Both the position numbers and the translations under genes were made by a program. Shown one piece after another: positions 1 to 64,000 of a stretch of DNA of 64,000 nt. The notes beneath the pieces were generated by a model. The model made no database searches. It saw only the letters and a list, made by a program, of their open reading frames with translations, and had not been told where the DNA came from. The first letter of the stretch is position 1, and each line of letters starts with the position of its first letter. The stretch spans positions 77,810,001 through 77,874,000 of the forward strand of contig NC_045732.1 in the NCBI RefSeq assembly GCF_009834535.1, given 5' to 3'. The DNA is from Camelus ferus. Lineage: Eukaryota.

Positions 1-420
1 TCGGTCGCCTGGAGGCGGGTCTAGTCACGACTCGAGCTTAGTCATTGGCGGATCTAGCCAGAAGGGGTGGGCAGGAAGGCGGTGCTCCGTGGCTTCCGGT
101 GGGTGCGCTGAAGGGAGGTGAGGAGATAGACGCGGGGGCGGTCCGGGCGGGGCACGACGGGGCGGGGCACGACGCGGCAGGACGACGCCCGGGCCTGCTC
201 GTCAGCGCCCTGGGGCTTTGGACTCCGCCCTCGGCTCCTCTGAGTCCTGGGCCGGGCCAGAGTCCCGGTTCCCCGAGACCCCGGGGGTCTACGCTCTCTC
301 CGGGGGAGAGGCGGAAGAGAAGCCTCCTCAGAGTCCAGGCCCCGGGAGACCTGAGGGCGCCCCTCCCGCCGCTCCTGGCAGGACTCCCACCACTGTCCCG
401 AGGGTGTCTGGCCCTCTAGG
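1..420. promoter_or_regulatory. CpG-rich promoter-like segment with no linked gene in the window
   Basis: High CpG density, tandem GGGCGGGGCACGACG GC-box repeats (~146-175), ETS-like CTTCCGG (~93-99) and ATTGG (~44-48). Confidence 0.35.
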
Positions 421-918
421 TGGCCGGGGATTGTGTATTGGGGTCCCCAGGGGCCTGGTGAGTGGGGAGGGAGGGCAGATGGCAAAGGGCACGGTCTCCG
501 GCTCCCCCCCCCCCCCCCCCCGCAAGTCCTTGCCTCTGAGGGCGGCCTTACTCCGCACTTCTTGGAGCTTCCATCCTCCCAGAGCTCAGAATGTAGCACT
601 CTCTCCGACCCACACACACCCTTGCCCGGCCCACTGTGTTCCAGCGCCCCTGAGTGTGACTGGGACGGGCTCTGTGAAGCATGGATCCTCCCTCCTCCAC
701 GCACACATACACACACAAGCTAGTATCCAGGGAGAGGTGGGCAGAGCTGGGGCCAGTACCCGGAGCCATGGTATCTGCCAGAGGTGTCTGTCCAGGCTTC
801 TGGAGGTAGGGTCGTGAGGTCGGCAAGAAGTAACAAAGTCTTCCCCATGTCACTTGACAGGTGTGGCTTGCTGGGAGGGAATCCTGCCCAAGCACGCCTG
901 TTCTCCAGGACAACCTGT
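223..918 (+). repeat. Diverged outer inverted duplication, left copy (partner ~39806-40455)
   Basis: Collinear reverse-complement matches: 477-488 vs 40178-40189 (12/12), 521-549 vs 40125-40153 (22/29), 771-788 vs 39902-39919 (16/18), 848-865 vs 39836-39853 (16/18), 901-918 vs 39806-39823 (17/18). Confidence 0.85.
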
Positions 919-1096
919 GGTTGCAGCCATCAGCCATCAGTGCCTGCCTCTCTGCCTGCCTGCCTCTCACCTGGGGAGGTCAAGGTGAACCCCGCAGAGA
1001 AAGCTCGTGGCTTCTCGAGAAGTGGGCACGATCAGGAACCATCCGTCCTGGTGGTTCTCACGCTGGGAGGTGCGTGGGAACACCTGGAAGGCTTCT

Positions 1097-1247
1097 NNNN
1101 NNNNNNNNNNNNNNNNNNNNNNNNNNNNNNNNNNNNNNNNNNNNNNNNNNNNNNNNNNNNNNNNNNNNNNNNNNNNNNNNNNNNNNNNNNNNNNNNNNNN
1201 NNNNNNNNNNNNNNNNNNNNNNNNNNNNNNNNNNNNNNNNNNNNNNN
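1097..1247. other. Assembly gap (151 N)
   Basis: Run of N. Other gaps: 15115-15245, 18372-18599, 23879-24025, 31404-31607, 35377-35476, 43081-43242, 50889-51036, 62830-63054. Confidence 1.
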
Positions 1248-4200
1248 CTGCTCTAGAGGCCTAGAGTGCTGTGTGTGTGCCCCCTGCCCTACCCAGGGCT
1301 GGCTCCTTTGCAGGGTCCCTGTGGGCCTGGGAAGTGCCAGGAGGGTGCTAGCTCTTGCGAGATCAGGAGTTTCCCATTGAGTAATGGTCGCCCTTCCCTG
1401 CCTGGGGGCACTGCAGGATGCCATCCTCAGTCCAGGCAAGATAAGGTGTCATGTTTGTACACGTGCTCAGCAGGTTCCAGACTGGGGCTGATAACATCTG
1501 GACAAGGAGGAGAGGGGGCGGAGATCAGATTTGTGTCTGGGCGTGGGGATGGAAAGGACTCTGACGAGGCAGAGGAGAAAGACCCGAATGCCGAGCTCGG
1601 GGATGGGAAAGGAACCTGGGCCCTGAGACCGAGACCAAGCCGACTGGGGGGAGCGTGGAGACCAGAAAGGGGCTTGTCTGCCCAGGAAGTGCCCTGACAG
1701 TTGTCTGGGCTGTGGGTGTGGCCCGCCCTCCAGCTGGGGGGAAGCTGTCGCCTTTCCTGCCAAAGGTTCCTCACCTATAGGGTCTCCCAGCTCCTGGGTG
1801 ATGCTGCCCGGACAGACCTGCTCAACACCCAACACCACCACCCACCGCTTTGGCCAGTCTTTGCGGTGGATAGTCTTTGTTCGGCTCCAGGATGGCCTGC
1901 CGTCTAGTTGGAGCGGCAGAGGAAATGCAGTGCCAGTCACCCGCCACCATTTGTGCCCGGAATGAGCAGCTCTGGGACCTCGGCAGCCCAGCATGCTCTG
2001 CCTGTGGACTCAGGTGGCGCAGGAGCCTTTGGCTTTCATTTCCCGCCTTCCCCTCTTCCACCCCCTTTTCCTGTTGGGTCATTGGCTTTTCCAACTGGTC
2101 CCTGACTGCTTCAAGCTCTCTCTACTCTAATGATAGGAGCCCTGAGTCACATCTCGCTACTGTTTTTTCCCCGCTTTGTCACTTGTCTCTTGACTTTGTG
2201 GTTTGGTCGGGCAGATGATTTCAGTTTTTATGTCATCAGACTTTCCAGGCTTTTCCTAATGGCTTCTGGGGTTTCTCATCGGTTTGTTTGCTTCAGACTG
2301 ACTTAGAGTGGCCTCCATTTAAAATCATCGTGTAGTAGTCACCTATTGCTGGGTAAGAAATTACCCCAAATGTGGTACCTTAACGCAGCTAGCACTTTGT
2401 GGTCTCCCAAGTGTCTGAAAATCAGGATCCTAGAAGGCTTGGCTGAGGGATTCCTGCTCGGGGTCTCTCACAGGCTGCAGTCCAGGCGTCAGTTGGGGCC
2501 ACGGCCATTGGGTCTGCCTGGGGGTGGAGGTGGGGGGCTCTGCTTTCCAAGATCGCTCACTTGCCTGTGGCAGGAGCCTCAGGCCTCCCCACCAGGCCTC
2601 TCCATAGGGCTGCTCAGGGCAGGGCTTCCCCAGAGCCAGCGATCTGAGAGAGACAGAGCAGCCCCAAGATCGGAGCTGCAATGTTTTTTCAAATAACTTC
2701 ATCTCTAAGGCACACTCCCTCCCCTCTGCTGTAGTGTTATGGGTCACACAGGTAAACCCAGGAACAACGCAGGACAGGATGATACCCACTAGGGCGTAAG
2801 TGGTTCCTGTTCATGGCGAATGAGAAGGCTCCGAGGAGTGTCCTTGCTGCTGAACCTGGGTCGGGGACTCCTGGTCCCACACAGGCTCCTCAGGAATGTG
2901 TCCTTTGTGTAAGCTGGGGTGGTGAGTTCCAGCCCCGGGGCCAGGACAGACAGGGCCTGTGTTTGCAAGGGCAGAGGGTGGCTCTTCATCTTTAAATGGT
3001 TGCAAGCAAAACACACAGAAGGCCAGAGAAAGAAGGAATATGTGACAGAGCCCCAGTGTGACCCACAGTGCCCACGGTGTGTGCCTTCTGCCCTCTGCCC
3101 TCTGCGGAGGAGTGCAGCACTGCTGGCAGCCCCAGCTGGTTGTGCAGCCCTGGACACACGGGCAGGAAGCTCTTTGTCATCACAGCAGCACATTCACTGC
3201 CAGGGCCGTGTAAGTCCCCACCCAGGCCTGGGCCCCAGGGTGCTCTCCCACCTCCAAGGTCCCCACTCAGTGGTTCAGTCCTGCCCCCACCCCACTCCCT
3301 CTCCTTCCCAGTGTGTGTGTGGCGGTGGCGGGGGCAGCTACCTTGCCTGAGGCTGGGGTGACCTCTCTCTGCACATGGGTGCAGCGCCTCCCCTCTCTTC
3401 CCCTCCCCTCCCACCCTCCACCTCGCAGCTGTGATCTGGGTTGGGACAGGGAGGAGAGAACTGGGGCCACGCTGTGCAGGTGCAGGCTGACAAGCCCCTT
3501 TTCTTCAGTGACCGTGTCAGGTAGCCCCGTACTGGGCTCTGGTGGCTCAGTGGTGGCAGGCGCCAGCCTGAGATGGCAGCCGAGTGTCCAGTTGGTCCCA
3601 GGAGGGAGCTCCCCCTGTGGCTGAAGGGGCCTGGAGATGTGCCTGCCCCATCCTTCTTGGCTGGCACTCAGACACGACTTCCCGATGACACGCTTGGTGG
3701 CTCTGCATTTGACACACAGGTTCTGTGGGCGGTGAGTGCTTTTCCTGTTGGCTCTCACTGCTGGGCAACGCCGGGTCCCTTGGCGACAGCTCCCAGCAGC
3801 ATCCAAGGCCGCCATGCACTTCTGGAACCCAGGGATGGTGGGTTTCTGGAGAGCTGGGCTCTCTGTCCCCCAGGAGCAGAGACCGAGGCCATGCCTGCTG
3901 GGCCTCACCTCGGGGCTTGTGGTCGTGGCTCCTGGGCACGCCCTTTGGCCAGGGTGTTAGGCCTCATGGCCCTGGGGCTCCCCTGGAGACGCTCAGGCCC
4001 GGTGCAGCCCCACACTCCTGGGCCGTCTGACTGTCCCGCTGACCCGTGACTGAGTAAGAGCCACGTTCCGGTCCCTCCAGTTCCTGGGCAGGAGGAATAA
4101 GCAGGAGGGCCCGGCTTCCCTGCAGTCTTCCCTCTGAGGCAGCCTGCCACAGGGGCCCTGGGGACTGGAGGGGGACTGGGTCTTCCCTCACCCAGCTGCA

Positions 4201-7200
4201 CAGGCGCCCTTGCCTGGGGGAGCTCCTCCTAGTGGCCCGCTCTGTGGGTGGTGTGGGTGGGCACAGTCAGGGCAGCAGCCGGACCCCGTCCCCACCCAGC
4301 CTCCCGCCACCGCCAGGGCTGGTCCTTGGCCCTCACCCTCCCCGCGGGAGGGCCTGGGTGCCTTTCCCATTGAACACAGGACGTCTGTGCCTGGCCCGTC
4401 CTCACAGGTGTGCGGACCAAGGGCAGTCTCCCAACCCCACCCATCATTCAGTGGTTTCCTCAGCCCTGCTGCCCTGGCTGAGGCCTCGCTGGGCTCGTGG
4501 GGACCTTCCAGATACCCGTGGTAGAGGTGGACGAGGCCGGCCCGACCTCTGAGCAGCACCGCGTGGCCCTGCCTGCCGGGTAGCATCCTCCCTGGAGATG
4601 CCTGTGGCCTGAGGACGAGGCTGGTGTGGGAGCTGGCAGCAGCCGGGCCCTGGAGCGGGATGAGACACCCCGGGCAGCAGAGCGCCAGCACACAAACACG
4701 CGGTCCGCGTGGCCCGCGCCCAGCACTCCGCGTGCCTGCTGACCCTGACCTAGCGGCCACCTCCTTCCTGGGGGGTGGCTTCTTCTGGCTCCATCGGGGT
4801 TCCGGGATGGGGGTGGCCTCCCTCGAGCACCCAGCCCTGTGCCTTGGAGTTGGGCCAGGTCGCCCATGCTGGGGGGCCTTGCAGGAACCCCAGGTGTCTT
4901 CAGACTAATGTTGCCCTTGTTGAAATGCTGAGGCTCCCTCCCTGTCAGATGGGTGGCGGCTCCATCCTGAGTGGCTGCTGCTCCCCTTCCCCACCTGGGT
5001 GCCTCCCATCCTCCTGGAGGAACAGGCAGCAGGGAGGGTCAGGTGCAGAGGTGTGGCCAGAGCAGGGGTCGGGGCTGCTGTGGTTGGGGCAGTCAGCTCC
5101 GCCTTCCCCCTGTCCTGCCTGGCTTGGACTCCGACCAGACAGGACCTGCGGGACAGAGGTGGAGGCTGCTCCTGACCTGGGCGACCCGCCATCCCCTCCC
5201 CAGACTTAATAGGTGAGGTGGGGTTGCCTGGGGAGGGCATGTGGCTGGGTCCTCTCCCCGGCTCCTGGCATGTGTTGGCGAGCAGGGCTCGGGCGTGGGG
5301 CCTGTTGGGGCCGGGCCACCACCCCTGCTGGCTCTGGATGGGTGGCCCAGCCTGGACACCCTGTGTGTGAGCCCGGCTGAGGGCCTGGGCCTTGTGATTC
5401 CCTGTGTCCTCCTAGCAGTCCGGGTGTCCTCTGGGGGAGTTGCTCAGTGGGGCCGGGGCCCAGGCCATTCTCCCCCAGCAGGATGGGGTCCTGGTGCTCC
5501 TTTTCCTGGTGCCATCTGCCTGTCCTCCCCTAAAACCCCTCGCAGGGATGGTGCCCCAGTCTTGTTTCCTCCTGTCCCCTGCCTAGGCGGGCCTCAGGCT
5601 CAGGTCCGGTCTATCCTGTAGCCTCTGTCCTCTGGGTCCTGTTTCCCCCCAGGTTGGCATCTTTCCCCCCTTGCCGACCCATGGGCCTCATGGTTGCCTG
5701 GGCGTGATGTGGCATCTGGGAGGGGACAGGGACTCCTGGTTAGCTGGGCTCAGCTCTGGGGCCATTCTCCCACGAGGGTCCCCACCAGGCAGGGGCTTGG
5801 AAAGGATGGGAGGCGGGACTGTCTCCTCTTGGCAGACTGGCCCAGGGAGGGGGCAGGAGGCTCTGGGCGATTCATGGAAAGGAGGTGTGCCATGTGGGTG
5901 GCAGGTGGGCCGAGAGGAGGAGGGGGTGCCTGGGGGGGGAACCTCTATCCCCCCAGTGGTGCTAGACCTCTCTGTGCCTGGCTCTGCCTCCTCTCCAGCT
6001 GAGCAGCTTCTAGAAGCCTCCAGTGTGCCTGCCTCGCTCCCGTCTCAGCCCAGCAGGCTCCACAGAGAAGTGGTGGTTCAGGGGGCGGGGCCTGCCCTGG
6101 GAGGGGGAGGGTGGAGTCTCCAGGGACTGGCCCTTTGTGCAACAAACCAGCCTAGGAGAGTAGTAGTGCCATTGTCCTCTCCATTAGGCCCTTGGGGCCT
6201 GGAGTGGTTCATCCTCATAGAGCCAGAGGCTGTGCACCCCTTGGCCTGTCCTCTTGGATGGATGCCTCTGTAGTGCTGGCACCAGCTCAGTAGCCACCCT
6301 CTCTAGTTAAAGCAGCTGTCCCAACACAGAGTGGTGGTCAAGGCAGAGGGGGCCCTAGGCCTGCCCAGTATTGTCTGCCCCCTCCCCTGGATCTGAGGGT
6401 CTGGGGCAGAGGTCGAGGGGCTGGATTAGGAGCTAGGCTTCCTGGCTCCACCTGTGTCCCGCCCACAGCGTCCTCTTCTCTGCACTCCACCAGGGATGCA
6501 CTCAGCTTCTCGTGCAGAGGCCCAAGGGACTTGCTCCATTGCAAGGGCTGGCTGCTTGGGCTCCTCCCTGCCTGACAGCCGCTGCAACCCCCAGCCCGTG
6601 GCACCCCCACTGCAGGGGGCCCCTCAGAGCTCCTGTGGGAGGTAGTCTCAGAGTCCTGGAAAGCACTAGGTCGAGACCTCGAAATCTGGGGTCCCTCAGG
6701 GGCTCACGGAGCCCTCAAAAGCCTTTGGGTTGGGGTGCTCAGAGCAGTAGGGGGCACTTAGTGCCCTTATGGAGATCTGGAACCCTGGGAAGTGGGGCCC
6801 AGCCTGAAGGGGAGTCCTGGAGGGGGGCCAGAGCCTTTGGGAGCTATCAGAACTCTGGGAGGGGGTGGCTCAGCCCTGGGGCAGGAGGCTTGAAGCCCCT
6901 CAGGAGCCTGCAGTCACCTTCCCTTGGTGGGTGGTGATCAATGCATGTGGTTGCCCTTGGGGAATAAATGAAGAAAGGTGGAGACTGTCTCCTGGGTGGT
7001 AACTCTTTCCTTTCTTTCCTCTCTCAAGACACCACAATGGTTGCCAAGCACACCTAGCCTCCCCTTTCCCTGCTTTCCCTGCAACAGATGGAGGACTGAA
7101 GCCCGCAGAGGGCATTCCATCCAGAGGCCTCGGTCTCTCCCCTTCCTTGTGATGCCTCAAGCCCAGCTCTCCTTCCTCCTGTGCTGTCCCTTCTCTCTGC

Positions 7201-7299
7201 CTCAGCTACTCCCAAGTGTCAGCACATAAGCCTTACCATTTCTCTAGGCTTCACCTGACTCTTCCCAGACTCCTTGGGGCTCCAGCAGTCCCCGGTAGT

Positions 7300-7420
7300 G
7301 AGTGATTGTTGGGGACCATTCTCACAGGCTCAGTCCCTGCTCGTAACATACTTGATTTGGGATCAGTTGCTGAAACAAGATGTCTCACTGTGCCCCTCTG
7401 TAGTCCCCATGCACTGGCAA
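7300..7420. mobile_element. Degenerate MIR SINE fragment
   Basis: Resembles the MIR core by eye (ctcagtccctgctcgtaacatacttg...ctctgtagtccccatg); boundaries approximate. Confidence 0.4.
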
Positions 7421-8660
7421 CCTGATTGCTTGTTCTGCTCCTCCCCCAATGCAGGCTCACTGATCTTACCATCAGGCCCTGTTGTCACCAACGAGGAGGC
7501 AGCATCTCTGCCCATGCCCACCACCCACCATGAATCATCCAAGCCTCAGCTCTTGCACTGGGATGACAAGGGGCCTGGGGACTCCACGCCAGTTGGCTGG
7601 GTGCTGGGAGAGCCAGGTGGGAGTGGCTTGCAGAGGCTGTGGGAGTGGTGAGAAAATCTGAAGCAACTAAGTTCTTTCATTCTTTTCTGTATATATATGT
7701 ATCTTTTCTGTATATTTTAAATGCATAAAAAGGTGTTACTTTTAGGAAAACACATACATACCAAAAAAAAAGTGCAGGGACAGACTAGGGTGCAGCAAAA
7801 AAATGAGCAGGAGTGTTGGGTGGGAGGGTTCCAGCCCCTGCCCTGGCTGGAGCTCACCATGTGGCCCTGGACAGCCAAGTGCCTGCAAAGACTCAGGAGC
7901 CCACAGTGCACGTGCAGGTGAGAGGCCAGCCCTGCCATGTCCTATCTACCATCTGTAGCCAGGAGCCACCAGAGGTGAGGAACTGGTGTCAGGGCCCCAC
8001 CCAACGGGGAAGCCCTGGTGGAGCCAGCCTCTCTGCTTTTCAGCCCCCTGCTGGCGGTGTAGAGCCAGAGTGCACGGCCTCACATGGCGTCCTACACTGG
8101 GTTACCTCAGCACCTGCCGTTAAAGTTGTACCTAAACTTTGAAAATTAGGAAATACCCGTGGCAGAAAACCAGGAGGTAATTGAGAATAGCCAGGTGAGG
8201 GAATGGTTAACCCGAAGGTGATGGGGCATTTCCGGGTATTGGGAGCCTTCCCCTGTCATTAAACAATCAGCTTTCCAATAGAAATGGCCCACCAAGCAGA
8301 ACCCTTCCCATCTCCCTGCCCTGGGACACTGAGGTGGGCGTCTGCTTTTCCCAGTTAGGACATCCACAACTGACGTCGTCCATGCCGCCTTGCCTGCATT
8401 TCCGGGTGGGCTGTCCGTGGGCTGTAATTCTTAAGTAGTTACAAGAGCTTTGGTAACAAATCAGGAAATGGACCCTACAAGCAAAACACATATGTACCCA
8501 CGGGTAGCATGTGATCCCTACCCTTAACCGAAAAGAAAAAGGAAGAACAAAGCCAGATGTCAACTCTGGAGACCCAAGCCCCAGAGGCCCTGAGCAGGGG
8601 GCAGCCCAACCCCTCCCCACATTAAAGGGAAGAGCCCACATGTTAAAAATAAACGGTCTT

Positions 8661-8666
8661 TTTATT
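8661..8666 (-). terminator. EMD: EMD polyadenylation signal AATAAA
   Basis: TTTATT on + about 375 nt beyond the EMD stop codon. Confidence 0.75.
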
Positions 8667-9039
8667 GTGCGTTCATGAAAACAAAGTCAGGGTGGCCTTT
8701 GGTTAATCCCCCCCAATGAAGTGACAACAAATCATGCAATGACAACCACCATGTTCTCTCCAGGAGAAGGGTCTTGCCCTCCTAGGCCCTTAAGGGTCAG
8801 AGGCAAGCAGGGCCAGGAGGCTCCAGAGGAAGGCCCGCCCAGGCCCACCATGCTGCAGAGGGTCTGGTCCTGCTGCCTCCCTGGCAGGACAAGGCAGGAG
8901 AAGCAAACATTGCCCCTTTCCCAGGACCCCCAAGCTAGAACACAGAAAAGCCCCAACCCCCCTCCCCCAGCAAACACTGCTAAGGCAGTCAGCCAGGACT
9001 TCCAAGAGCAGCTGGCCCCAAAACCACGAAGCCAGACCC

Positions 9040-10858
9040 TCAGGGGTCTGCCCAGAAGGGGTTGCCATCCTCAGCCTGCATGGAGTAGTAAACAAAGAGC
9101 AGGAAGGCAGCGAAGACCAGGAACAGGAGCATCTGACCCCAGAGTGGGACCTGGCGCTCCTGACCCAGACCTGCCCCAGGGGCCTGCTTTTCGGGCCGGA
9201 TGGCACGGCGGGTGAGCCACGAAGGTGGGGGAGATGAAGATGAGGACACTGGAGAGGTAGAGGAGGAGGTGGGGTAATAGGACAGGCCCAGGGAGCTTCT
9301 GGAGACGTTGGAAACGGGGCGGTAGTGTGCGATGCTCTGGTAGGCACTGTCACGACCATACACGGGGCGCTCCCTGAGGCAAAGAGGAGAGTGGATAGGT
9401 CAGGAGGGCCTGAGCCCAGAACCAGCCCCAATCCCTGGCCCTCCCTACTACTCACCTATCCTTGCCTTCTTCTTCGGAAGAGAAAAGACTGTCATCGCGA
9501 ACCTACAGAAGTGAATCAGGGTAAAAAGATACTGCCTGGTGAGGTCAGCGTGGTCCTGTCACATCCCTTAATCCAAACTTCCCTGTCCAGCCTACTCTGA
9601 ATACTGCTTAAAAGCCGGGGCCTCGCCACCCTCCAGAAGCCTTCTCAGTTCCCGGCCCTATCTGTGGGGCCTTGCCACTTGCTCAGTGACTGTCCTGACT
9701 GCCTGCACCCTACTTTCTGCCCCAGGATTCTCAGAAAGAGCTCAAACCCAGATCCCAGACCAGAGTGTAGGGCATGTCCCAGGTCCTTTAGTCAGACAGT
9801 TGTGACAGCCCCGCAAAGAAAGGTCCTGACTAGGCAGGCAACTGCTGAGCCCACCTCTCCCTGGAGGCTTAGGAGCCACCATTTGCACCCAGTGCCCCCC
9901 CAGTGTATCCAAACCCAGCGATGACCCCCTCAGGTTGTACCCAAGTATAGGGGGTCCAATGGCCAGCTCACCTGGTGGTGGAAGGTGTCAGCATCTGAGA
10001 GTGAAGCGGAGGGCTGGCGGAAGCCCTTGGATGTGCCTACAGACTCAGGCTCTCCGTAAGTCCTGGTGCTCAAGTAACTCTCCTCGTAGTAGTCATCGTT
10101 GTAGCCTTGGGAAGGAGGGGCAGCGGTAGCAGAAGGGGCAGCGGTGTCCCCCGCCTGGCGCGATGGCCCTAATCTGGCGCCCACTTGGGGGCCTGTGACA
10201 TAATTTCTCCCCTCCAAGGCCACTGTAGGACCATGGGGGTTGAGGTGTCAGGTTCTTCCTGACACCGGGATCCCTGAAGGAGTGGAACGAGGGTGCCAGG
10301 GTGCCCACCCCACCCTGGCCTTACCCTTGCTCTGGTAAAGTAAAGCGTCCTCTTTCTTGGGCAGATCGTACATATCCGAGTCCATGGACGCCGCATCTAA
10401 GTCTGAATGGGGGAGGGGCCAGGACCATTTGCTCCAGGCTCCCCTCCCTCTTCCCCGTGCCCCTCCCAACCAGCGGCCCCACCACACCCGCGAGACTCCT
10501 TCCTCCCCGTCGCCCAAAGCCTGTCCCCGCAGGCGGCCAAGTGGAGCTCTGCGGCGGGGGCCTTACCCGAGAACCGATAGGAGAAAGGGGATGCGGACGA
10601 GTTCGGGGGCGAGAGCCTCCGCCTCTGGGTCTCAAACTCGAAGATTTTCTTTTCGTAGAGCTTGCGCGTGGAACCTGGCCAGACAGGGGGCGCAAGGCCG
10701 TCAGGGGCGCGGGCTGAGAGCCCGGGGCAGCGCGGGGAGGGGGCCCGCCCGCAGCCCGCCGCCCGCCGCCGCGTACCCACGACAGGCCCGTGCGGGATGT
10801 TGTACTGGCGCAGCACGGCGGCTAGCTCGGCGTCCGACAGGCCCGCGTAGTCGTCCAT
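9040..10858 (-). CDS. EMD: Emerin (LEM-domain inner nuclear membrane protein), 6 exons, 260 aa
   Basis: Coding exons 10858-10777, 10674-10567, 10402-10325, 10105-9972, 9502-9456, 9373-9040, all GT-AG; 783 nt in total. LEM domain [38 protein letters not shown]; C-terminal TM segment [24 protein letters not shown]; ends GNPFWADP*. Confidence 0.99.
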
Positions 10859-10974
10859 GACGGGCAGCGGGCGGCGGAGGCCTAGGGGGTGGCCCGGGCC
10901 TGGCGACACGAGCCGGGCTACGGCTGCCTCGGAACGCGGCGGCAGCGCGAGCGCCTCGGGAGCGGCTGGGCTCA

Positions 10975-11499
10975 CGTCACCCCTGCGTCACGCTCGCGTC
11001 ACAGCCGCGGTCTCTGCGGGCCGCGCGCGCTGCGCGGGGCGGAGACAGGCCCGGAGAACCGCCCGCGCAGACTAGTCGAGCCACGGGAACGGGCCGGGCG
11101 GGGCTGGCCAGCCCAGACGTCACGGACGAACGGGATTGGCTGGAGGCGAAAGACGGGCGTAGAGTGCGTCAGCGGCAAAGCTGCGCAGACCAGTCCGGCC
11201 GTGGGAGCGGGCGGGGCTGCGCGCCTGGGAGAAGGGGCGGTGTCGGCGGGCCAAGCGTCGTCACACGCTAGCGCGTTCGGGCTAGACACGAGGAAGGGCG
11301 GGGCCTGCGCTCAAGGGGGAGGAGCGTAGACCCGTGGGGACGTGGGAGAGGGGCGGGGCCGGCGAGCCGAGGCGTCACCCGCTGGGACATTCGGGTGAGA
11401 AGTGAGGAAGTGAGGAGGGGCGGGGCCCGTAGCAGTGAAACCGGCATTAACTGGCTAGGACGTGGGAGCACTGGTCGTGCTCGCCCTCTGTGAGTGACG
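10975..11499 (-). promoter_or_regulatory. EMD: EMD CpG-island promoter with a cluster of CRE half-sites
   Basis: CGTCA(C) at 10975, 10986, 10997, 11118, 11167, 11259, 11373 and GTGACG at 11494; GC boxes; TATA-less. Confidence 0.75.
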
Positions 11500-12242
11500 T
11501 AGGCTCCGCTCAGTCCCCCCGCAGCCCTCGCGGTCCCCCTTCCTCCGAGATCCAGCGCTTGGGGGTCCCTGGCCGCGCCCAAGCCGGTCGCTCGGCAGCA
11601 GCATGAAGGGGCCCGATCTTAAGGGCAAGCCCTTGGAGAGCGCGGGTCCGGGCGAGGCGCTGCTGCCAGCGCTGTGCGCGCGTGCGCCACGCCAGCGGAG
11701 CCCGTGGCGCCCGGACCCCAGGCCGCCCCCCAGACTCCTTGCCCCAGCCGGCCTGCCCGCTCTGCACCGCCCTGGGCTGCGCACCTGCGCCCGCCGGTCC
11801 CCACCGCCTGCCTCCCTCCCAACCCGCTCCACCCAGGAGGAAATGGGGCACTGGGCCAGGAGGCCACAGGCGATCCAGGAGCAAGCAGCCCTGAAAGGGG
11901 CAGGGCGTGCCAATGGGCACTGGCAGAGGCCGCAGGGTGACGCATGCAGAGACAGCGAGTGTCCGTCTGACCCACCAGCAGTCCACCTGGGGCAGTAGGG
12001 GTTTCCTCTCCTGTCTGAATGGGCCCTGAGCCAGTGTGACCCAGGAGGCGGCCGGGCAGGGGTGGGGGGGGGTGTCTTCCAGACCCAGAGGGACCTGCGC
12101 AGTGGTTCCCTGAGGAACTGCTTGATGGGCTCTGTGCACCTGGGTCTGGGTGGGCTTCACTGTCACGTGGTGCAGAGGGGGCCCCCGGGACACAGGGGCC
12201 AGGGGACTGAAGGGGGCAGACCACCAAGGCCTGCTGAGGAGT
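11479..12242 (+). repeat. Inner inverted repeat, left arm (764 bp)
   Basis: Reverse complement of 17054-17829. Translations of the two arms are identical across the core (131-aa ORF 11603-11998 equals 17310-17705; the 227-aa ORF matches too); differences are confined to the ends. Confidence 0.98.
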
Positions 12243-13670
12243 CTGGACAGTCACTAGGAGTTGGTGAGGACCTTGAGCAGTGAAGAGCTGCCCCATGAAA
12301 CTGCGAAGGAGGTGACAATCACATTCTAAACAAAGCTAGATGATGGAGTGTGGGGCCAACTGAAGTGCGCCTCCCAGACCTGGGAGCCTGGGGAGGGGAG
12401 GCCCCGTCCTTTCCTCGTAGATGACAGCTGGTAACAGAAGTGAGGAGGGCTCTGGTCAGATCCAGGCAGGTTGGCCCAGCTGGTGAGGGTCACTGTGGAG
12501 GTTTGTTCATGGGGTGAAGAAGATGTAACCATACAGTTAGTGGTGAGAAGATAGGGCCCTGATTTGACTACACAGAGCCTCAGAAAATTTGCCCAAAAGT
12601 TGCAGGGTTTTCGAGTAAAGGTGAGGCCTACCATATCTCTGGAAGAGGACGAGGCGTGTGGGCCCCAAGACATGCAAGGCAGTACGAAAGTAGGGAGAGC
12701 CCTAGGCAGGCAGGGTCTTGCTGCTTATCTTTCAGAGCAGGAAGGGAGATGGTGTCAGGGCTCTGGGCTGCTCAGAGTCTGCCTCATGGAATTTTAAGTT
12801 TTGGCAAGATCCAATTCCCCAGCACCTCTCCAAGCCTTCTTCTGCAATGCTGGCCCCTGTCCCGGAGGCTGTCCTCCCCCATGCCACCCCTCCCCATACA
12901 GATCCAAGCTGTTTCCTTATGAGGTCAAAGAATTCTAAGTTTGCCTTCTCCCCTAGGAACACCCTGTCCCCCGGCACCTGCCTTGCCACTCTGCCTTTTA
13001 TCCCCTCCTCCTCCAGTCACCCCAGTATGAGGTCCCACCACCAGTGGCACCAGGAGCCTGACTTGTGATGGTCCCCTGTGCCCAAGCCCACCTGGAGACC
13101 AAGTCCAGGTGCACTGCAGGCAGACCCATCCCAGACCACCAGAAAGCAGGAGAGCCCTTGACTGTCAGAGCCCAGAGGCCCTTGGCACCACCCTTACCAC
13201 GATCACATAGTCGAGGAATTAGGGGCCCAGAGAGGGAGGAGACTTGTGCAAGGGCCCCGAGTGCAGCGATTCATTCATGGATTGTTCTCCCAGTTGGTAC
13301 CTAGTCCTGGGGTGATGATCTGGACAGTGTGGCCCAGAGGGGGTTCTGTGTCAGCAAATGGGCTATTGGGGGAAATCTAGGGCCTCAAGTGGAGTCTTCC
13401 TGGGAACAGGTGGGCAGAATTAAAGAAGAGGAGGCATTTCTCTGGAACTGCAGCGAGGGTGGAAAGGGATAGGAAGCCACTGATTCCTAGTCAAGAATAA
13501 GAAGACAGTTTCTCCTTTAAGGATGAGGAATGGGTTCTGAGCAGGATATTATATAACTTGTAATTCTAGCACTATCGAAAATTATAGGGAAAAATAATAT
13601 CAACAAGAATACATTCCTCAACATTCAGGTCCAAGGAGACAATTGTTCATTGAGCTGTTAATGTTTTCTT

Positions 13671-13805
13671 TTTCTTTCTTCCTTTTTTTTTGGGGGGGGT
13701 AATTAGGTTTATTTATCTATTCTAATACAGGTACTGGGGATTGAACCCAGGACCTTGTGCATGCTAGGCATGCACTCTACCACCAAGCTATACCCTCCCC
13801 TCTCA
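13671..13805 (-). mobile_element. Camelid-type tRNA-derived SINE (Vic-1-like) with 18-bp target-site duplication
   Basis: Minus-strand head GGGGAGGGTATAGCTTGGTGG..., B-box GGTTCAATCC and A-tail; TSD AGCTGTTAATGTTTTCTT at 13653-13670 and 13806-13823. Confidence 0.9.
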
Positions 13806-15245
13806 AGCTGTTAATGTTTTCTTAAAGATCAGAATCTTAATCCTTTGGTTCAATACAAAACTTAAGTTTTCTCTTCAAGGATGTTAAAAATCTTATAGGT
13901 TTTGCCTGCCAACAGAATGCTGTAAAACGTTGCTCAGATAGTAACAAAAGTCATAAGATGGTGAATATTGTGAAAATTAATGTGTAGGAGGTGGTCACAA
14001 TTAATATGTACCAGTGAGTGATTAGCTGACCAAAAGCCTCTCAAAGAATGCCTTGTGTTCCAAGCCTAGAACACACCAGTTTACCTTGGGACTATTGGCA
14101 TGGCTAGTTGGAGATTCAGCTTGCCTTGATTCTAGTGGTTTTCAGGAACTTTCAACACAAGGAGGAAAGGTCTTTAATTTATTACGATCTTTACTAGAGA
14201 ACAGCTGGTGCTTACAAACCTGCATTCCCTAGACCTGGAAGAAGTAGAGACCCAGAGATGCATGTGGGGAGCCTTGGCCAGGAGCTTTCTCCCTCCACCC
14301 TTTTTCTTTCTCTCCTTTAATGCAGTGGAATAGAATAGGAAATGTCAGAGTCCTTTTCAGGTAGCAAGGGAAAGGCTCATTTTGTGAACCACCTGTTTCA
14401 GTTACTTGTGTCACCCTGTGTGTGTGCACACAAGTACTGGCTCAGGATGTACAGTGTAGTTCTTATTGGGGTTTGCGGGCAAAAGGTTTAAGACACTGCT
14501 TTATGTGGCCTTCCCCAAGAAAGTGATACTTGCATTGAATACGAAGCTACCAGGAAATAGGCACATAGAAGAGGAAGAGGGAGCCTGGCAGTGCCAGGGT
14601 GTGGCTGTGCTCACCCAGTTCACAGACCCTTGGCTCTGTGGCTGCCCCACTACCACTGCCCACTCCCGGACTTAAGGACTGCACCTAACCGTGCTCCTGA
14701 GAATTCAGTCCGTCTCTGTTGCCCCCGCCCAGGCTTGGCACCCAGCGGGGGCCAAATCAGTGGCAGTCAGGATGCTAGCTCATCCCGGGTTTCAGGTCCC
14801 TGGTCCATGGTAGATTTTTGGCCGTAGGCGCTCAGTGAACACCTGCAACGGCCCGTTGCCCACCTGCACTCCAGACGGCAGACTCCGACTTGCCTGGCCA
14901 GCCCAGGCTTGAGGCAAAGGAAGGGAGTCATGACTATGGGCCACCTGGAGGAGGTGGCCTTTCCTGCAACAGGGGCCCTGCAGACCCTTAGGGCTCTTGA
15001 GGAGAGCACCCCCCTCGCCGGTCGGTGAGCTCATAGGGCGGGGGGCGTCGCCAGGCGGCCGGGGCGCTGGAGCTCGCGGCGCGCCCCCGCCCCCCCCGCC
15101 CCCGCCCCCGGCTCNNNNNNNNNNNNNNNNNNNNNNNNNNNNNNNNNNNNNNNNNNNNNNNNNNNNNNNNNNNNNNNNNNNNNNNNNNNNNNNNNNNNNN
15201 NNNNNNNNNNNNNNNNNNNNNNNNNNNNNNNNNNNNNNNNNNNNN

Positions 15246-15334
15246 GACGCCAGTGGAGCCCCGAGGCGCCCGGTGCGGGCTCACAGGCAAGCCAGGCGCC
15301 ACCCCGCGGTCGCCAGTCGTCCGCAGGACAGCAG
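15246..15334 (+). other. FLNA: FLNA non-coding exon 1 (3' part; the start lies in the gap 15115-15245)
   Basis: GGCGCCACCCCGCGGTC...GGACAGCAG matches the recalled human FLNA 5' UTR, followed by donor CAG|GTGAGG at 15334; within a CpG island with GC-box arrays. Confidence 0.85.
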
Positions 15335-16223
15335 GTGAGGCCTCCGCGGCCGGCTCCGAGCGGGATGGTCACGGAGCTGCTCGCATACCGAGGGCGGGGG
15401 TGGCGAAGTCCGGAGGCGAATCCTGAGAACTCAGGCGCGGGCGCGCACCCAGGCCGGGGCCAGGTGCAGCTGGGGTGCCTTCCCTTGGGGCCGACTTACC
15501 TGGTTTACCTGAAAATCTGTGTGTGCCTGGGAGTGTGGGAGCCCAAAGTCACGGGGGTCCCTGAGAGAGAGGGAGTCTGAGCGTTTGGCAGGACACAGGC
15601 TCTCCTGCACGCCGGTGAGCTGGCCGCTGCATGGCTATCTGGGAAGGAGGGGCCCAGAGAGCAGGACATTGTGTGGGCTGAGGGCGAGTGGCCACGTGGA
15701 AGGACAATTCACAGCCAGTATGCTTCCTGGGAGGGCGACAGTGGGTTCCTCGCTGGCACCAGTCCTCTGGGTACCAACTGCTTTGGGCACAGGGAGTTGG
15801 CTGCCGGGCTGCTGTGCTCTGTGGGAGGTCAGGCAGGGGTGTGGCCCGCACAGGAAGCAGGGGCTCCTCCAAGAGGCCAGATTCCCAGGCTGGGTCCTGT
15901 CCCAGGTTGGCTCAGAGCTGGATGTTCACTGCCAGCCAGGATGCAAGCAGCAACATCCCCAGATTCCCATGCCACCTGGGTCCAGGAGAAGTAGGTGAAA
16001 TCCGATGGGAGAGCCACCAGTATGTGCTCCAGGGTGCAGGTCAAGATGGGAACTCAGGACTTAAGTGCCCTCACCTGCCACCTGGACTTGCCTTAGTGGC
16101 CCATCCTGCCATTCTTCGACTTTCTTCACCAGCTGAATCGCCCCTGTGGGAGGGCCTGGCCTGGGGTCTGAGGACTGGGGGTGGGGTGGGAGGCGGAGTG
16201 TATCTAACATCCAAGAATCTACT

Positions 16224-16233
16224 CCAAATAAGG
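16224..16233. promoter_or_regulatory. CArG box (SRF site) in FLNA intron 1
   Basis: CCAAATAAGG fits CC(A/T)6GG; a CArG-like CCAAATAGGG at 16367-16376 and AP-1 TGACTCA at 16453-16459 lie nearby. Confidence 0.65.
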
Positions 16234-16910
16234 GAAAATATGAAAGAGCTGGATTTTGGCTTCCAGGGACTGCTGGATCTGGGGGCTTTGGGATGGGGCG
16301 CCATCTGGTGGTGATATGACGTCCCCTAGGGACAAGAACCTTCTACATCCCCATCCTTTATCACCCCCAAATAGGGAAAACCTAGGGCTGGAAGCCAGGA
16401 TGCCCAGATTCGGTCCCCTTTTCTGCTGGAGTTGGCTACTGGTCACTTACTCTGACTCAGTGTCCCTGCTCTCTGAAGATTAAGGAGTGAACACAGATGA
16501 CCCAATTGGATGGCACTTATAAAAGTGAAAATCAGTTCTCAATGGAACTCTCTCCTTGGGAACTTGCTTTCCAGTGGGACAGAGGAAGCAGGACAAGTCT
16601 CATCTCCTCTCGAATGGGGCCTGGTAGGGAGCAGTCCCCCCTCTAAAGGTTTCCCTCCCACCTACACTCCAGATCCCAGACACTGTGGTGTGGAATTTTG
16701 TGCAGGTGTGCAGGTCAGGAGAGGAGAGTGTACAGGTGAGCCTCAGACTGAAAAATGTCATTTGGAACCCCTACCACCACCATTGGTGAGGAAAAACCAG
16801 TGGGGTGACAGGCAGCCCCTAAGTGAGCATGCAGGAGGGCAGGGGAGACGCTGGCTGGGACTACAGCCCCACTGTGGGTGATGTAGACACCGCAGGTTGT
16901 GCGGCGTCAA

Positions 16911-16920
16911 CCATATTTGG
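16911..16920. promoter_or_regulatory. CArG box (SRF site) in FLNA intron 1
   Basis: CCATATTTGG fits CC(A/T)6GG. Confidence 0.65.
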
Positions 16921-17053
16921 GCATGACATGCCAGCTGACCCAGGGCCTCCTCTCCCACTGCTCTTTAGCAGATAATTTAGTTAGTACTAGTCTGCAGCTC
17001 AATCTAAGAATCAAGCAGGAGGGGCAGAGACATGCTCCTCAGACACAGGCCAC

Positions 17054-17829
17054 ACTCCTCAGCAGGCCTTGGCAGCCGTCATGGTGGTTTGCCCCCTTCA
17101 GTCCCCTAGCCCCTGTGTCCCGGGGGCCCCCTCTGCACCACGTGACAGTGAAGCCCACCCAGACCCAGGTGCACAGAGCCCATCAAGCAGTTCCTCAGGG
17201 AACCACTGCGCAGGTCCCTCTGGGTCTGGAAGACACCCCCCCCCACCCCTGCCCGGCCGCCTCCTGGGTCACACTGGCTCAGGGCCCATTCAGACAGGAG
17301 AGGAAACCCCTACTGCCCCAGGTGGACTGCTGGTGGGTCAGACGGACACTCGCTGTCTCTGCATGCGTCACCCTGCGGCCTCTGCCAGTGCCCATTGGCA
17401 CGCCCTGCCCCTTTCAGGGCTGCTTGCTCCTGGATCGCCTGTGGCCTCCTGGCCCAGTGCCCCATTTCCTCCTGGGTGGAGCGGGTTGGGAGGGAGGCAG
17501 GCGGTGGGGACCGGCGGGCGCAGGTGCGCAGCCCAGGGCGGTGCAGAGCGGGCAGGCCGGCTGGGGCAAGGAGTCTGGGGGGCGGCCTGGGGTCCGGGCG
17601 CCACGGGCTCCGCTGGCGTGGCGCACGCGCGCACAGCGCTGGCAGCAGCGCCTCGCCCGGACCCGCGCTCTCCAAGGGCTTGCCCTTAAGATCGGGCCCC
17701 TTCATGCTGCTGCCGAGCGACCGGCTTGGGCGCGGCCAGGGACCCCCAAGCGCTGGATCTCGGAGGAAGGGGGACCGCGAGGGCTGCGGGGGATCTGAGC
17801 GGAGCCTACGTCACTCACAGAGGGCGAGC
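17054..17829 (-). repeat. Inner inverted repeat, right arm (776 bp), inside FLNA intron 1
   Basis: Reverse complement of 11479-12242, with a 12-bp insertion (CAGCCGTCATGG) and two substitutions near the inner end, and GGGGGATCTG vs GGGGGGACTG near the outer end. Confidence 0.98.
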
Positions 17830-18307
17830 CACCCCATCCCCCGCAGGAGCCGTGGGGAAGGAAAGTCCCTTGTAAGGTGTGCCCGCTGGAGGCCAAGTGG
17901 TCCAGTGCCAGACACAGCTCAGCCTTTCCTCGCTGCAGCGTTTCCTGCAGCGCAGGCGCGAGACCGCAGGGCTTGGGCGCAATCTTGCTTGCTTGGGGCC
18001 CAGCGACCCTTCCTGGAGCCTGGGGGTCGGGTCAAAACCATCCGGGCGGAGGGACTCAGGGGGGCATTCCAACGGGCGGGGTGGGGCGGGGCGGGTGCGG
18101 CCCCGAAGCCCCACCCGCAGCCCCGCCTCACGGCAGTTCCGCCTCCTAGTCCCGCCCCCTGCCCGCATTTAAAGGGCTCGCTCTTTCCGTAGCGCAACCT
18201 CTGCTGTCTGCATCGTCCTGGGCTCGCTGAGGTGCCTGCGACTTTAATTAAAGGGCCGTCCCCTCGCCTAGGCTGCAGCACCGCCCCTCGGCTCCTCGCG
18301 CCTCAAA

Positions 18308-21300
18308 ATGAGTAGCTCCCACTCCCGGGCGGGCCAGAGCGCTGCGGGCGCGGCTCCGGGCAGCGGTACCGNNNNNNNNNNNNNNNNNNNNNNNNNNNNN
18401 NNNNNNNNNNNNNNNNNNNNNNNNNNNNNNNNNNNNNNNNNNNNNNNNNNNNNNNNNNNNNNNNNNNNNNNNNNNNNNNNNNNNNNNNNNNNNNNNNNNN
18501 NNNNNNNNNNNNNNNNNNNNNNNNNNNNNNNNNNNNNNNNNNNNNNNNNNNNNNNNNNNNNNNNNNNNNNNNNNNNNNNNNNNNNNNNNNNNNNNNNNNC
18601 CTTCCGCCAGATGCAGCTCGAGAACGTGTCGGTGGCGCTCGAGTTCCTAGACCGCGAGAGCATCAAGCTCGTGTCAATCGGTGAGGGCGCGGGCCTCCCC
18701 GTGGCGCGGGGAGGGTGAGGGAGGGGGACTCCGTGCGTCTTCCCATCTCCCGGGGGCTGACCCCTGGCAGACACCCTCTTAAGCTGCGGCGCTGACCCGG
18801 AGGCTCCAGGGGCCGCCCAGATGCATGTGGGCCTGGAGAACAAAGGCTCGCTGGCCAGCGGTGCGTGCGGACCGCTAGGCGCCCCGCCCGCCTGTCCCGG
18901 CTGGCCCACGCCCAGGCTGAGCTCACATCCTCCGCAGGCCGCGCCCCCGCCGCTGCGGCCGCGGTGGGAGAGGGCCTAGGGGGGCGGGCACTGGCCAAGC
19001 TCTGGCCCTGCGCCCAATGCCCCATCTCTAACGAGGCGGAGGCCAGGGCTCTGCACCCCCTAAAGCAGTTTGGAGAGGGCAGTCTGGCCTTCAGGCACCC
19101 CTGTGGTTCCTAAACAGGGGATGGAGCTTGTGGGTTCCATTATCTAGGCCCCCCACCCCCGCTAAAGATGGGGGGCCTTAATTTAGATCTCCCCCTCAGA
19201 ACTAGGGGGCCAGAGAGGACCATAGCTATTGAAAGACAAGATGGGTCTGTGCGCTGGCTAGTGAAGGGAGCTGGCTTGTAGCCTACTTAGACACCAAGTT
19301 ACTGTTGATTTCTGGCCAAACTCTTCCATGTAGGACTTGCCTTCCTGCATCTAGAATGCAGGAGTTGGTTGGGAGGTACTCCAGCATGTGCTGGGCTCAC
19401 TGCCGGCCCAATGTCCGTGTCACCGGGCTAGTGAGGCTGGAATTGACCAGACCTACTGCATCCCGGGCACTTCTTAAGATGGGAGCCGCTCAGGGACCAA
19501 CACCAGAACTGGTGACTTGGGGAGGGGGCTATGCAACAGGGAGGGAAGGGGCAAGAGCTGTTTGTTTTCAGAGGCCTTTCAGATGTCCCTTTGGCCCTGG
19601 CATGGTCCATGCTGAGCCTGGGAAGGTGAGGGACCGAGACTCAGGTTCCCCCAACCACTCAGGGCAGGTCTCAAGGGCCCCACCACTTTCTTTGGAATGC
19701 ACATCGTTGAGGCCGAGGAGGCCCACCCCTCAGTCCCAGCCTCAGTCTAGCCAAGCTGAGTCATCTCTGAGCCTTGGGGGGGGGCAACCGGATGTGGGGA
19801 GGCGGGCCACACCCCAGTTGTCTGGGGGGGGGTCTCGTCCTCCCCCCTCCCTTCTCCTCTTGTGAGCTGGCTGGAGCAGGCCTAGTTCCCAGAGCTTTGC
19901 CATATAAGGCAAAAAAATGTTGGAAAGCGGCAGTGATTAGGGGAGGGAGGGGTCAGGCTGCCCCGGGGGCTGGGGAAAGGAGGTGGGATGGGGCGGGGCC
20001 ATCCAGCCCGTCATTCTCTCAACCCGGGGCCCCGTCCTTCCCTCTCTCTTTTGTGAGGTGGACAGGGAGGGCCTCGGCCAGTCTCCTTTGGAACAGGGGG
20101 AGGGCCCAGCCCAACCTACCAGGGCTGATGAGCTTGGCCTTGTGTGTCCTCTCATGGGTCACAGTGGGCCTCAGGCCTCCTGAGGTCTCCTGTACAAGAC
20201 TCAGGATCCTGGGGGTGAGAGCCTGGTGGGAGGCCCCAGCGGGTCCTGTGCTCTTGGTCTTCTCTGAACCTTCCAGTCACCCCTAGCCTGAAGTCCCCTC
20301 TCCACCCTCCCTTGCTTGCCATCGGGGGACAGTGTTAGGTAGTGGTGTGCGACCAGGAGCAACCCCAGTCCAGGAACATGCTTTGAGTAGCATGGCGCTG
20401 GTCCTCAAACTGCTGCCTGCTGGATTCAGAGGCTGCCACATTGATGGACCTTTCCGAGGCACTCATCCCCTTCTTCCCATTCCCAAGTTGACCCACTCAA
20501 CAAGTATTTTCTCCTGATTATTGGGGGTAGAGGGTGGAGCATGCTGGCAGGAATTCCAAAGATGAGTTGCCCTCTCCCATTCTTGGAGCACCACCCCCAG
20601 CCCCCAATCTCAGGAGGAGGCTGAGACCCAGAAGGGCCTTGGGTGGGGCTTAGAGCACAGAGAGGTTGCTATAGTGATGGGGTGCAGGGTGCCCGCCCTA
20701 ACCACTTCCCCTGTGGTGAGCTTGGTGGCCACCAGCTCTCAGCCCAGTGGCCCGTTAGGTGGCGAGAACAGGCAGCAGCCGAGCACACTCTGCTGAGGCA
20801 GCGGGACTTGGGGACCCCACCCATGACTTCTGCCACCCAAACTCCCGAGCTGAGCCCTGGGCGCCCAACCCAGGCTCACTGGCTTTGCTCCTCCTCCTCC
20901 TCCTCCTTGGGCTGGGTGAGGGGCCCCTGGAATGTGTCCTGCCCATCATCCTGGCTGGCAGGCTATCCCTGCTGGGCCCCAGTGAGTCAGGGCCCTGCAG
21001 CCCAACCACTGGTTCCTTGGGGCTCCCAGCCCCTCCCTTGCACCAAGGCCTGCTGCCCAACTCCCAGCTGGGCTCTGGGGGGAGGGGGAGCACTGAGGAA
21101 GTGGTGGGGGGTGGGGCTCGCACCCTCCACCCAAAGGGTCCTTGCTCAACACCTCTGCTTTCCCTGCCGTCCACCCACTCGCCCTGGGGCAGCAGTTGTA
21201 TTTCCCAACCGCCCCACCCGCCTGCCTTCCCCTTCCTCAGCGCCAGGTCAGGGGCTCTGGCATCGAGGCCTGCTGGGGCCTGGCTGCTCCTCCTGCCCAT

Positions 21301-24300
21301 TCTCTGGAGACCCCTGGAGATGGGTGGTGGGCTCATGTGTGGGCAGCTGTGGCGTGCTCATCGGACTCACTCTCCAGAGCCACCATCTTTGGCGAAGGGG
21401 ACTCCTCCAGAGACCTCCCCTGGCCCTGTCTGCAGCCAAGCTCTGTCGCTTGTCCTTCCTCTAGGGCCCCACAGCCTCGGCTTCCGGCAACACCCCCTCA
21501 CTGTGCTGTATCATCACCATGTGCCCATGGGTGTTTTCCCTTCGAACCTGCTTCACGCCTTTGCAGGGGCCCTGGGCAGAGAGGGCCCCACCCCACCCTG
21601 CGAAGGCCTCTCTCTCCTCCCTGGGGCCTGCTGTGCTCCACACAGCAGTGCCTGGGAGTGGCCTGCCACCCTGTGTGTGCATGTACACATGTGCACAGGG
21701 ACGCACACGGAGGCCCCTGCCTGCCTAGCACTGCCACTCCTTTCCGTCACAGACAGCAAGGCCATCGTGGACGGGAACCTGAAGCTGATCTTGGGCCTCA
21801 TCTGGACCCTGATCCTGCACTACTCCATCTCCATGCCCATGTGGGATGAAGAGGAGGATGAGGAGGCCAAGAAACAGACACCCAAGCAGAGGCTTCTGGG
21901 ATGGATCCAGAACAAGCTTCCACAGCTGCCCATCACAAACTTCAGCCGGGACTGGCAGAGCGGCAGGGCCCTGGGTGCCCTGGTGGACAGCTGTGCCCCA
22001 GGTGAGGGGCGTGGGCGTGCTGGGGCAGACCGGATGGCCCACCAGGAAGTTCTGTGGGCCCCCGACTCACCACCTTCCTCGTGCCTCAGGCCTGTGTCCT
22101 GACTGGGACTCCTGGGACGCCAGCAAGCCTGTGAACAATGCACGGGAAGCCATGCAGCAGGCTGATGACTGGCTGGGCATCCCTCAGGTACACCCCTACT
22201 TGACCACTCGGGGCCAACCAGGGGCCGAGATCCCGGTGGGGGGCGGTGGCACGCCCCAGGAACCTGAGGCTTAGAGGCTAAATGGCCCCTGTCTTCTGCC
22301 CATGGCAGGTGATCACTCCTGAGGAGATCGTGGACCCCAATGTGGATGAGCACTCCGTCATGACCTACCTATCCCAGTTCCCCAAGGCCAAGCTGAAGCC
22401 AGGGGCTCCCCTGCGGCCCAAACTGAACCCGAAGAAAGCCCGAGCCTACGGGCCAGGTGAGGGAGCCAGGCAGCAGTGGGTGCTCCTGGGCGATGCCCTC
22501 CTCCCCGCGGGTCAGTGTCCTCTCTAAAGTTGAGTCTTGAGTCACGTGGCAGCAAGGTTATTAAATGCCCCCCAAGAGTCAGGCAGGAGTGGGTTGAGGG
22601 AGGAAGGACCCATCCGCCTTACTGCGGTGGAGATGAAACCCAGCCCAGGGCGTCATACAGGAGTGAGGGCCCAGGCAAACACGGGGCACGTTCCAGAAAA
22701 CGGGCCCAGGCCTGTCCCACAGCAGGAACGCAGCTGGGACCGAAGGCTCTGTGCGCTGGGGTTTAAGCCGAACTGACTCGCGCGCGCAAAGCGTGCCTGC
22801 TAGGGCTGCGCTGGGGAGGGGGCGGCGCTCACAGCCTGCGTGGGCCTTTCGCGCCCTCCCCCGGCAGGCATCGAGCCCACAGGCAACATGGTGAAGAAGC
22901 GGGCAGAGTTCACTGTGGAGACTAGAAGCGCCGGCCAGGGAGAGGTGCTGGTGTACGTGGAGGACCCGGCTGGACACCAGGAGGAGGTAGGGCCGGCGGC
23001 ATGTGGGGCAGGCGCCACTGTGCCTTCGCTGGCAGGGGCCACTCTCAGCCAGAGCTCACGGGCTCCTTCCCACCCTAGGCCAAGGTGACCGCCAATAATG
23101 ACAAGAACCGTACCTTCTCTGTCTGGTATGTCCCCGAGGTGACGGGGACTCACAAGGTGAGCCCTCAGGCCAAGGGGAAGCTGGTGGCGAGGGCAGCGGC
23201 TGTAGGGCCCCACCCCGCCCTCACGTCCTGCCCCTCCTGCGAACAGGTCACTGTGCTCTTTGCCGGCCAGCACATTGCCAAGAGCCCCTTCGAGGTGTAC
23301 GTGGACAAGTCCCAGGGTGATGCCAGCAAAGTGACTGCCCAGGGCCCTGGCCTGGAGCCCAGCGGCAACATCGCCAACAAGACCACCTACTTTGAGATCT
23401 TCACGGCAGGTGACGGGAGGGTACTGAGGCTGCAAGGTCTGGGGGTGGGGCTGCTGGGGCCTGGAGGCTCTGGGAGCTGAGATGGTACCTTACGGTAGGC
23501 GCTGGCACGGGTGAGGTGGAGGTCGTGATCCAGGACCCGGCTGGACAGAAGGGTACCGTGGTGCCTCAGCTGGAGGCCCGGGGCGACAGCACATATCGCT
23601 GCAGTTACCAGCCCACCATGGAGGGTGTCCACACGGTGCATGTCACCTTCGCTGGCGTGCCCATCCCTCGCAGCCCCTACACTGTCACTGTTGGCCAAGG
23701 TAGGCCAGTCCTGGCTGTCACATGCTGGGTCATTGCAGCCCAGGCCTCCCTTAGGAGGGAGGCAGCCGGGGCAGGTCCCTCTCCATCCAGCCCCTGCCCC
23801 ATCTCCCTGGGTTGTCTGTGCTTCCACTGTCTGGGCGATGTACTCTCTTTCTTCCCCTGCTGGGGCCCCTCCTCCTCTNNNNNNNNNNNNNNNNNNNNNN
23901 NNNNNNNNNNNNNNNNNNNNNNNNNNNNNNNNNNNNNNNNNNNNNNNNNNNNNNNNNNNNNNNNNNNNNNNNNNNNNNNNNNNNNNNNNNNNNNNNNNNN
24001 NNNNNNNNNNNNNNNNNNNNNNNNNGGGCTGGGCTGGGGATGGGGGACAGATGCAGATGGAGCAGGTGGGAGGAGGCCTGCCATGTCTTGGCCTCGGCCA
24101 CAGGTTTTAGGGTCACAGTCCGTTCTGGTTCTTTCTTGCGCATCCTTCCCCACTCTCTGGCCTGATGGTCCAGCCACGTGGGAGGCAAGGGAGGGGTTGC
24201 CTAGCTCCAGCTCCTAGCAGCTCAGCTGGCTCTCTGCTCACAGCTTGTAACCCAGGTGCCTGCCGTGCTGTCGGCCGGGGCCTCCAACCCAAGGGCGTGC

Positions 24301-27300
24301 GGGTGAAAGAGACTGCTGACTTCAAGGTCTACACGAAGGGCGCGGGCAGTGGGGAGCTGAAGGTCACTGTGAAGGGTCCCAGTAAGTTGACCTGCAGCTG
24401 GGGTGGGCAGTGCTGGCCCCAGGCCACTGCCGGCCAGGCCTGAGGCCCTTCCTCGTCTCTGGCAGAGGGCGAGGAGCGTGTGAAACAGAAGGACCTGGGG
24501 GACGGCGTCTATGGCTTCGAGTATTATCCTGTGGTCCCTGGCACGTACATCGTCACCATCACGTGGGGAGGCCAGAACATTGGGCGCAGGTGAGGCTGTG
24601 GGCAGAGCGCTCAGAGGTGGTGCTCTTCTCCCCTGTGGGTTTCGGGCAGGCTGCTGTCCAAGACGGGGCCCCTCAGCCCTCCCTGATGTGGCTCTCTCCT
24701 CGCAGCCCCTTCGAGGTGAAGGTGGGCACTGAGTGTGGCAATCAGAAGGTGCGGGCCTGGGGCCCTGGGCTGGAGGGAGGCGTCGTTGGCAAGTCAGCCG
24801 ACTTTGTGGTAGAAGCCATCGGGGACGATGTAGGCACCCTGGGTGAGTTGGAGGCTGCAATGTGGGTGCCTGGGGGGCAGGGGGCGGCGAGGGCCACCCT
24901 TCCCAGGCTCCGGGACACTGATGGAGCTGGCGGCTGTTGTCAGGCTTCTCGGTGGAGGGCCCATCACAGGCCAAGATCGAATGTGATGACAAGGGCGATG
25001 GCTCCTGTGACGTGCGCTACTGGCCCCAGGAGGCTGGCGAGTATGCTGTGCATGTGCTGTGCAACAGTGAAGATATCCGCCTGAGCCCCTTCATGGCGGA
25101 CATCCGCGAAGCCCCCCAGGATTTCCATCCAGACAGGGTAAAGGGCATGTGCCACTGGCCAGGTCTCTGACCTCCTTCTACCTCCGCTTAGGGGCTGGGC
25201 TGGGGGCAGGAAGCCTGGGCTGGTATCCCCGGTGGTGTGCTCCTGCCACTCTGTCTACGGTGGCCTGCACTTGGTCTCCTGAGATCTGGGTGGCCTCCCA
25301 TTAGGTGAAGGCACGTGGGCCCGGATTGGAGAAGACAGGTGTGGCTGTCAACAAGCCGGCGGAGTTCACGGTGGATGCCAAGCACGGCGGGAAGGCTCCT
25401 CTCAGGGTCCAAGTCCAGGTCAGGTGCCCACTCATGGGGGTGGGGTGGGCAGGTGCCCAGGCCTGGATACTGACTAGGAGGCCGCCTACTACCGCCTGCC
25501 TTCCAGGACAATGAGGGCTGCCCTGTGGAGGCATCAGTCAAGGACCACGGCAATGGCACTTACAGCTGCTCCTATGTGCCCCGGAAGCCTGTGAAGCACA
25601 CGGCCATGGTGTCTTGGGGCGGCGTCAGCATCCCCAACAGCCCCTTCCGGGTGAGCCTACCCTCTGTGGGCCTCGAACTGGCCTGGAGCCTGCTTCCCTA
25701 GGGTGCCTGCTTTGTTCTCATCCAGCTCTGTTCAATAAAACTTGAATAGCCTACAGCTGACCCCTCTTGAACATACACCTCGGTAGTTTTGAGTAAGTTC
25801 AGAGTTATGCAGCCATCACCACATCAAAGAGGAGGACGTTTTCGCCATTCCTAAGAGAAACTCCTCCACCCGCTAGCGCCTCGCCCCCCACCCCCGCCCA
25901 GCCCTCAGCAACCCCTCATCTGCTTTCCTATAGGAGGTGGCCTTCTGTTCCTGGCTGCTTTCACTCAGCATCCCCTTTTGTGCTTCTGCCTTTTTATTGC
26001 TGACCAGCACTCCATTGTACAGAGAGACCACGTTTTACTTATCTGGTCATTTGTTGATGGACATTTGGGATTTTCTCACCTTTTGGCTGTTGTGAACAGT
26101 GCCGCTGTGAACGTTCAAGTACAAGTGTTTGTGTGGATGAGTGATCTTGTTTTTCTGGGTGGACAGATTTCACATCTGAGTGGAATTGCAGCAGTACGTA
26201 GTCACTTTATGTGTAATTGAGGAACCACCAGATGACTTCCTGAGGTGGTTGCACCATTTTGCTTGCCTGCTGATGGTGGGTGAAAAAGCCCCAGTGGCTA
26301 CTGCAGGCTGGTCATGCCCCTGCGCTTGCCCCATGCCTTGCAGGTGAACGTGGGAGCAGGCAGCCACCCAAACAAGGTCAAGGTGTACGGTCCAGGAGTG
26401 GCCAAGACGGGGCTCAAGGCTCACGAGCCCACCTACTTCACTGTGGACTGCACGGAGGCCGGCCAGGGTAAGGCCCCGACTCAAGAGTGGGTAGGCGAGT
26501 GGGCAAGGCATCTCTGTGAGTCCCAGCCTCCACCCCCTCCCCCACTACAGGCGACGTCAGCATTGGCATCAAGTGCGCCCCTGGCGTAGTGGGCCCCACC
26601 GAGGCTGATATTGACTTTGACATCATCCGCAATGACAATGACACCTTCACAGTCAAGTATACACCCCGTGGGGCTGGCAGCTACACCATCATGGTCCTCT
26701 TTGCTGACCAGGTGGGTGCTGCTGCTCCCGGTCCCTCACTCTGCTGGGTGCTGGGGTGCTGCTCCCCTCTCAGTCTTTCCCCTCCCACCCACTGCAGGCC
26801 ACGCCCACCAGCCCCATCCGTGTCAAGGTGGAGCCCTCCCATGATGCCAGCAAGGTGAAGGCCGAGGGCCCTGGTCTCAGTCGCACTGGTGAGGACGAGT
26901 ACCGTGTGGGGAGGTCGCGGGGCAAGACCCAAGGTACCCCTACAGGGTCTCTCACTGTGTCTCCTCAGGTGTTGAGCTTGGCAAACCTACCCACTTCACG
27001 GTCAATGCCAAAGCTGCTGGCAAAGGCAAGCTGGATGTCCAGTTCTCCGGGCTGGCCAAGGGGGACGCGGTGCGTGATGTGGACATCATTGACCATCATG
27101 ACAATACCTACACTGTCAAGTACACTCCCGTGCAGCAGGTAGCCACCCGGCCCCCCATCGCTGCACCTTCCACCACACCTGCTGAGCCTTTGGGCCTCCT
27201 CGCTTGGTGGGCTTGGTGGGCAGCTCTAGGGGCCTTCCCACCCACTCTTGTTTCCTACCTGGTAGGGAGTGGGCATGGGAGTCTGGGGGGCAGTGGGAGA

Positions 27301-30300
27301 GCAAAGCCAGTGCTTCTCTGATGCCCCCTCCCCATGCCCAATTTGGGAAGCCATGGGCCAGGGAGACCAAGATCATGACCCATGACTCTGCCTTCTGTAC
27401 CCCTCCCAGGGCCCAGTGGGCATCAATCTCACTTATGGAGGGGACCCTATCCCAAAGAGCCCCTTCTCAGTGGCGGTGTCTCCAAGCCTGGACCTGAGCA
27501 AGATCAAGGTGTCCGGCCTGGGAGAGAGTAAGTAGTTGTGTTCCTGGTCACAGTCACTGAGAACATGCCCTGGGGCTGCCTGGGTAGGGCGGCACGGTTC
27601 TCTCCCTCTTTTCATCATCTCAACAGAGGTGGATGTTGGCAAAGACCAGGAGTTCACAGTTAAGTCGAAGGGTGCTGGTGGCCAAGGCAAAGTGGCCTCC
27701 AAGATCGTGGGCCCCTCTGGGGCAGCAGTACCCTGCAAGGTGGAGCCAGGCCTGGGGGCTGACAACAGTGTGGTGCGTTTTGTGCCCCGTGAGGAGGGGC
27801 CCTATGAGGTAGAGGTGACCTACGATGGTGTCCCTGTGCCTGGCAGCCCCTTTCCTCTGGAAGCTGTGCCCCCCACCAAACCTAGCAAGGTAATTGGGTT
27901 TTGGGGGGCACCCCATCTTCTCTAGACTCGCCCTCACCCTTTCTCGCTTTTGTCCTTTTGAGCAATGGCCCTGCTCTGGCCTGCCTGTGCCCCTGCCTGT
28001 GCCCCTGCCTGGTTGGGGAGGGAAGCTGGAACAAGAGGAGGTAGATGGAAGGTCAGGCTGGGGGTCTTAGGGTCAAGGGTCAGGGAGGTTCTCCTGACTT
28101 GCCCCTCCTCCCTCAGGTGAAAGCCTTTGGGCCGGGGCTACAGGGGGGCAGTGCAGGCTCCCCTGCCCGCTTCACCATCGACACCAAGGGTGCCGGCATG
28201 GGCGGCCTGGGCCTGACGGTGGAGGGCCCCTGCGAGGCCCAGCTCGAGTGCCTGGACAACGGGGATGGCACGTGCTCTGTGTCCTATGTGCCTACTGAGC
28301 CTGGGGACTACAACATCAACATCCTCTTCGCTGACACTCACATCCCTGGCTCCCCGTTCAAGGCCCATGTGGTTCCCTGCTTTGACGCATCCAAGGTCAA
28401 GTGCTCGGGCCCTGGGCTGGAGCGGGCCACCGCCGGTGAGGCAGGCCAGTTTCACGTGGACTGTTCAAGTGCAGGCAGCGCAGAGCTGACCATTGAGATC
28501 CGCTCTGAGGCCGGGCTGCCGGCTGAGGTGCACATCCAGGACCACGGCGACGGCACACACACCATCACCTACATCCCCCTTTGCCCCGGGGCCTACACCG
28601 TCACCATCAAGTACGGTGGCCAGCCCGTACCCAACTTCCCCAGCAAGCTGCAGGTGGAGCCTGCGGTGGACACCTCGGGTGTCCAGTGCTACGGGCCTGG
28701 AATCGAGGGCCAAGGTGAGGGGCCGTGGCGTGGGGCAGGGAGCCCAGGGGAGCCCGGGCCCCTGGAGCCCCGCACTTCCTCTCCATGCCTCTCTGCAGGC
28801 GTCTTCCGAGAAGCCACCACTGAGTTCAGCGTAGATGCCCGGGCTCTGACGCAGACCGGAGGGCCGCACGTTAAGGCTCGTGTGGCCAACCCCTCAGGCC
28901 ACCTGACCGAGACCTATGTGCAGGACTGTGGTGATGGCACCTACAAAGTGGAGTACACGCCTTATGAGGAGGGTGCGTGCTGGGGCACCTGAGGGCTGAG
29001 GGGCAGGGGTAGGGCGGCCCAAGCTCCTCCTGACCCAGCCCACCCTCCTCCAGGACTCCACTCTGTGGACGTGACCTATGACGGCAGCCCTGTGCCCAGC
29101 AGTCCCTTCCAGGTGCCTGTGACTGAGGGCTGCGACCCATCCCGAGTGCGTGTCCATGGGCCAGGCATCCAGAGTGGCACCACCAACAAGCCCAACAAGT
29201 TCACCGTGGAGACCAGGTGAGTGAGAGCCCAAGGGGCAGGGGCTGCCGTGGGCCTTGGAACCCCGGGGAGTAACAGCGGTCTGTTTGGCCTAGGGGAGCT
29301 GGCACAGGGGGCCTGGGCCTGGCTGTAGAGGGCCCCTCCGAGGCCAAGATGTCCTGCATGGACAATAAGGATGGCAGCTGCTCAGTCGAGTACATCCCCT
29401 ACGAGGCAGGCACCTACAGCCTTAATGTCACCTATGGTGGCCACCAGGTGCCAGGTGAGGAGGTGGGTCAGCTGGGGCTGGGCTGGGACCACCTGCGCAC
29501 CCTCCACTGTGTCTCATATGGCTGCCATCCTTCCCGTCCCCCTACCCAGGCAGTCCTTTCAAGGTCCCTGTGCATGATGTGACAGATGCATCCAAGGTCA
29601 AGTGCTCTGGGCCTGGCCTGAGCCCAGGCATGGTCCGTGCCAACCTCCCTCAGTCCTTCCAGGTGGACACGAGCAAGGCCGGCGTGGCCCCGCTGCAGGT
29701 CAAAGTGCAGGGGCCTAAAGGTGAGTGTTCACATGCCTGGGAGCAGGAGTCAGGTCAGGAGGGTATGGTCTTCTTTGAGGGGCCAGGGAAGGAGACCGGA
29801 GGCTCGGCACACAGAGGGTGGGGCTAGTGTGCTGGCAGTTGATGGAGAAGCCTCAGGGGACACTGCTGCCAGTGCCCAGGGTCAGGGGACTGAAAGGAGG
29901 TAGAACAGACTGGACGTGGCCACTGAGCAGATGTGGCAGGAGGGAGGGAGAGCAGGGGTCTGAGGTGGCACTCAGGGGCTCAGGGCCATTCCTGGGGACA
30001 GGCCAGTGAGGGAAACCGAGGTCTAGACCTGGGTTGGAGGCTGGGTACACAGCCAAGGCTCAGCTTCTAGTGTCGTGGGCCTGGAGGCCCAGGACTAGCT
30101 GAGGCTCTGTCTCTGGGACTGGGGCCAGGCCTGGTGGAGCCAGTGGACGTGGTGGACAATGCTGATGGTACCCAGACCGTCAACTATGTGCCCAGCCGTG
30201 AGGGGCCCTACAGCATCTCTGTGCTGTATGGGGAAGAAGAGGTTCCCCGAAGGTAAGAGTCAGGGCCCACTGCCTGTGGGGAGGGGCCCCCGGCTGGGTG

Positions 30301-33300
30301 CCAAAATCCCTTCTGACCACTTTTAACATCCCGGCCCAATAGCCCCTTCAAGGTCAAGGTGCTGCCTACGCATGATGCCAGCAAGGTAAAGGCCAGCGGC
30401 CCTGGGCTCAACACCACTGGTGTGCCTGCCAGCCTGCCTGTGGAGTTCACCATTGATGCGAAGGATGCAGGGGAGGGTCTGCTGGCTGTCCAGATCACGG
30501 TGAGCTGACCACATGGGTGGCCACCTGGCCCTGCTGTTTTGCAGCTCTGGCCACATGGAAGGCGAGGAAGGGGAAGGTCCCAGGCTGGAGTGGTGGGTGG
30601 TGTGGGGCATGCAGCCTGGGGCAGATGGCCCAATCCGGCTCTCTGATCTGCCTTGGGAGCTTTGTGCAGGGGCAGGTCCCCTGCCTCTGGGATGGTAATG
30701 ACAGACAGGGGCTTCCCCACACACGCACTTGCTCACTTCTAACTGAGCTCGTTACGTTACTGAAGCCCTTATAGTGCCTCAACTTGCCCACCTGGAACAT
30801 TCTCTCGGGCCAGGTATGAGGCTAGGCTGGTGAGATCTTCTGGGGGAGTTCCTCCTAATGCTGGGCAGACCCTGCGGTGGAGGGTGGGAGCTGAGAGGTG
30901 CTCATGGGGATAAAGGAGAATGGGTGCCAAGTTTTCTGGCCTTGCCTGTTGTCACATGGGGGAGCACTGGGCATTTGAGGGCTTCTCTTCTGGGCCCTGC
31001 CCATGGGGGAGTAAGGGACAGTGTAGGATGCAGGCAGCCGTTTTGGGCCAAGGTGGTTGAGTGGCTCGCAGGTGTCCTTGCAGCAGCAGTGCTTGACCCT
31101 TGATGCTTTGAGAGGGCCTGAGGTAATCCCAGGCCTGACTGGGCTTGGGCCAACTGCCTCCCCTGGGCTCTGCCACACAGGACCCCGAGGGCAAGCCCAA
31201 GAAGACGCACATCCAAGACAACCATGACGGCACGTACACGGTGGCCTACGTGCCAGACGTGACGGGCCGCTACACCATCCTCATCAAGTATGGTGGCGAT
31301 GAGATCCCCTTCTCCCCATACCGCGTCCGGGCTGTGCCCACTGGGGATGCCAGCAAGTGCACCGTCACAGGTGAGCCTGCCCGCCAGCGGCCACGGCGCT
31401 CAGNNNNNNNNNNNNNNNNNNNNNNNNNNNNNNNNNNNNNNNNNNNNNNNNNNNNNNNNNNNNNNNNNNNNNNNNNNNNNNNNNNNNNNNNNNNNNNNNN
31501 NNNNNNNNNNNNNNNNNNNNNNNNNNNNNNNNNNNNNNNNNNNNNNNNNNNNNNNNNNNNNNNNNNNNNNNNNNNNNNNNNNNNNNNNNNNNNNNNNNNN
31601 NNNNNNNTCCTCTTCCATGCTGATTCCCAGGACAGTTCCAGCTGCAGCTCTTGGCAGGGACAGAGGGGGGAACTGGAGGGTTAGGGCCCAGGGAGGCCTC
31701 CGGAGCTGAGCATGAGCACTCCAGCCCTCCCCTTCTCTGGGCCTCCGTTTCCCCATCTGAGAAGTCGGGTTGCAGCTGAGAGCTTTGGGGTGTGGTGCAT
31801 CCTGAGAGGCACCCCACTGGGGGCTCTGGGGTCTGGGGATCTGGGCACCCCCGGGAAGTCCCAGGGGCAGGCAGCAAGCCCTTTCTTTTCACTTCCTCCT
31901 TCTGTGTTAAGGGCTCTCACATGGGGTCTCCCTCAAGCCATGGGAGTCCCCGGCCCTGGCCGGATCCACAGACCCCCACCCCCACCTCCCAGAGGCCTCT
32001 GCATCCCGGGCCGGGGGAGGCGCAGACTGCATGAGTGGGCGGGGCTGGCTAGTAGTGCGGCAGCACCGGCGTCGACTGCTTGGGCGGCCAGCATGGCGGG
32101 GCCCGGCCCAGCCTCAGAGCCCCAAAGTGCACTCGGTGGCCCACCCACCCTCCCCACATCCTTCCCTCCCCCTACTCCCTCAGCAGTGACGTTATTCAGA
32201 TGGTCCCCAACTAGGCATGGAGATCCTCCTGCTCAGGCATGGGAGGGAGAGCCAGCCCAGGCCAAGGGCACCTATGAGAGGCAGTAACTACACGGGAGCC
32301 TCGGAAGGCTGCAGGCCTGGAGCTTGGGCGAGGCGGCCAGGGATAAAGTTAGAGGGTGGCTGGGGTTTCGTGGCAGGGGTTGAGGGACTCTGTAGAGCAG
32401 GCCTTGGATTTGAGATGACAGGCATGTGTGCCTAGGGCAGGGGGACAGGGCCTTGGGGACCATGGGCAGGGTCAAGACTTAGCTGACAGAGTGGTCTCAG
32501 TTTACCTGGCCACTGTGTCCAGAATGGAGGCAGAGAGCCCAGCTGGGGAGCTGAAGTCACTTTTGGACCAGTTGGAGGGGTGGCTTGGTCTAGGCCAGTG
32601 GTGGGGGACTTGAGAGGGGAACCAAATTGGGGGGTGTACTTTGAGGATAGAGCAGCTGAGACATGCTGATGGGCTGGGCACTGGGCAGGGGAAGTGGGGA
32701 GTCCAGGCTAACTGTGAGGCCAGAAGCCCGAGTCACTAGCTAGACCGTGGGTCCAGGTTCCAAGCAGGGAGAAAATGTGTGGCTGCATGTGAGGTGAGGC
32801 CTCCCCGGGCAGGGTGGGCAGTAATGGGCCAGGTCTAGAGCTCAGGAGAGCTGCGGAAGGCCAGCATGGAGCTCAGCAGAGTGAGAGCCCTTGGCAGAGA
32901 TAAGAGCTCAGCGGCAGGCTGGCTGGGGGTTGGGGGGTCCTTGAACTTAGCCCCTGAGTCGGTTTCGGTGTTCCCTGCTGCTTCCCTAGCAGGGGCTGGG
33001 CTACAGAAAGCACTTTCGCTGCCAGGCCTCACAGCCCACAGCCCCCCAAGCCTCCACGGCTGAGCCAAGATCATAACGTCACTGTCCCCCACTTTCCTCG
33101 GGCACTCTGGGGCCCTGGAGGCTGCTCAGCTGCTCCGCTCTTGCAACCTAGCAGCCGTGGCTCTGGCTTGGGCGTCCTGTCCCCTTCCCCCTGGGTGCTG
33201 CCGCTGCCACTGCCTGCTGCGCTGTGCTGCCTGGGTGCTAACCCTGCTGCCTACCTGCTTCCCTGCTCCCAGCTCCTGCCTGCAACGGGCCATGCCCAGC

Positions 33301-35376
33301 CGTCCCTTTCTGCAAGCCTCCAAGCGAGAGTTCTCAGTTGTCAGGAAACTCCAATTGCACCTTCAGGCCGGGGTGGGGCGGGAGGCGAGTGTCACATTCT
33401 CCCACGCTGCAGCAGGACTCCGCCTCACTGCGTCTGCACACAGCACTGGGGGCCAGGCCGCAGGGGCGAAGGCAGCTGTGGACCCAGCTGGAGCACTGGC
33501 ATTGGTCAGTGTGGTCCATGGCGCCAGCTGAGGCCAAGTTGGCAGGGGAGGTGGCGGCCAATGCTGGTGCCCTGACAGCATGTGGCCCTCCAGGCCCTTC
33601 CTTCCTCTTAAGACACCTGAGTGCCACCCGTCAGGCCTTCCCCACGTAGGGGATTTCCCCAAGATAGCACTGCCTGGCTTGAGGTGGCTCAGGGGAACCT
33701 TTCCTGCCTTCTGAGAAATCACTCACCATCCCAGCTTGGAGGGGGTGGGGGCAGGAGGCCTGGCTATGCTTGGTGGCAGTAAGAGGCCTGGGCGGGTGGC
33801 AAGTGGACAGGAGCAGCCCGAGCACCAAGCTCATGCACCGGCCCCCACTTTGGGGACCCACCCTGCCCCACCAGGTGCTGGCATCGGCCCCACCATCCAG
33901 ATTGGAGAGGAGACAGTGATCACTGTGGACACCAAGGCGGCGGGCAAAGGCAAGGTGACCTGCACCGTGTGCACACCCGACGGCTCTGAGGTGGACGTGG
34001 ATGTGGTAGAGAATGAGGACGGCACCTTCGACATCTTCTATACGGCTCCCCAGCCTGGCAAATATGTCATCTGCGTGCGCTTTGGTGGCGAACACGTGCC
34101 CAACAGCCCCTTCCAAGTGACGGTCAGGAGGGGCCAGGGGTGAGGGGTCTGGGCAGGGCCTGGCCTGCCCCCTGCCCTGGGGCTCACCTTGACCAGAGTC
34201 TCTAGCTCTTGTACGTTGCTCTGCAGGCTCTGGCCGGAGATCAGCCCATGGCACAGACCCCACTGCGGCCTCAGCAGCTGGCCCCACCATACACCTATGC
34301 CCAGGGTGGCCAACAGACCTGGGTATGGCCTGGCCCACCTCTTCCTAGCTTACCTAGCCCTAGGGGACACTTGGGGACTGGCCAGCTGGGTGTCCCGTGT
34401 GGCCCTCTTCTGCTGCCTTTGTGGAGGGACCCCATATCCTCCCACTTGGGACTCCCCTCCCTTCAATAGCTCCCGACCCAGGCCCTTTGTGTCCACTGCA
34501 GGCTCCAGAAAGACCCTTGGTGGGTGTCAATGGGCTGGATGTGACCAGCCTGAGGCCCTTCGACCTTGTCATCCCCTTCACCATCAAGAAGGGCGAGATC
34601 ACCGGTGAGCAGGGCGGGAAGGAGCTCTAGGGAGGCCAGGGTGTGCCGACGGGCTGCCCTGACCCCAACCCCACTGCCCTGCAGGGGAGGTACGGATGCC
34701 CTCGGGCAAAGTGGCGCAGCCGGCTATCACCGACAACAAAGATGGCACTGTGACTGTGCGCTACGCGCCCAGCGAGGCTGGCCTGCATGAGATGGACATC
34801 CGCTACGATAACATGCACATCCCAGGTGCGTCACGCAGCCAGCCGTCACCACCTCACAGGGGCCTGGGGCTGGGGGAAGGACTTGGGGACAACCCAAGGC
34901 CCCCATTCCACATAGCCCCCTTCCTGCCTTAGGAAGCCCCCTACAGTTCTACGTGGATTATGTCAACTGCGGCCACGTCACAGCCTACGGGCCTGGCCTT
35001 ACCCATGGGGTGGTGAACAAGCCTGCTGTTTTCACGGTCAACACCAAGGATGCAGGAGAGGGTGAGCGTTGGCTCTAGTTTTAACCTGCCTGTGTGTTGC
35101 GAGATGCCATCATCTGATAGAGAACTGTATGCTGGAGACACTCCCCAAAGGGCATTCCCCACCCTGCCACCTGGGCCTCTCCTTGCCTGTTGGGGCTTCT
35201 CATTGGTGCAGTGTCTCCGGTCACAGTTCCCACCCTCACCCACAACTCTCTCCAGGGGGCTTGTCCCTGGCCATTGAGGGCCCATCCAAAGCAGAAATCA
35301 GCTGTACTGACAACCAGGACGGGACGTGCAGCGTCTCCTACCTGCCTGTGCTGCCTGGTGACTACAGCATCCTGGT
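18308..35376 (+). CDS. FLNA: Filamin-A, coding exons 2-36 (3'-partial; exons 37-48 not in the assembled sequence)
   Basis: Exon 2 acceptor 18193, ATG 18308 ([14 protein letters not shown]). Exons: 18308-18680, 21753-22001, 22090-22187, 22309-22456, 22868-22986, 23079-23156, 23247-23409, 23499-23699, 24244-24381, 24466-24589, 24706-24842, 24944-25137, 25305-25418, 25507-25650, 26344-26467, 26551-26711, 26798-26888, 26969-27138, 27410-27527, 27627-27889, 28117-28714, 28799-28972, 29054-29216, 29294-29454, 29550-29720, 30129-30252, 30343-30499, 31181-31370, (24-nt exon 30 expected in gap), 33875-34122, 34227-34322, 34502-34604, 34685-34825, 34933-35061, 35256-gap. All GT-AG and in frame. CH domains ([28 protein letters not shown]) and filamin Ig repeats (..GPG.., SPF) present. 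Confidence 0.99.
19900..19909. promoter_or_regulatory. CArG box (SRF site) in FLNA intron 2
   Basis: CCATATAAGG; AP-1 TGAGTCA at 19757-19763 nearby. Confidence 0.65.
25760..26260 (-). mobile_element. Old L1 (L1M-type) 3' fragment in FLNA intron 15
   Basis: Typical antisense L1M text (ttgttgatggacatttgggattttc...gtgaacagtgccgctgtgaacgttcaagtacaagtgtttgtgtgg); boundaries approximate. Confidence 0.75.
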
Positions 35377-35476
35377 NNNNNNNNNNNNNNNNNNNNNNNN
35401 NNNNNNNNNNNNNNNNNNNNNNNNNNNNNNNNNNNNNNNNNNNNNNNNNNNNNNNNNNNNNNNNNNNNNNNNNNNN
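35377..35476. other. 100-N assembly gap of unknown size hiding the FLNA 3' end
   Basis: Exactly 100 N starting mid-exon 36; unrelated L1-derived sequence resumes afterwards. Confidence 0.95.
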
Positions 35477-35857
35477 GATCAGCCACGGTTGGTTCAAGCG
35501 TTCACCCACTGAAGAACGTATTGCTTGTTCCCACTTTTAGGCTTCTACAAAGGAATCTGCTGAGAACATTCGTGTACAGGTTTCCCGTCGTCGTTACGTT
35601 TCCATTTCTTTGGCATAAACGGCCACCAGTGCAATTGCTGGGTCCTACGGAGGTGGATGTGTAGCTTTAAAAGAAACTGCCAAACTGCCTTCCACTGGGG
35701 CTGTATCATTTTCCATGACCACCCTCGCATATTGTTTAAGCACATAATTGAACATTGTTACAAAACATTATTTTAAGCAAGAGTGTTAATAGTTTTGTTT
35801 CTCTCTTCTAAACTGTATTCTTCTATGCAATCACCAACACAGTTATTCACACCGTTT

Positions 35858-35891
<34 letters not shown>

Positions 35892-36460
35892 GGACACTTG
35901 ATGGTGATTTTCTTTTAATTAGCAACAATATATCTTGGAAATTCTTCCATGTCAGGACACAAACGTCCAGCTCATTTCTTCTCTCTGGCCACATGGTATC
36001 TGATAGAATACGTGTCCTATAATTTACCTAATGGATCCCCAGTTGAGGTACCTGTACCTTTCTTCTCCTTCTTTTTGCTATTCATGTTAATGCTGCAACT
36101 CCCAACTCTGAGCTTGCGTCAATCTCCCTCTAGGATAATTCCTCTAAGTGGAACTGCCAGGTCAAAACCTGGGGGCATTTAAACTTTTAATAGACACTAT
36201 GTAATTGCTTCCCCCCAAGACCCTACTTGGTCATACACTAGGGCTGTTAGTCCTTTGTTCCGTATGTTGTAAATTCTTTCCCTCAGTCTGTCTCTTGTCT
36301 TGAGAGACTAGGCTTGCTGGTCTGGGCTGTCAAGAAGCTAGACAGACATTTTTATATGACCAAATTTATTGAATTCTCAATTGGTGTTTTCTGGGTTATG
36401 TATCTTGGGCACAAAGCCCTCCTCCCAAGTGTGAGGAGAGTGATGAGACTCGGGGCAGAA
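35477..36460 (-). mobile_element. Old L1M fragments with an (AC)14 microsatellite at 35861-35888
   Basis: Antisense L1M-like text (ctgccaaactgccttccactggggctgtatcattttcc; taggataattcctctaagtggaactgcc); boundaries approximate. Confidence 0.7.
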
Positions 36461-36492
36461 TTTCTGAGTCCCCATAGCCAATTCCTTGTCTG

Positions 36493-36618
36493 TTTTTTTT
36501 TTTTTGGGGGGGGGGCTAATTATTTTTTAAGTATTTTTTTTTTAAATGGAGGTACTGGGGAATGAACCCAGAACGTCATGCACGCTAAGCATGCACTCTT
36601 CCACCGAGCTATACCCCA
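36493..36618 (-). mobile_element. Vic-1-like SINE
   Basis: ggaggtactggggaatgaacccag...gagctatacccc preceded by a poly-T tail. Confidence 0.85.
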
Positions 36619-37429
36619 CTCACCGTCAATTCCTTGCGGACCCAGGCTGGTAGGGTCGGCCTGCGGCCAAATCACTCTGTGTGTGTTGGAGGAGCGGGGT
36701 GCTGCTACCTTGGCTGGGACTGGGAGCAGTGCCTCTCAGACATCCAGCCCCTGCCTTCCAGGGATGCCAGTCCAGTTTGGGAGAAAGACAAGGAATGTGT
36801 AACGAGAAGAGCCTAGTTATATTATTTCAGTGCAGGGACACGAGGGAGATCCATGAGGAAACAGCCTTGAAAACGGTGGGGGGAGGGGCTGGGTTTCCGA
36901 GGCGCTCGGAGTTAATGGGCCTCAGAAGGTGAGACAGCAGAACCGAGAATCCACCTAAAACCAGTGCTCTCGAAGGGTCACCTGCACGGTGGAAAGGAAG
37001 AACAGGCATATGAAAAGAAGTGGGTCCATCCCAGCCTGGGTCTGAGTGAGCAGGAGGAGAACCCCGCCCCCACGTCATCCTTAAGCAGGGGCTACCTCCT
37101 GGGGCCCGCCGCGGGCAGAAAGGCTTCAGCGAGCCAACCGCTGGCTGCCAGAGGAACTGCCCCCCCCCCCACTCCCCGCGCCCCCATTGTGCTGCTACTG
37201 CTGGGCTCCTGGGAGCAAACCCTGCCCGGGAGAGGACTCCTCACCCCAGGCGTCCCGTTCAGGACTCCCGGAGGCCCAGCTGAAGGCGGGTCCGCAATCT
37301 CTAACTGAAGCCACCGCCTGCCTTCACGGAAAATCAGCAGGTCTGTCAAAGAGAGGGCTGGCCCTGTCAACGACCCGCTCCCCAGGCCTTAACTGTCAGA
37401 GGCCAGATGACATCATTTTTGGCAATGGC

Positions 37430-37620
37430 TGCGAGGGTTTGCTATGTGCCTGGGCTCAGCCATCCCACCCTCTCCACAGCACTACAAGGTTGGTAGGATG
37501 CTGTCCTCACTCTCTGGATGAGGAAATGAGGACCACATGACACACAAGGGTTAGGTAGCTTGTTCTGAATCGCTAGCTAGCAAGTGGCTGAGGCCAGGTG
37601 TGGATCGAGGACTCTGGGCT
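37430..37620. mobile_element. MIR SINE fragment
   Basis: ctctctggatgaggaaatgagg...aagggttaggtagcttg...agcaagtggctgaggccagg resembles the MIR core. Confidence 0.65.
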
Positions 37621-37899
37621 CTAAGCCTGACCACCCCCCCCCCCTTTGTGGGCTACGCTCTACAGCCTGGCTCCCTTGTCACTGGGAGATTCCCGGGGCC
37701 TGCCGGGGGTACATCAGCTTGTCCTGAAGGCGGCAGAGGTGAGCCCAGGTGAATATCCCCCAGGCCTTGGGTCAGCACGTAAGGAAGGGAGGAGGGTGAG
37801 AAAGAGAAACACCTCCTACTCTTGTGCTTAATCGGGGACTTTGAAACACCGACTGACATCACCTTTGCATTCTCCTGAGATCAGAGAGCAGTTCTCATG

Positions 37900-38135
37900 G
37901 ATATTTACAAATCGTTTGCATTAGTGATATAAAGCTACTCTGCAGTAGCCCCCAGAGACACAAAAAGATACAGAAGAGGGAATCACAAAGATAAGAGTAA
38001 AGTGAAAAGATTTGAAAAAGAAAAAGCATTTTAGAAGTTAAAAAAAGAAAGCACAGTCATGGAATAAAAACCTCAAGAAATTAATTAAACCACAAGTAGA
38101 TGCCACTGAAGAAGGAGTTAGTGACCTGGAAGACG
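37900..38135 (+). mobile_element. L1 ORF1-region fragment (degenerate)
   Basis: A-rich L1M-like text ending gaaggagttagtgacctggaaga. Confidence 0.5.
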
Positions 38136-38779
38136 GTGCCTCAGAAATCACCTCCTGCCCTGGTCCCCCTGGTAGCTGATGATGTTGCTCCCTCCTTCCC
38201 TGAGAGATTGCAGCAGCCCCTCCTCAGAGATCCGGGGCTCTGGATGTTCAACGCCCCTCATGCTGGCTTCTAGCCTTCCAGTGACATCAACCCCTTCCCT
38301 TCTGCCCCTTGCTCCAGGGGTGGCAGCTTCTTCCTGTACTGTCCCTGTTCCTTCAGCCCTCCGCTCCCTGAGTGACCAAGTGGGGCTCGAGGCACCCATG
38401 ACCTGCAGGGGCCTCACAGTTCGCCAGGGTCTCACCTGCAGTTGACTGGGATGAAGAGTCCACTGCAGCAAGTACCTGGGGAGCTGGAGTGGCTGCCGCC
38501 CTGGACGGTCAGGAAGGCCACGATGGCTATCAGGACTGCAGTATGGGATGACTCTTGAGTGTACCTGGGAGTGTACAGAGGAACAGATGACAAGGTCAGA
38601 TCCCTTACAAGTCACACTATGACAGCCAGAGAACTTCCATGCAGCCCTACAAAACTCTCGTACTCCCTGTACCTGCAGGGCTGAAGGTGCTGGAAAGGAA
38701 ACACAGCATTTCATTGTGAGGGTTACAGAATCCCAAGGCCCGTTGAATTCCCAGCCTCTCCACATTTCTCATATGAAAG

Positions 38780-39560
38780 GTAGAGCAGTGGTTGGAGGAC
38801 TGGGACCCTGAAACCTGGAACTGGGACAGCTGGTTGGCTGCAGTTGAAGCTGACAATTGGGAAGACCCCAGTCCCACTGAGCCTGTTTTGCCAGACGAAG
38901 TAGCCTGCCCTCCCTCCCTCGAGGACTGTGTCATTACCTCACCTGGGGCAGATGCCTTGCAAAGGGAGACCCGTCGTCCTCCAGACTCTCTGCATCCACA
39001 CCCTGTTGCCATTAGACCCATAACTGGAATCCAATCAATCACAGCTTGCTCCAGGGCGTAAAGTCTGACCAAAGAGGACATAGTTTCTACATGAATACAT
39101 ATTTTCCAGACTTGACTGAAATCTACCAAATCAACCCTATTTGAACATTTGTGGTTGTAGTTTTTCAGGGTTTCCAACTGAGTAGGTGAGCTCGGACACT
39201 CCATGTAGTGGAGTATTTGACAGAGGTGTATTTACTAGAATTTCCAGGTGGAAAGTGTTAGCACATGGAACTCGTGAATAGTTGCGCACTTCACATGGTT
39301 GGTTGTCTGAATCTTCGACCCGCTGTTGACTTGTATTTCATTGGTTTGGATGTCAGAAGTGCCGTGGCATGATGTGGAGGACAGAACCCAAAGGCTCAGC
39401 AAGAGAAGAATTTTGGAGTAGATTCATCATATTGTACCTGAACACCCTACCCTCCAACTGTGATCCAGGGATAGGTCCAGTGCTGGTCTTTCAAAGAGGC
39501 ATTGAGAGAGCTGTTTAAGCAGTAACACTAGCATCCTTGAAAATCTCTGAAAAGATCATA
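38780..39560 (+). mobile_element. Degenerate ERVL/MaLR internal (gag-like) fragment
   Basis: Motifs gggaccctgaaacctggaactgggac, ccattagacccataactgg, gtggaggacagaacccaaaggctcag and ctagcatccttgaa resemble the ERVL/MaLR gag consensus as recalled; no intact ORF. Confidence 0.65.
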
Positions 39561-39805
39561 GTGCTTCTAGGAAGGAAATAGTTGGGCAGCCTGCTACAGT
39601 GCTTCTTGATGTATGTAACTCTAAATGCTCTAGGTCTGTGACCCAATTACCTGACTTCAGTGCCCCAGTGGAGAGTCACAGCTCCTTACCCAGTTTTCAG
39701 GCCCAGAGCCCCCCAATAGAAGGGGAGGCTCCCTGGGAAGGGAATTGGAGGAGTGTACACCACAAATCTTCTGGAACCTTCCTAAAGGAACCATTCACTA
39801 AAGTG

Positions 39806-40455
39806 ACAGGTCGTCCTGGAGAAGAACAGGTGTATCACACTTGCCAAGTGACAATGGAAGTCTTCATTACCTTCCTACTGTCCCCATCTCCAGAAGCATT
39901 TGACACCTCTGCCAGACACTTAGATCCCTTGTGACATGAGCACTAACTGTACACTTCTCTGTATAATATTCTTGGCGGCGGGGGGAAGGATTCGTGGTTT
40001 AACTCAAAGCATATCAGAGGCATACTCAGGCTCTGTAATATAGTGGGCGGGGAAAGAACTGTGCGTGAGGGGGCGTTCCACGTTCTGGTCCTTGGGATGG
40101 TGGAAGCCCCCAGGAGCAGGGATCAAGGCAGTTCTTAGCGGCCAGGACTGGCGCGCGGCCGGAGGAGTGACAGTGGTCCTTTGCCATCTAGGTCGGGTTA
40201 CTACCCTTCTTTTCCCCTTCTCCAAGTCACCCTGGGGAGTATAACCTCTTTTCTCTGCCTGGTCAGGGGGGCTCAACGGTGCTCATGGAGTCCCCCGGAC
40301 CTGGATTTTGGTCACAGCTTCTCTAAGGCGACTTCAAGCGGGAGGCCGCAGACCGCCTGGGGCTGGCGCAGGCCACGCCCCCGGCCTCCAGGGATCGGGA
40401 CTAGGCATAGGGCTCAAAGGGAAGTAGACTCAGGACTCTCTGGTTAGGGCGGGAG
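39806..40455 (-). repeat. Diverged outer inverted duplication, right copy (partner ~223-918)
   Basis: See left copy. Coordinate sums of the matched blocks drift smoothly (40666 to 40724), so the homology is collinear and inverted. Confidence 0.85.
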
Positions 40456-40717
40456 ACGGGGGCGGGGGGACGGGGGCGGGCCTCCCGCCCTGGCCTCCAG
40501 GTCCACAAAGGAACGCGGGCAAATTCTGCAGCATGGCGAGTCCCCGCCGGGCTCTGGGACGCAGGGGGTGGCACAGAGGGTGTGTCCCGGGCCTCGCGAC
40601 CCCCAGAAACACGCGCGCGGCCACCGTGAGCACCACTCGGAGTATTTTCCTTCTTTGAACTCTAGGAACCTACGTGTTTCACAATTACGGCAAAGCCTTG
40701 GGCAAGAGTTGCACGCC

Positions 40718-40994
40718 CAAGATGGCCAGCCGGAAGCGGACTCCCCGCGCCGATGTGGCGACGCTCCATTCGCCAGCTGGTCGCCCCCAGTAGGGTACCC
40801 AGCCGCCTCCCTGTTCTGCGCATGTAGCCACCCGCGCCAGCACGCAGGCGCAGAACGCCGCTGCATCTATGGTCCGAAAGTGTGACAGAGCGTCCACCTG
40901 CCCTAGCCCCAGACTCTATGGTTTCTACGCGTTAAGATTGGCCGCCTATATAAGGCATGCTCAGAGGTAGGAGCGCCTCTTTCGCTTCCGCGCG
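40718..40994 (+). promoter_or_regulatory. RPL10: RPL10 promoter and non-coding exon 1
   Basis: YY1-like CAAGATGGCC 40718-40727, ETS CCGGAAG 40730-40736, NRF1-like TGCGCATG ~40817, TATATAA 40947-40953, TCT/5'TOP CTCTTTCGCTTCC ~40977, donor GCG|GTGAGT at 40994. Confidence 0.85.
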
Positions 40995-41122
40995 GTGAGT
41001 AGTCTTGGGTTCTGGCTTGATACGTGTCCTTGGTGTTTCTCTACCCTAGTTTGAGGCCTGTCTTCGTCTTTTCTTCCGACTTTTTCTGTTTCGTTGCAGC
41101 CACAGAAGATCCTGGTGTCGCC

Positions 41123-43471
<2,349 letters not shown>

Positions 43472-43508
43472 GAGCCTTGGCGCCATTCCCTCCTTCCTCA
43501 CAACCACC

Positions 43509-43514
43509 AATAAA
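43509..43514 (+). terminator. RPL10: RPL10 polyadenylation signal (second AATAAA at 43740-43745)
   Basis: AATAAA 38 nt after the stop codon. Confidence 0.85.
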
Positions 43515-45172
43515 TCCTACTTTCCTGTCCATCTGTCTGCCTCTGGATTCATAGTGGGTGGGGAGCCTCTGGGTCCGTTCTCTTCAGAACAAGGGTGATA
43601 ACGAGGCTGGCCAACTAGTACTTAGCAGAGGCAGTGAGGTGATAAACAAGAACCAGAACTAGCAGCTTCTCAGTTACATCCTTGAAACCTGGACTCCATC
43701 TGAGGCTGTAGGTTCTAGTCTCCATGGAGCATGGTGCTTAATAAAGTGCCCCACCCTGGGTATTGAGAGGGCTTGTGGCCTAATGCTGGCCCCAGGCTCC
43801 TCTTCTCCAAGGGTCCCAGACAAGAATAGGCGCATCCACTGGAAATGGGAAGAAAGGAGACCGGACATGGTCCTGGCCATATTGTCACCTTTCAGGATGG
43901 GCCATCAGTAACCCCTGAGTAAACATGTTTGTCTGGGCTTGACCGCATTTCCCTGTCTTCCAGAGCTGTCAGGAAACCTTGACCCACTGCCCTGACCCTA
44001 ACCCACCACCCCTTCTAGGGCCTCATTCCCAGGCCCCTTATCAGGGCTCCTGACAAGCAGCAGCTCTTGTGGCTGAGATGGCTGTAGGGCTTGGCAACAA
44101 GACCTTTCTGTGTAGGACCCTCCTCATCTTGGGGAACCAACTTGTGTTCCTTGGCTGCTCTGCAGGAGCAGCTCAGGCCCAGAGTGCTGGGCCCTGTGGG
44201 ATGGCCTGAGGCCGTGAGTCCAGGACAACTTCACTTCGAGATGCTTCTAAATCAGATAATAACTTGCACTTAAAAGGCCTTGATGTCCCACTAGCTGTCT
44301 AGCTGTCTTTACTGTACTGTTTTCTGGAAAATGGAGTTGGGGAGGGAGGGGTTCTGTGATACAACCTAAACTGTCATTTTAACAGGTATATAGCCTACCC
44401 GGGAGCCCCTCTCCCTGGGGGACCATGTGTTCACACAATAGCTATTACAGTTACATGGTAACTGACTTCTGTAGATATTTTGTGTCCACTTGTACCCTTG
44501 GTAAGCAGCCTCCAAGGCAGTGCCTAACAGCACTGGTGGGCTTGACAGACCAGGGCTTTTGGCAGCTAGTTGGATCTCAATGAGCTTAAACTTCCTGTAG
44601 TCTGCTAATTTGTGTGTGTGTGTGTGTGTAAACCGCTTATCTCCATCCTTGTCTCTACTGCGGTCTTAATATTTATTCATATGAATCCTGTGAGGATAAA
44701 AAGGATGGCATATCTACACATGTAATATGTAATCTCTCTCCAACCTAGCACTTTGTTCTCAGTGTGTATGGTTGTTCTCAGTGTGTATGGGTTTTCTCGT
44801 CATACAATAAACTCTCAATCTGTTGCGATGCCTTGTTCTGAGCCCTGCCCTTCAGCCAAGATCACCTCCAGAGCCATCTTCTGGTCCCCTGCCCTGGAGC
44901 CTGTGTTTAGTCACTGCTACCTGAGGGAAGAGTGGGTGGCATGGGTCCAGCCTCAGGGCATCTGCCTTCCCCTTCCACAATCTAATGTCAGGCACAGGCC
45001 CACCCAAAGAACACAAGGCAAAGTGAAGGAAAGGCAGGAGAGGCTTGCGTTCCTTCCGATGGGGCAGGGCTGCCCTTGAAGCCCCTTAGGAGCCGCCTTG
45101 GCCCTGGGCGGGATGGGCAGCGGAGGTGGGCAGTGGGGTGGTTGAGTCCTTTTCTGTGGGGGGGAACCTTCA

Positions 45173-45278
45173 TTTTTTTTCATTTTTAATATTTTTATTT
45201 GTTTTTAACGGAGGTACGGGCGATTGAACCCAGGACTTTGTGCGGGCTAAGCATGCACCCCTGAGCTAACCCTCCCCC
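45173..45278 (-). mobile_element. Vic-1-like SINE in the DNASE1L1 3' UTR, same sense as the gene
   Basis: Minus strand GGGGAGGGTTAGCTCAG...GGGTTCAATCGCCCGTACCTCCGTTAAAAACAAATAAAAAT. Confidence 0.85.
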
Positions 45279-45335
45279 CGGGTTTGAGTCCTGAAGGCAG
45301 CATCGCCCAGGGCTGGGCAGCAGGTACGGGTGGGT

Positions 45336-48071
45336 TCAGGCCACCAGGCCCAGCTGTGGGGGCAAGAGTGGCAGCAGCAGCAGCGATGGCAGCAGCACCG
45401 TGGCCAGGCTGAGGCACGGCAGCCTGTGCGCCGCCCGGTTCAGCTCCACCTCCACAGGGTAGTGGTCGCTGATGTTGAGGGCCTGAGGGGGCAGTGGGAC
45501 ACAGCATCAGTCTTGCAGCTGGGGGGCTTCCCTGTGACCCTGTTCTGGCCTCGCCCATTACCTCCTCCTCGGTGAGCCCAAAGCTGCGGGGGAAGTGGAA
45601 GGCAGCTGCGGAGCGCAGCAGGCCCTGGCAGCGCTCCCCGTGCAGTACGATGCGGTCGTAGGTGCAGTGGGTGCTGGCCCGCACTGTCGTGTCCACCCCA
45701 TCCGCAATCGCCCACTGGAAGCCTGACTGCGTCCGGAGGACTAGGGAGTCCAGGCGCTTTTGGGTCAGTGAACCGCAGTCAGCATTGAAGTCCCCAAGCA
45801 GGATCACGTCCTGGAGAGGGAAGCAGAAGTCCGGCCTGACCACCCGGCCATCCTTTCCCCATTCCTCCCAGACAGTCTGCCCAGACGTACTTTGCTTTGC
45901 CAGTGCTGGGAGGCATCCAGAAACACGTCGTACAGGGCATTCAGCTCCATCTCCACAGCCTTCGGAGTGGTGTGCAGCGGGACCAGCACCAGGCTGGGAA
46001 GGACTGCAAGGCCCCAGGGACAGGGGGCTCCCACCTACTCCTGGCCCTTCTCTGCCCAGTCTGCTCTGGGTGACCGAGCCCCCGCTAGGACCAGCCAGAC
46101 CCCCCTTCCCCCCTCTCCTACCCTTGCTGGGCAAAGAGAACTGGCCAACAAAGGGCTCCCGGGCAAAGAGGTCATCCTTATCATCGTACACATAGGAATC
46201 CAGGACCTGCGTCTTGTGAGACCTAGTGGACCAAGGGACAAAAATCAGCGGCCCTGTGTCACAGAATGTGGTTTGCAAGTGCCAACACCAGAGCTGGCAC
46301 TCAGGGAGGGGGCCCTCCATCAGCAGCTCCATTTCATGTGGGCACAGCCTTCCTAGCCTTTCTGTCTAGAACTTAAAAAAAGTTGAGATAATTCACCTAC
46401 TGTAAAATTCACCTGTTTAAAAAGCACAATTCAATGGTGTTCAGTCCACACACAAGGTTGTGCAACCATCACCACAATCAATTTTAGAACATTCTTATCA
46501 CCCTAGAAAGAAACTCACACCCATTAGCAGTCCCCATTCCCCTCCCGCTCCGCCCCTGGAGGCCCCAATCTGTTTCCTGTCTGTAGATTTGCCTATTCTG
46601 GACATTTCATATGAATGGAATCAAATAATATATAGTCTTTGGTATCTGGTTTCTTTCCCTAGGCATAGGTTTTCCAGATTCTTCCATGCTCCAGCATGGC
46701 TCAGTACTTCACTCCTTGTTAGGCTGAATGATATCCCACCGTATGGAGACCACCTTTTGTTTATCCAGTCATCAGCTGATAGACACTAGATGTTTCTGCT
46801 TTGGGCCTGTCAAGAGTGGTGCTGCTGTGAGCATTCCTCTGTGGACGTATCTCTGGTTCCCCCATCACTTAGGAGTGAACTCTAGACATTACATAATTTC
46901 ATCTGTATCTGGAAACAGGTCTCCTTCCACTACTGCCACCCTTGGCGTCTTGATCCTGACTCCCCCGGGCTGTCCTCCCAGGGACTTAGGGCTGTTTCTG
47001 TAAAACCGGCTCTGCCTCTTCCCAGCAGCTGCAGCCAGCCACTCCCCAGGAGGGGGCCGGCCTCGCCCTGAGCCCCAGTGGCTTCCGCAGCAGAGAGGCA
47101 GAGGGGCCCCACATCTGTGCGTGGAGAAGGAAGGCCTTCCGCTGTAGGGACATGTGGGCACCAAAGCCATCTGGGATAGAGAAGGAAGATCCCAGAATAA
47201 AGCCATTGAGGAGGAAAAGGGTGATGAGAAGGTAAGAGCCCCCCTTGGGACAACTGCACCATCTCACACTGGGCCAAGCGCCACGTCTGCCCTGGTCCCT
47301 ACCAGTCCTTACCGGTAGATGTACACATACTTCTCCTTGTATGTGCTGCGCCCCAGCAGGGGACTGCTCAGGGAGCTGTAGGGCCCAGAGTCATCCAATC
47401 TGCCGGGAAAGGGGAATCCAGGATCAGCAGCCCTGTGGTTCTGGGGCTGGGGGCCCAGTTTATACCCACAGAGCCTTCCTCACCGATTGAGCTCTCGAAG
47501 CAGAAGGGGGATGGCACTGCCAGTCGGGTCCACCACCTCCTGGAGCACCATGATGTCACAGCGAGCCAGGATCTGCAGGACACCGGAAAGGCCAGCCCCA
47601 CTCAATGCCAGGCGCCCTGGGAGAGGGGTGGTGCCCCTGGGGAACTGGCACTCTGGCTACAGCCTCAAGAGAGCACTGAGGCTAGAAAGGACCTGGGTTA
47701 AGGCTGGATGCCATCCCCACCACATTGCACCCATTTTTACAGAGGAGGAGACTGAGGCCAACGACGGGGAAGGAATGTGCTCCACACATCCACACCTGTG
47801 TCTCTTGATGTCCTCTCTTCTCTGGGGCATGCCCCTTGTCAGGCAGGGTGAGGGGCTTGGGGTCATGGTCCTTAGGGGCAAAGCTTCCCTCCAGTGATGA
47901 ACCTACCAGAACTAAGGTGTCCATCACAGGCTCCCTGGCCACCTTGGGAAGCGTCAGCCGCTGGGCATTGAAGGCGCAGATGCGAAAGGCCTCAGCCCCA
48001 CTGGCCAAGAGGAGGAGCAGGAGCAGTGCATGGCTGTGTCCGGACTGCTGGAACCCTCCAGAGGAATCCAG
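45336..48071 (-). CDS. DNASE1L1: DNase X / deoxyribonuclease-1-like 1, 316 aa if initiated at CUG 48071
   Basis: Exons 48071-47907 (acceptor 48077), 47572-47484, 47399-47313, 46222-46122, 46003-45891, 45810-45562 and 45482-45336, all GT-AG; 951 nt in total. Signal peptide ...[14 protein letters not shown]|FRICAFN; motifs VLQEV, PLHTTP, GDFNAD, YDRIV and SDHYPVEV; hydrophobic GPI-type C-terminus. Gene identity is certain; the start codon is inferred. Confidence 0.95.
46380..46850 (-). mobile_element. L1M 3' fragment in a DNASE1L1 intron
   Basis: ttgagataattcacctactgtaaaattcacctgtttaaaaagcacaattcaatgg... is a typical antisense L1MB-like 3' end. Confidence 0.8.
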
Positions 48072-48272
48072 GTTGCCCTAGACTGTGGTTCCAGTCAGAC
48101 TCAGTTCTAGTTCCAGAAGGACATGGTAATATGTGACAGAGAAAGTGACACTCACCATGCTGCCCAGCACCAACCTCCCAGAGAGGCCAGCATCACAGAT
48201 GCCCTGCCTTTCTCCCTTGAGGACTGCTTCCAACATCAGCATGTGTGGTTCAAGCTCATTCTTTTTGATCAT

Positions 48273-49090
48273 AGTAAATTACACACAGCATCACATTTAC
48301 CGTTTTAACTGTGTTTAAGTGTATTGTTCGGCGGCATGAAGTACATTCACACTGTTGTGCAGCCGTCACCACCGTCCATCCCCAGAACCCTTCATCTCCC
48401 CCAACTGAAACTCTGTCCCCGTTAGACATGAACCCCCTCCCCCAGCCCCAGGCCCCCACCCTCCCGCTCTCTCTCTAGGGACCTCATAGAAGTGGAATCT
48501 ACAGTGTCTGTCTGCATCTGACCGGCTGATTTCACTGTCCTTAGGGTCCATCCGTGTTGTCAGAGGTGTCAGAATGTCCTTCCCTTTTCATTCTAAATAA
48601 CAGCCCACTGTATGGATGGACCGCATTTTGTTTATCTGTTATTTATCCATCGATGGACACCTGGGTTGCTACCACCTTTTGGCTACTGTGAATAATGCTG
48701 CTGCGAACTCAGCTGTACAAGCAGCTCTTTGAGACCCTGCTTTCACTTCTTTTGGTTAGATACCCAGAAGTGAAACTGCTGGATCATATCATATAATAAT
48801 CTTATATATTTGTTGAGGACTGCCATAGTGTTTTCCACAGTGACTGCACCATCTTACATTCCCACTAGCAGTGCACAAGGGTTCAACCTTAGCATTGATT
48901 CCAACTTTTCACCACCATTCACAACTAGGAGGACCATCTTCATTATGAAGAAAGTGATTGTACCAATATCTCTTCAAGCTCTCTCCCCACTTGGGAGATG
49001 TCTTTAGGACAAACTCCCAGCAGTATATTTGCTGGGTTCAAGGGCATATGCATCTAAAATGATCTTGAATACACCAAATCACCACACTGC
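48273..49090 (-). mobile_element. L1M 3' fragment upstream of the first DNASE1L1 coding exon
   Basis: gtaaattacacacagcatcacatttaccgttttaactg...atacccagaagtgaaactgctggatcata; boundaries approximate. Confidence 0.8.
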
Positions 49091-49756
49091 TGTGCGTGAT
49101 GGGGCTCCTCTCTCAAGTCCCACGACCACTGGACCTACTTGTCCATCTTACCAGCTGGAGCCCCATCTTCCTGAGCGTCTCTCTCAGTCTGTCTTTGTCT
49201 TGGGCTCAGCCCGTCGCTGCACTCACTGTTGGTGCTGCTCTTGCTTAGAGACATAAGTCCCTCTACTTCTGTCTGCCTGGTTTTCCCTGGTACCTTGTCA
49301 CCTTTCCCCTTGGGCTGACTTTCTGCCTCCATCAGGCTCTGCATGCCTCTGTCTGGCTCGGTCTCTCTTCTCTTTTCTCCTCTTTGTCTCTGTCATCGTG
49401 TCTCTGTGTATGTCCTTCACTCTCCTGACTGGATTCCATACCCGTTTCTCCCCAGCCACCTGTTCTGTCATTCATGCTAGTTCGGGTCCCCTGCCCTGGT
49501 GCCCTATTCTGGGATGGATGTGGACATTTGGGCAGCCCTGTGCTGGGCACGGCAGGCTGGGAAGCTCTGGGGCCAGGGGTTCCCAGGAGGGCGGAGGGGA
49601 AGAACTAGACAGTGACTGTTCCTAAACTCAGCCCAAAGCCGGTTGGGGCTTCCAACACCAGGCCTTGCCCAGAGCCCTGGGATTCCCTTCCCCTTTCCCC
49701 CCGCCCCCAGGCTGAGGGCAACTTCCTCCTTCTCTCTGTCCAGTGGGCTCCCATAC

Positions 49757-49829
49757 CTGTGCAGACCAGGTTGTCTCCACGCCTGCCTCTGCTGTAAGCG
49801 GATCGCGACACGCCACGGAATCGCTGCGC
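49757..49829 (-). other. Candidate 73-nt non-coding 5' exon of DNASE1L1
   Basis: Polypyrimidine tract with CAG acceptor at 49830 and donor CAG|GTATGG at 49757, in a CpG-rich segment; no transcript evidence. Confidence 0.4.
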
Positions 49830-50673
49830 CTGCTTGGGCAGAGACCAGAGTGAAAAAGAGGAACAGGCTGTCATCCTGACCCATCCGTCCGGGCCAGGCT
49901 GGCCGCCCCACCCTTCCCAGCAGGCAGGCGCGGCCCTGGCTCCGCCCCGACGCCCGCTGGGAGGCCAGGCGCCCTGCCTGGAGACAGACGACCTGCCCGC
50001 CCACCTTCCCACCAGACCCCGCCTTCCGCGGCCTCTAGGACTGGGCACGCCTGGAGGCCCGGCGGGAGGGGGATTTGGGCAGATGACAGACCTGTGAGTC
50101 AGAGTTTGCCTGTGCCAAGGGCGCGCGGCAAGGAGGAGCTGGCGCCCGAGTGCAAACCTCGTTCTGCGCTTTCCCAGGCCCAGCGGTCAGCCCCTGTTCC
50201 CGGTCGCCTCCAGGCAGTATCTGCTGGGGAAGACGCCGGAGCTGGAGCTCGAGCCAGGCATACGGAAGCCCCGCAGCGAGCCTGGGCACCCCCGAGAACA
50301 AGAGCCTTTTCTCCAGGTATTCAGGCCGGGCCTCAGTGTGGCTGCACACTCCCGAGCGCTCTGGATACCCAAAGTGAGCGACCATCCGCGCTGGAACTGA
50401 CCATAGTGGTGGAAGTCAAGGGCGGACTGAAGAACTGTACCCGAGAGGAGATTAGAGAGCGGGCAGCTCAGTGCCCTGTGGGGTCCTATACTGTCGCTGT
50501 TGGGACAAGTGGGGGACTCGGGCGGGGTTTGTGGGCGGGCAATGGGTCTTCACTGGATGGTTGTAGTTCGGTCTTCAGGGCAATGTCCCCGCTGGCAGGA
50601 CCTACACGCTAGTGGATTGGGGGTGGTGATGAGCAGAAGGTCGGAAAAGAGTTTTTAATCAATAAAATTATGC

Positions 50674-51550
50674 TGGTGCAGCCATTATGGAAAATAGCAT
50701 GGAGATTTCCTCAAACAAACTAAAAATAGACTTATAATATGATCCAGCAATCCCACTTCTGGATATATATATCCAGAGAGAACCTTAATTCAAAAAGACA
50801 CATGCACCTCAATGTTCACAGCAGCATTATTTACAATAGCCAAAACATGGAAACAACCTAAATGTCCATCGACAGATGACTGGATAAANNNNNNNNNNNN
50901 NNNNNNNNNNNNNNNNNNNNNNNNNNNNNNNNNNNNNNNNNNNNNNNNNNNNNNNNNNNNNNNNNNNNNNNNNNNNNNNNNNNNNNNNNNNNNNNNNNNN
51001 NNNNNNNNNNNNNNNNNNNNNNNNNNNNNNNNNNNNATATGTAGAATCTAAAAAAAGACAAACTTATTTACAAGACAGAAACAGACTTACAGACATAGAA
51101 AACAAACTTATGGCTACCAGGGAGGAGAGGTGGGAAGGTATAAATTGGGAGTTCGACATTTGCAGATACTAACTAATATATAAAAAATAGATAAACAACA
51201 AGTTTATACTGTATAGCACAGAGAACTATATTCAATATCTTGTAGTAACTTATAGTGAAAGAAAATATGAAAACAAATATATGTATGTTCCTGTATGACT
51301 GAGGTATTGTGCTGTACATGAGAAACTGACACAACATTGTAAACTGGCTATACTTCAGTAAAAATATATTTAAAAAGTAATAAAAATAAAAATAAATAAA
51401 ATAAGCTACAAGGATGGATTGTACACCATGGGGAATGTAGCCATTAGTTTATAATAACTATAAATGGAGTATAACTTTTAAAAATTGTGAATCACTATAT
51501 GGTATACCTGTAACATGTATATTGTACGTCAACTATACTTCAATTAAAAA
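50674..51550 (+). mobile_element. Two nested or adjacent L1 3' ends
   Basis: tggtgcagccattatggaaaatagcatggag...atgttcacagcagcattatttacaatagccaaaacatggaaacaacc; A-rich tail ~51375-51404; second end ...tatacttcaattaaaaa. Confidence 0.9.
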
Positions 51551-51634
51551 CTATGATATTGTAAAATACATACATAGTTTAAAATTCAAAAAATTTAAAA
51601 AATAAGTAAAATTATGCTTTGCTTTATTAAAAAA

Positions 51635-51718
51635 TTTTTTTAAATAGAGGTACTGGGGATTGAACTCAGGATGTCCTGATGCTAAGCATGCGCTCCACCA
51701 CGGAGCTCTACCTTCCCC
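51635..51718 (-). mobile_element. Vic-1-like SINE
   Basis: agaggtactggggattgaactcagg...ctaccttcccc; near-TSD TATGCTTTG on both sides. Confidence 0.85.
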
Positions 51719-51849
51719 TCGTATGCTTTGTTTTAAAAATAAAAAACAGACTGCTTAAGAAGTACAGGGCTTTGTTTTGGAGGGAGGAACATTTTTGGAA
51801 TTAGTTAGAGGTGGTGTTTGACAACACTGAGGATGTACTAAACGATATA

Positions 51850-52100
51850 AAACACTGTAAGACATATATAATATTTCCTATTTTATGTTCTATACTGGTA
51901 TATACTACATATTACATCACACATTACATGTTACATATATACATATAGTACAATTCTGTAACATTGTAATCATATAAAATTGTATGTAGGTAACAGTGTA
52001 AAATTACATAATGCAATTATACAATATATAACATAACATTACATGTTACATACATAATATAGATACAATATAAAATGCTATAAATATTATAAAATGGTTA
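51850..52100. repeat. AT-rich low-complexity tract (ACATTACAT/TATA-like units)
   Basis: Direct inspection. Confidence 0.7.
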
Positions 52101-52249
52101 ATTCCATGTTATATGAAATTAATGAAAACAAAGAGGGGGAAAAAACCAAAGTAAAAGTGTTCCGCCAGCTCCGAGTTGAGTGGTGTCAGGTAATCGTGCT
52201 GTTCAGCCCACGTGACCCACGAGACTTTTCTGGGAACGAATTAAGGAGA

Positions 52250-60482
<8,233 letters not shown>

Positions 60483-61209
60483 GCGGCACCCCACCCAGAC
60501 CCTGCCCTGGCTTCCTCTTGGACTGGGGAAGGGCGGGGAGGCGGGCGTGGGGGGGAAGAGGCACTCTAAGACCCAAGCCCCAGCTGCTGGGCTCTCAGTA
60601 GCGCCTTTGGCTTCTCGTGCCACCCAGAGCTGGGCTGGGGGATGGACTGATGCTTTGAGCTCAGATACAGTTTTTCAGACAGATTTGTCCAGCATCCTCA
60701 ATGGGTGCTGTCTCCTAGTTGGTGAGCGTTCCAGCTCCTCTCCGGTTCTCCAGTTGAAGGTCTCTGATGCTCCTCCCACCTGGCCAGGCAGGGAGGGGGA
60801 AATTTCAGCAGGGGCTTCCTTCCTTCTTGCCTTCAAGGTGTTCTCTCTCAGGGTTGGTGCCTGGAGGGAGGTTAGTTGAAGGGGCGGGTGGCCAGGCCAG
60901 AGCTTCAAGGGGCCCACCAGGCCCGTGGCCTGGCCACCCGCCTGCTCTGATCCAGGAGCTGCTCACCATTTCCTCAGGGATGGCCATCAGCCATGTCTTC
61001 CTTCCGCCCAGGCTCCCTCACAGGCATGGGAGCTGCAGGCAGAAGAGCAGCCCTTTTCCTGAAGTGTAGCCCAGCCAAACGGAGCCTGCGGCAAGGGCCA
61101 GAGACCTGGCCATTTGCCCCTGTGCTGGGGCCCACCAACTTCTCCATCCTTCCCACCTCCCTGGCATGACTTGAATCCCTGGGGGCCTAGGTTTTCATGT
61201 TTTATAAAC

Positions 61210-61215
61210 AATAAA
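61210..61215 (+). terminator. TAFAZZIN: TAFAZZIN polyadenylation signal
   Basis: AATAAA followed by GT/T-rich TCTGTGTTGTGTTCTTT. Confidence 0.85.
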
Positions 61216-61331
61216 GCATCTGTGTTGTGTTCTTTGACCTCTGGCCTCTCTATAGGGGTGCGGATGGGATGTGACCCACTGGACAGGAAGGCTGGGCCCT
61301 TAGAACTCTGGTGCATCAGGAGCACTTGATA

Positions 61332-61457
61332 GGGGAGGGTGTAGCTCTGTGGTGGAGCACATCCCTAGTGTGCATGAGGTCCTGGGTTCAATCCCCAGTA
61401 CCGCCTCTAAAATAATAAATAAATAAACCTAATTACCTCCTCCCACAAAAAAAAAAG
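61332..61457 (+). mobile_element. Vic-1-like SINE
   Basis: GGGGAGGGTGTAGCTC...GAGGTCCTGGGTTCAATCCCCAGTACC, then an AT-rich body and A-tail. Confidence 0.9.
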
Positions 61458-61469
61458 TAGAAAGAAAGA

Positions 61470-64000
61470 AAAGATGGAATCACAAAGATGATTAGGACTG
61501 CAACTGCATGTGAATCTAGAATTATTTCAAAATAAAGGTTTTTCAAAATGACCAGAAGGGAGAAAAATCACTTGGGGAAAAAAAAGAAACCCTTGTAAAT
61601 AAATACAGGAAAAAAACAGACTTTGCCAGTTAGCATTTATTGGTCCAAATATAACATCCATTTTTATGTATATATCCATTTGGACAAACATCAACTCTGT
61701 TTCATGGAGAGTTCTGATTTTATACCCTAAATAAATGTTCCATTTTTCCATGTTCTTGTATTTTTACAACCTTCTCTCCATAAATATTATATAAATATTG
61801 CCTGACAGGTTTTAAAACTTCACATAAATGACATTTATAAAGTGTATAAGGGCAATTTGGTATTTTTTAATATAGACTTTTTTTAGAGAAGTTTTAGGTT
61901 TGCAGCAAAATGTGGCTTATCCTGGGTTTGCGAAATCTACAAATGCCATTCACCATATTAACTGATTAAAGGAGAAAACCTATACAATTATTTCAATAGA
62001 TGCAGAAGAAGCCTCTGAGAAAATATTCATAATTTTAAAAATTCTGAGCAAAGTATGAATAGAGGGGAACTTTCTTAGTCTGATAGAGTCTATCCACACA
62101 CACACAAAACCTTTGTTAATCTGAAGGAGACTACAAAAAACCTAGAGTAATTACTATTTTTGATGTTGAAGCTTTGGAAACATTCTGTTCAAAATCGAAC
62201 AAAATGAGGATGTCGACTATCACTGTTGTACTAGTGGTACTAGAGCAGTAAAACAAGGAAAGGAAATCAAAGTTACAATAATTGTAAAGAAAGAAAACCG
62301 GCATTATTTGCTGCTGAGAGGACTGTCTACATAAAAAACCCAAAAGAACTTACAGACAAATTTTTGGAAATAAGGGTTTAGAAAGTTTTCTAGCTACAAG
62401 ATCAGTATGTGCAAAAAATCAACTGCATTTCTATACATACACCAGCAACAGAAAGTTAGAAAATATAATTTTAAACAAGACACCATTTACAAAAGTTACA
62501 AGATACCTAGGAATCAATCTAACAAAAGATGTGAAAGACCTATATTAGGAAAATCGTAACACTTTATTAAAAGACATTAAGGAATACCTAAGTAAATGGA
62601 GAGTGAGCCCATGCTCATTAATAGGAAGACTTGATACAATAAGTAAGTCAGTTCTCCACAATTTATCTACAGATTAATGTAATTCCAGTCAAAAGCTAAT
62701 CAGGGTTCAAATATTCAGATATTTACACACGCATGTTTATAGCAGCATTACTTACAGTAGCCAAAAGGTGGAAACAGCTCAAGTGTCCACCAACAAATGA
62801 ATGGAGAAAGAAATGGTCACATGATGGAANNNNNNNNNNNNNNNNNNNNNNNNNNNNNNNNNNNNNNNNNNNNNNNNNNNNNNNNNNNNNNNNNNNNNNN
62901 NNNNNNNNNNNNNNNNNNNNNNNNNNNNNNNNNNNNNNNNNNNNNNNNNNNNNNNNNNNNNNNNNNNNNNNNNNNNNNNNNNNNNNNNNNNNNNNNNNNN
63001 NNNNNNNNNNNNNNNNNNNNNNNNNNNNNNNNNNNNNNNNNNNNNNNNNNNNNNAGTTTAAGATGATGACAGTGTTCTACCAATGGATGGTGGTGATGGT
63101 TGCACAACAATGTGAATGTGCTTAATGCCATGCAACTGTACACTTAAAAATAGTTAAAATGGTAAATTTTAATATTATGAATATTTACAATTTTTAAAAA
63201 TAAAAATTGCTAAAATGATAAATTTTATGTTATTTATATCTTACCACTACTTTAAATAATCTAATCAGGTTTGAAATGATCTGATCAATCTAACAAATTA
63301 ATTCTACAATTTATATGGGGGAATGGGTATAGCTCAGCGGTAGAGCACATGCTTAGCATGCATGAGGTCCTGGGTTCAATTCCCAGTACCTCCATTAAAA
63401 TAAATAAACAAATAAACCGAATTATTCCCCCCTGGGAAAATTTTGTTTAAAAACCAATAAGATAAAATTTACATGGAAGCACAATAGCCCAAGAACAGCC
63501 TCTTGAAAATGAAGAATAAGGTGGGAAGATTTGCCTTACTGGGTATCAAGGTTTATTATGAAGCTACAGTAATTCAGACAGTGTGGTACTGGATACACAA
63601 ATTGACTAGGAGAATGAAATAGTGAGCCCCCCAAATGACCCACAGTTACATGGACACTTATTATACAAGAAAATTGGTATTTCAAGACAGTGAGTAAAGG
63701 ATGTTCATCTTAAATGGTACTGGGACAATTGCAGGTCCCTATGGAAAAGAAATAAAAGAAACTTGACCAAACGATGTGACTGACAAGGGGTTAATTTCTA
63801 AAATATACAAACAGCTCATACAGCTCAATATAAAAAAAACCCAAAGAATCCTATCAAAAAATGGTCAGAAGACCTAAATAGACATTTTCCCAAAGACATC
63901 CAGATGGCCAACAGGCATATGAAAAATGTTCAACATCGCTAATTATTAGAGAAATGCAAATCAAAACCACAATGAGGTATCACCTCTTATCGGTCAGAAT
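61470..64000 (+). mobile_element. Mosaic of L1 fragments, with a younger L1 ORF2 piece from ~63770
   Basis: atgcagaagaagcctctgagaaaat..., atgtttatagcagcattacttacagtagcc, gaaatgcaaatcaaaaccacaatgaggtatcacc; multiple stops and frameshifts. Confidence 0.85.
63317..63440 (+). mobile_element. Vic-1-like SINE inserted in L1
   Basis: GGGTATAGCTCAGCGGTAGAGCAC (A-box)...GGGTTCAATTCCCAGTACCTCC (B-box), then an AT-rich tail. Confidence 0.9.

Follow-up and report, generated by a model that had tools for sequence, protein, structure and literature searches.

The two ends of the FLNA-EMD block of Camelus ferus carry genuine, very old inverted copies of a module of about 0.67 kb, here termed arm A and arm B. 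From the alignments, the orthologues in other placental mammals and the depth of camel contigs, we consider it rather probable that these are ancient module copies, that B has been retired, that A lies within a younger camel arm, and that the arms of this inverted-repeat system turn over. The features that matter in the window (the whole stretch of 64,000 nucleotides that was analyzed) are:

1-1096: segment with arm A, continuing leftward for 1091 bp beyond the window
242-919, minus strand (its reverse complement is collinear with B): arm A, the module of about 0.67 kb at the far end of the EMD 3' flank
1097-1247: gap of N adjoining the inner end of arm A
9040-10858, minus strand: EMD coding region, within the bracket formed by A and B
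18602-35377, plus strand: FLNA, residues about 99 to 1908 only, as a tblastn chain of the filamin representative P0122
35377-35476: join of 100 N with non-continuous sides; the filamin chain breaks off at 35377
35477-39035, plus strand: segment F, non-coding, probably part of a two-copy, near-identical arm with its outer edge at 39,035
39036-39806, plus strand: spacer from the fork point of the contigs to arm B, at single-copy depth
39807-40478, plus strand: arm B, the diverged module copy, about 0.5 kb upstream of the RPL10 promoter
41120-43468, plus strand: RPL10 coding exons, beyond the B end of the bracket, seen as open frames with RPL10 peptide stretches
42897-43031: SNORA70, within an RPL10 intron

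When window positions 1-1096 were aligned locally with the reverse complement of 39300-41000, the best alignment (477-918 versus 40189-39806) comprised 271 matches and 101 mismatches, an identity of 73% over the aligned columns and of about 60% when gaps are counted. Its score of 81.5 far exceeds that of 100 dinucleotide shuffles (12.1 ± 1.8; maximum 19.5), and a collinear match to the reverse complement is likewise returned by blastn (E value 2e-19), for which B is the sole match of the A stretch in the window on both strands. The outer part of the pair (246-346 versus 40392-40293; score 20 versus a null of 14.7 ± 2.3) is not significant in the camel alone; homology there becomes clear with cross-species profiles from which the camel was left out. 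A profile of B orthologues from pig, pangolin and gray whale matches 919-261 (E value 1.6e-61), one of A orthologues from right whale, Myotis and pangolin matches 39840-40478 (E value 2e-38), and an all-species profile matches 39807-40238. The earlier note had described the ends of the EMD-FLNA block as inverted homologues at 223 to about 900 and about 39,800 to 40,455, and both the relationship and the positions, close to the measured 242-919 and 39,807-40,478, are borne out. A continuation to about 1420 and 39650, which it had also considered, is not supported: scores past 919 and 39,807 are at shuffle level, and the profile matches stop at 919-930 and 39,797-39,840. In the outward direction, homology into 1-242 and the RPL10 promoter is not significant. 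The longest exact run common to camel A and B is 12 bp, so that the pair is unusable as a substrate for homologous recombination.

Neither arm contains a gap of N. Within the arms, identity between camel and whale varies between 68 and 89% per 100 bp and no outlier marks a conserved element; no RNA family was found with Rfam. A gene of 418 residues annotated over A in the right whale has no Pfam match, is uncalled in bat and pangolin, and is probably spurious. Searches of the EMD flank (1-8,900) with tblastx and blastn revealed no remnants of the region between 33 and 39.8 kb.

Because the filamin representative is only about 73% identical to the camel gene, DNASE1L1 anchors took the place of FLNA anchors in fetching loci of other species. 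Orthologues of A are found in right whale, Myotis bat, pangolin, elephant and the anteater Tamandua, in all of which the whole EMD flank including A is orthologous; B orthologues adjoin RPL10 in pig, pangolin and gray whale and are partially present in slow loris and Tamandua. In every fetched species that displays the respective side, A adjoins the EMD 3' flank, and B the promoter side of RPL10. The search for further module copies extended over the window plus 14 loci of nine further species; a profile search found no third copy in the 271 kb of the window and ten of these loci (L001-L010), nor in the other four (L011-L014). This distribution bears on the reading that A and B are independent insertions of a single interspersed repeat family, for which their identity of 60-73% would be within the range of old repeats. 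In the same window, however, true repeats recur many times, the homology spans about 0.67 kb between two edges that several orders share, and each copy occupies an orthologous position across orders, the two having been homogenized with each other in Tamandua. The repeat-family reading is therefore close to refuted, and we regard it as very improbable; the evidence supports A and B as ancient paralogues that are specific to this locus and form part of the FLNA-EMD inverted-repeat system.

In a phylogenetic tree of the module copies, an A clade and a B clade, each in species order, are split at 100/100, and exchange between the two must consequently have ended before the orders of camel, whale, pig, bat and pangolin separated. 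Together with the camel run length of at most 12 bp, this branch upholds the earlier view that gene conversion between the outer arms has ceased. The Tamandua A and B sequences group with each other at 100/100, a topology that, in an unrooted tree, fits a single origin with later homogenization in Xenarthra and independent duplications alike.

Tamandua provides the counterpart to the decayed camel pair. Its arms (17019-18705 of locus L013 and the reverse complement of 3620-4919 of locus L010) are inverted, lie 52.7 kb apart and enclose EMD and FLNA; they are 81-100% identical (98-100% over the central 700 bp or so), and their longest exact run measures 169 bp. They cover the A orthologue and the position of B, so that arm sequence is orthologous between the camel and another eutherian, and their outer edge corresponds to about window position 285, as compared with 242-261 for the edge of camel A and B. 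At the A and B positions, Tamandua thus has an inverted repeat that is still live and whose outer edge is that of the camel pair, a coincidence that agrees with the proposal of an ancestral outer boundary. The distal arm of Tamandua could be a hybrid that arose by deletion between a distal copy of A and B.

The present-day camel arm is probably larger than the A/B module and would not include B. Camel contigs fork at 39,035, and those leading up to this point (from 37141 or 36549) have about twice the depth of both paths that leave it. The same depth as at 37.1-39.0 kb, about twice that of the fork branches, is seen over 1-1096 in four runs from three organisms (61-64 in X15, 11-16 in X2, 35-36 in X9 and 36 in X10), although such values are word depths of the assembler that built the Logan contigs, which is not a copy number, and the sexes of the sampled camels are inferred. 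For segment F, the two-copy status was measured over about 36.5-39.0 kb. The contigs over A run 1090-1092 bp past window position 1 and end at about 1138, inside the 1097-1247 gap, in all four runs; the two-copy segment probably has its inner limit at this gap, although holes in the coverage, and not repeat edges, could account for the contigs stopping at 1138 and -1091. Arm B is covered by a single contig, which spans 39016-40488 in run X2, matches the window with no differences and has a depth of 6.9 as compared with 12 for the contig before the fork; the other three of the four runs have no listed contig over 39,057-40,700. For the 30-letter loose-end sequences at these forks, no match was obtained in the window or the fetched loci. 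Taken together, the depths suggest that A and 35,477-39,035 belong to a two-copy, near-identical segment, probably today's arm, that B lies outside this segment as a single diverged copy and that only B looks retired; the near-identity of the two copies is deduced from collapsed contigs. The description of both arms as fossils is thus not supported, and the depth suggests that it fits B only.

How securely A and B bracket the two genes depends on the assembly. As written, the camel scaffold has A and B inverted and enclosing FLNA and EMD, but its right side is attached through the 35,377-35,476 join, an unsized gap that leaves order and orientation unsecured. This is the only gap in the window of exactly 100 N (the others have 131-228 N), and here the tblastn chain of filamin ends at residue 1908 of 2627; about 719 FLNA codons, or some 27% of the coding sequence, are missing at this gap, and the geometry of the bracket therefore hinges on this join. 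The chain starts at residue 99 directly after the 18372-18599 gap, where the sequence is not continuous either, so that the window lacks both the 5' coding exon of FLNA and its last 719 or so codons. Exons 3-6 of EMD are 100% identical to isoform X2 of Camelus ferus emerin; the alignment of the exon 1-2 stretch spans an in-frame intron. One RPL10 exon is concealed by the 43081-43242 gap. No filamin exon 3' of residue 1908 was found past 35,377 with tblastn, which rules out 35,477-39,250 as the 3' end of FLNA and leaves this segment as ordinary intergenic DNA. With that reading, the decayed copies of the FLNA 3' end once assumed beside RPL10 in pig, pangolin and slow loris, and beside the spacer of A in elephant, were dropped, and the one-step staggered-break model that rested on it was abandoned. 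The window is a draft in which the repeat arms are collapsed and FLNA is incomplete, and the gene order around the block should not be read from it.

The difference in arrangement between the camel scaffold and pangolin does not map to A and B. In pangolin and elephant, A, a spacer of about 0.7 kb and F form contiguous sequence, F being collinear with positions 20340-21687 and 22080 onward in pangolin and with 19109-21784 of the elephant locus L014. EMD adjoins RPL10 in pangolin and slow loris, and FLNA does so in Tamandua and the camel scaffold. Pangolin has both A and B on the RPL10 side, in direct orientation and separated by 4.8 kb in which the spacer and F are located; relative to this order, the switch points of the camel scaffold fall on the outer side of A's spacer and at about 35.4 kb, not at A and B.

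The pangolin order would be expected if A and B arose as a direct local duplication in ancestral EMD-RPL10 DNA and became inverted through a later flip or through mis-orientation in the scaffold. The unsized camel join at 35,377-35,476 and the location of the camel-pangolin difference away from A and B fit this proposal. In Tamandua, however, EMD and FLNA are enclosed between inverted, near-identical arms whose outer edge is that of A and B, and an inverted pair becomes direct when a later inversion takes one of its members along, as is known for nested inversions, so that the pangolin order is compatible with an inverted origin as well; we judge the direct duplication to be unlikely.

A similarly low probability is assigned to the view that A and B are the decayed ends of a single ancestral duplication, that no live camel arm exists and that the block has a single, fixed orientation. 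The doubled depth over A and about 36.5-39.0 kb in the four runs, together with the fork at 39,035, speaks for a near-identical second copy and hence against such a fixed block. It is true that A and B are decayed and cannot recombine, that they have not exchanged sequence since before the radiation of Scrotifera, that their outer edge matches the live arm of Tamandua and that the window contains no second long inverted pair around the whole block; yet a live arm would be partly collapsed or located outside the window, and its absence from the window consequently says little, while the right join of the block is the unsized gap without some 719 FLNA codons. The suggestion that the block may be locked in this lineage is thus not supported: a live arm probably exists, and its partner would have to be sought beyond the window.

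Among the recurrent, repeat-mediated inversions of mammals, that of FLNA-EMD is the textbook example. Inverted repeats flanking FLNA-EMD on the eutherian X were reportedly described by Small et al. in 1997 and Caceres et al. in 2007. In placental mammals, the gene pair is flanked by inverted repeats and its inversion is recurrent; the human arms (palindrome P24, inversion HsInv0389) measure 11.3 kb and are more than 99% identical. The camel shares with this system the locus, the enclosed genes and, if the scaffold is taken as written, the inverted copies on the EMD-flank and RPL10 sides; both gene orders occur among the fetched species, and the Tamandua arms are near-identical. Camel A and B differ from the human arms in their length of 0.67 kb, an identity of 60-73% and the lack of runs above 12 bp, in having had no exchange since before the Scrotifera radiated and in the position of B outside the apparent two-copy segment. 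Neither the high identity sustained by gene conversion (A versus B, 73% or 60%) nor the role of the arms as the place where orientation switches (in comparison with pangolin) applies to this pair.

Arm-to-arm gene conversion keeps the arms of sex-chromosome palindromes alike (Jackson et al. 2021, PMC8327919), a behavior matched by the Tamandua arms and probably by the A-spacer-F segment of the camel; A and B differ in that one copy has left conversion and diverges at an approximately neutral rate. In the isochromatid model, inversions with staggered breaks leave inverted duplications at their ends (Ranz et al. 2007, PMC1885836), and the model has been applied to human sex chromosomes (PMC2817401). 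The continuity of each module copy with its ancestral neighbor on one side (A with the EMD flank, B with RPL10) resembles such inversions, as does a direct pair after a second, overlapping inversion, as in pangolin. Plain duplication followed by recombination fits the data equally well.

In the explanation that we favor, a module of about 0.67 kb of EMD-RPL10 intergenic DNA would have been duplicated at about the time when placental mammals began to radiate, as part of an inverted-repeat system that flanked FLNA and EMD and allowed the pair to flip. Sequence exchange between A and B ceased in the camel, whale, pig, bat and pangolin lineage before these orders split, and B would be a retired arm. 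A would persist in a younger, larger arm of about 6 kb in total, composed of A, a spacer of about 1 kb and 35,477-39,035, which camels would possess twice in nearly identical form, the second copy being collapsed or outside the window. Since A would sit in a younger arm and B would be retired, the arms of the FLNA-EMD system appear to be replaced over time, and each pair may have arisen as a side effect of inversion through staggered breaks. The ability of the camel block to flip would then depend on the younger arm, and not on A and B.

A recent review of X-chromosomal palindromes reports that orthology of the FLNA-EMD arm sequence does not extend to all species, so that a single origin and multiple origins of the repeats are both left open. 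A module with one and the same outer edge that is live in an anteater and a fossil in camel, whale, pig and pangolin bears on this question and suggests turnover of the arms. More tentatively, and with a probability below even, the module may be seen as the footprint of the founding rearrangement, a shared ancestral core that is live in Xenarthra and retired in Laurasiatheria. If this is true, the mammalian repeats would have one origin more than 100 million years ago, and their arms would have been replaced in successive generations, each perhaps derived from an inversion with staggered breaks.

The EMD exons of the window are 100% identical to the Camelus ferus emerin wherever the alignment is clean, which identifies this DNA as a camel X-linked scaffold. 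Two copies of about 0.67 kb, hereafter arm A and arm B, lie inverted to each other among the following genes (window coordinates):

242-919: arm A
9,040-10,858, minus strand: EMD coding sequence, by match to camel emerin
18,602 (residue 99) to 35,377 (residue 1908), plus strand: FLNA, as a chain of matches to the representative filamin P0122 (2627 residues)
39,807-40,478: arm B, inverted relative to arm A
about 41.1-43.5 kb, plus strand: RPL10 exons, with SNORA70 inside an intron (42897-43031)
past RPL10, minus strand: DNASE1L1

Nine N gaps interrupt the window; eight of these comprise 131-228 N, and the one at 35,377-35,476 exactly 100 N. Neither arm is broken by a gap, and gap 1097-1247 lies about 180 bp inward of the inner end of arm A. 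The FLNA gene model is incomplete at both ends: the filamin chain begins only at residue 99, directly after gap 18372-18599, and the sequence is discontinuous across the 100-N gap, with about 719 FLNA codons, the 3' UTR and whatever comes after missing. No filamin exons were found in the DNA past this gap (35,477-39,250). Because of this discontinuity, the bracketing of the whole EMD-FLNA block by A and B depends on an unsized join. An RPL10 coding exon (approximately residues 111-164, judged from the flanking exons) is unseen and probably lies inside gap 43081-43242, with SNORA70 just ahead of it.

The inverted homology that the earlier note had proposed at these positions is borne out by alignment, by shuffling and by profiles built without camel. 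Local alignment of 477-918 with 40,189-39,806 gives an identity of 73% over aligned columns (60% with gaps counted) and a score of 81.5, compared with 12.1 ± 1.8 for dinucleotide shuffles. The outer 230 bp of the homology are marginal when camel alone is used. A camel-free profile of B orthologues matches window 919-261 (E 1.6e-61), and one of A orthologues matches 39,840-40,478 (E 2e-38); since each recovers the partner arm, the arms extend over approximately 242-919 and 39,807-40,478. Homology as far as ~1420/~39650, also suggested earlier, found no support. Arm A has no match other than B on either strand of the 64-kb window, and searches with the A and B profiles through 271 kb (the window plus the fetched loci L001-L010) returned the A and B orthologues only, with no additional copies of the module in L011-L014. 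Within the DNA covered, these profile searches argue strongly against A and B being copies of a repeat family. True interspersed repeats of the window occur many times over, and several are tRNA-derived SINEs; tRNA-like Rfam matches at 13726-13797, 36547-36618, 61335-61406 and 63323-63394 fall within such a repeated family of about 150 bp. A second old family has copies at 26039-26256, 35501-35723, 48642-48865 and 50674-50870.

Relatives were found via frames without stops that by chance extend across two exons each of EMD and DNASE1L1; these led to mammalian emerins and DNASE1L1 proteins, and the corresponding genes were taken with 10-kb flanks. Between about 7,750 and 3, the window is collinear with the whole 3' flank of EMD in right whale, Myotis and pangolin; the collinearity is patchier in elephant and extends only to window ~2,016 in slow loris. 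This collinearity places A orthologues at the far end of the flank in right whale, Myotis, pangolin, elephant and the anteater Tamandua, the last detected by profile only. Pig, pangolin and gray whale have B orthologues immediately upstream of RPL10, and slow loris and Tamandua have partial ones. In every species fetched that shows the side concerned, A is attached to the EMD flank and B to RPL10. The likeness of A to B between species equals or exceeds that of the camel's own pair (e.g., 68% identity for gray whale B versus camel A, E 5.5e-43). In a tree of nine core sequences, the A|B split is supported at 100/100 and the species order is recovered within each group; A and B have thus been independent since before the bat/pangolin/cetartiodactyl split. 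The earlier view of the arms as fossils of the FLNA-EMD repeat system is upheld, and the split, together with a longest exact A-B run of 12 bp in camel, shows that conversion between them ended long ago.

The genes themselves are arranged differently among these species. Two overlapping pangolin loci, joined into one 42-kb sequence, read FLNA 5' part, EMD, flank, A, a spacer of about 0.7 kb, a stretch that is collinear with window 35,477-36,893 and then 38,408 onward, B and RPL10; EMD therefore adjoins RPL10, and A and B have the same orientation, with 4.8 kb between them. In elephant, too, A continues through the spacer into the 35.5-kb region. Slow loris likewise has EMD on the side of RPL10, at a distance of 22 kb upstream, and there the 37-39 kb segment adjoins RPL10. 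The points at which the camel scaffold switches relative to pangolin are a site outside the spacer of A and the 100-N join; neither falls within A or B. In a second Manis pentadactyla assembly (L007, 99.7% identical to the other across the 22.8 kb fetched), a 2846-residue model at 14836-22789 with CH, filamin and ribosomal L16 domains fuses FLNA to RPL10, which is either an annotation artefact or a possible sign that this animal has the opposite orientation. In gray whale (L009, reverse complement 1-3431), a SINE sits where homology to camel, pig and pangolin ends, at a point equivalent to window 39,252; no 35.5-39 kb segment occurs within 3.4 kb of B, and a 632-residue gene without Pfam matches is annotated there. 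Just outside arm A, a CpG-rich stretch at window 1-450 shows conservation with right whale, at 71-89% per 100 bp, and belongs to a spacer with orthologues in pangolin, bat, elephant and Tamandua; the stretch is unmatched elsewhere in the window, except that its whale and pangolin counterparts weakly match the GC-rich 15,036-15,114.

Tamandua carries live arms at both positions. Its X gene order, EMD (minus), FLNA (plus) and RPL10 (plus), is that of the camel scaffold. EMD and FLNA are enclosed by two inverted copies separated by 52.7 kb, one being the A orthologue (locus L013, 17,019-18,705) and the other the sequence next to RPL10 (locus L010, reverse complement, 3,620-4,919). Their identity is 81-100%, reaching 98-100% over the central ~700 bp, and their longest exact run is 169 bp, versus the 12 bp of camel. 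Their outer edge corresponds to about window 285, at most ~40 bp from the camel A/B edge. When Tamandua is added to the tree, its A groups with its own B (100/100) beside elephant A, and the Laurasiatherian A and B clades remain separate. This pattern would fit a single old duplication whose copies stayed homogenised on the way to the anteater and were given up early on the line to camel. As the tree is unrooted, it would also accommodate independent duplications, but the outer edge common to the Tamandua arms and camel A/B argues against these.

The EMD-FLNA interval also holds a young inverted repeat, 11479-12260 / 17035-17829, between EMD and FLNA exon 2 (97.2% over 795 columns). The same pair is present in right whale (L001, 2152-2965 / 8617-9367) and pangolin (99.4% between its own copies), so that within each species the two copies evolve in concert. 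A second, "emerin-like" gene of Camelus dromedarius (P0061), about 90% identical to the window EMD in most exons and located on a different large contig (80.5-Mb), may be a retrocopy or paralogue.

Read-level data came from Logan contigs of four camel runs under three coded organisms, placed on the window. Word depths, which are not copy numbers, of a contig from 37,141 (or 36,549) to 39,035 are, run by run, 71, 12, 34 and 33. This contig forks at 39,035 into the window's own path (39,016-40,488 in run X2, 0 differences, depth 6.9) and one unlike the window (1.9-kb contigs, depth 37, 17 and 17). Contigs over A have depths of 61-64, 11-16, 35-36 and 36, and all of them end at ~1138, within an N gap, and on the other side 1,091 bp beyond position 1 of the window; a contig over B is listed in one run of four. 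The depth over A equals that before the fork and is about twice that of the branches (the sexes of the animals were deduced from depth ratios). This indirect evidence is most simply read as a single ~6-kb segment, made up of A, its spacer and 35,477-39,035 and present in two near-identical copies, beside a single-copy 39,036-40,478 (spacer and B). In camel, such a segment would correspond to the live arms known from other placentals (11.3 kb and >99% identical in human), and would explain the draft gaps at exactly 1097-1247 and 35,377-35,476. At window 574 the assembly has T, against C in the contigs over this site in all four runs; an error of the assembly or else a private variant accounts for the T.

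Contig depth suggests that A lies in a two-copy segment, and the earlier suggestion that both arms are dead is wrong or unproven, as are those that they delimit one single duplication and that the block is locked. We suggest that B would be a retired first-generation arm, that A may persist in camels within a younger, larger arm, and that FLNA-EMD arms may have been replaced over time. Each pair could have originated through duplication followed by recombination, or through a staggered-break inversion duplicating the breakpoint DNA, after which a later overlapping inversion could have made the inverted pair direct, as in pangolin. Replacement of arms would fit the published remark that orthology of the FLNA-EMD arms does not hold across all species. 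The repeat system itself was already known; new here is a partner copy that has decayed, together with a comparator from another order.

What the first reader, a model, noticed from the sequence alone, without database searches (positions are those of the whole stretch)
11479..17829. Candidate invertible promoter cassette: near-perfect inverted repeat brackets the FLNA promoter and exon 1
Seen in sequence: 764-bp and 776-bp arms in inverted orientation with a 4811-bp spacer (12243-17053). The left arm is upstream of EMD, the right arm is inside FLNA intron 1, and the spacer holds the FLNA CpG promoter, non-coding exon 1 (donor 15334) and CArG boxes. Inference: recombination between the arms would flip the spacer without touching either CDS. 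Exon 1 would move to ~13962 pointing at EMD (about 3.1 kb from the EMD ATG, versus 3.0 kb from the FLNA ATG now). FLNA would be left with only the GC-box/TTTAAA segment (~18070-18175) before exon 2. That would be a promoter-swap switch nested inside the known large FLNA-EMD inversion. I do not know of a description of this inner repeat and could not check the literature.
Basis: partly seen in the sequence, partly recalled or inferred. Interest (0 to 1): 0.9.

Follow-up and report, generated by a model that had tools for sequence, protein, structure and literature searches.

The report
Ancient inverted repeat around FLNA promoter
The near-perfect inverted repeat around the filamin A (FLNA) upstream promoter in this camel X-chromosome window is real. 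It dates back at least to the common ancestor of placental mammals and is kept identical by copy-correction between its two arms. Every genome I could compare carries the enclosed segment in the same orientation, so nothing shows that it works as a flip switch.

Summary
The arms lie at 11479-12242 and 17054-17829, with a 684-nt identical core. They bracket 4.8 kb holding the FLNA distal promoter, exon 1 and two CArG boxes.

The window is Camelus ferus chrX. The public record has no N at 15115-15245 and the spacing is identical, so that N run is a mask, not a gap.

The repeat is not an assembly artefact. Both arms occur at the same places in two dromedary assemblies.

Orthologous arm pairs also occur in warthog, right whale, cat and Asian elephant. 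Within a species the arms are 97-99.5% identical, but only 68-80% identical between species. Arms pair by species with 100% support, and an AU test rejects grouping by side (p=5e-41). This means one old duplication homogenised by arm-to-arm gene conversion.

Each arm has a ~150-nt core conserved from camel to elephant.

In all seven full assemblies the spacer has the same orientation. The "invertible promoter cassette" is therefore a geometric possibility without evidence.

I found no paper describing this inner repeat. Two other first-reader notes of this scan cover the same stretch.

The parts
11479..12242 (+). EMD-side (left) arm of the inner inverted repeat, 764 nt. Its outer end is 621 nt upstream of the EMD ATG.
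17054..17829 (-). FLNA-side (right) arm, 776 nt, the reverse complement of the left arm. It lies in FLNA intron 1, with its outer end 479 nt upstream of the FLNA ATG.
11516..12199 (.). 684-nt stretch with no difference between the arms (mirror 17109-17792). All arm-specific differences lie outside it, near the arm ends.
11801..11960 (.). Conserved core of the arm (mirror about 17348-17507). 64% of its columns are invariant across camel, warthog, whale, cat and elephant, against 26-31% for the rest of the arm. It includes the nearly invariant 30-mer at 11836-11865.
12243..17053 (.). 4811-nt spacer. It holds the FLNA distal promoter, non-coding exon 1, the 5' part of intron 1 and several conserved non-coding blocks (for example 12760-13009 and 16160-16334).
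15115..15245 (.). N run. It is a deliberate mask over continuous sequence, not an assembly gap. Its letters were not inspected.
   Evidence: L005 has no N and the same 160-nt spacing
15246..15334 (+). Visible 3' part of FLNA non-coding exon 1. The donor CAG|GTGAGG is conserved in five lineages.
16224..16233 (+). CArG box CCAAATAAGG, inside a block that is up to 100% invariant from camel to elephant.
16911..16920 (+). Second conserved CArG box, CCATATTTGG.
13671..13805 (-). Camelid-specific tRNA-derived SINE. It is present in the same orientation in C. ferus and C. dromedarius, and the orthologous position is unaligned in warthog.
18060..18307 (+). FLNA proximal GC-box/TTTAAA promoter (TTTAAA at 18168-18173) and the start of exon 2. 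It lies outside the repeat and is conserved from camel to elephant.
10856..10858 (-). EMD start codon.

Best explanation
This is an old small inverted duplication, present since at least the last common ancestor of placental mammals. One copy lies about 0.6 kb upstream of the EMD start codon. The other lies about 0.5 kb upstream of FLNA exon 2. Together they bracket the FLNA distal promoter, exon 1 and the intron-1 SRF-type (CArG) enhancers.

Within each lineage the two copies are repeatedly homogenised by intrachromosomal, non-crossover gene conversion (concerted evolution). That is why they are 97-99.5% identical within a species while differing by 20-32% between species.

The crossover outcome of the same recombination would invert the 4.8-kb spacer. 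No assembly examined shows this, so it is either rare or selected against. It is not a programmed switch.

What is shown:
- the repeat is real;
- it occupies orthologous positions in five lineages;
- the arms evolve in concert;
- the spacer orientation is constant;
- each arm has a conserved ~150-nt core.

What is inferred:
- gene conversion is the homogenising mechanism;
- the conserved core is a cis-regulatory element used upstream of both EMD and the FLNA proximal promoter (about 40% confidence);
- the inverted state is disfavoured.
For: The repeat and its anatomy are established.

The window is C. ferus chrX. Both arms sit at identical positions in two independent C. dromedarius assemblies. 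At each site the arms are 100% identical between the two species, including the arm-specific variants, while the flanks differ.

Orthologous arm pairs exist in four more lineages:
- warthog, 730 nt, 99.5% identical;
- right whale, about 740-815 nt, 97.8% identical excluding gaps;
- cat, 760 nt, 97.5% identical;
- elephant, 540 nt, 97.2% identical.
The flanks are collinear with camel, and the outer ends lie 475-503 nt from the FLNA ATG and 613-644 nt from the EMD ATG in all Laurasiatherians examined.

In the ML tree the two arms pair by species with 100/100 support in five lineages. The AU test rejects the tree in which the EMD-side arms form one clade (delta lnL 1405, p=5e-41).

The differences between arms cluster at the arm ends in camel and warthog.

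The conserved core stands out in the arm alignment and in the conservation profile.

The spacer orientation is the same in every full locus.
Against: Each assembly represents a single haplotype.

All four junction sequences are identical in both orientations. Only molecules longer than an arm can tell orientation, so assemblies built from short reads are weak evidence. The old C. ferus scaffolds (L001, L002) are uninformative, and the build methods of the window's own assembly and CamDro3 are recalled from memory, not checked.

The elephant repeat is shorter and has different ends, so a partly independent history cannot be excluded there. In reindeer and slow loris only the EMD-side copy fell within the 10-kb flank. 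Human, rodents and marsupials were not examined.

Outside the core, the arms evolve about as fast as their flanks. Conversion alone, without selection, could therefore maintain them. No function of the core was tested.
Confidence: 0.8

Rival explanations
1. This is the first reader's idea: an invertible promoter cassette. NAHR between the arms flips the spacer in some individuals or tissues. The FLNA distal promoter and exon 1 would then point at EMD, and FLNA would run from its proximal promoter.
For: The arms share 684 nt of perfect identity, which is enough for homologous recombination, and they demonstrably recombine. FLNA has a conserved second promoter outside the repeat, so an inversion need not be lethal. 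The outer FLNA-EMD repeats toggle in humans at about 6e-5 per generation (bioRxiv 10.1101/2021.12.20.472354).
Against: The spacer orientation is the same in all seven full assemblies from six species spanning about 100 million years. The outer inversion, by contrast, toggled at least 10 times in 16 lineages (cited). There is no recombinase mechanism for regulated switching in mammals. I have no read or RNA evidence either way.
Confidence: 0.1
2. Assembly artefact: a false inverted duplication in a draft assembly.
For: The window contains N runs. The old short-read C. ferus scaffolds break in or near the arms (L001 ends inside the right arm, and an N run covers half of the left arm).
Against: The N runs are masks, since the source record has none. 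Both arms, with four distinct flanks, occur in two independent dromedary assemblies. The orthologous pair occurs in warthog, whale, cat and elephant chromosome-level assemblies.
Confidence: 0.01
3. Independent recent duplications: each lineage made its own inverted copy recently, so within-species identity reflects young age rather than conversion.
For: Within-species identity is high. The elephant arms have different ends from the Laurasiatherian arms.
Against: This requires at least five separate duplications of the same segment into the same target position and orientation. The outer and inner boundaries coincide to within tens of nucleotides in camel, warthog, whale and cat.
Confidence: 0.04
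4. Purely neutral persistence: the repeat has no function, and frequent conversion between two nearby copies is enough to keep them alike indefinitely. The conserved core would then reflect constraint on only one copy, or none.
For: Outside the core, the arms diverge between species about as fast as the neighbouring intergenic DNA. The arms are more GC-rich than the spacer (0.68-0.75 versus 0.55-0.59), as GC-biased conversion would predict.
Against: A ~150-nt core, including a 30-mer almost invariant from camel to elephant and loris, is as conserved as FLNA exon 1. The distances from the arms to the two start codons are conserved.
Confidence: 0.3

Closest known systems
The large inverted repeats flanking FLNA-EMD on Xq28 (Small et al. 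1997; Caceres et al. 2007; human palindrome P24 in Jackson et al. 2021, PMC8327919)
   Same: Same locus. Both are inverted repeats with high arm-to-arm identity found in many placental mammals and evolving by arm-to-arm recombination.
   Different: The known repeats are about 11 kb in human, lie outside both genes, invert about 38-48 kb and have toggled repeatedly. Their sequence is not orthologous in all species. The repeat here is 0.5-0.8 kb, lies between EMD and FLNA exon 2, is orthologous from camel to elephant, and shows one orientation only. I could not read Caceres 2007, so I cannot rule out that it mentions the inner repeat.
F8 intron-1 inversion repeats int1h-1/int1h-2 on Xq28 (about 1 kb; Bagnall et al. 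2002; from memory, not checked here)
   Same: A roughly 1-kb near-identical inverted repeat with one copy in intron 1 of an Xq28 gene. Recombination between the copies separates the promoter and exon 1 from the rest of the gene.
   Different: The F8 copies are about 140 kb apart and the inversion is a known pathogenic allele. Here the copies are 4.8 kb apart, no inversion has been seen, and FLNA has a second promoter that would remain in place.
Primate X- and Y-chromosome palindromes maintained by arm-to-arm gene conversion (PMC8327919)
   Same: Concerted evolution of inverted arms, conservation across species, and a unique spacer.
   Different: Those arms are at least 8 kb long, usually carry testis-expressed gene families, and are conserved over tens rather than about 100 million years. 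Here the arms are sub-kilobase, non-coding and promoter-proximal.
Bacterial invertible promoters (fimS, hin)
   Same: A promoter bracketed by inverted repeats.
   Different: Those use 9-30 bp repeats and a dedicated site-specific recombinase, and both orientations coexist in a population. None of this is seen or expected here.

Membership tests
Concertedly evolving inverted repeat / palindrome | Two arms in inverted orientation with high identity and a unique spacer | tested here: met
Concertedly evolving inverted repeat / palindrome | Arms are more similar within a species than orthologous arms are between species | tested here: met
   Tree with 100/100 support in five lineages; AU test p=5e-41
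Concertedly evolving inverted repeat / palindrome | Orthologous position in several species | tested here: met
   Collinear flanks and conserved distances to the EMD and FLNA start codons
Concertedly evolving inverted repeat / palindrome | Arm length of 8 kb or more (the usual operational definition of X/Y palindromes) | tested here: not met
   Arms are 540-815 nt
NAHR-mediated polymorphic or toggling inversion (HsInv0389 type) | Inverted repeats with several hundred nt of uninterrupted identity | tested here: met
   684-nt identical core
NAHR-mediated polymorphic or toggling inversion (HsInv0389 type) | Both orientations observed among species | tested here: not met
   One orientation in seven full assemblies of six species
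NAHR-mediated polymorphic or toggling inversion (HsInv0389 type) | Both orientations observed among individuals of a species | not testable with these tools
All listed DNA runs are kept as k-mer contigs that cannot span an arm.
Programmed invertible promoter (phase-variation switch) | Promoter inside the invertible segment | tested here: met
   Conserved exon-1 donor and upstream CpG-rich block. The transcription start site itself is not shown.
Programmed invertible promoter (phase-variation switch) | Dedicated site-specific recombinase acting on short repeats | not tested
   None is known in mammals. The arms are long homologous repeats, not short recombinase sites.
Assembly artefact (false inverted duplication) | Seen in one assembly only, or bounded by true gaps | tested here: not met
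   Present in independent assemblies of six species; the N runs are masks

The most novel reading that the evidence does not exclude
The two arms are a selected pair of identical cis-regulatory or boundary elements. One copy sits upstream of the EMD promoter and one upstream of the FLNA proximal promoter. They frame the FLNA distal promoter and SRF-enhancer module in all placental mammals, humans included. Rare crossovers between them would create cryptic promoter-inversion alleles of FLNA/EMD that exome and short-read sequencing cannot see.
Probability: 0.15. Interest if true: 0.8.

Novelty: new member of a known kind. Interest (0 to 1): 0.55.

Why it matters
FLNA and EMD are X-linked disease genes. 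Their locus is the textbook case of an inversion that has recurred many times through large flanking repeats.

A second, much smaller repeat lies inside that locus. It has been kept near-identical for about 100 million years, yet shows no inversion in any genome compared. This makes a natural contrast. It shows that sub-kilobase repeats can evolve in concert over very long times, and it suggests that inversion of the FLNA distal promoter is disfavoured.

If the repeat is also present in humans, which I did not test, it is a candidate substrate for structural alleles that separate the FLNA upstream promoter from the gene. Standard sequencing would miss such alleles. The conserved 150-nt core present in two copies is a defined element that can be tested for regulatory or insulator activity.

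Tried and rejected
I have no depth, junction, orientation or RNA-splice data, and I did not resend.

2. The look-up of sequencing runs listed many camel runs from four coded organisms holding 0.91-0.97 of the words. All DNA runs are kept as contigs, which cannot span a 0.76-kb repeat, so they say nothing about orientation.

3. Several emerin look-ups failed. Isoform X2 (P0007) and the Balaenoptera protein (P0180) are not on record.

4. The short Logan and ENA contigs L006-L008 come from unidentified species and were uninformative. L007 and L008 stop about 100 nt into where the arm should begin. L006 shows no hit to the arm or its flank.

5. In reindeer (L010) and slow loris (L014) the FLNA-side site lies beyond the 10-kb flank.

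6. I scanned metagenome contigs with the conserved core. A degenerate 28-mer gave no hits. A 20-mer gave 9 hits, none related to the locus.

7. Rfam found nothing in the arms.

8. By-eye comparison of the core with CTCF, REST, NF-kB and NFI consensus sequences gave no convincing match. There are three conserved CACCTG E-boxes, and a CCAAT box conserved in only some species. I ran no matrix scan.

9. Six literature searches found nothing on an inner FLNA-EMD repeat. Caceres 2007 and Clapham 2012 are not held.

10. Ongoing conversion since the ferus/dromedarius split cannot be shown. Zero differences between the species across both arms, against about 2.6 expected from the spacer divergence, is not significant (my arithmetic).
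Full report
**1. Observation**

The repeat finder reports one long inverted repeat in the whole 64-kb window: 11479-12226 against 17082-17829, 748 nt and 99% complementary.

The arms differ only at four places: 11514-11515 (TC versus AT), 12200, 12219, and a 12-nt indel after 12223. The stretch 11516-12199 (684 nt) is identical in both arms.

The surrounding anatomy also holds.
- The EMD start codon is at 10858 on the minus strand. It was confirmed as emerin by protein search.
- The FLNA start codon is at 18308.
- A consensus splice donor has its last exon base at 15334.
- CArG boxes lie at 16224 and 16911.
- A tRNA-derived SINE lies at 13726-13797.

**2. The N run, tested first**

Looking up the camel emerin protein (P0168) returned the NCBI record from which the window was cut: L005, Camelus ferus GCA_009834535.1, chrX. 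It is 100% identical to the window over every piece I compared and has no N in the 21.8 kb held. The anchors at window 15100 and 15260 are 160 nt apart in both.

The run 15115-15245 is therefore a mask over continuous sequence. I did not read its letters. One dromedary assembly has the same spacing and the other is 9 nt shorter.

The run 18372-18599 lies inside FLNA coding exon 2. It is 228 nt long, and the reading frame stays open across it.

**3. Not an artefact**

Both arms sit at the same places in two independent C. dromedarius assemblies (L003 and L004), each with its own flanks. At each site the arm is 100% identical between C. ferus and dromedary L004, including the arm-specific variants. 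The flanks differ by 0.06-2.2%. The repeat and its few arm-specific differences therefore predate the split between these two camel species.

The 2013 short-read C. ferus scaffolds break in or next to the arms, as expected for a real repeat.

**4. The repeat is ancient and evolves in concert**

I fetched the 10 kb upstream of EMD from other mammals through their emerin proteins. Self-comparison of these loci shows an inverted pair at the orthologous places in four more lineages.

| Species | Locus | Arm coordinates | Length | Arm-to-arm identity |
|---|---|---|---|---|
| Warthog | L009 | 2021-2750 / 8628-9357 | 730 nt | 99.5% |
| Right whale | L011 | 2151-2965 / 8630-9367 | about 740-815 nt | 97.8% excluding one large indel |
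| Cat | L012 | 2666-3425 / 8611-9371 | 760 nt | 97.5% |
| Asian elephant | L013 | 1802-2341 / 8463-9002 | 540 nt | 97.2% |

These arms are homologous to the camel arms at only 68-80% identity.

In camel, warthog, whale and cat the outer arm ends lie 475-503 nt from the FLNA ATG and 613-644 nt from the EMD ATG. The inner boundary on the EMD side coincides within about 15 nt.

A maximum-likelihood tree pairs the two arms of each lineage with 100/100 support. An AU test rejects the tree that groups arms by side (delta lnL 1405, p=5e-41).

The simplest reading is a single duplication before the split between Afrotheria and Boreoeutheria, followed by recurrent arm-to-arm gene conversion. The alternative is five independent duplications of the same segment into the same place, which is far less likely.

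In camel and warthog all differences between arms lie near the arm ends, the pattern expected when conversion tracts rarely reach the edges. Comparison with the outgroups shows that each camel arm carries derived changes. For example, the 12-nt gap is a deletion in the EMD-side arm.

**5. What is in the arms and the spacer**

The alignment of all arms and a five-species conservation profile from the EMD ATG to the FLNA ATG give a consistent picture.
- Most of the arm evolves at the background rate, with 26-31% of columns invariant.
- A central core, 11801-11960 (mirror about 17348-17507), has 64% invariant columns, the same as FLNA exon 1 (62%).
- The core includes a 30-mer (11836-11865) that is almost unchanged from camel to elephant and loris.
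- Three CACCTG E-boxes are conserved, at 11783, 11984 and 12137.
- Rfam finds no RNA family in the arms.

The spacer holds several strongly conserved blocks:
- 12760-13009;
- the promoter and exon-1 region;
- the CArG box at 16224, inside a stretch that is 100% invariant;
- the CArG box at 16911.

Outside the repeat, the GC-box/TTTAAA segment just upstream of exon 2 is conserved in all five lineages. This fits the report that mouse Flna uses two promoters, one in a CpG island and one 3.4 kb upstream (PMC2661365).

**6. Orientation**

In every full locus the pieces lie in the same order and on the same strand as in the window: left flank, arm, spacer-left, spacer-middle, spacer-right, arm, right flank. 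This holds for C. ferus, two C. dromedarius assemblies, warthog, whale, cat and elephant.

The four junction sequences are identical in both orientations, so only molecules longer than an arm are informative. From memory, the whale, elephant, cat, warthog and newer dromedary assemblies are long-read based. If so, their orientation is reliable for the haplotype that was assembled.

The outer FLNA-EMD inversion toggled at least 10 times in 16 lineages and about 6e-5 per generation in humans. The inner spacer is unflipped in all six species.

The other half, individuals and RNA chimeras, could not be tested. All DNA runs on offer were k-mer contigs.

**7. Mechanism and rivals**

My best explanation, at confidence 0.8, is an ancient small inverted duplication kept alike by non-crossover gene conversion. 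The crossover product (inversion) is rare or selected against, because it would turn the distal promoter, exon 1 and the CArG enhancers away from FLNA and towards EMD.

Whether the arms are kept by selection is open. The conserved core and conserved geometry suggest that they are. The background divergence of the rest of the arm, and its higher GC content (0.68-0.75 against 0.55-0.59 for the spacer), would also fit conversion alone.

The other readings rank as follows:
- low-frequency germline inversion polymorphism: possible, about 0.1;
- a regulated switch: very unlikely in a mammal;
- assembly artefact: excluded.

**8. Comparison with what is known, and novelty**

The nearest known cases are:
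- the large FLNA-EMD flanking repeats;
- primate X palindromes (PMC8327919);
- as a model of the predicted consequence, the F8 intron-1 repeats (from memory).

This repeat works like those, through arm-to-arm recombination. It differs from them in four ways: it is sub-kilobase, promoter-proximal, orthologous across Eutheria, and not observed inverted.

The large repeats themselves are not visible within this window. "Nested inside the known inversion" is therefore not shown for the camel.

Six full-text searches found no description of the inner repeat. The key 2007 paper is not held, so prior mention cannot be excluded.

Two other first-reader notes of this scan cover the same stretch. One reads it as gene conversion, the other as a shared upstream module. 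My cross-species data support the first and leave the second open.

Noticed in passing
window 18372-18599 and the other N runs (1097-1247, 23879-24025, 31404-31607, ...): The N runs look like deliberate masks, not gaps. The run at 18372-18599 lies inside FLNA coding exon 2, is exactly 76 codons long, and the frame stays open across it. The source record has no N in the 21.8 kb fetched.
   Followed up: partly
window 12760-13009: A roughly 250-nt non-coding block in the EMD-FLNA intergenic spacer with 60-82% of columns invariant from camel to elephant. The read laying filter tripped inside it (12871-12937). Its function is unknown.
   Followed up: no
window 16160-16334: The block around the CArG box CCAAATAAGG is up to 100% invariant across camel, warthog, whale, cat and elephant. 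It is a strong candidate for an SRF enhancer in FLNA intron 1.
   Followed up: partly
window 1-9000 and 42000-64000: No large inverted repeat flanks FLNA-EMD within this window; only SINE-sized matches appear. If that is right, the 3' end of FLNA faces the RPL10/DNASE1L1 side, opposite to my memory of the human reference orientation. I did not verify this.
   Followed up: no
L001 and L002 (old C. ferus assembly GCA_000311805.2): EMD appears on two scaffolds. One ends 288 nt into the FLNA-side arm, and the other ends near the FLNA promoter. Both have a 1.1-kb N run over the outer half of the EMD-side arm and the EMD promoter. L001 also lacks about 490 nt around the FLNA promoter.
   Followed up: partly
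L010 (reindeer, GCA_949782905.1) 1-7100: The 7 kb beyond the left part of the spacer shows no match to the FLNA promoter, intron 1, the second arm or exon 2. The interval is either much expanded or rearranged in this assembly.
   Followed up: no
L011 (right whale) arms: The FLNA-side arm carries an expanded (GCA)n tract and the EMD-side arm a roughly 70-nt deletion. This lineage has the lowest arm identity once gaps are counted (87.7% in the BLAST alignment), possibly a repeat escaping conversion.
   Followed up: no
protein P0062 and cluster members: Camels carry a second 'emerin-like' gene on another chromosome-scale contig (80.5 Mb in dromedary). It is 81% identical to emerin isoform X2 and is probably a retrocopy.
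   Followed up: no
L007 and L008 (Logan contigs, unidentified species): Two identical 3.2-kb contigs carrying EMD end about 100 nt into the position where the arm should begin. A k-mer assembler would stop there at a repeat, which hints that this species has the repeat too.
   Followed up: no

What the first reader, a model, noticed from the sequence alone, without database searches (positions are those of the whole stretch)
11479..12242. Identical ~770-bp regulatory module upstream of both EMD and FLNA exon 2, in the same transcriptional sense
Because the genes diverge, each reads the same arm sequence 5'->3' shortly before its ATG: 621 bp before the EMD ATG, and 364 bp before the FLNA exon 2 acceptor (479 bp before its ATG). 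The module is CpG-rich and carries GTGACG (11494, 11938), CCAAT (11910) and E-box CACGTG (~12164). Emerin and filamin A both act in actin and nucleo-cytoskeletal mechanotransduction and MRTF-SRF signalling (established). A duplicated and homogenised cis-module could hard-wire their co-regulation independently of any inversion.
Basis: partly seen in the sequence, partly recalled or inferred. Interest (0 to 1): 0.7.

Follow-up and report, generated by a model that had tools for sequence, protein, structure and literature searches.

The report
Ancient inverted repeat between EMD and FLNA
The identical ~770-bp stretch before camel EMD and FLNA exon 2 is real, and is one copy-pair of an inverted repeat present in all eight placental mammal lineages sampled and kept alike within each species by gene conversion, but apart from one invariant 18-base element there is no sign that it is a conserved regulatory module.

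Summary
Observation confirmed. Arms 11479-12245 and 17051-17829 are inverted copies: a 748-nt core with 4 mismatches, then a 12-nt indel and 19 more matching nt. Arm 1 ends 621 nt from the EMD ATG. Arm 2 ends 364 nt from the FLNA exon 2 acceptor and 479 nt from its ATG.

It is not an assembly artefact or camel novelty. The window equals the Camelus ferus assembly, two other camel assemblies carry the repeat, and so do right whale, warthog, Bos, cat, elephant, mouse lemur and hare, with largely orthologous boundaries.

Arms are 92-99.5% alike within a species but 61-86% between species. They pair by species with 100/100 support, and side-monophyly is rejected (p = 7e-5). This is concerted evolution dating to before the eutherian radiation.

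The regulatory reading is only partly supported:
- Between species the arms evolve as fast as neighbouring unique DNA.
- The conserved CArG boxes lie in unique FLNA intron 1.
- Arm 2 lies inside FLNA intron 1, downstream of exon 1.

One 18-mer, GAGGAAATGGGGCACTGG, is nearly invariant in both arms everywhere.

The parts
11479..12245 (-). Arm 1 (EMD-side arm), read in the EMD sense on the - strand. Core is 11479-12226, with a 19-nt extension after a 12-nt indel.
   Evidence: the orthologous arm is present in 10 other loci
17051..17829 (+). Arm 2 (FLNA-side arm), read in the FLNA sense. It lies inside FLNA intron 1. Core is 17082-17829.
   Evidence: intron placement
12246..17050 (.). Spacer between the arms. 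It holds the putative FLNA promoter CpG island, exon 1 and the unique part of intron 1. It is collinear in all species compared.
11837..11854 (+). Invariant 18-mer GAGGAAATGGGGCACTGG, arm 1 copy.
17454..17471 (-). Invariant 18-mer, arm 2 copy (reverse complement).
15246..15335 (+). 3' part of the putative non-coding FLNA exon 1. The donor CAG|GTGAGG at 15335/15336 is conserved in 8 of 8 species. The 5' part is under the N mask 15115-15245 and was not read.
   Evidence: inference; no RNA evidence
16221..16251 (+). 31-nt invariant block with a perfect CArG box, CCAAATAAGG, at 16224-16233. It is in unique intron 1, outside the arms.
16911..16920 (+). Second CArG box, CCATATTTGG, a valid CArG in 8 of 8 species (Bos CCTTATTTGG). 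It is in unique intron 1, 140 nt from the inner end of arm 2.
18193..18371 (+). Start of FLNA exon 2. The acceptor YAG at 18192 is conserved in 8 of 8 species, and the ATG is at 18308.
10776..10858 (-). EMD exon 1 coding part (ATG at 10858; [28 protein letters not shown]).
   Evidence: LEM domain emerins

Best explanation
The two ~770-bp copies are the arms of an ancient inverted repeat in the head-to-head EMD-FLNA interval. One arm lies about 0.5-1.3 kb upstream of the EMD ATG. The other lies in FLNA intron 1, about 0.5-1.3 kb upstream of the FLNA ATG. Together they bracket the FLNA promoter and exon 1.

The duplication arose once, before the placental mammals diverged. Since then the arms have been repeatedly overwritten on each other by intrachromosomal, non-crossover gene conversion across the 4.7-6.5 kb spacer. 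They therefore stay 92-99.5% identical within each species while drifting between species at about the neutral local rate. The likely GC bias of conversion would explain why the arms are about 15 points richer in G+C than the DNA just inside them.

The near-identity in camel thus reflects recombination mechanics, not selection on a 770-bp regulatory module. Crossovers between the arms would invert the FLNA promoter and exon 1, and are presumably removed by selection.

Shown: the repeat, its age, concerted evolution, the lack of overall constraint, and the 18-mer. Inferred: the conversion mechanism and its GC bias, selection against inversion, and exon 1 placement. Any shared cis-function is confined to one ~18-25-nt invariant core, and possibly the CpG-island-like outer third.
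For: - Repeat in the window.
- Independent assemblies: the same repeat, with the same arm-to-arm differences, is in three Camelus assemblies.
- Other lineages: orthologous repeat in whale, warthog, Bos x2, cat, elephant, mouse lemur and hare. Outer boundaries map to camel 11470-11508 / 17800-17844 in 6 of 7 species.
- Identity pattern: 92-99.5% within species and 61-86% between, with F-F = E-E = F-E.
- Tree: arms pair by species 100/100 in 8 lineages, and the AU test rejects side-monophyly (dlnL 2077, p = 7e-5).
- Rate: tree length of the arms is 1.69-1.77 against 1.20-1.66 for unique neighbours, and identity and alignability are similar.
- Difference pattern: arm-to-arm differences are fewest in the central fifth and sit only at the edges in camel.
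- Composition: arms are 0.68-0.75 GC against 0.53-0.57 in the adjacent DNA in all 8 species. The inner thirds are GC-rich but CpG-poor.
- Orientation: the spacer is collinear in all assemblies.
Against: - An 18-mer is essentially invariant in both arms in all species, about 0.8-1.2 kb upstream of each ATG. So part of the arm is under selection.
- The outer third is CpG-island-like in 7 of 8 species, which suggests germline hypomethylation typical of regulatory DNA.
- There are zero differences in 1,577 arm positions between C. ferus and the dromedary assembly, where 4-5.5 are expected (P 0.004-0.016).
- Homogenisation has persisted in every one of 8 lineages for roughly 100 My, which may need more than neutral conversion.
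Confidence: 0.62

Rival explanations
1. One reading: the arms are a shared cis-regulatory module (enhancer or promoter-proximal element). Because it is duplicated in the sense orientation before both genes and kept identical, it couples EMD and FLNA transcription.
For: - Same-sense placement about 0.5-1.3 kb upstream of both ATGs holds in all species.
- The 18-mer is invariant in both arms.
- A CCAAT/NFI-half-site-like GCCAATGGGCAC is kept in 5 of 8 species in both arms.
- The outer third is CpG-island-like.
- A conserved GC-box/TATA-like region just upstream of exon 2 could be a second FLNA promoter, for which arm 2 would be upstream.
- Both proteins act in MRTF-SRF signalling (PMC6867627, and my own knowledge).
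Against: - The arms overall evolve as fast as or faster than adjacent unique DNA.
- Three of the four named motifs are camel-only.
- The arms have no CArG box, and the conserved CArG boxes are outside the arms on the FLNA side only.
- Arm 2 is downstream of the main FLNA start site.
- With frequent conversion, selection on one copy alone would keep the 18-mer in both copies, so two functional copies are not implied.
Confidence: 0.2
2. The repeat is selected as a structure. In this reading the paired inverted elements bracket the FLNA promoter and act as a boundary or looping pair, or as an NAHR-invertible promoter cassette.
For: - The arms bracket the putative FLNA promoter and exon 1 in all species, with similar geometry (spacer 4.7-6.5 kb).
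- The structure has persisted for about 100 My in 8 of 8 lineages.
- The same reader flagged this reading separately (s1-148981).
Against: - All 11 assemblies have the spacer in the same orientation.
- Inversion would detach FLNA exon 1 from the gene, and FLNA loss is severe (my own knowledge).
- No CTCF-like motif was recognised by eye in the conserved core. This is a weak test, since no motif library was available.
- The neighbouring unique DNA is retained just as stably.
Confidence: 0.1
3. The repeat is an assembly artefact, or a recent duplication specific to camels.
For: Near-perfect identity in a single assembly could in principle come from a chimeric long read or a very young duplication.
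Against: - The repeat is present in three Camelus assemblies with identical arm-specific differences.
- It is present in 7 other eutherian genera.
- DNA runs of four organism labels hold 0.94-0.97 of the sampled words of 12372-18371.
Confidence: 0.01
4. The arms encode something: an unannotated exon, a protein or a structured RNA.
For: The arms contain open reading frames of 131-227 aa.
Against: - None of the four arm ORFs has a Pfam match.
- No Rfam family matches in the arms.
- Many indels and 61-86% identity between species are not compatible with a conserved frame.
- The ORFs are the kind expected in 70% GC DNA.
Confidence: 0.02

Closest known systems
Large inverted duplications flanking FLNA-EMD (human X palindrome P24; Small et al. 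1997; Caceres et al. 2007, as summarised in PMC8327919 and PMC3961182)
   Same: Same locus. Both are inverted repeats kept alike by gene conversion, and both are proposed to date back more than 100 My in eutherians.
   Different: The known repeats lie outside both genes (about 11 kb arms and a roughly 48 kb spacer in human) and mediate inversion of the whole FLNA-EMD block. [quoted passage not shown] The repeat here lies between the two genes, has 0.5-0.8 kb arms and a 4.7-6.5 kb spacer, and is orthologous with shared boundaries in all 8 lineages. No inversion of its spacer is seen. No flanking repeat of the classical kind was found inside this 64-kb window.
Primate X- and Y-chromosome palindromes with arm-to-arm gene conversion (PMC8327919)
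   Same: Concerted evolution of the arms, paralogues grouping by species, and GC-rich arms.
   Different: Those palindromes have arms of at least 8 kb that carry testis-expressed gene families, and they are conserved for about 25 My. This repeat is sub-kilobase, non-coding, promoter-proximal and much older.
Shared or bidirectional promoter elements of head-to-head gene pairs
   Same: EMD and FLNA are divergent neighbours. The arms adjoin CpG-island promoter regions and are read in the same sense by both genes.
   Different: The start sites are several kb apart, not under 1 kb. The element is duplicated rather than shared. One copy is intronic. Sequence constraint is confined to about 18-25 nt.

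Membership tests
Inverted repeat under concerted evolution (arm-to-arm gene conversion) | Two arms in inverted orientation with high identity | tested here: met
   748 nt, 99.5% identical; 88-99.5% in the other species
Inverted repeat under concerted evolution (arm-to-arm gene conversion) | Orthologous arms at orthologous positions in several species (single origin) | tested here: met
   11 loci from 8 lineages; boundaries map to the same camel coordinates
Inverted repeat under concerted evolution (arm-to-arm gene conversion) | Paralogous arms group by species, not by side | tested here: met
   100/100 support in 8 lineages; AU p = 7e-5 against side-monophyly; F-F = E-E = F-E
Inverted repeat under concerted evolution (arm-to-arm gene conversion) | Direct signs of conversion (tracts, GC bias) | tested here: inconclusive
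   Differences are concentrated at arm edges, and the arms are about 15 points richer in GC than adjacent DNA. No polarised substitutions or observed events.
Classical FLNA-EMD flanking inverted duplications (P24 arms) | Arms lie outside, and flank, both FLNA and EMD | tested here: not met
   Both arms lie between the EMD ATG (10858) and the FLNA ATG (18308)
Classical FLNA-EMD flanking inverted duplications (P24 arms) | Mediates inversion of the gene block between species or individuals | tested here: not met
   The spacer is collinear in all 11 assemblies
   It is upstream of EMD. For FLNA it is downstream of the putative exon 1 (intron 1) but upstream of exon 2 and of a conserved TATA-like/GC-box region.
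   Tree length is 1.69-1.77 against 1.20-1.66 for neighbours. The exception is one 18-nt invariant block.
   GTGACG x2 and CACGTG are camel-only, and CCAAT is kept in 5 of 8 species. None is enriched beyond chance after allowing for 7 motifs tested.
   No CC[AT]6GG in the arms. The CArG boxes at 16224 and 16911 are in unique intron 1, and no inverted homology reaches them.
   Needs ATAC, ChIP, CAGE or reporter assays
CpG island | At least 200 nt, GC above 0.5, CpG o/e above 0.6 | tested here: met
   Met only for the gene-proximal half: 11479-11830 has GC 0.76 and o/e 0.80. The outer thirds have o/e 0.63-0.92 in 7 of 8 species. The inner half has o/e 0.25.
Invertible promoter cassette | Both orientations of the spacer occur | tested here: not met
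   Only one orientation is seen in 11 assemblies. Population data were not available.

The most novel reading that the evidence does not exclude
The inner EMD-FLNA inverted repeat is maintained by selection, not merely by self-perpetuating conversion. In this reading the paired, oppositely oriented invariant cores (GAGGAAATGGGGCACTGG), together with the CpG-island-like outer parts, form a eutherian-wide two-copy element. It sits about 0.8-1.2 kb upstream of both ATGs and couples the EMD and FLNA promoters, or insulates them from each other. That would make gene conversion the means by which two regulatory copies are kept matched for about 100 My.
Probability: 0.18. Interest if true: 0.75.

Novelty: new member of a known kind. 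Interest (0 to 1): 0.55.

Why it matters
EMD and FLNA are disease genes, for Emery-Dreifuss muscular dystrophy and periventricular heterotopia among others. They sit in a textbook example of recurrent, repeat-mediated inversion.

This work shows a second, nested inverted repeat in the same locus:
- It has sub-kilobase arms that bracket the FLNA promoter.
- It is orthologous in all eight lineages sampled, covering three of the four placental superorders.
- It still evolves in concert after roughly 100 My.

That makes it one of the oldest small repeats of this kind with demonstrably orthologous arms. It is a clean natural system for measuring gene conversion and GC bias at short range.

There are practical consequences too. 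Short reads multi-map in both arms, so epigenomic and variant calls next to the EMD promoter and in FLNA intron 1 are unreliable unless multi-mappers are handled. The arms are also a potential substrate for small pathogenic inversions or deletions of FLNA exon 1.

Tried and rejected
There is therefore no RNA splice or start-site evidence, no read depth, and no junction check. Independent assemblies were used instead.
2. Isoform-X2 emerins (P0001, P0057) are not on record for locus look-up. Armadillo and wallaby loci came back without DNA. Xenarthra and a marsupial outgroup are therefore missing, and the ancestral arm cannot be named.
3. I tested whether the ancient duplication once reached the CArG boxes, because the CArG-like block at 12912-12928 resembles the reverse complement of the block at 16221-16251. 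nhmmer profiles found no inverted homology beyond the arms (best E 0.22-4), while the arm control gave 1e-112 to 1e-205. Rejected.
4. A structured RNA or a coding function in the arms: no Rfam or Pfam match.
5. Classical flanking FLNA-EMD repeats in the window: none found down to about 70% identity, only SINE-like and filamin-repeat matches.
6. Caceres et al. 2007 (PMC2141818) is not held in the library. I could not check whether it mentions this inner repeat. Four literature searches found no mention.
7. Identifying the flanking genes through long ORFs and Pfam gave nothing useful.
8. No transcription-factor motif library was available. The factor binding the 18-mer is unassigned. By eye it has an ETS/NFAT-like GGAA core and does not look like CTCF.
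9. Letters of other camel assemblies under the window's N masks were neither printed nor used. The camel row in the multi-species alignments was the window itself, with its Ns.

Full report
**1. Observation**

The window holds exactly one long inverted repeat, with arms 11479-12226 and 17082-17829. It is 748 nt long, has 4 mismatches, and the arms are 4,855 nt apart.
- A gapped alignment continues past a 12-nt indel for 19 more matching bases, to about 12245 and 17051.
- The mismatches lie at 11514, 11515, 12200 and 12219, all within 36 nt of a core end. The central 685 nt are identical.
- On the - strand, `ATG GAC GAC TAC...` at 10858 opens an emerin LEM-domain exon.
- On the + strand, `ATG AGT AGC TCC CAC...` at 18308 opens FLNA, preceded by a `YAG` acceptor at 18192.
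- The distances are as stated: 621 nt to the EMD ATG, 364 nt to the acceptor and 479 nt to the FLNA ATG. Both genes read the arm in the same sense.

**2. Anatomy around it**

The spacer contains a CpG-rich stretch, a masked block (15115-15245, not read) and then `...GGACAGCAG|GTGAGG` at 15335/15336.
- That donor, and the exon 2 acceptor, are conserved in all eight species compared. The 90 nt before the donor are among the best conserved in the interval.
- I infer that this is non-coding FLNA exon 1. Arm 2 therefore lies inside FLNA intron 1, and arm 1 lies between the FLNA and EMD promoters.
- Only the gene-proximal half of the arm is CpG-island-like: GC 0.76 and o/e 0.80, against o/e 0.25 for the inner half.

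**3. It is real, and not a camel peculiarity**

I searched with an open frame covering EMD exons 1 and 2, which returned emerins of many mammals. Cluster look-up and locus look-up then gave 11 loci with 10-kb flanks.
- The window is base-for-base identical to the *Camelus ferus* assembly GCA_009834535.1 (0 differences in 20,348 nt).
- Two further Camelus assemblies carry the same repeat with the same arm-specific differences. These are GCA_000803125.3 and GCA_036321535.1, which share their differences from the window and so appear to be dromedary.
- DNA runs of four organism labels hold 0.94-0.97 of the sampled words of 12372-18371.

The repeat is also present at the same place in seven other genera:

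| Species | BLAST identity of the two arms | Aligned length |
|---|---|---|
| Right whale | 87.7% with gaps (97.8% over ungapped columns) | 816 nt |
| Warthog | 99.45% | 730 nt |
| Two *Bos* assemblies | 91% | about 735 nt |
| Cat | 94.6% | 773 nt |
| Asian elephant | 97.2% | 540 nt |
| Mouse lemur | 91.7% | 589 nt |
| European hare | 98.0% | 491 nt |

- Outer boundaries map to camel 11470-11508 and 17800-17844 in six of the seven. Elephant is shorter.
- Inner boundaries coincide within Laurasiatheria and are somewhat eroded in lemur, hare and elephant.
- A single origin before the split of Laurasiatheria, Euarchontoglires and Afrotheria is the only economical reading.

**4. Concerted evolution**

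- Arms are 92-99.5% identical within species over ungapped columns, but only 61-86% between species. Same-side comparisons are no closer than cross-side ones.
- In a maximum-likelihood tree the two arms pair by species with 100/100 support in all eight lineages. Forcing the FLNA-side arms into one clade costs 2,077 log-likelihood units (AU p = 7e-5).
- Arm-to-arm differences are fewest in the central fifth.
- Arms are 68-75% GC against 53-57% in the 500 nt just inside them, in every species. The inner thirds are GC-rich yet CpG-poor. That looks like GC-biased conversion rather than a hypomethylated island, but this is an inference.
- The spacer is collinear in all assemblies. Only non-crossover outcomes have been fixed.

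**5. Is it a regulatory module?**

- Across the eight species the arms accumulate 1.69-1.77 substitutions per site. Adjacent unique non-coding segments show 1.20-1.66, and the exon 2 5'UTR shows 0.52. Simple identity and column-conservation measures agree. The arm as a whole is not constrained.
None is convincingly enriched over dinucleotide shuffles.
- The arms contain no CArG box.
- The interval does hold two perfect, deeply conserved CArG boxes. `CCAAATAAGG` at 16224 sits inside a 31-nt invariant block, and `CCATATTTGG` is at 16911. Both are in unique intron 1.
- Profile searches find no inverted homology reaching the CArG boxes. This fits FLNA being an SRF target (PMC6867627) through elements that EMD does not share.
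- The exception is `GAGGAAATGGGGCACTGG`, at 11837-11854 and 17454-17471. It is invariant in both arms of essentially all species, with single changes in the FLNA-side arms of hare and elephant. It occurs nowhere else in the window.
- Its 12-nt core occurs exactly once per arm in 10 of 11 loci, about 0.8-1.2 kb upstream of each ATG.
- This core is a genuine footprint. With frequent conversion, however, selection on one copy would preserve both.

**6. An unexplained detail**

*C. ferus* and the dromedary assembly differ at 0.32% over the locus but at 0 of 1,577 arm positions. About 4.1-5.5 differences are expected (P about 0.004-0.016). GC-biased correction of new AT-ward mutations, low mutability of unmethylated CpGs, or chance could each explain it.

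**7. Other exclusions**

- No Rfam family matches in the arms. The only hit is a SINE-type tRNA relic at 13726-13797 in the spacer.
- The arm ORFs have no Pfam match.

**8. Comparison with what is known**

- The literature I could search describes only the large duplications that flank FLNA and EMD and drive the recurrent inversion. These are human palindrome P24 (Small 1997; Caceres 2007), cited in PMC3961182, PMC8327919 and PMC8719250.
- PMC8327919 notes that those flanking repeats are not orthologous between all species.
- The repeat here is a different object. It lies between the genes, has sub-kilobase arms, is orthologous everywhere sampled, and shows no inversion.
- I could not read Caceres 2007, so prior mention cannot be excluded.

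**9. Verdict**

- The 'hard-wired MRTF-SRF co-regulation module' part is not supported beyond one small invariant element.
- The finding is best filed as a new, very old member of the class of gene-converting inverted repeats, nested inside a famous one.

Noticed in passing
window 16221-16251 and 16911-16920: Two perfect CArG (SRF) boxes in unique FLNA intron 1, both kept as valid CArG boxes in all 8 eutherians compared (the second reads CCTTATTTGG in Bos). The first sits in a 31-nt invariant block. They are likely the real SRF/MRTF input to FLNA.
   Followed up: partly
window 12912-12928: A 17-nt invariant block, TTTCCTTATGAGGTCAA, in the spacer on the EMD side. It contains a CArG-like CCTTATGAGG overlapping an AGGTCA half-site. 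Its function is unknown.
   Followed up: partly
window 17860-17869 and 18168-18184: Two elements conserved in all 8 species lie between arm 2 and FLNA exon 2: an NF-kB-like GGAAAGTCCC just outside arm 2, and a TATA-like TTTAAAGGGCTCGCTCT 9-25 nt before the exon 2 acceptor. GC boxes lie upstream. This may be a second FLNA promoter.
   Followed up: no
window 1-64000: No inverted repeat of the classical kind flanking FLNA-EMD is detectable in this 64-kb camel window. From memory, this means the FLNA-EMD block is inverted relative to the human reference order.
   Followed up: partly
L011 (hare) 13945-19086: Gene calls with filamin-repeat domains lie downstream of EMD on the + strand. They suggest a partial FLNA copy within a flanking duplication in the hare.
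   Followed up: no
window 10859-11478: The EMD proximal promoter carries 6 GTGACG (CRE half-site-like) and 9 GGGCGG motifs in 620 nt. This is far denser than in the arms.
   Followed up: partly
window 10397-10975 (- strand): EMD exon 1, intron 1 and exon 2 form one uninterrupted 192-codon open frame, because the GC-rich intron 1 has no in-frame stop.
   Followed up: no
window 13726-13797 (- strand): A tRNA-like match (Rfam RF00005, 39.8 bits) lies inside a dispersed repeat that also occurs at about 36.5, 45.2, 51.6, 61.4 and 63.4 kb. It is most likely a tRNA-derived SINE.
   Followed up: partly
window arms versus L003: There are zero substitutions in 1,577 arm positions between C. ferus and the dromedary assembly, where 4-5.5 are expected.
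   Followed up: partly

Follow-up and report, generated by a model that had tools for sequence, protein, structure and literature searches.

Most mammalian non-AUG starts extend the N-terminus of an isoform that is also made from an AUG. Porcine and bovine DNase X, the product of DNASE1L1, are reportedly CUG-initiated (Shiokawa et al. 2005, Biochem J 392:511, PMC1316290; the work enters this study through its title, its citations and the curated RefSeq records). In PMC2396638 and PMC9208542 the CUG start of the pig and bovine proteins is cited from Shiokawa (2005), and bovine NM_001038634 stands in the list of validated alternative starts of PMC2396638, with the CUG at nucleotide 185; the non-AUG initiation that the preliminary description of the locus studied here had mentioned for these two species is thus indeed published. 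The curated precursors start MDSSGGFQKHTCGH (MDSSGGFQ...) in pig (NP_001033721) and MHSSGGFQKAIHGH (MHSSGGFQ...) in cattle (NP_001033723), and DNase X is described in the literature as GPI-anchored. Our literature search on CUG initiation of DNASE1L1 returned nothing relevant. More generally, the mammalian non-AUG mRNAs of the validated set in PMC2396638 (VEGF, JunD, Sp3 and others) share with the camel gene described below a near-cognate codon in a good context that is reached by scanning ribosomes; unlike in most of these mRNAs, in camel the CUG would be the only way to a functional DNase X.

The minus strand of the window (the whole 64,000-nt stretch of Camelus ferus DNA that was analysed) carries an intact, expressed DNASE1L1, a member of the DNase I family. 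A protein search with the stop-free stretch over exon 7 as a query placed DNASE1L1 of Camelus, Vicugna and Sus on top and also matched DNASE1L1 of about 150 other mammals, all with PF03372. Downstream, on the opposite strand and in tail-to-tail orientation, lies RPL10 (Ribosomal_L16), seen as an RPL10-like ORF at positions 42319-42504 of the window; the same arrangement is found at the cow, whale, horse and alpaca loci and corresponds to the DNASE1L1-RPL10 synteny described in PMC9208542.

Two Logan RNA contigs, L002 and L003, each from a run of its own, align with the window in eight blocks at 100% identity, and the mRNA rebuilt from the window exons equals L002 base for base, showing that the camel gene is expressed as a spliced mRNA. 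A single 5'-UTR exon is followed by seven that code for protein, and every intron is GT-AG (Table 1); this structure rests on n = 2 RNA contigs and leaves room for minor isoforms, and the extent given for exon 1 is a minimum set by the start of L002. The junction of exons 1 and 2 is present in both contigs independently and is also used by pig, deer and horse mRNAs. The NCBI protein of Camelus ferus and C. bactrianus (P0121, 267 aa), which starts with MDTL, is encoded exactly by both contigs.

Table 1. Features of DNASE1L1 and of its putative start region, in coordinates of the window.
Feature	Position	Strand	Remarks
Exon 1, 5' UTR	49757..49832	-	L002 bases 1-76 match 100%; GT donor 49756-49755
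Intronic ATG followed by GTGAGT	48156..48158	-	3-nt first coding exon of dromedary model KAB1253004.1
Exon 2, first coding exon	47907..48106	-	acceptor AG 48108-48107, donor GT 47906-47905
In-frame TAG within the mRNA	48078..48080	-	two codons before the CUG, 9 nt upstream
Proposed CUG initiation codon	48069..48071	-	context AAC CTG G, A at -3, G at +4
Predicted signal peptide after the start codon	47988..48068	-	DSSGGFQQSGHSH, Leu-rich core, SGAEA (translation)
Ancestral ATG-CAC start, now out of frame	47954..48031	-	opens a 25-codon overlapping ORF that ends with TGA
Site of the artiodactyl 10-nt deletion	48022..48023	-	horse has CCCGCTGTGT here after ATG-CAC-TGC
Exon 3	47484..47572	-	RNA contig alignment
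Exon 4	47313..47399	-	RNA contig alignment
Exon 5	46122..46222	-	RNA contig alignment
Exon 6	45891..46003	-	RNA contig alignment
Exon 7	45562..45810	-	RNA contig alignment
Exon 8	45209..45482	-	hydrophobic C-terminal tail (putative GPI-signal region), stop 45338-45336, 3' UTR to contig end

The frame that runs from the CTG to the stop comprises 316 codons. Its translation reads from a predicted leucine-rich signal peptide through ...ASGAEA into FRICAF, with which the mature enzyme would begin at 47987; the corresponding codons are GCT GAG GCC followed by TTT CGC ATC TGC GCC TTC, and a GTAGGT donor follows 47907. In the translation one can see the leucine core ahead of AEA|F and, at the C-terminus, a tail with many leucines and prolines. 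Alignment to DNASE1L3 (7kiu) and to DNase I structures starts around FRICAF (E about 1e-60), and the blocks RICxFN, PLHTTP, GDFNA, DTTV and SDHxPVE are identical or nearly identical to those of 7kiu; the glutamate block reads LQEV versus MEI. These conserved DNase I-family blocks carry the catalytic residues. Cys4, one of the first mature residues, belongs to the C4-C32 pair according to PMC9208542.

On the minus strand TAG (48080-48078), GGC, AAC, CTG (48071-48069) and GAT follow one another in one frame, and on reading the sequence no near-cognate codon other than this CTG is met from the TAG up to the hydrophobic leucine core. Neither of the two camel RNA contigs contains an in-frame ATG upstream of MDTL, and no ATG of any frame is found in exon 1 (49757..49832) or in the 111-nt leader covered by L002; the first AUG of the mRNA is the out-of-frame one at 48031-48029. 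Alpaca, dromedary and a second camel assembly, which is 99.8% identical overall, have the TAG too. Since it is part of the mRNA, an in-frame AUG cannot come from any exon further upstream. Such an exon, which the preliminary description had named as a finding that would speak against a CUG start, is therefore excluded in the mRNA of the two camel contigs by a stop only 9 nt upstream of the CTG.

Most of the other elements of that description, which was made from the letters of the sequence, agree with our data: AAC-CTG-G at 48071 (GGC AAC CTG GAT on the minus strand), with its A at -3 and G at +4; a 316-aa protein read from the CUG into FRICAF; the absence of an in-frame AUG ahead of the signal peptide, the first one being that of MDTL (seen both in the sequence and in the RNA contigs); seven coding exons with intact GT-AG splice sites, 100% identical to L002 and L003; and intact catalytic motifs, as far as the agreement with 7kiu goes. 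One detail of the description is wrong, namely that the exon is open from its acceptor: the RNA contigs place the acceptor at 48108-48107 and the first base of the exon at 48106, with the in-frame TAG inside the exon. Apparently the tag before GGC had been mistaken for an acceptor, an error that favours the CUG conclusion.

In a DNA alignment the camel CTG shares its column with the starts of the curated pig and bovine precursors NP_001033721 and NP_001033723, as expected under the CUG reading put forward earlier. The likeness of the camel gene to the porcine and bovine ones extends further: the genes are orthologous, with RPL10 downstream and the CTG aligned; all carry the same frame-shifting deletion after the old ATG and, a short way upstream of the CTG, a stop in its frame; and in all of them an N-terminal extension, (M)DSSGGFQ..., precedes the leucine core. 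They differ in that the camel stop (TAG) is 9 nt upstream of the CUG, whereas the pig stop is 36 nt upstream, and in that camel retains the downstream methionine of MDTL, which misleads annotators.

The spacing between the old ATG and the Phe codon that opens the mature protein is 54 nt in horse, 51 nt in raccoon dog and 48 nt in pangolin, all of them multiples of three, whereas every artiodactyl leaves a remainder of two (44 nt in camel, alpaca, cow, deer and blue whale; 47 nt in pig). All artiodactyls aligned, namely camel, alpaca, pig, cow, deer and blue whale, have a 10-nt gap right after ATG-CAC-TGC, the exact placement of which inside the leucine-codon repeat depends on the alignment; in pig the net loss is 7 nt, one 3-nt leucine codon having been regained. 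The deletion is absent in horse, raccoon dog and pangolin, and the outgroup proteins (rhinoceros, cats, mustelids, bats, mole and shrew) start with MH(C/Y/P)PA... or similarly. Being shared by artiodactyls and absent in the outgroups, it represents the derived state, and the simplest reading of the alignment would be a single deletion event in the artiodactyl stem, before the separation of camelids, pigs, ruminants and whales. The preliminary description had argued that the frameshift would fall at the base of the artiodactyls, and its distribution over these nine species is in line with that placement.

All six artiodactyls have the CTG unchanged. Horse and raccoon dog carry it out of frame, which means that the CUG is older than the deletion and was co-opted by it; pangolin has CCG at this position, plus a stop in that frame. 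The AUG-initiated DNASE1L1 genes (horse, rhinoceros, carnivores, pangolin and bats) have the same exon structure, the same junction of exons 1 and 2 and the same mature enzyme as camel, and those of horse and raccoon dog even have the same leader sequence, CTG included; the differences are that their ATG-CAC start (MHCPAV...) is in frame and that the frame of the CTG is another one and unconstrained.

RNA contigs from other species show the same pattern. In all 14 artiodactyl contigs (two from camel, six from pig and six from deer) the CTG is in the frame of the mature protein and is preceded, 9-36 nt upstream, by an in-frame stop with no in-frame ATG between them, whereas the four horse contigs, without exception, have the ATG in frame instead. 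The dN/dS ratio of the mature protein lies between 0.25 and 0.33 for every pair among camel, pig, deer and horse; for camel versus alpaca only six codons differ (four non-synonymous, two synonymous), too few for a dN/dS estimate. These ratios indicate that the DNASE1L1 protein is under continuing purifying constraint in artiodactyls. In elk, goat, musk deer and blue whale the ORF contains no methionine codon at all, so that a non-AUG start is the only possibility there.

From these data we infer, with a probability of roughly 0.86, that the camel DNASE1L1 (DNase X) protein is initiated at the CUG at 48071-48069. The 10-nt deletion after ATG-CAC-TGC threw the old AUG out of frame and, by the same event, brought a pre-existing leader CUG into frame with the enzyme. 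Scanning ribosomes would then find no AUG along the 111-nt leader covered by the contigs; a fraction of them would start at the CUG (A at -3, G at +4), presumably using initiator Met-tRNA, and would produce a 316-aa precursor with a 28-residue signal peptide, while ribosomes leaking past the CUG would start at the out-of-frame AUG and yield a 25-residue by-product. One feature counts against initiation at the CUG: with 14 residues, the predicted signal peptide has a long n-region, and neither lysine nor arginine occurs in it.

Three further explanations were considered and set aside. In camel and deer a hairpin is predicted to enclose the CUG (CUGGA...UCCAG); as a structural enhancer of the CUG it was discarded, its z-scores ranging from -0.75 to +1.1 versus shuffled sequence and the substitutions in horse and raccoon dog weakening the pairing with no compensation. 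Programmed frameshifting from the old AUG seems unlikely: no slippery heptamer was seen by eye in 48031-47988, and the mechanism is unneeded given the CUG. Finally, the frameshift is not an assembly error, since the same sequence occurs in the window, the second camel assembly, dromedary, alpaca and the two RNA contigs.

Database models of the gene embody two other starts. In the dromedary model KAB1253004.1 (P0001, 319 aa) translation begins at an AUG in a 3-nt exon, 48158-48156, which is joined over a 78-nt intron to the GGC at 48077, so that the TAG is skipped and the protein starts with MGNLDSS.... The gene start of P0001 falls exactly on this ATG, and ATG|GTGAGT forms a strong donor that is found in camel, dromedary and alpaca. 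However, both camel RNA contigs splice exon 1 to 48106 and include the TAG; the proposed acceptor is preceded by a purine-rich stretch without a pyrimidine tract; ATG|GT is not conserved outside camelids, cow, whale and horse having AGGATGA/G; and the 90%-identity clusters of the camelid proteins P0001 and P0002 contain no RNA-derived protein starting with MGNLDSS. A 3-nt initial exon is in our judgement typical of a gene predictor forced to an ATG, and we consider this start very improbable.

We give just as little credit to a start at the first in-frame AUG, that of MDTL at codon 50 of the CUG frame, which would yield 267 aa and is the choice of automatic annotation in Camelus ferus, C. bactrianus, C. 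dromedarius and alpaca (XP_010962372 and others). The MDTL product has neither the signal peptide nor the first 21 mature residues, Asn7 and Cys4 among them; lacking these 21 residues of the fold as well as the signal, it would be unable to serve as an enzyme that is secreted or GPI-anchored. Against this start stand also the conservation of the 21 codons before MDTL, the residues of which align to solved DNase folds, the out-of-frame AUG upstream of MDTL, and the fact that ruminants and whales have lost the methionine in question (LDTL), several of them having no methionine whatsoever, with the ORF still constrained. The camelid models (267 aa from MDTL, or with the 3-nt ATG exon) look wrong. 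Elsewhere in the order, the Gnomon models of Bos javanicus (330 aa) and Tursiops (373 aa) reach for upstream ATGs, and in cervids, goat and blue whale the models carry a partial tag and open directly behind the in-frame stop; we suspect that the N-terminal extensions in the cervid, bovid and whale models are spurious, and read the odd artiodactyl gene models as symptoms of a missing AUG rather than as evidence against the CUG.

The loss of the canonical start might also mark a decaying gene, a unitary pseudogene in camelids or in artiodactyls as a whole, in which the open CUG frame would be coincidental. Of the two observations that fit such decay, the loss itself and the codon differences between camel and alpaca (four non-synonymous, two synonymous), the latter involve too few codons to judge. 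Decay is hard to reconcile with a frame that has stayed open and splice sites that have stayed intact in six lineages separated for an estimated >50 My, with a leader whose sole length change, in pig, is a multiple of three, with dN/dS values of 0.25-0.33 that equal those obtained versus horse, with the expression of a spliced mRNA, and with the curation of the pig and bovine proteins as precursors; we regard it as highly implausible. Hardly any weight can be given to a start at an in-frame CUG or UUG inside the leucine core (48026 onwards), where several such codons are present and a prokaryote-style ORF caller chooses a TTG (MASGAEA), since from these codons a stretch of 3 to 13 residues would precede the cleavage site, in most cases not enough for a signal peptide; the codons lie in poorer contexts and at or after an out-of-frame AUG that should capture leaking ribosomes, and curation puts the starts of the pig and bovine proteins at the CUG further upstream.

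The probable initiation at CUG 48071-48069 in camel is a known phenomenon (Shiokawa 2005) carried over to camelids. New here are this camelid extension, the causal deletion common to all artiodactyl lineages compared, and the list of gene models that need a CUG start. Camelidae are the earliest-branching living artiodactyls. A broader scenario, which is conceivable though we hold it to be rather doubtful, is that the obligate CUG start arose once, in the stem of Artiodactyla, when the AUG was put out of use by one 10-nt deletion that recruited a CUG from the leader of the laurasiatherian ancestor, where this codon would at most have opened an upstream ORF in another frame; that this state was held through the history of the order, several lineages purging every AUG from the ORF; and that a near-invariant 24-nt block around the CUG (CTGGATTCCTCTGGAGGGTTCCAG) is a leader element that sets CUG usage.

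In practical terms, annotation of the CUG could correct the camelid reference models, which have 267 aa and no signal peptide, as well as the dromedary, cervid, bovid and whale models. The gene also offers a ready test set for the rules of CUG recognition, since horse has out of frame the same leader that artiodactyls have in frame. DNASE1L1 thus appears as a clean natural case of a mammalian gene that can yield its functional protein only from a non-AUG start, and its dependence on CUG would have a datable cause, a single 10-nt deletion common to camelids, pigs, ruminants and whales.

The protein encoded by the window is exactly that of the 267-aa NCBI model for C. ferus/bactrianus (P0121) and differs at two residues from the dromedary protein (L030 being the dromedary sequence compared), and the window is 99.8% identical over 8.4 kb to another camel assembly (L001; GCA_048773025.1). 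The sequence thus comes from a two-humped camel or a near relative of one. The 24-nt block at the proposed CUG start shows no differences among camel, alpaca, pig, deer and blue whale. One base is different in cow and one in horse, in which this stretch belongs to the untranslated leader; raccoon dog and pangolin have four and three mismatches, respectively. A hairpin can be folded from the block, its fold being no better than that of shuffled sequence.

Features of the DNASE1L1 region (window positions)
Feature	Position	Strand	Remark
24-nt block CTGGATTCCTCTGGAGGGTTCCAG, beginning at the CUG	48069-48092	minus	comparison includes nucleotide sequences L019, L025 and L029
Disabled ATG	48029-48031		ancestral start
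In-frame TAG	48078-48080		upstream of the main CUG
Exon-1 CTG	49768-49770		AAC-CTG-G
ATG-led ORF, 69 codons	49135-49344	minus	in intron 1
Stop-free stretch, 372 codons	45250-46365	minus	exon 5 to exon 8

The disabled ATG is retained in all six artiodactyls compared. The new frame reads it within the codons CAT-GCA (His-Ala), where a CAT to CAC change would be synonymous and would abolish the ATG. The resulting CAC-GCA would generate a CpG, and therefore mutational bias may suffice to explain the retention.

A second AAC-CTG-G, with the same context as the main start, is present in exon 1 and shares its frame with the TAG upstream of the main CUG. The upstream ORF that it leads comprises 13 codons and would stop 6 nt short of the main CUG; the exon-1 CUG is not conserved, since pig has CCG at this codon. 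The 69-codon ORF in intron 1 is similar to the additional N-terminal segment (MEPRQAESETKGEGDK...) of P0023, a Gnomon model from Tursiops. We think that this intronic ORF has been taken up by gene predictors in whales as a source of an ATG.

At the other end of the gene, the 372-codon stretch runs through exons 5, 6, 7 and 8 together with introns 5, 6 and 7; it matches the coding frame in exons 5 and 7 but not in exon 6, and the frame in which it crosses exon 8 is non-coding. Read-through of intron 7 is followed by isoform X1 of the NCBI dromedary annotation (P0124, 323 aa), which continues after ...LTEEE with VMGEARTG...; this isoform would lack the C-terminal GPI-signal tail.
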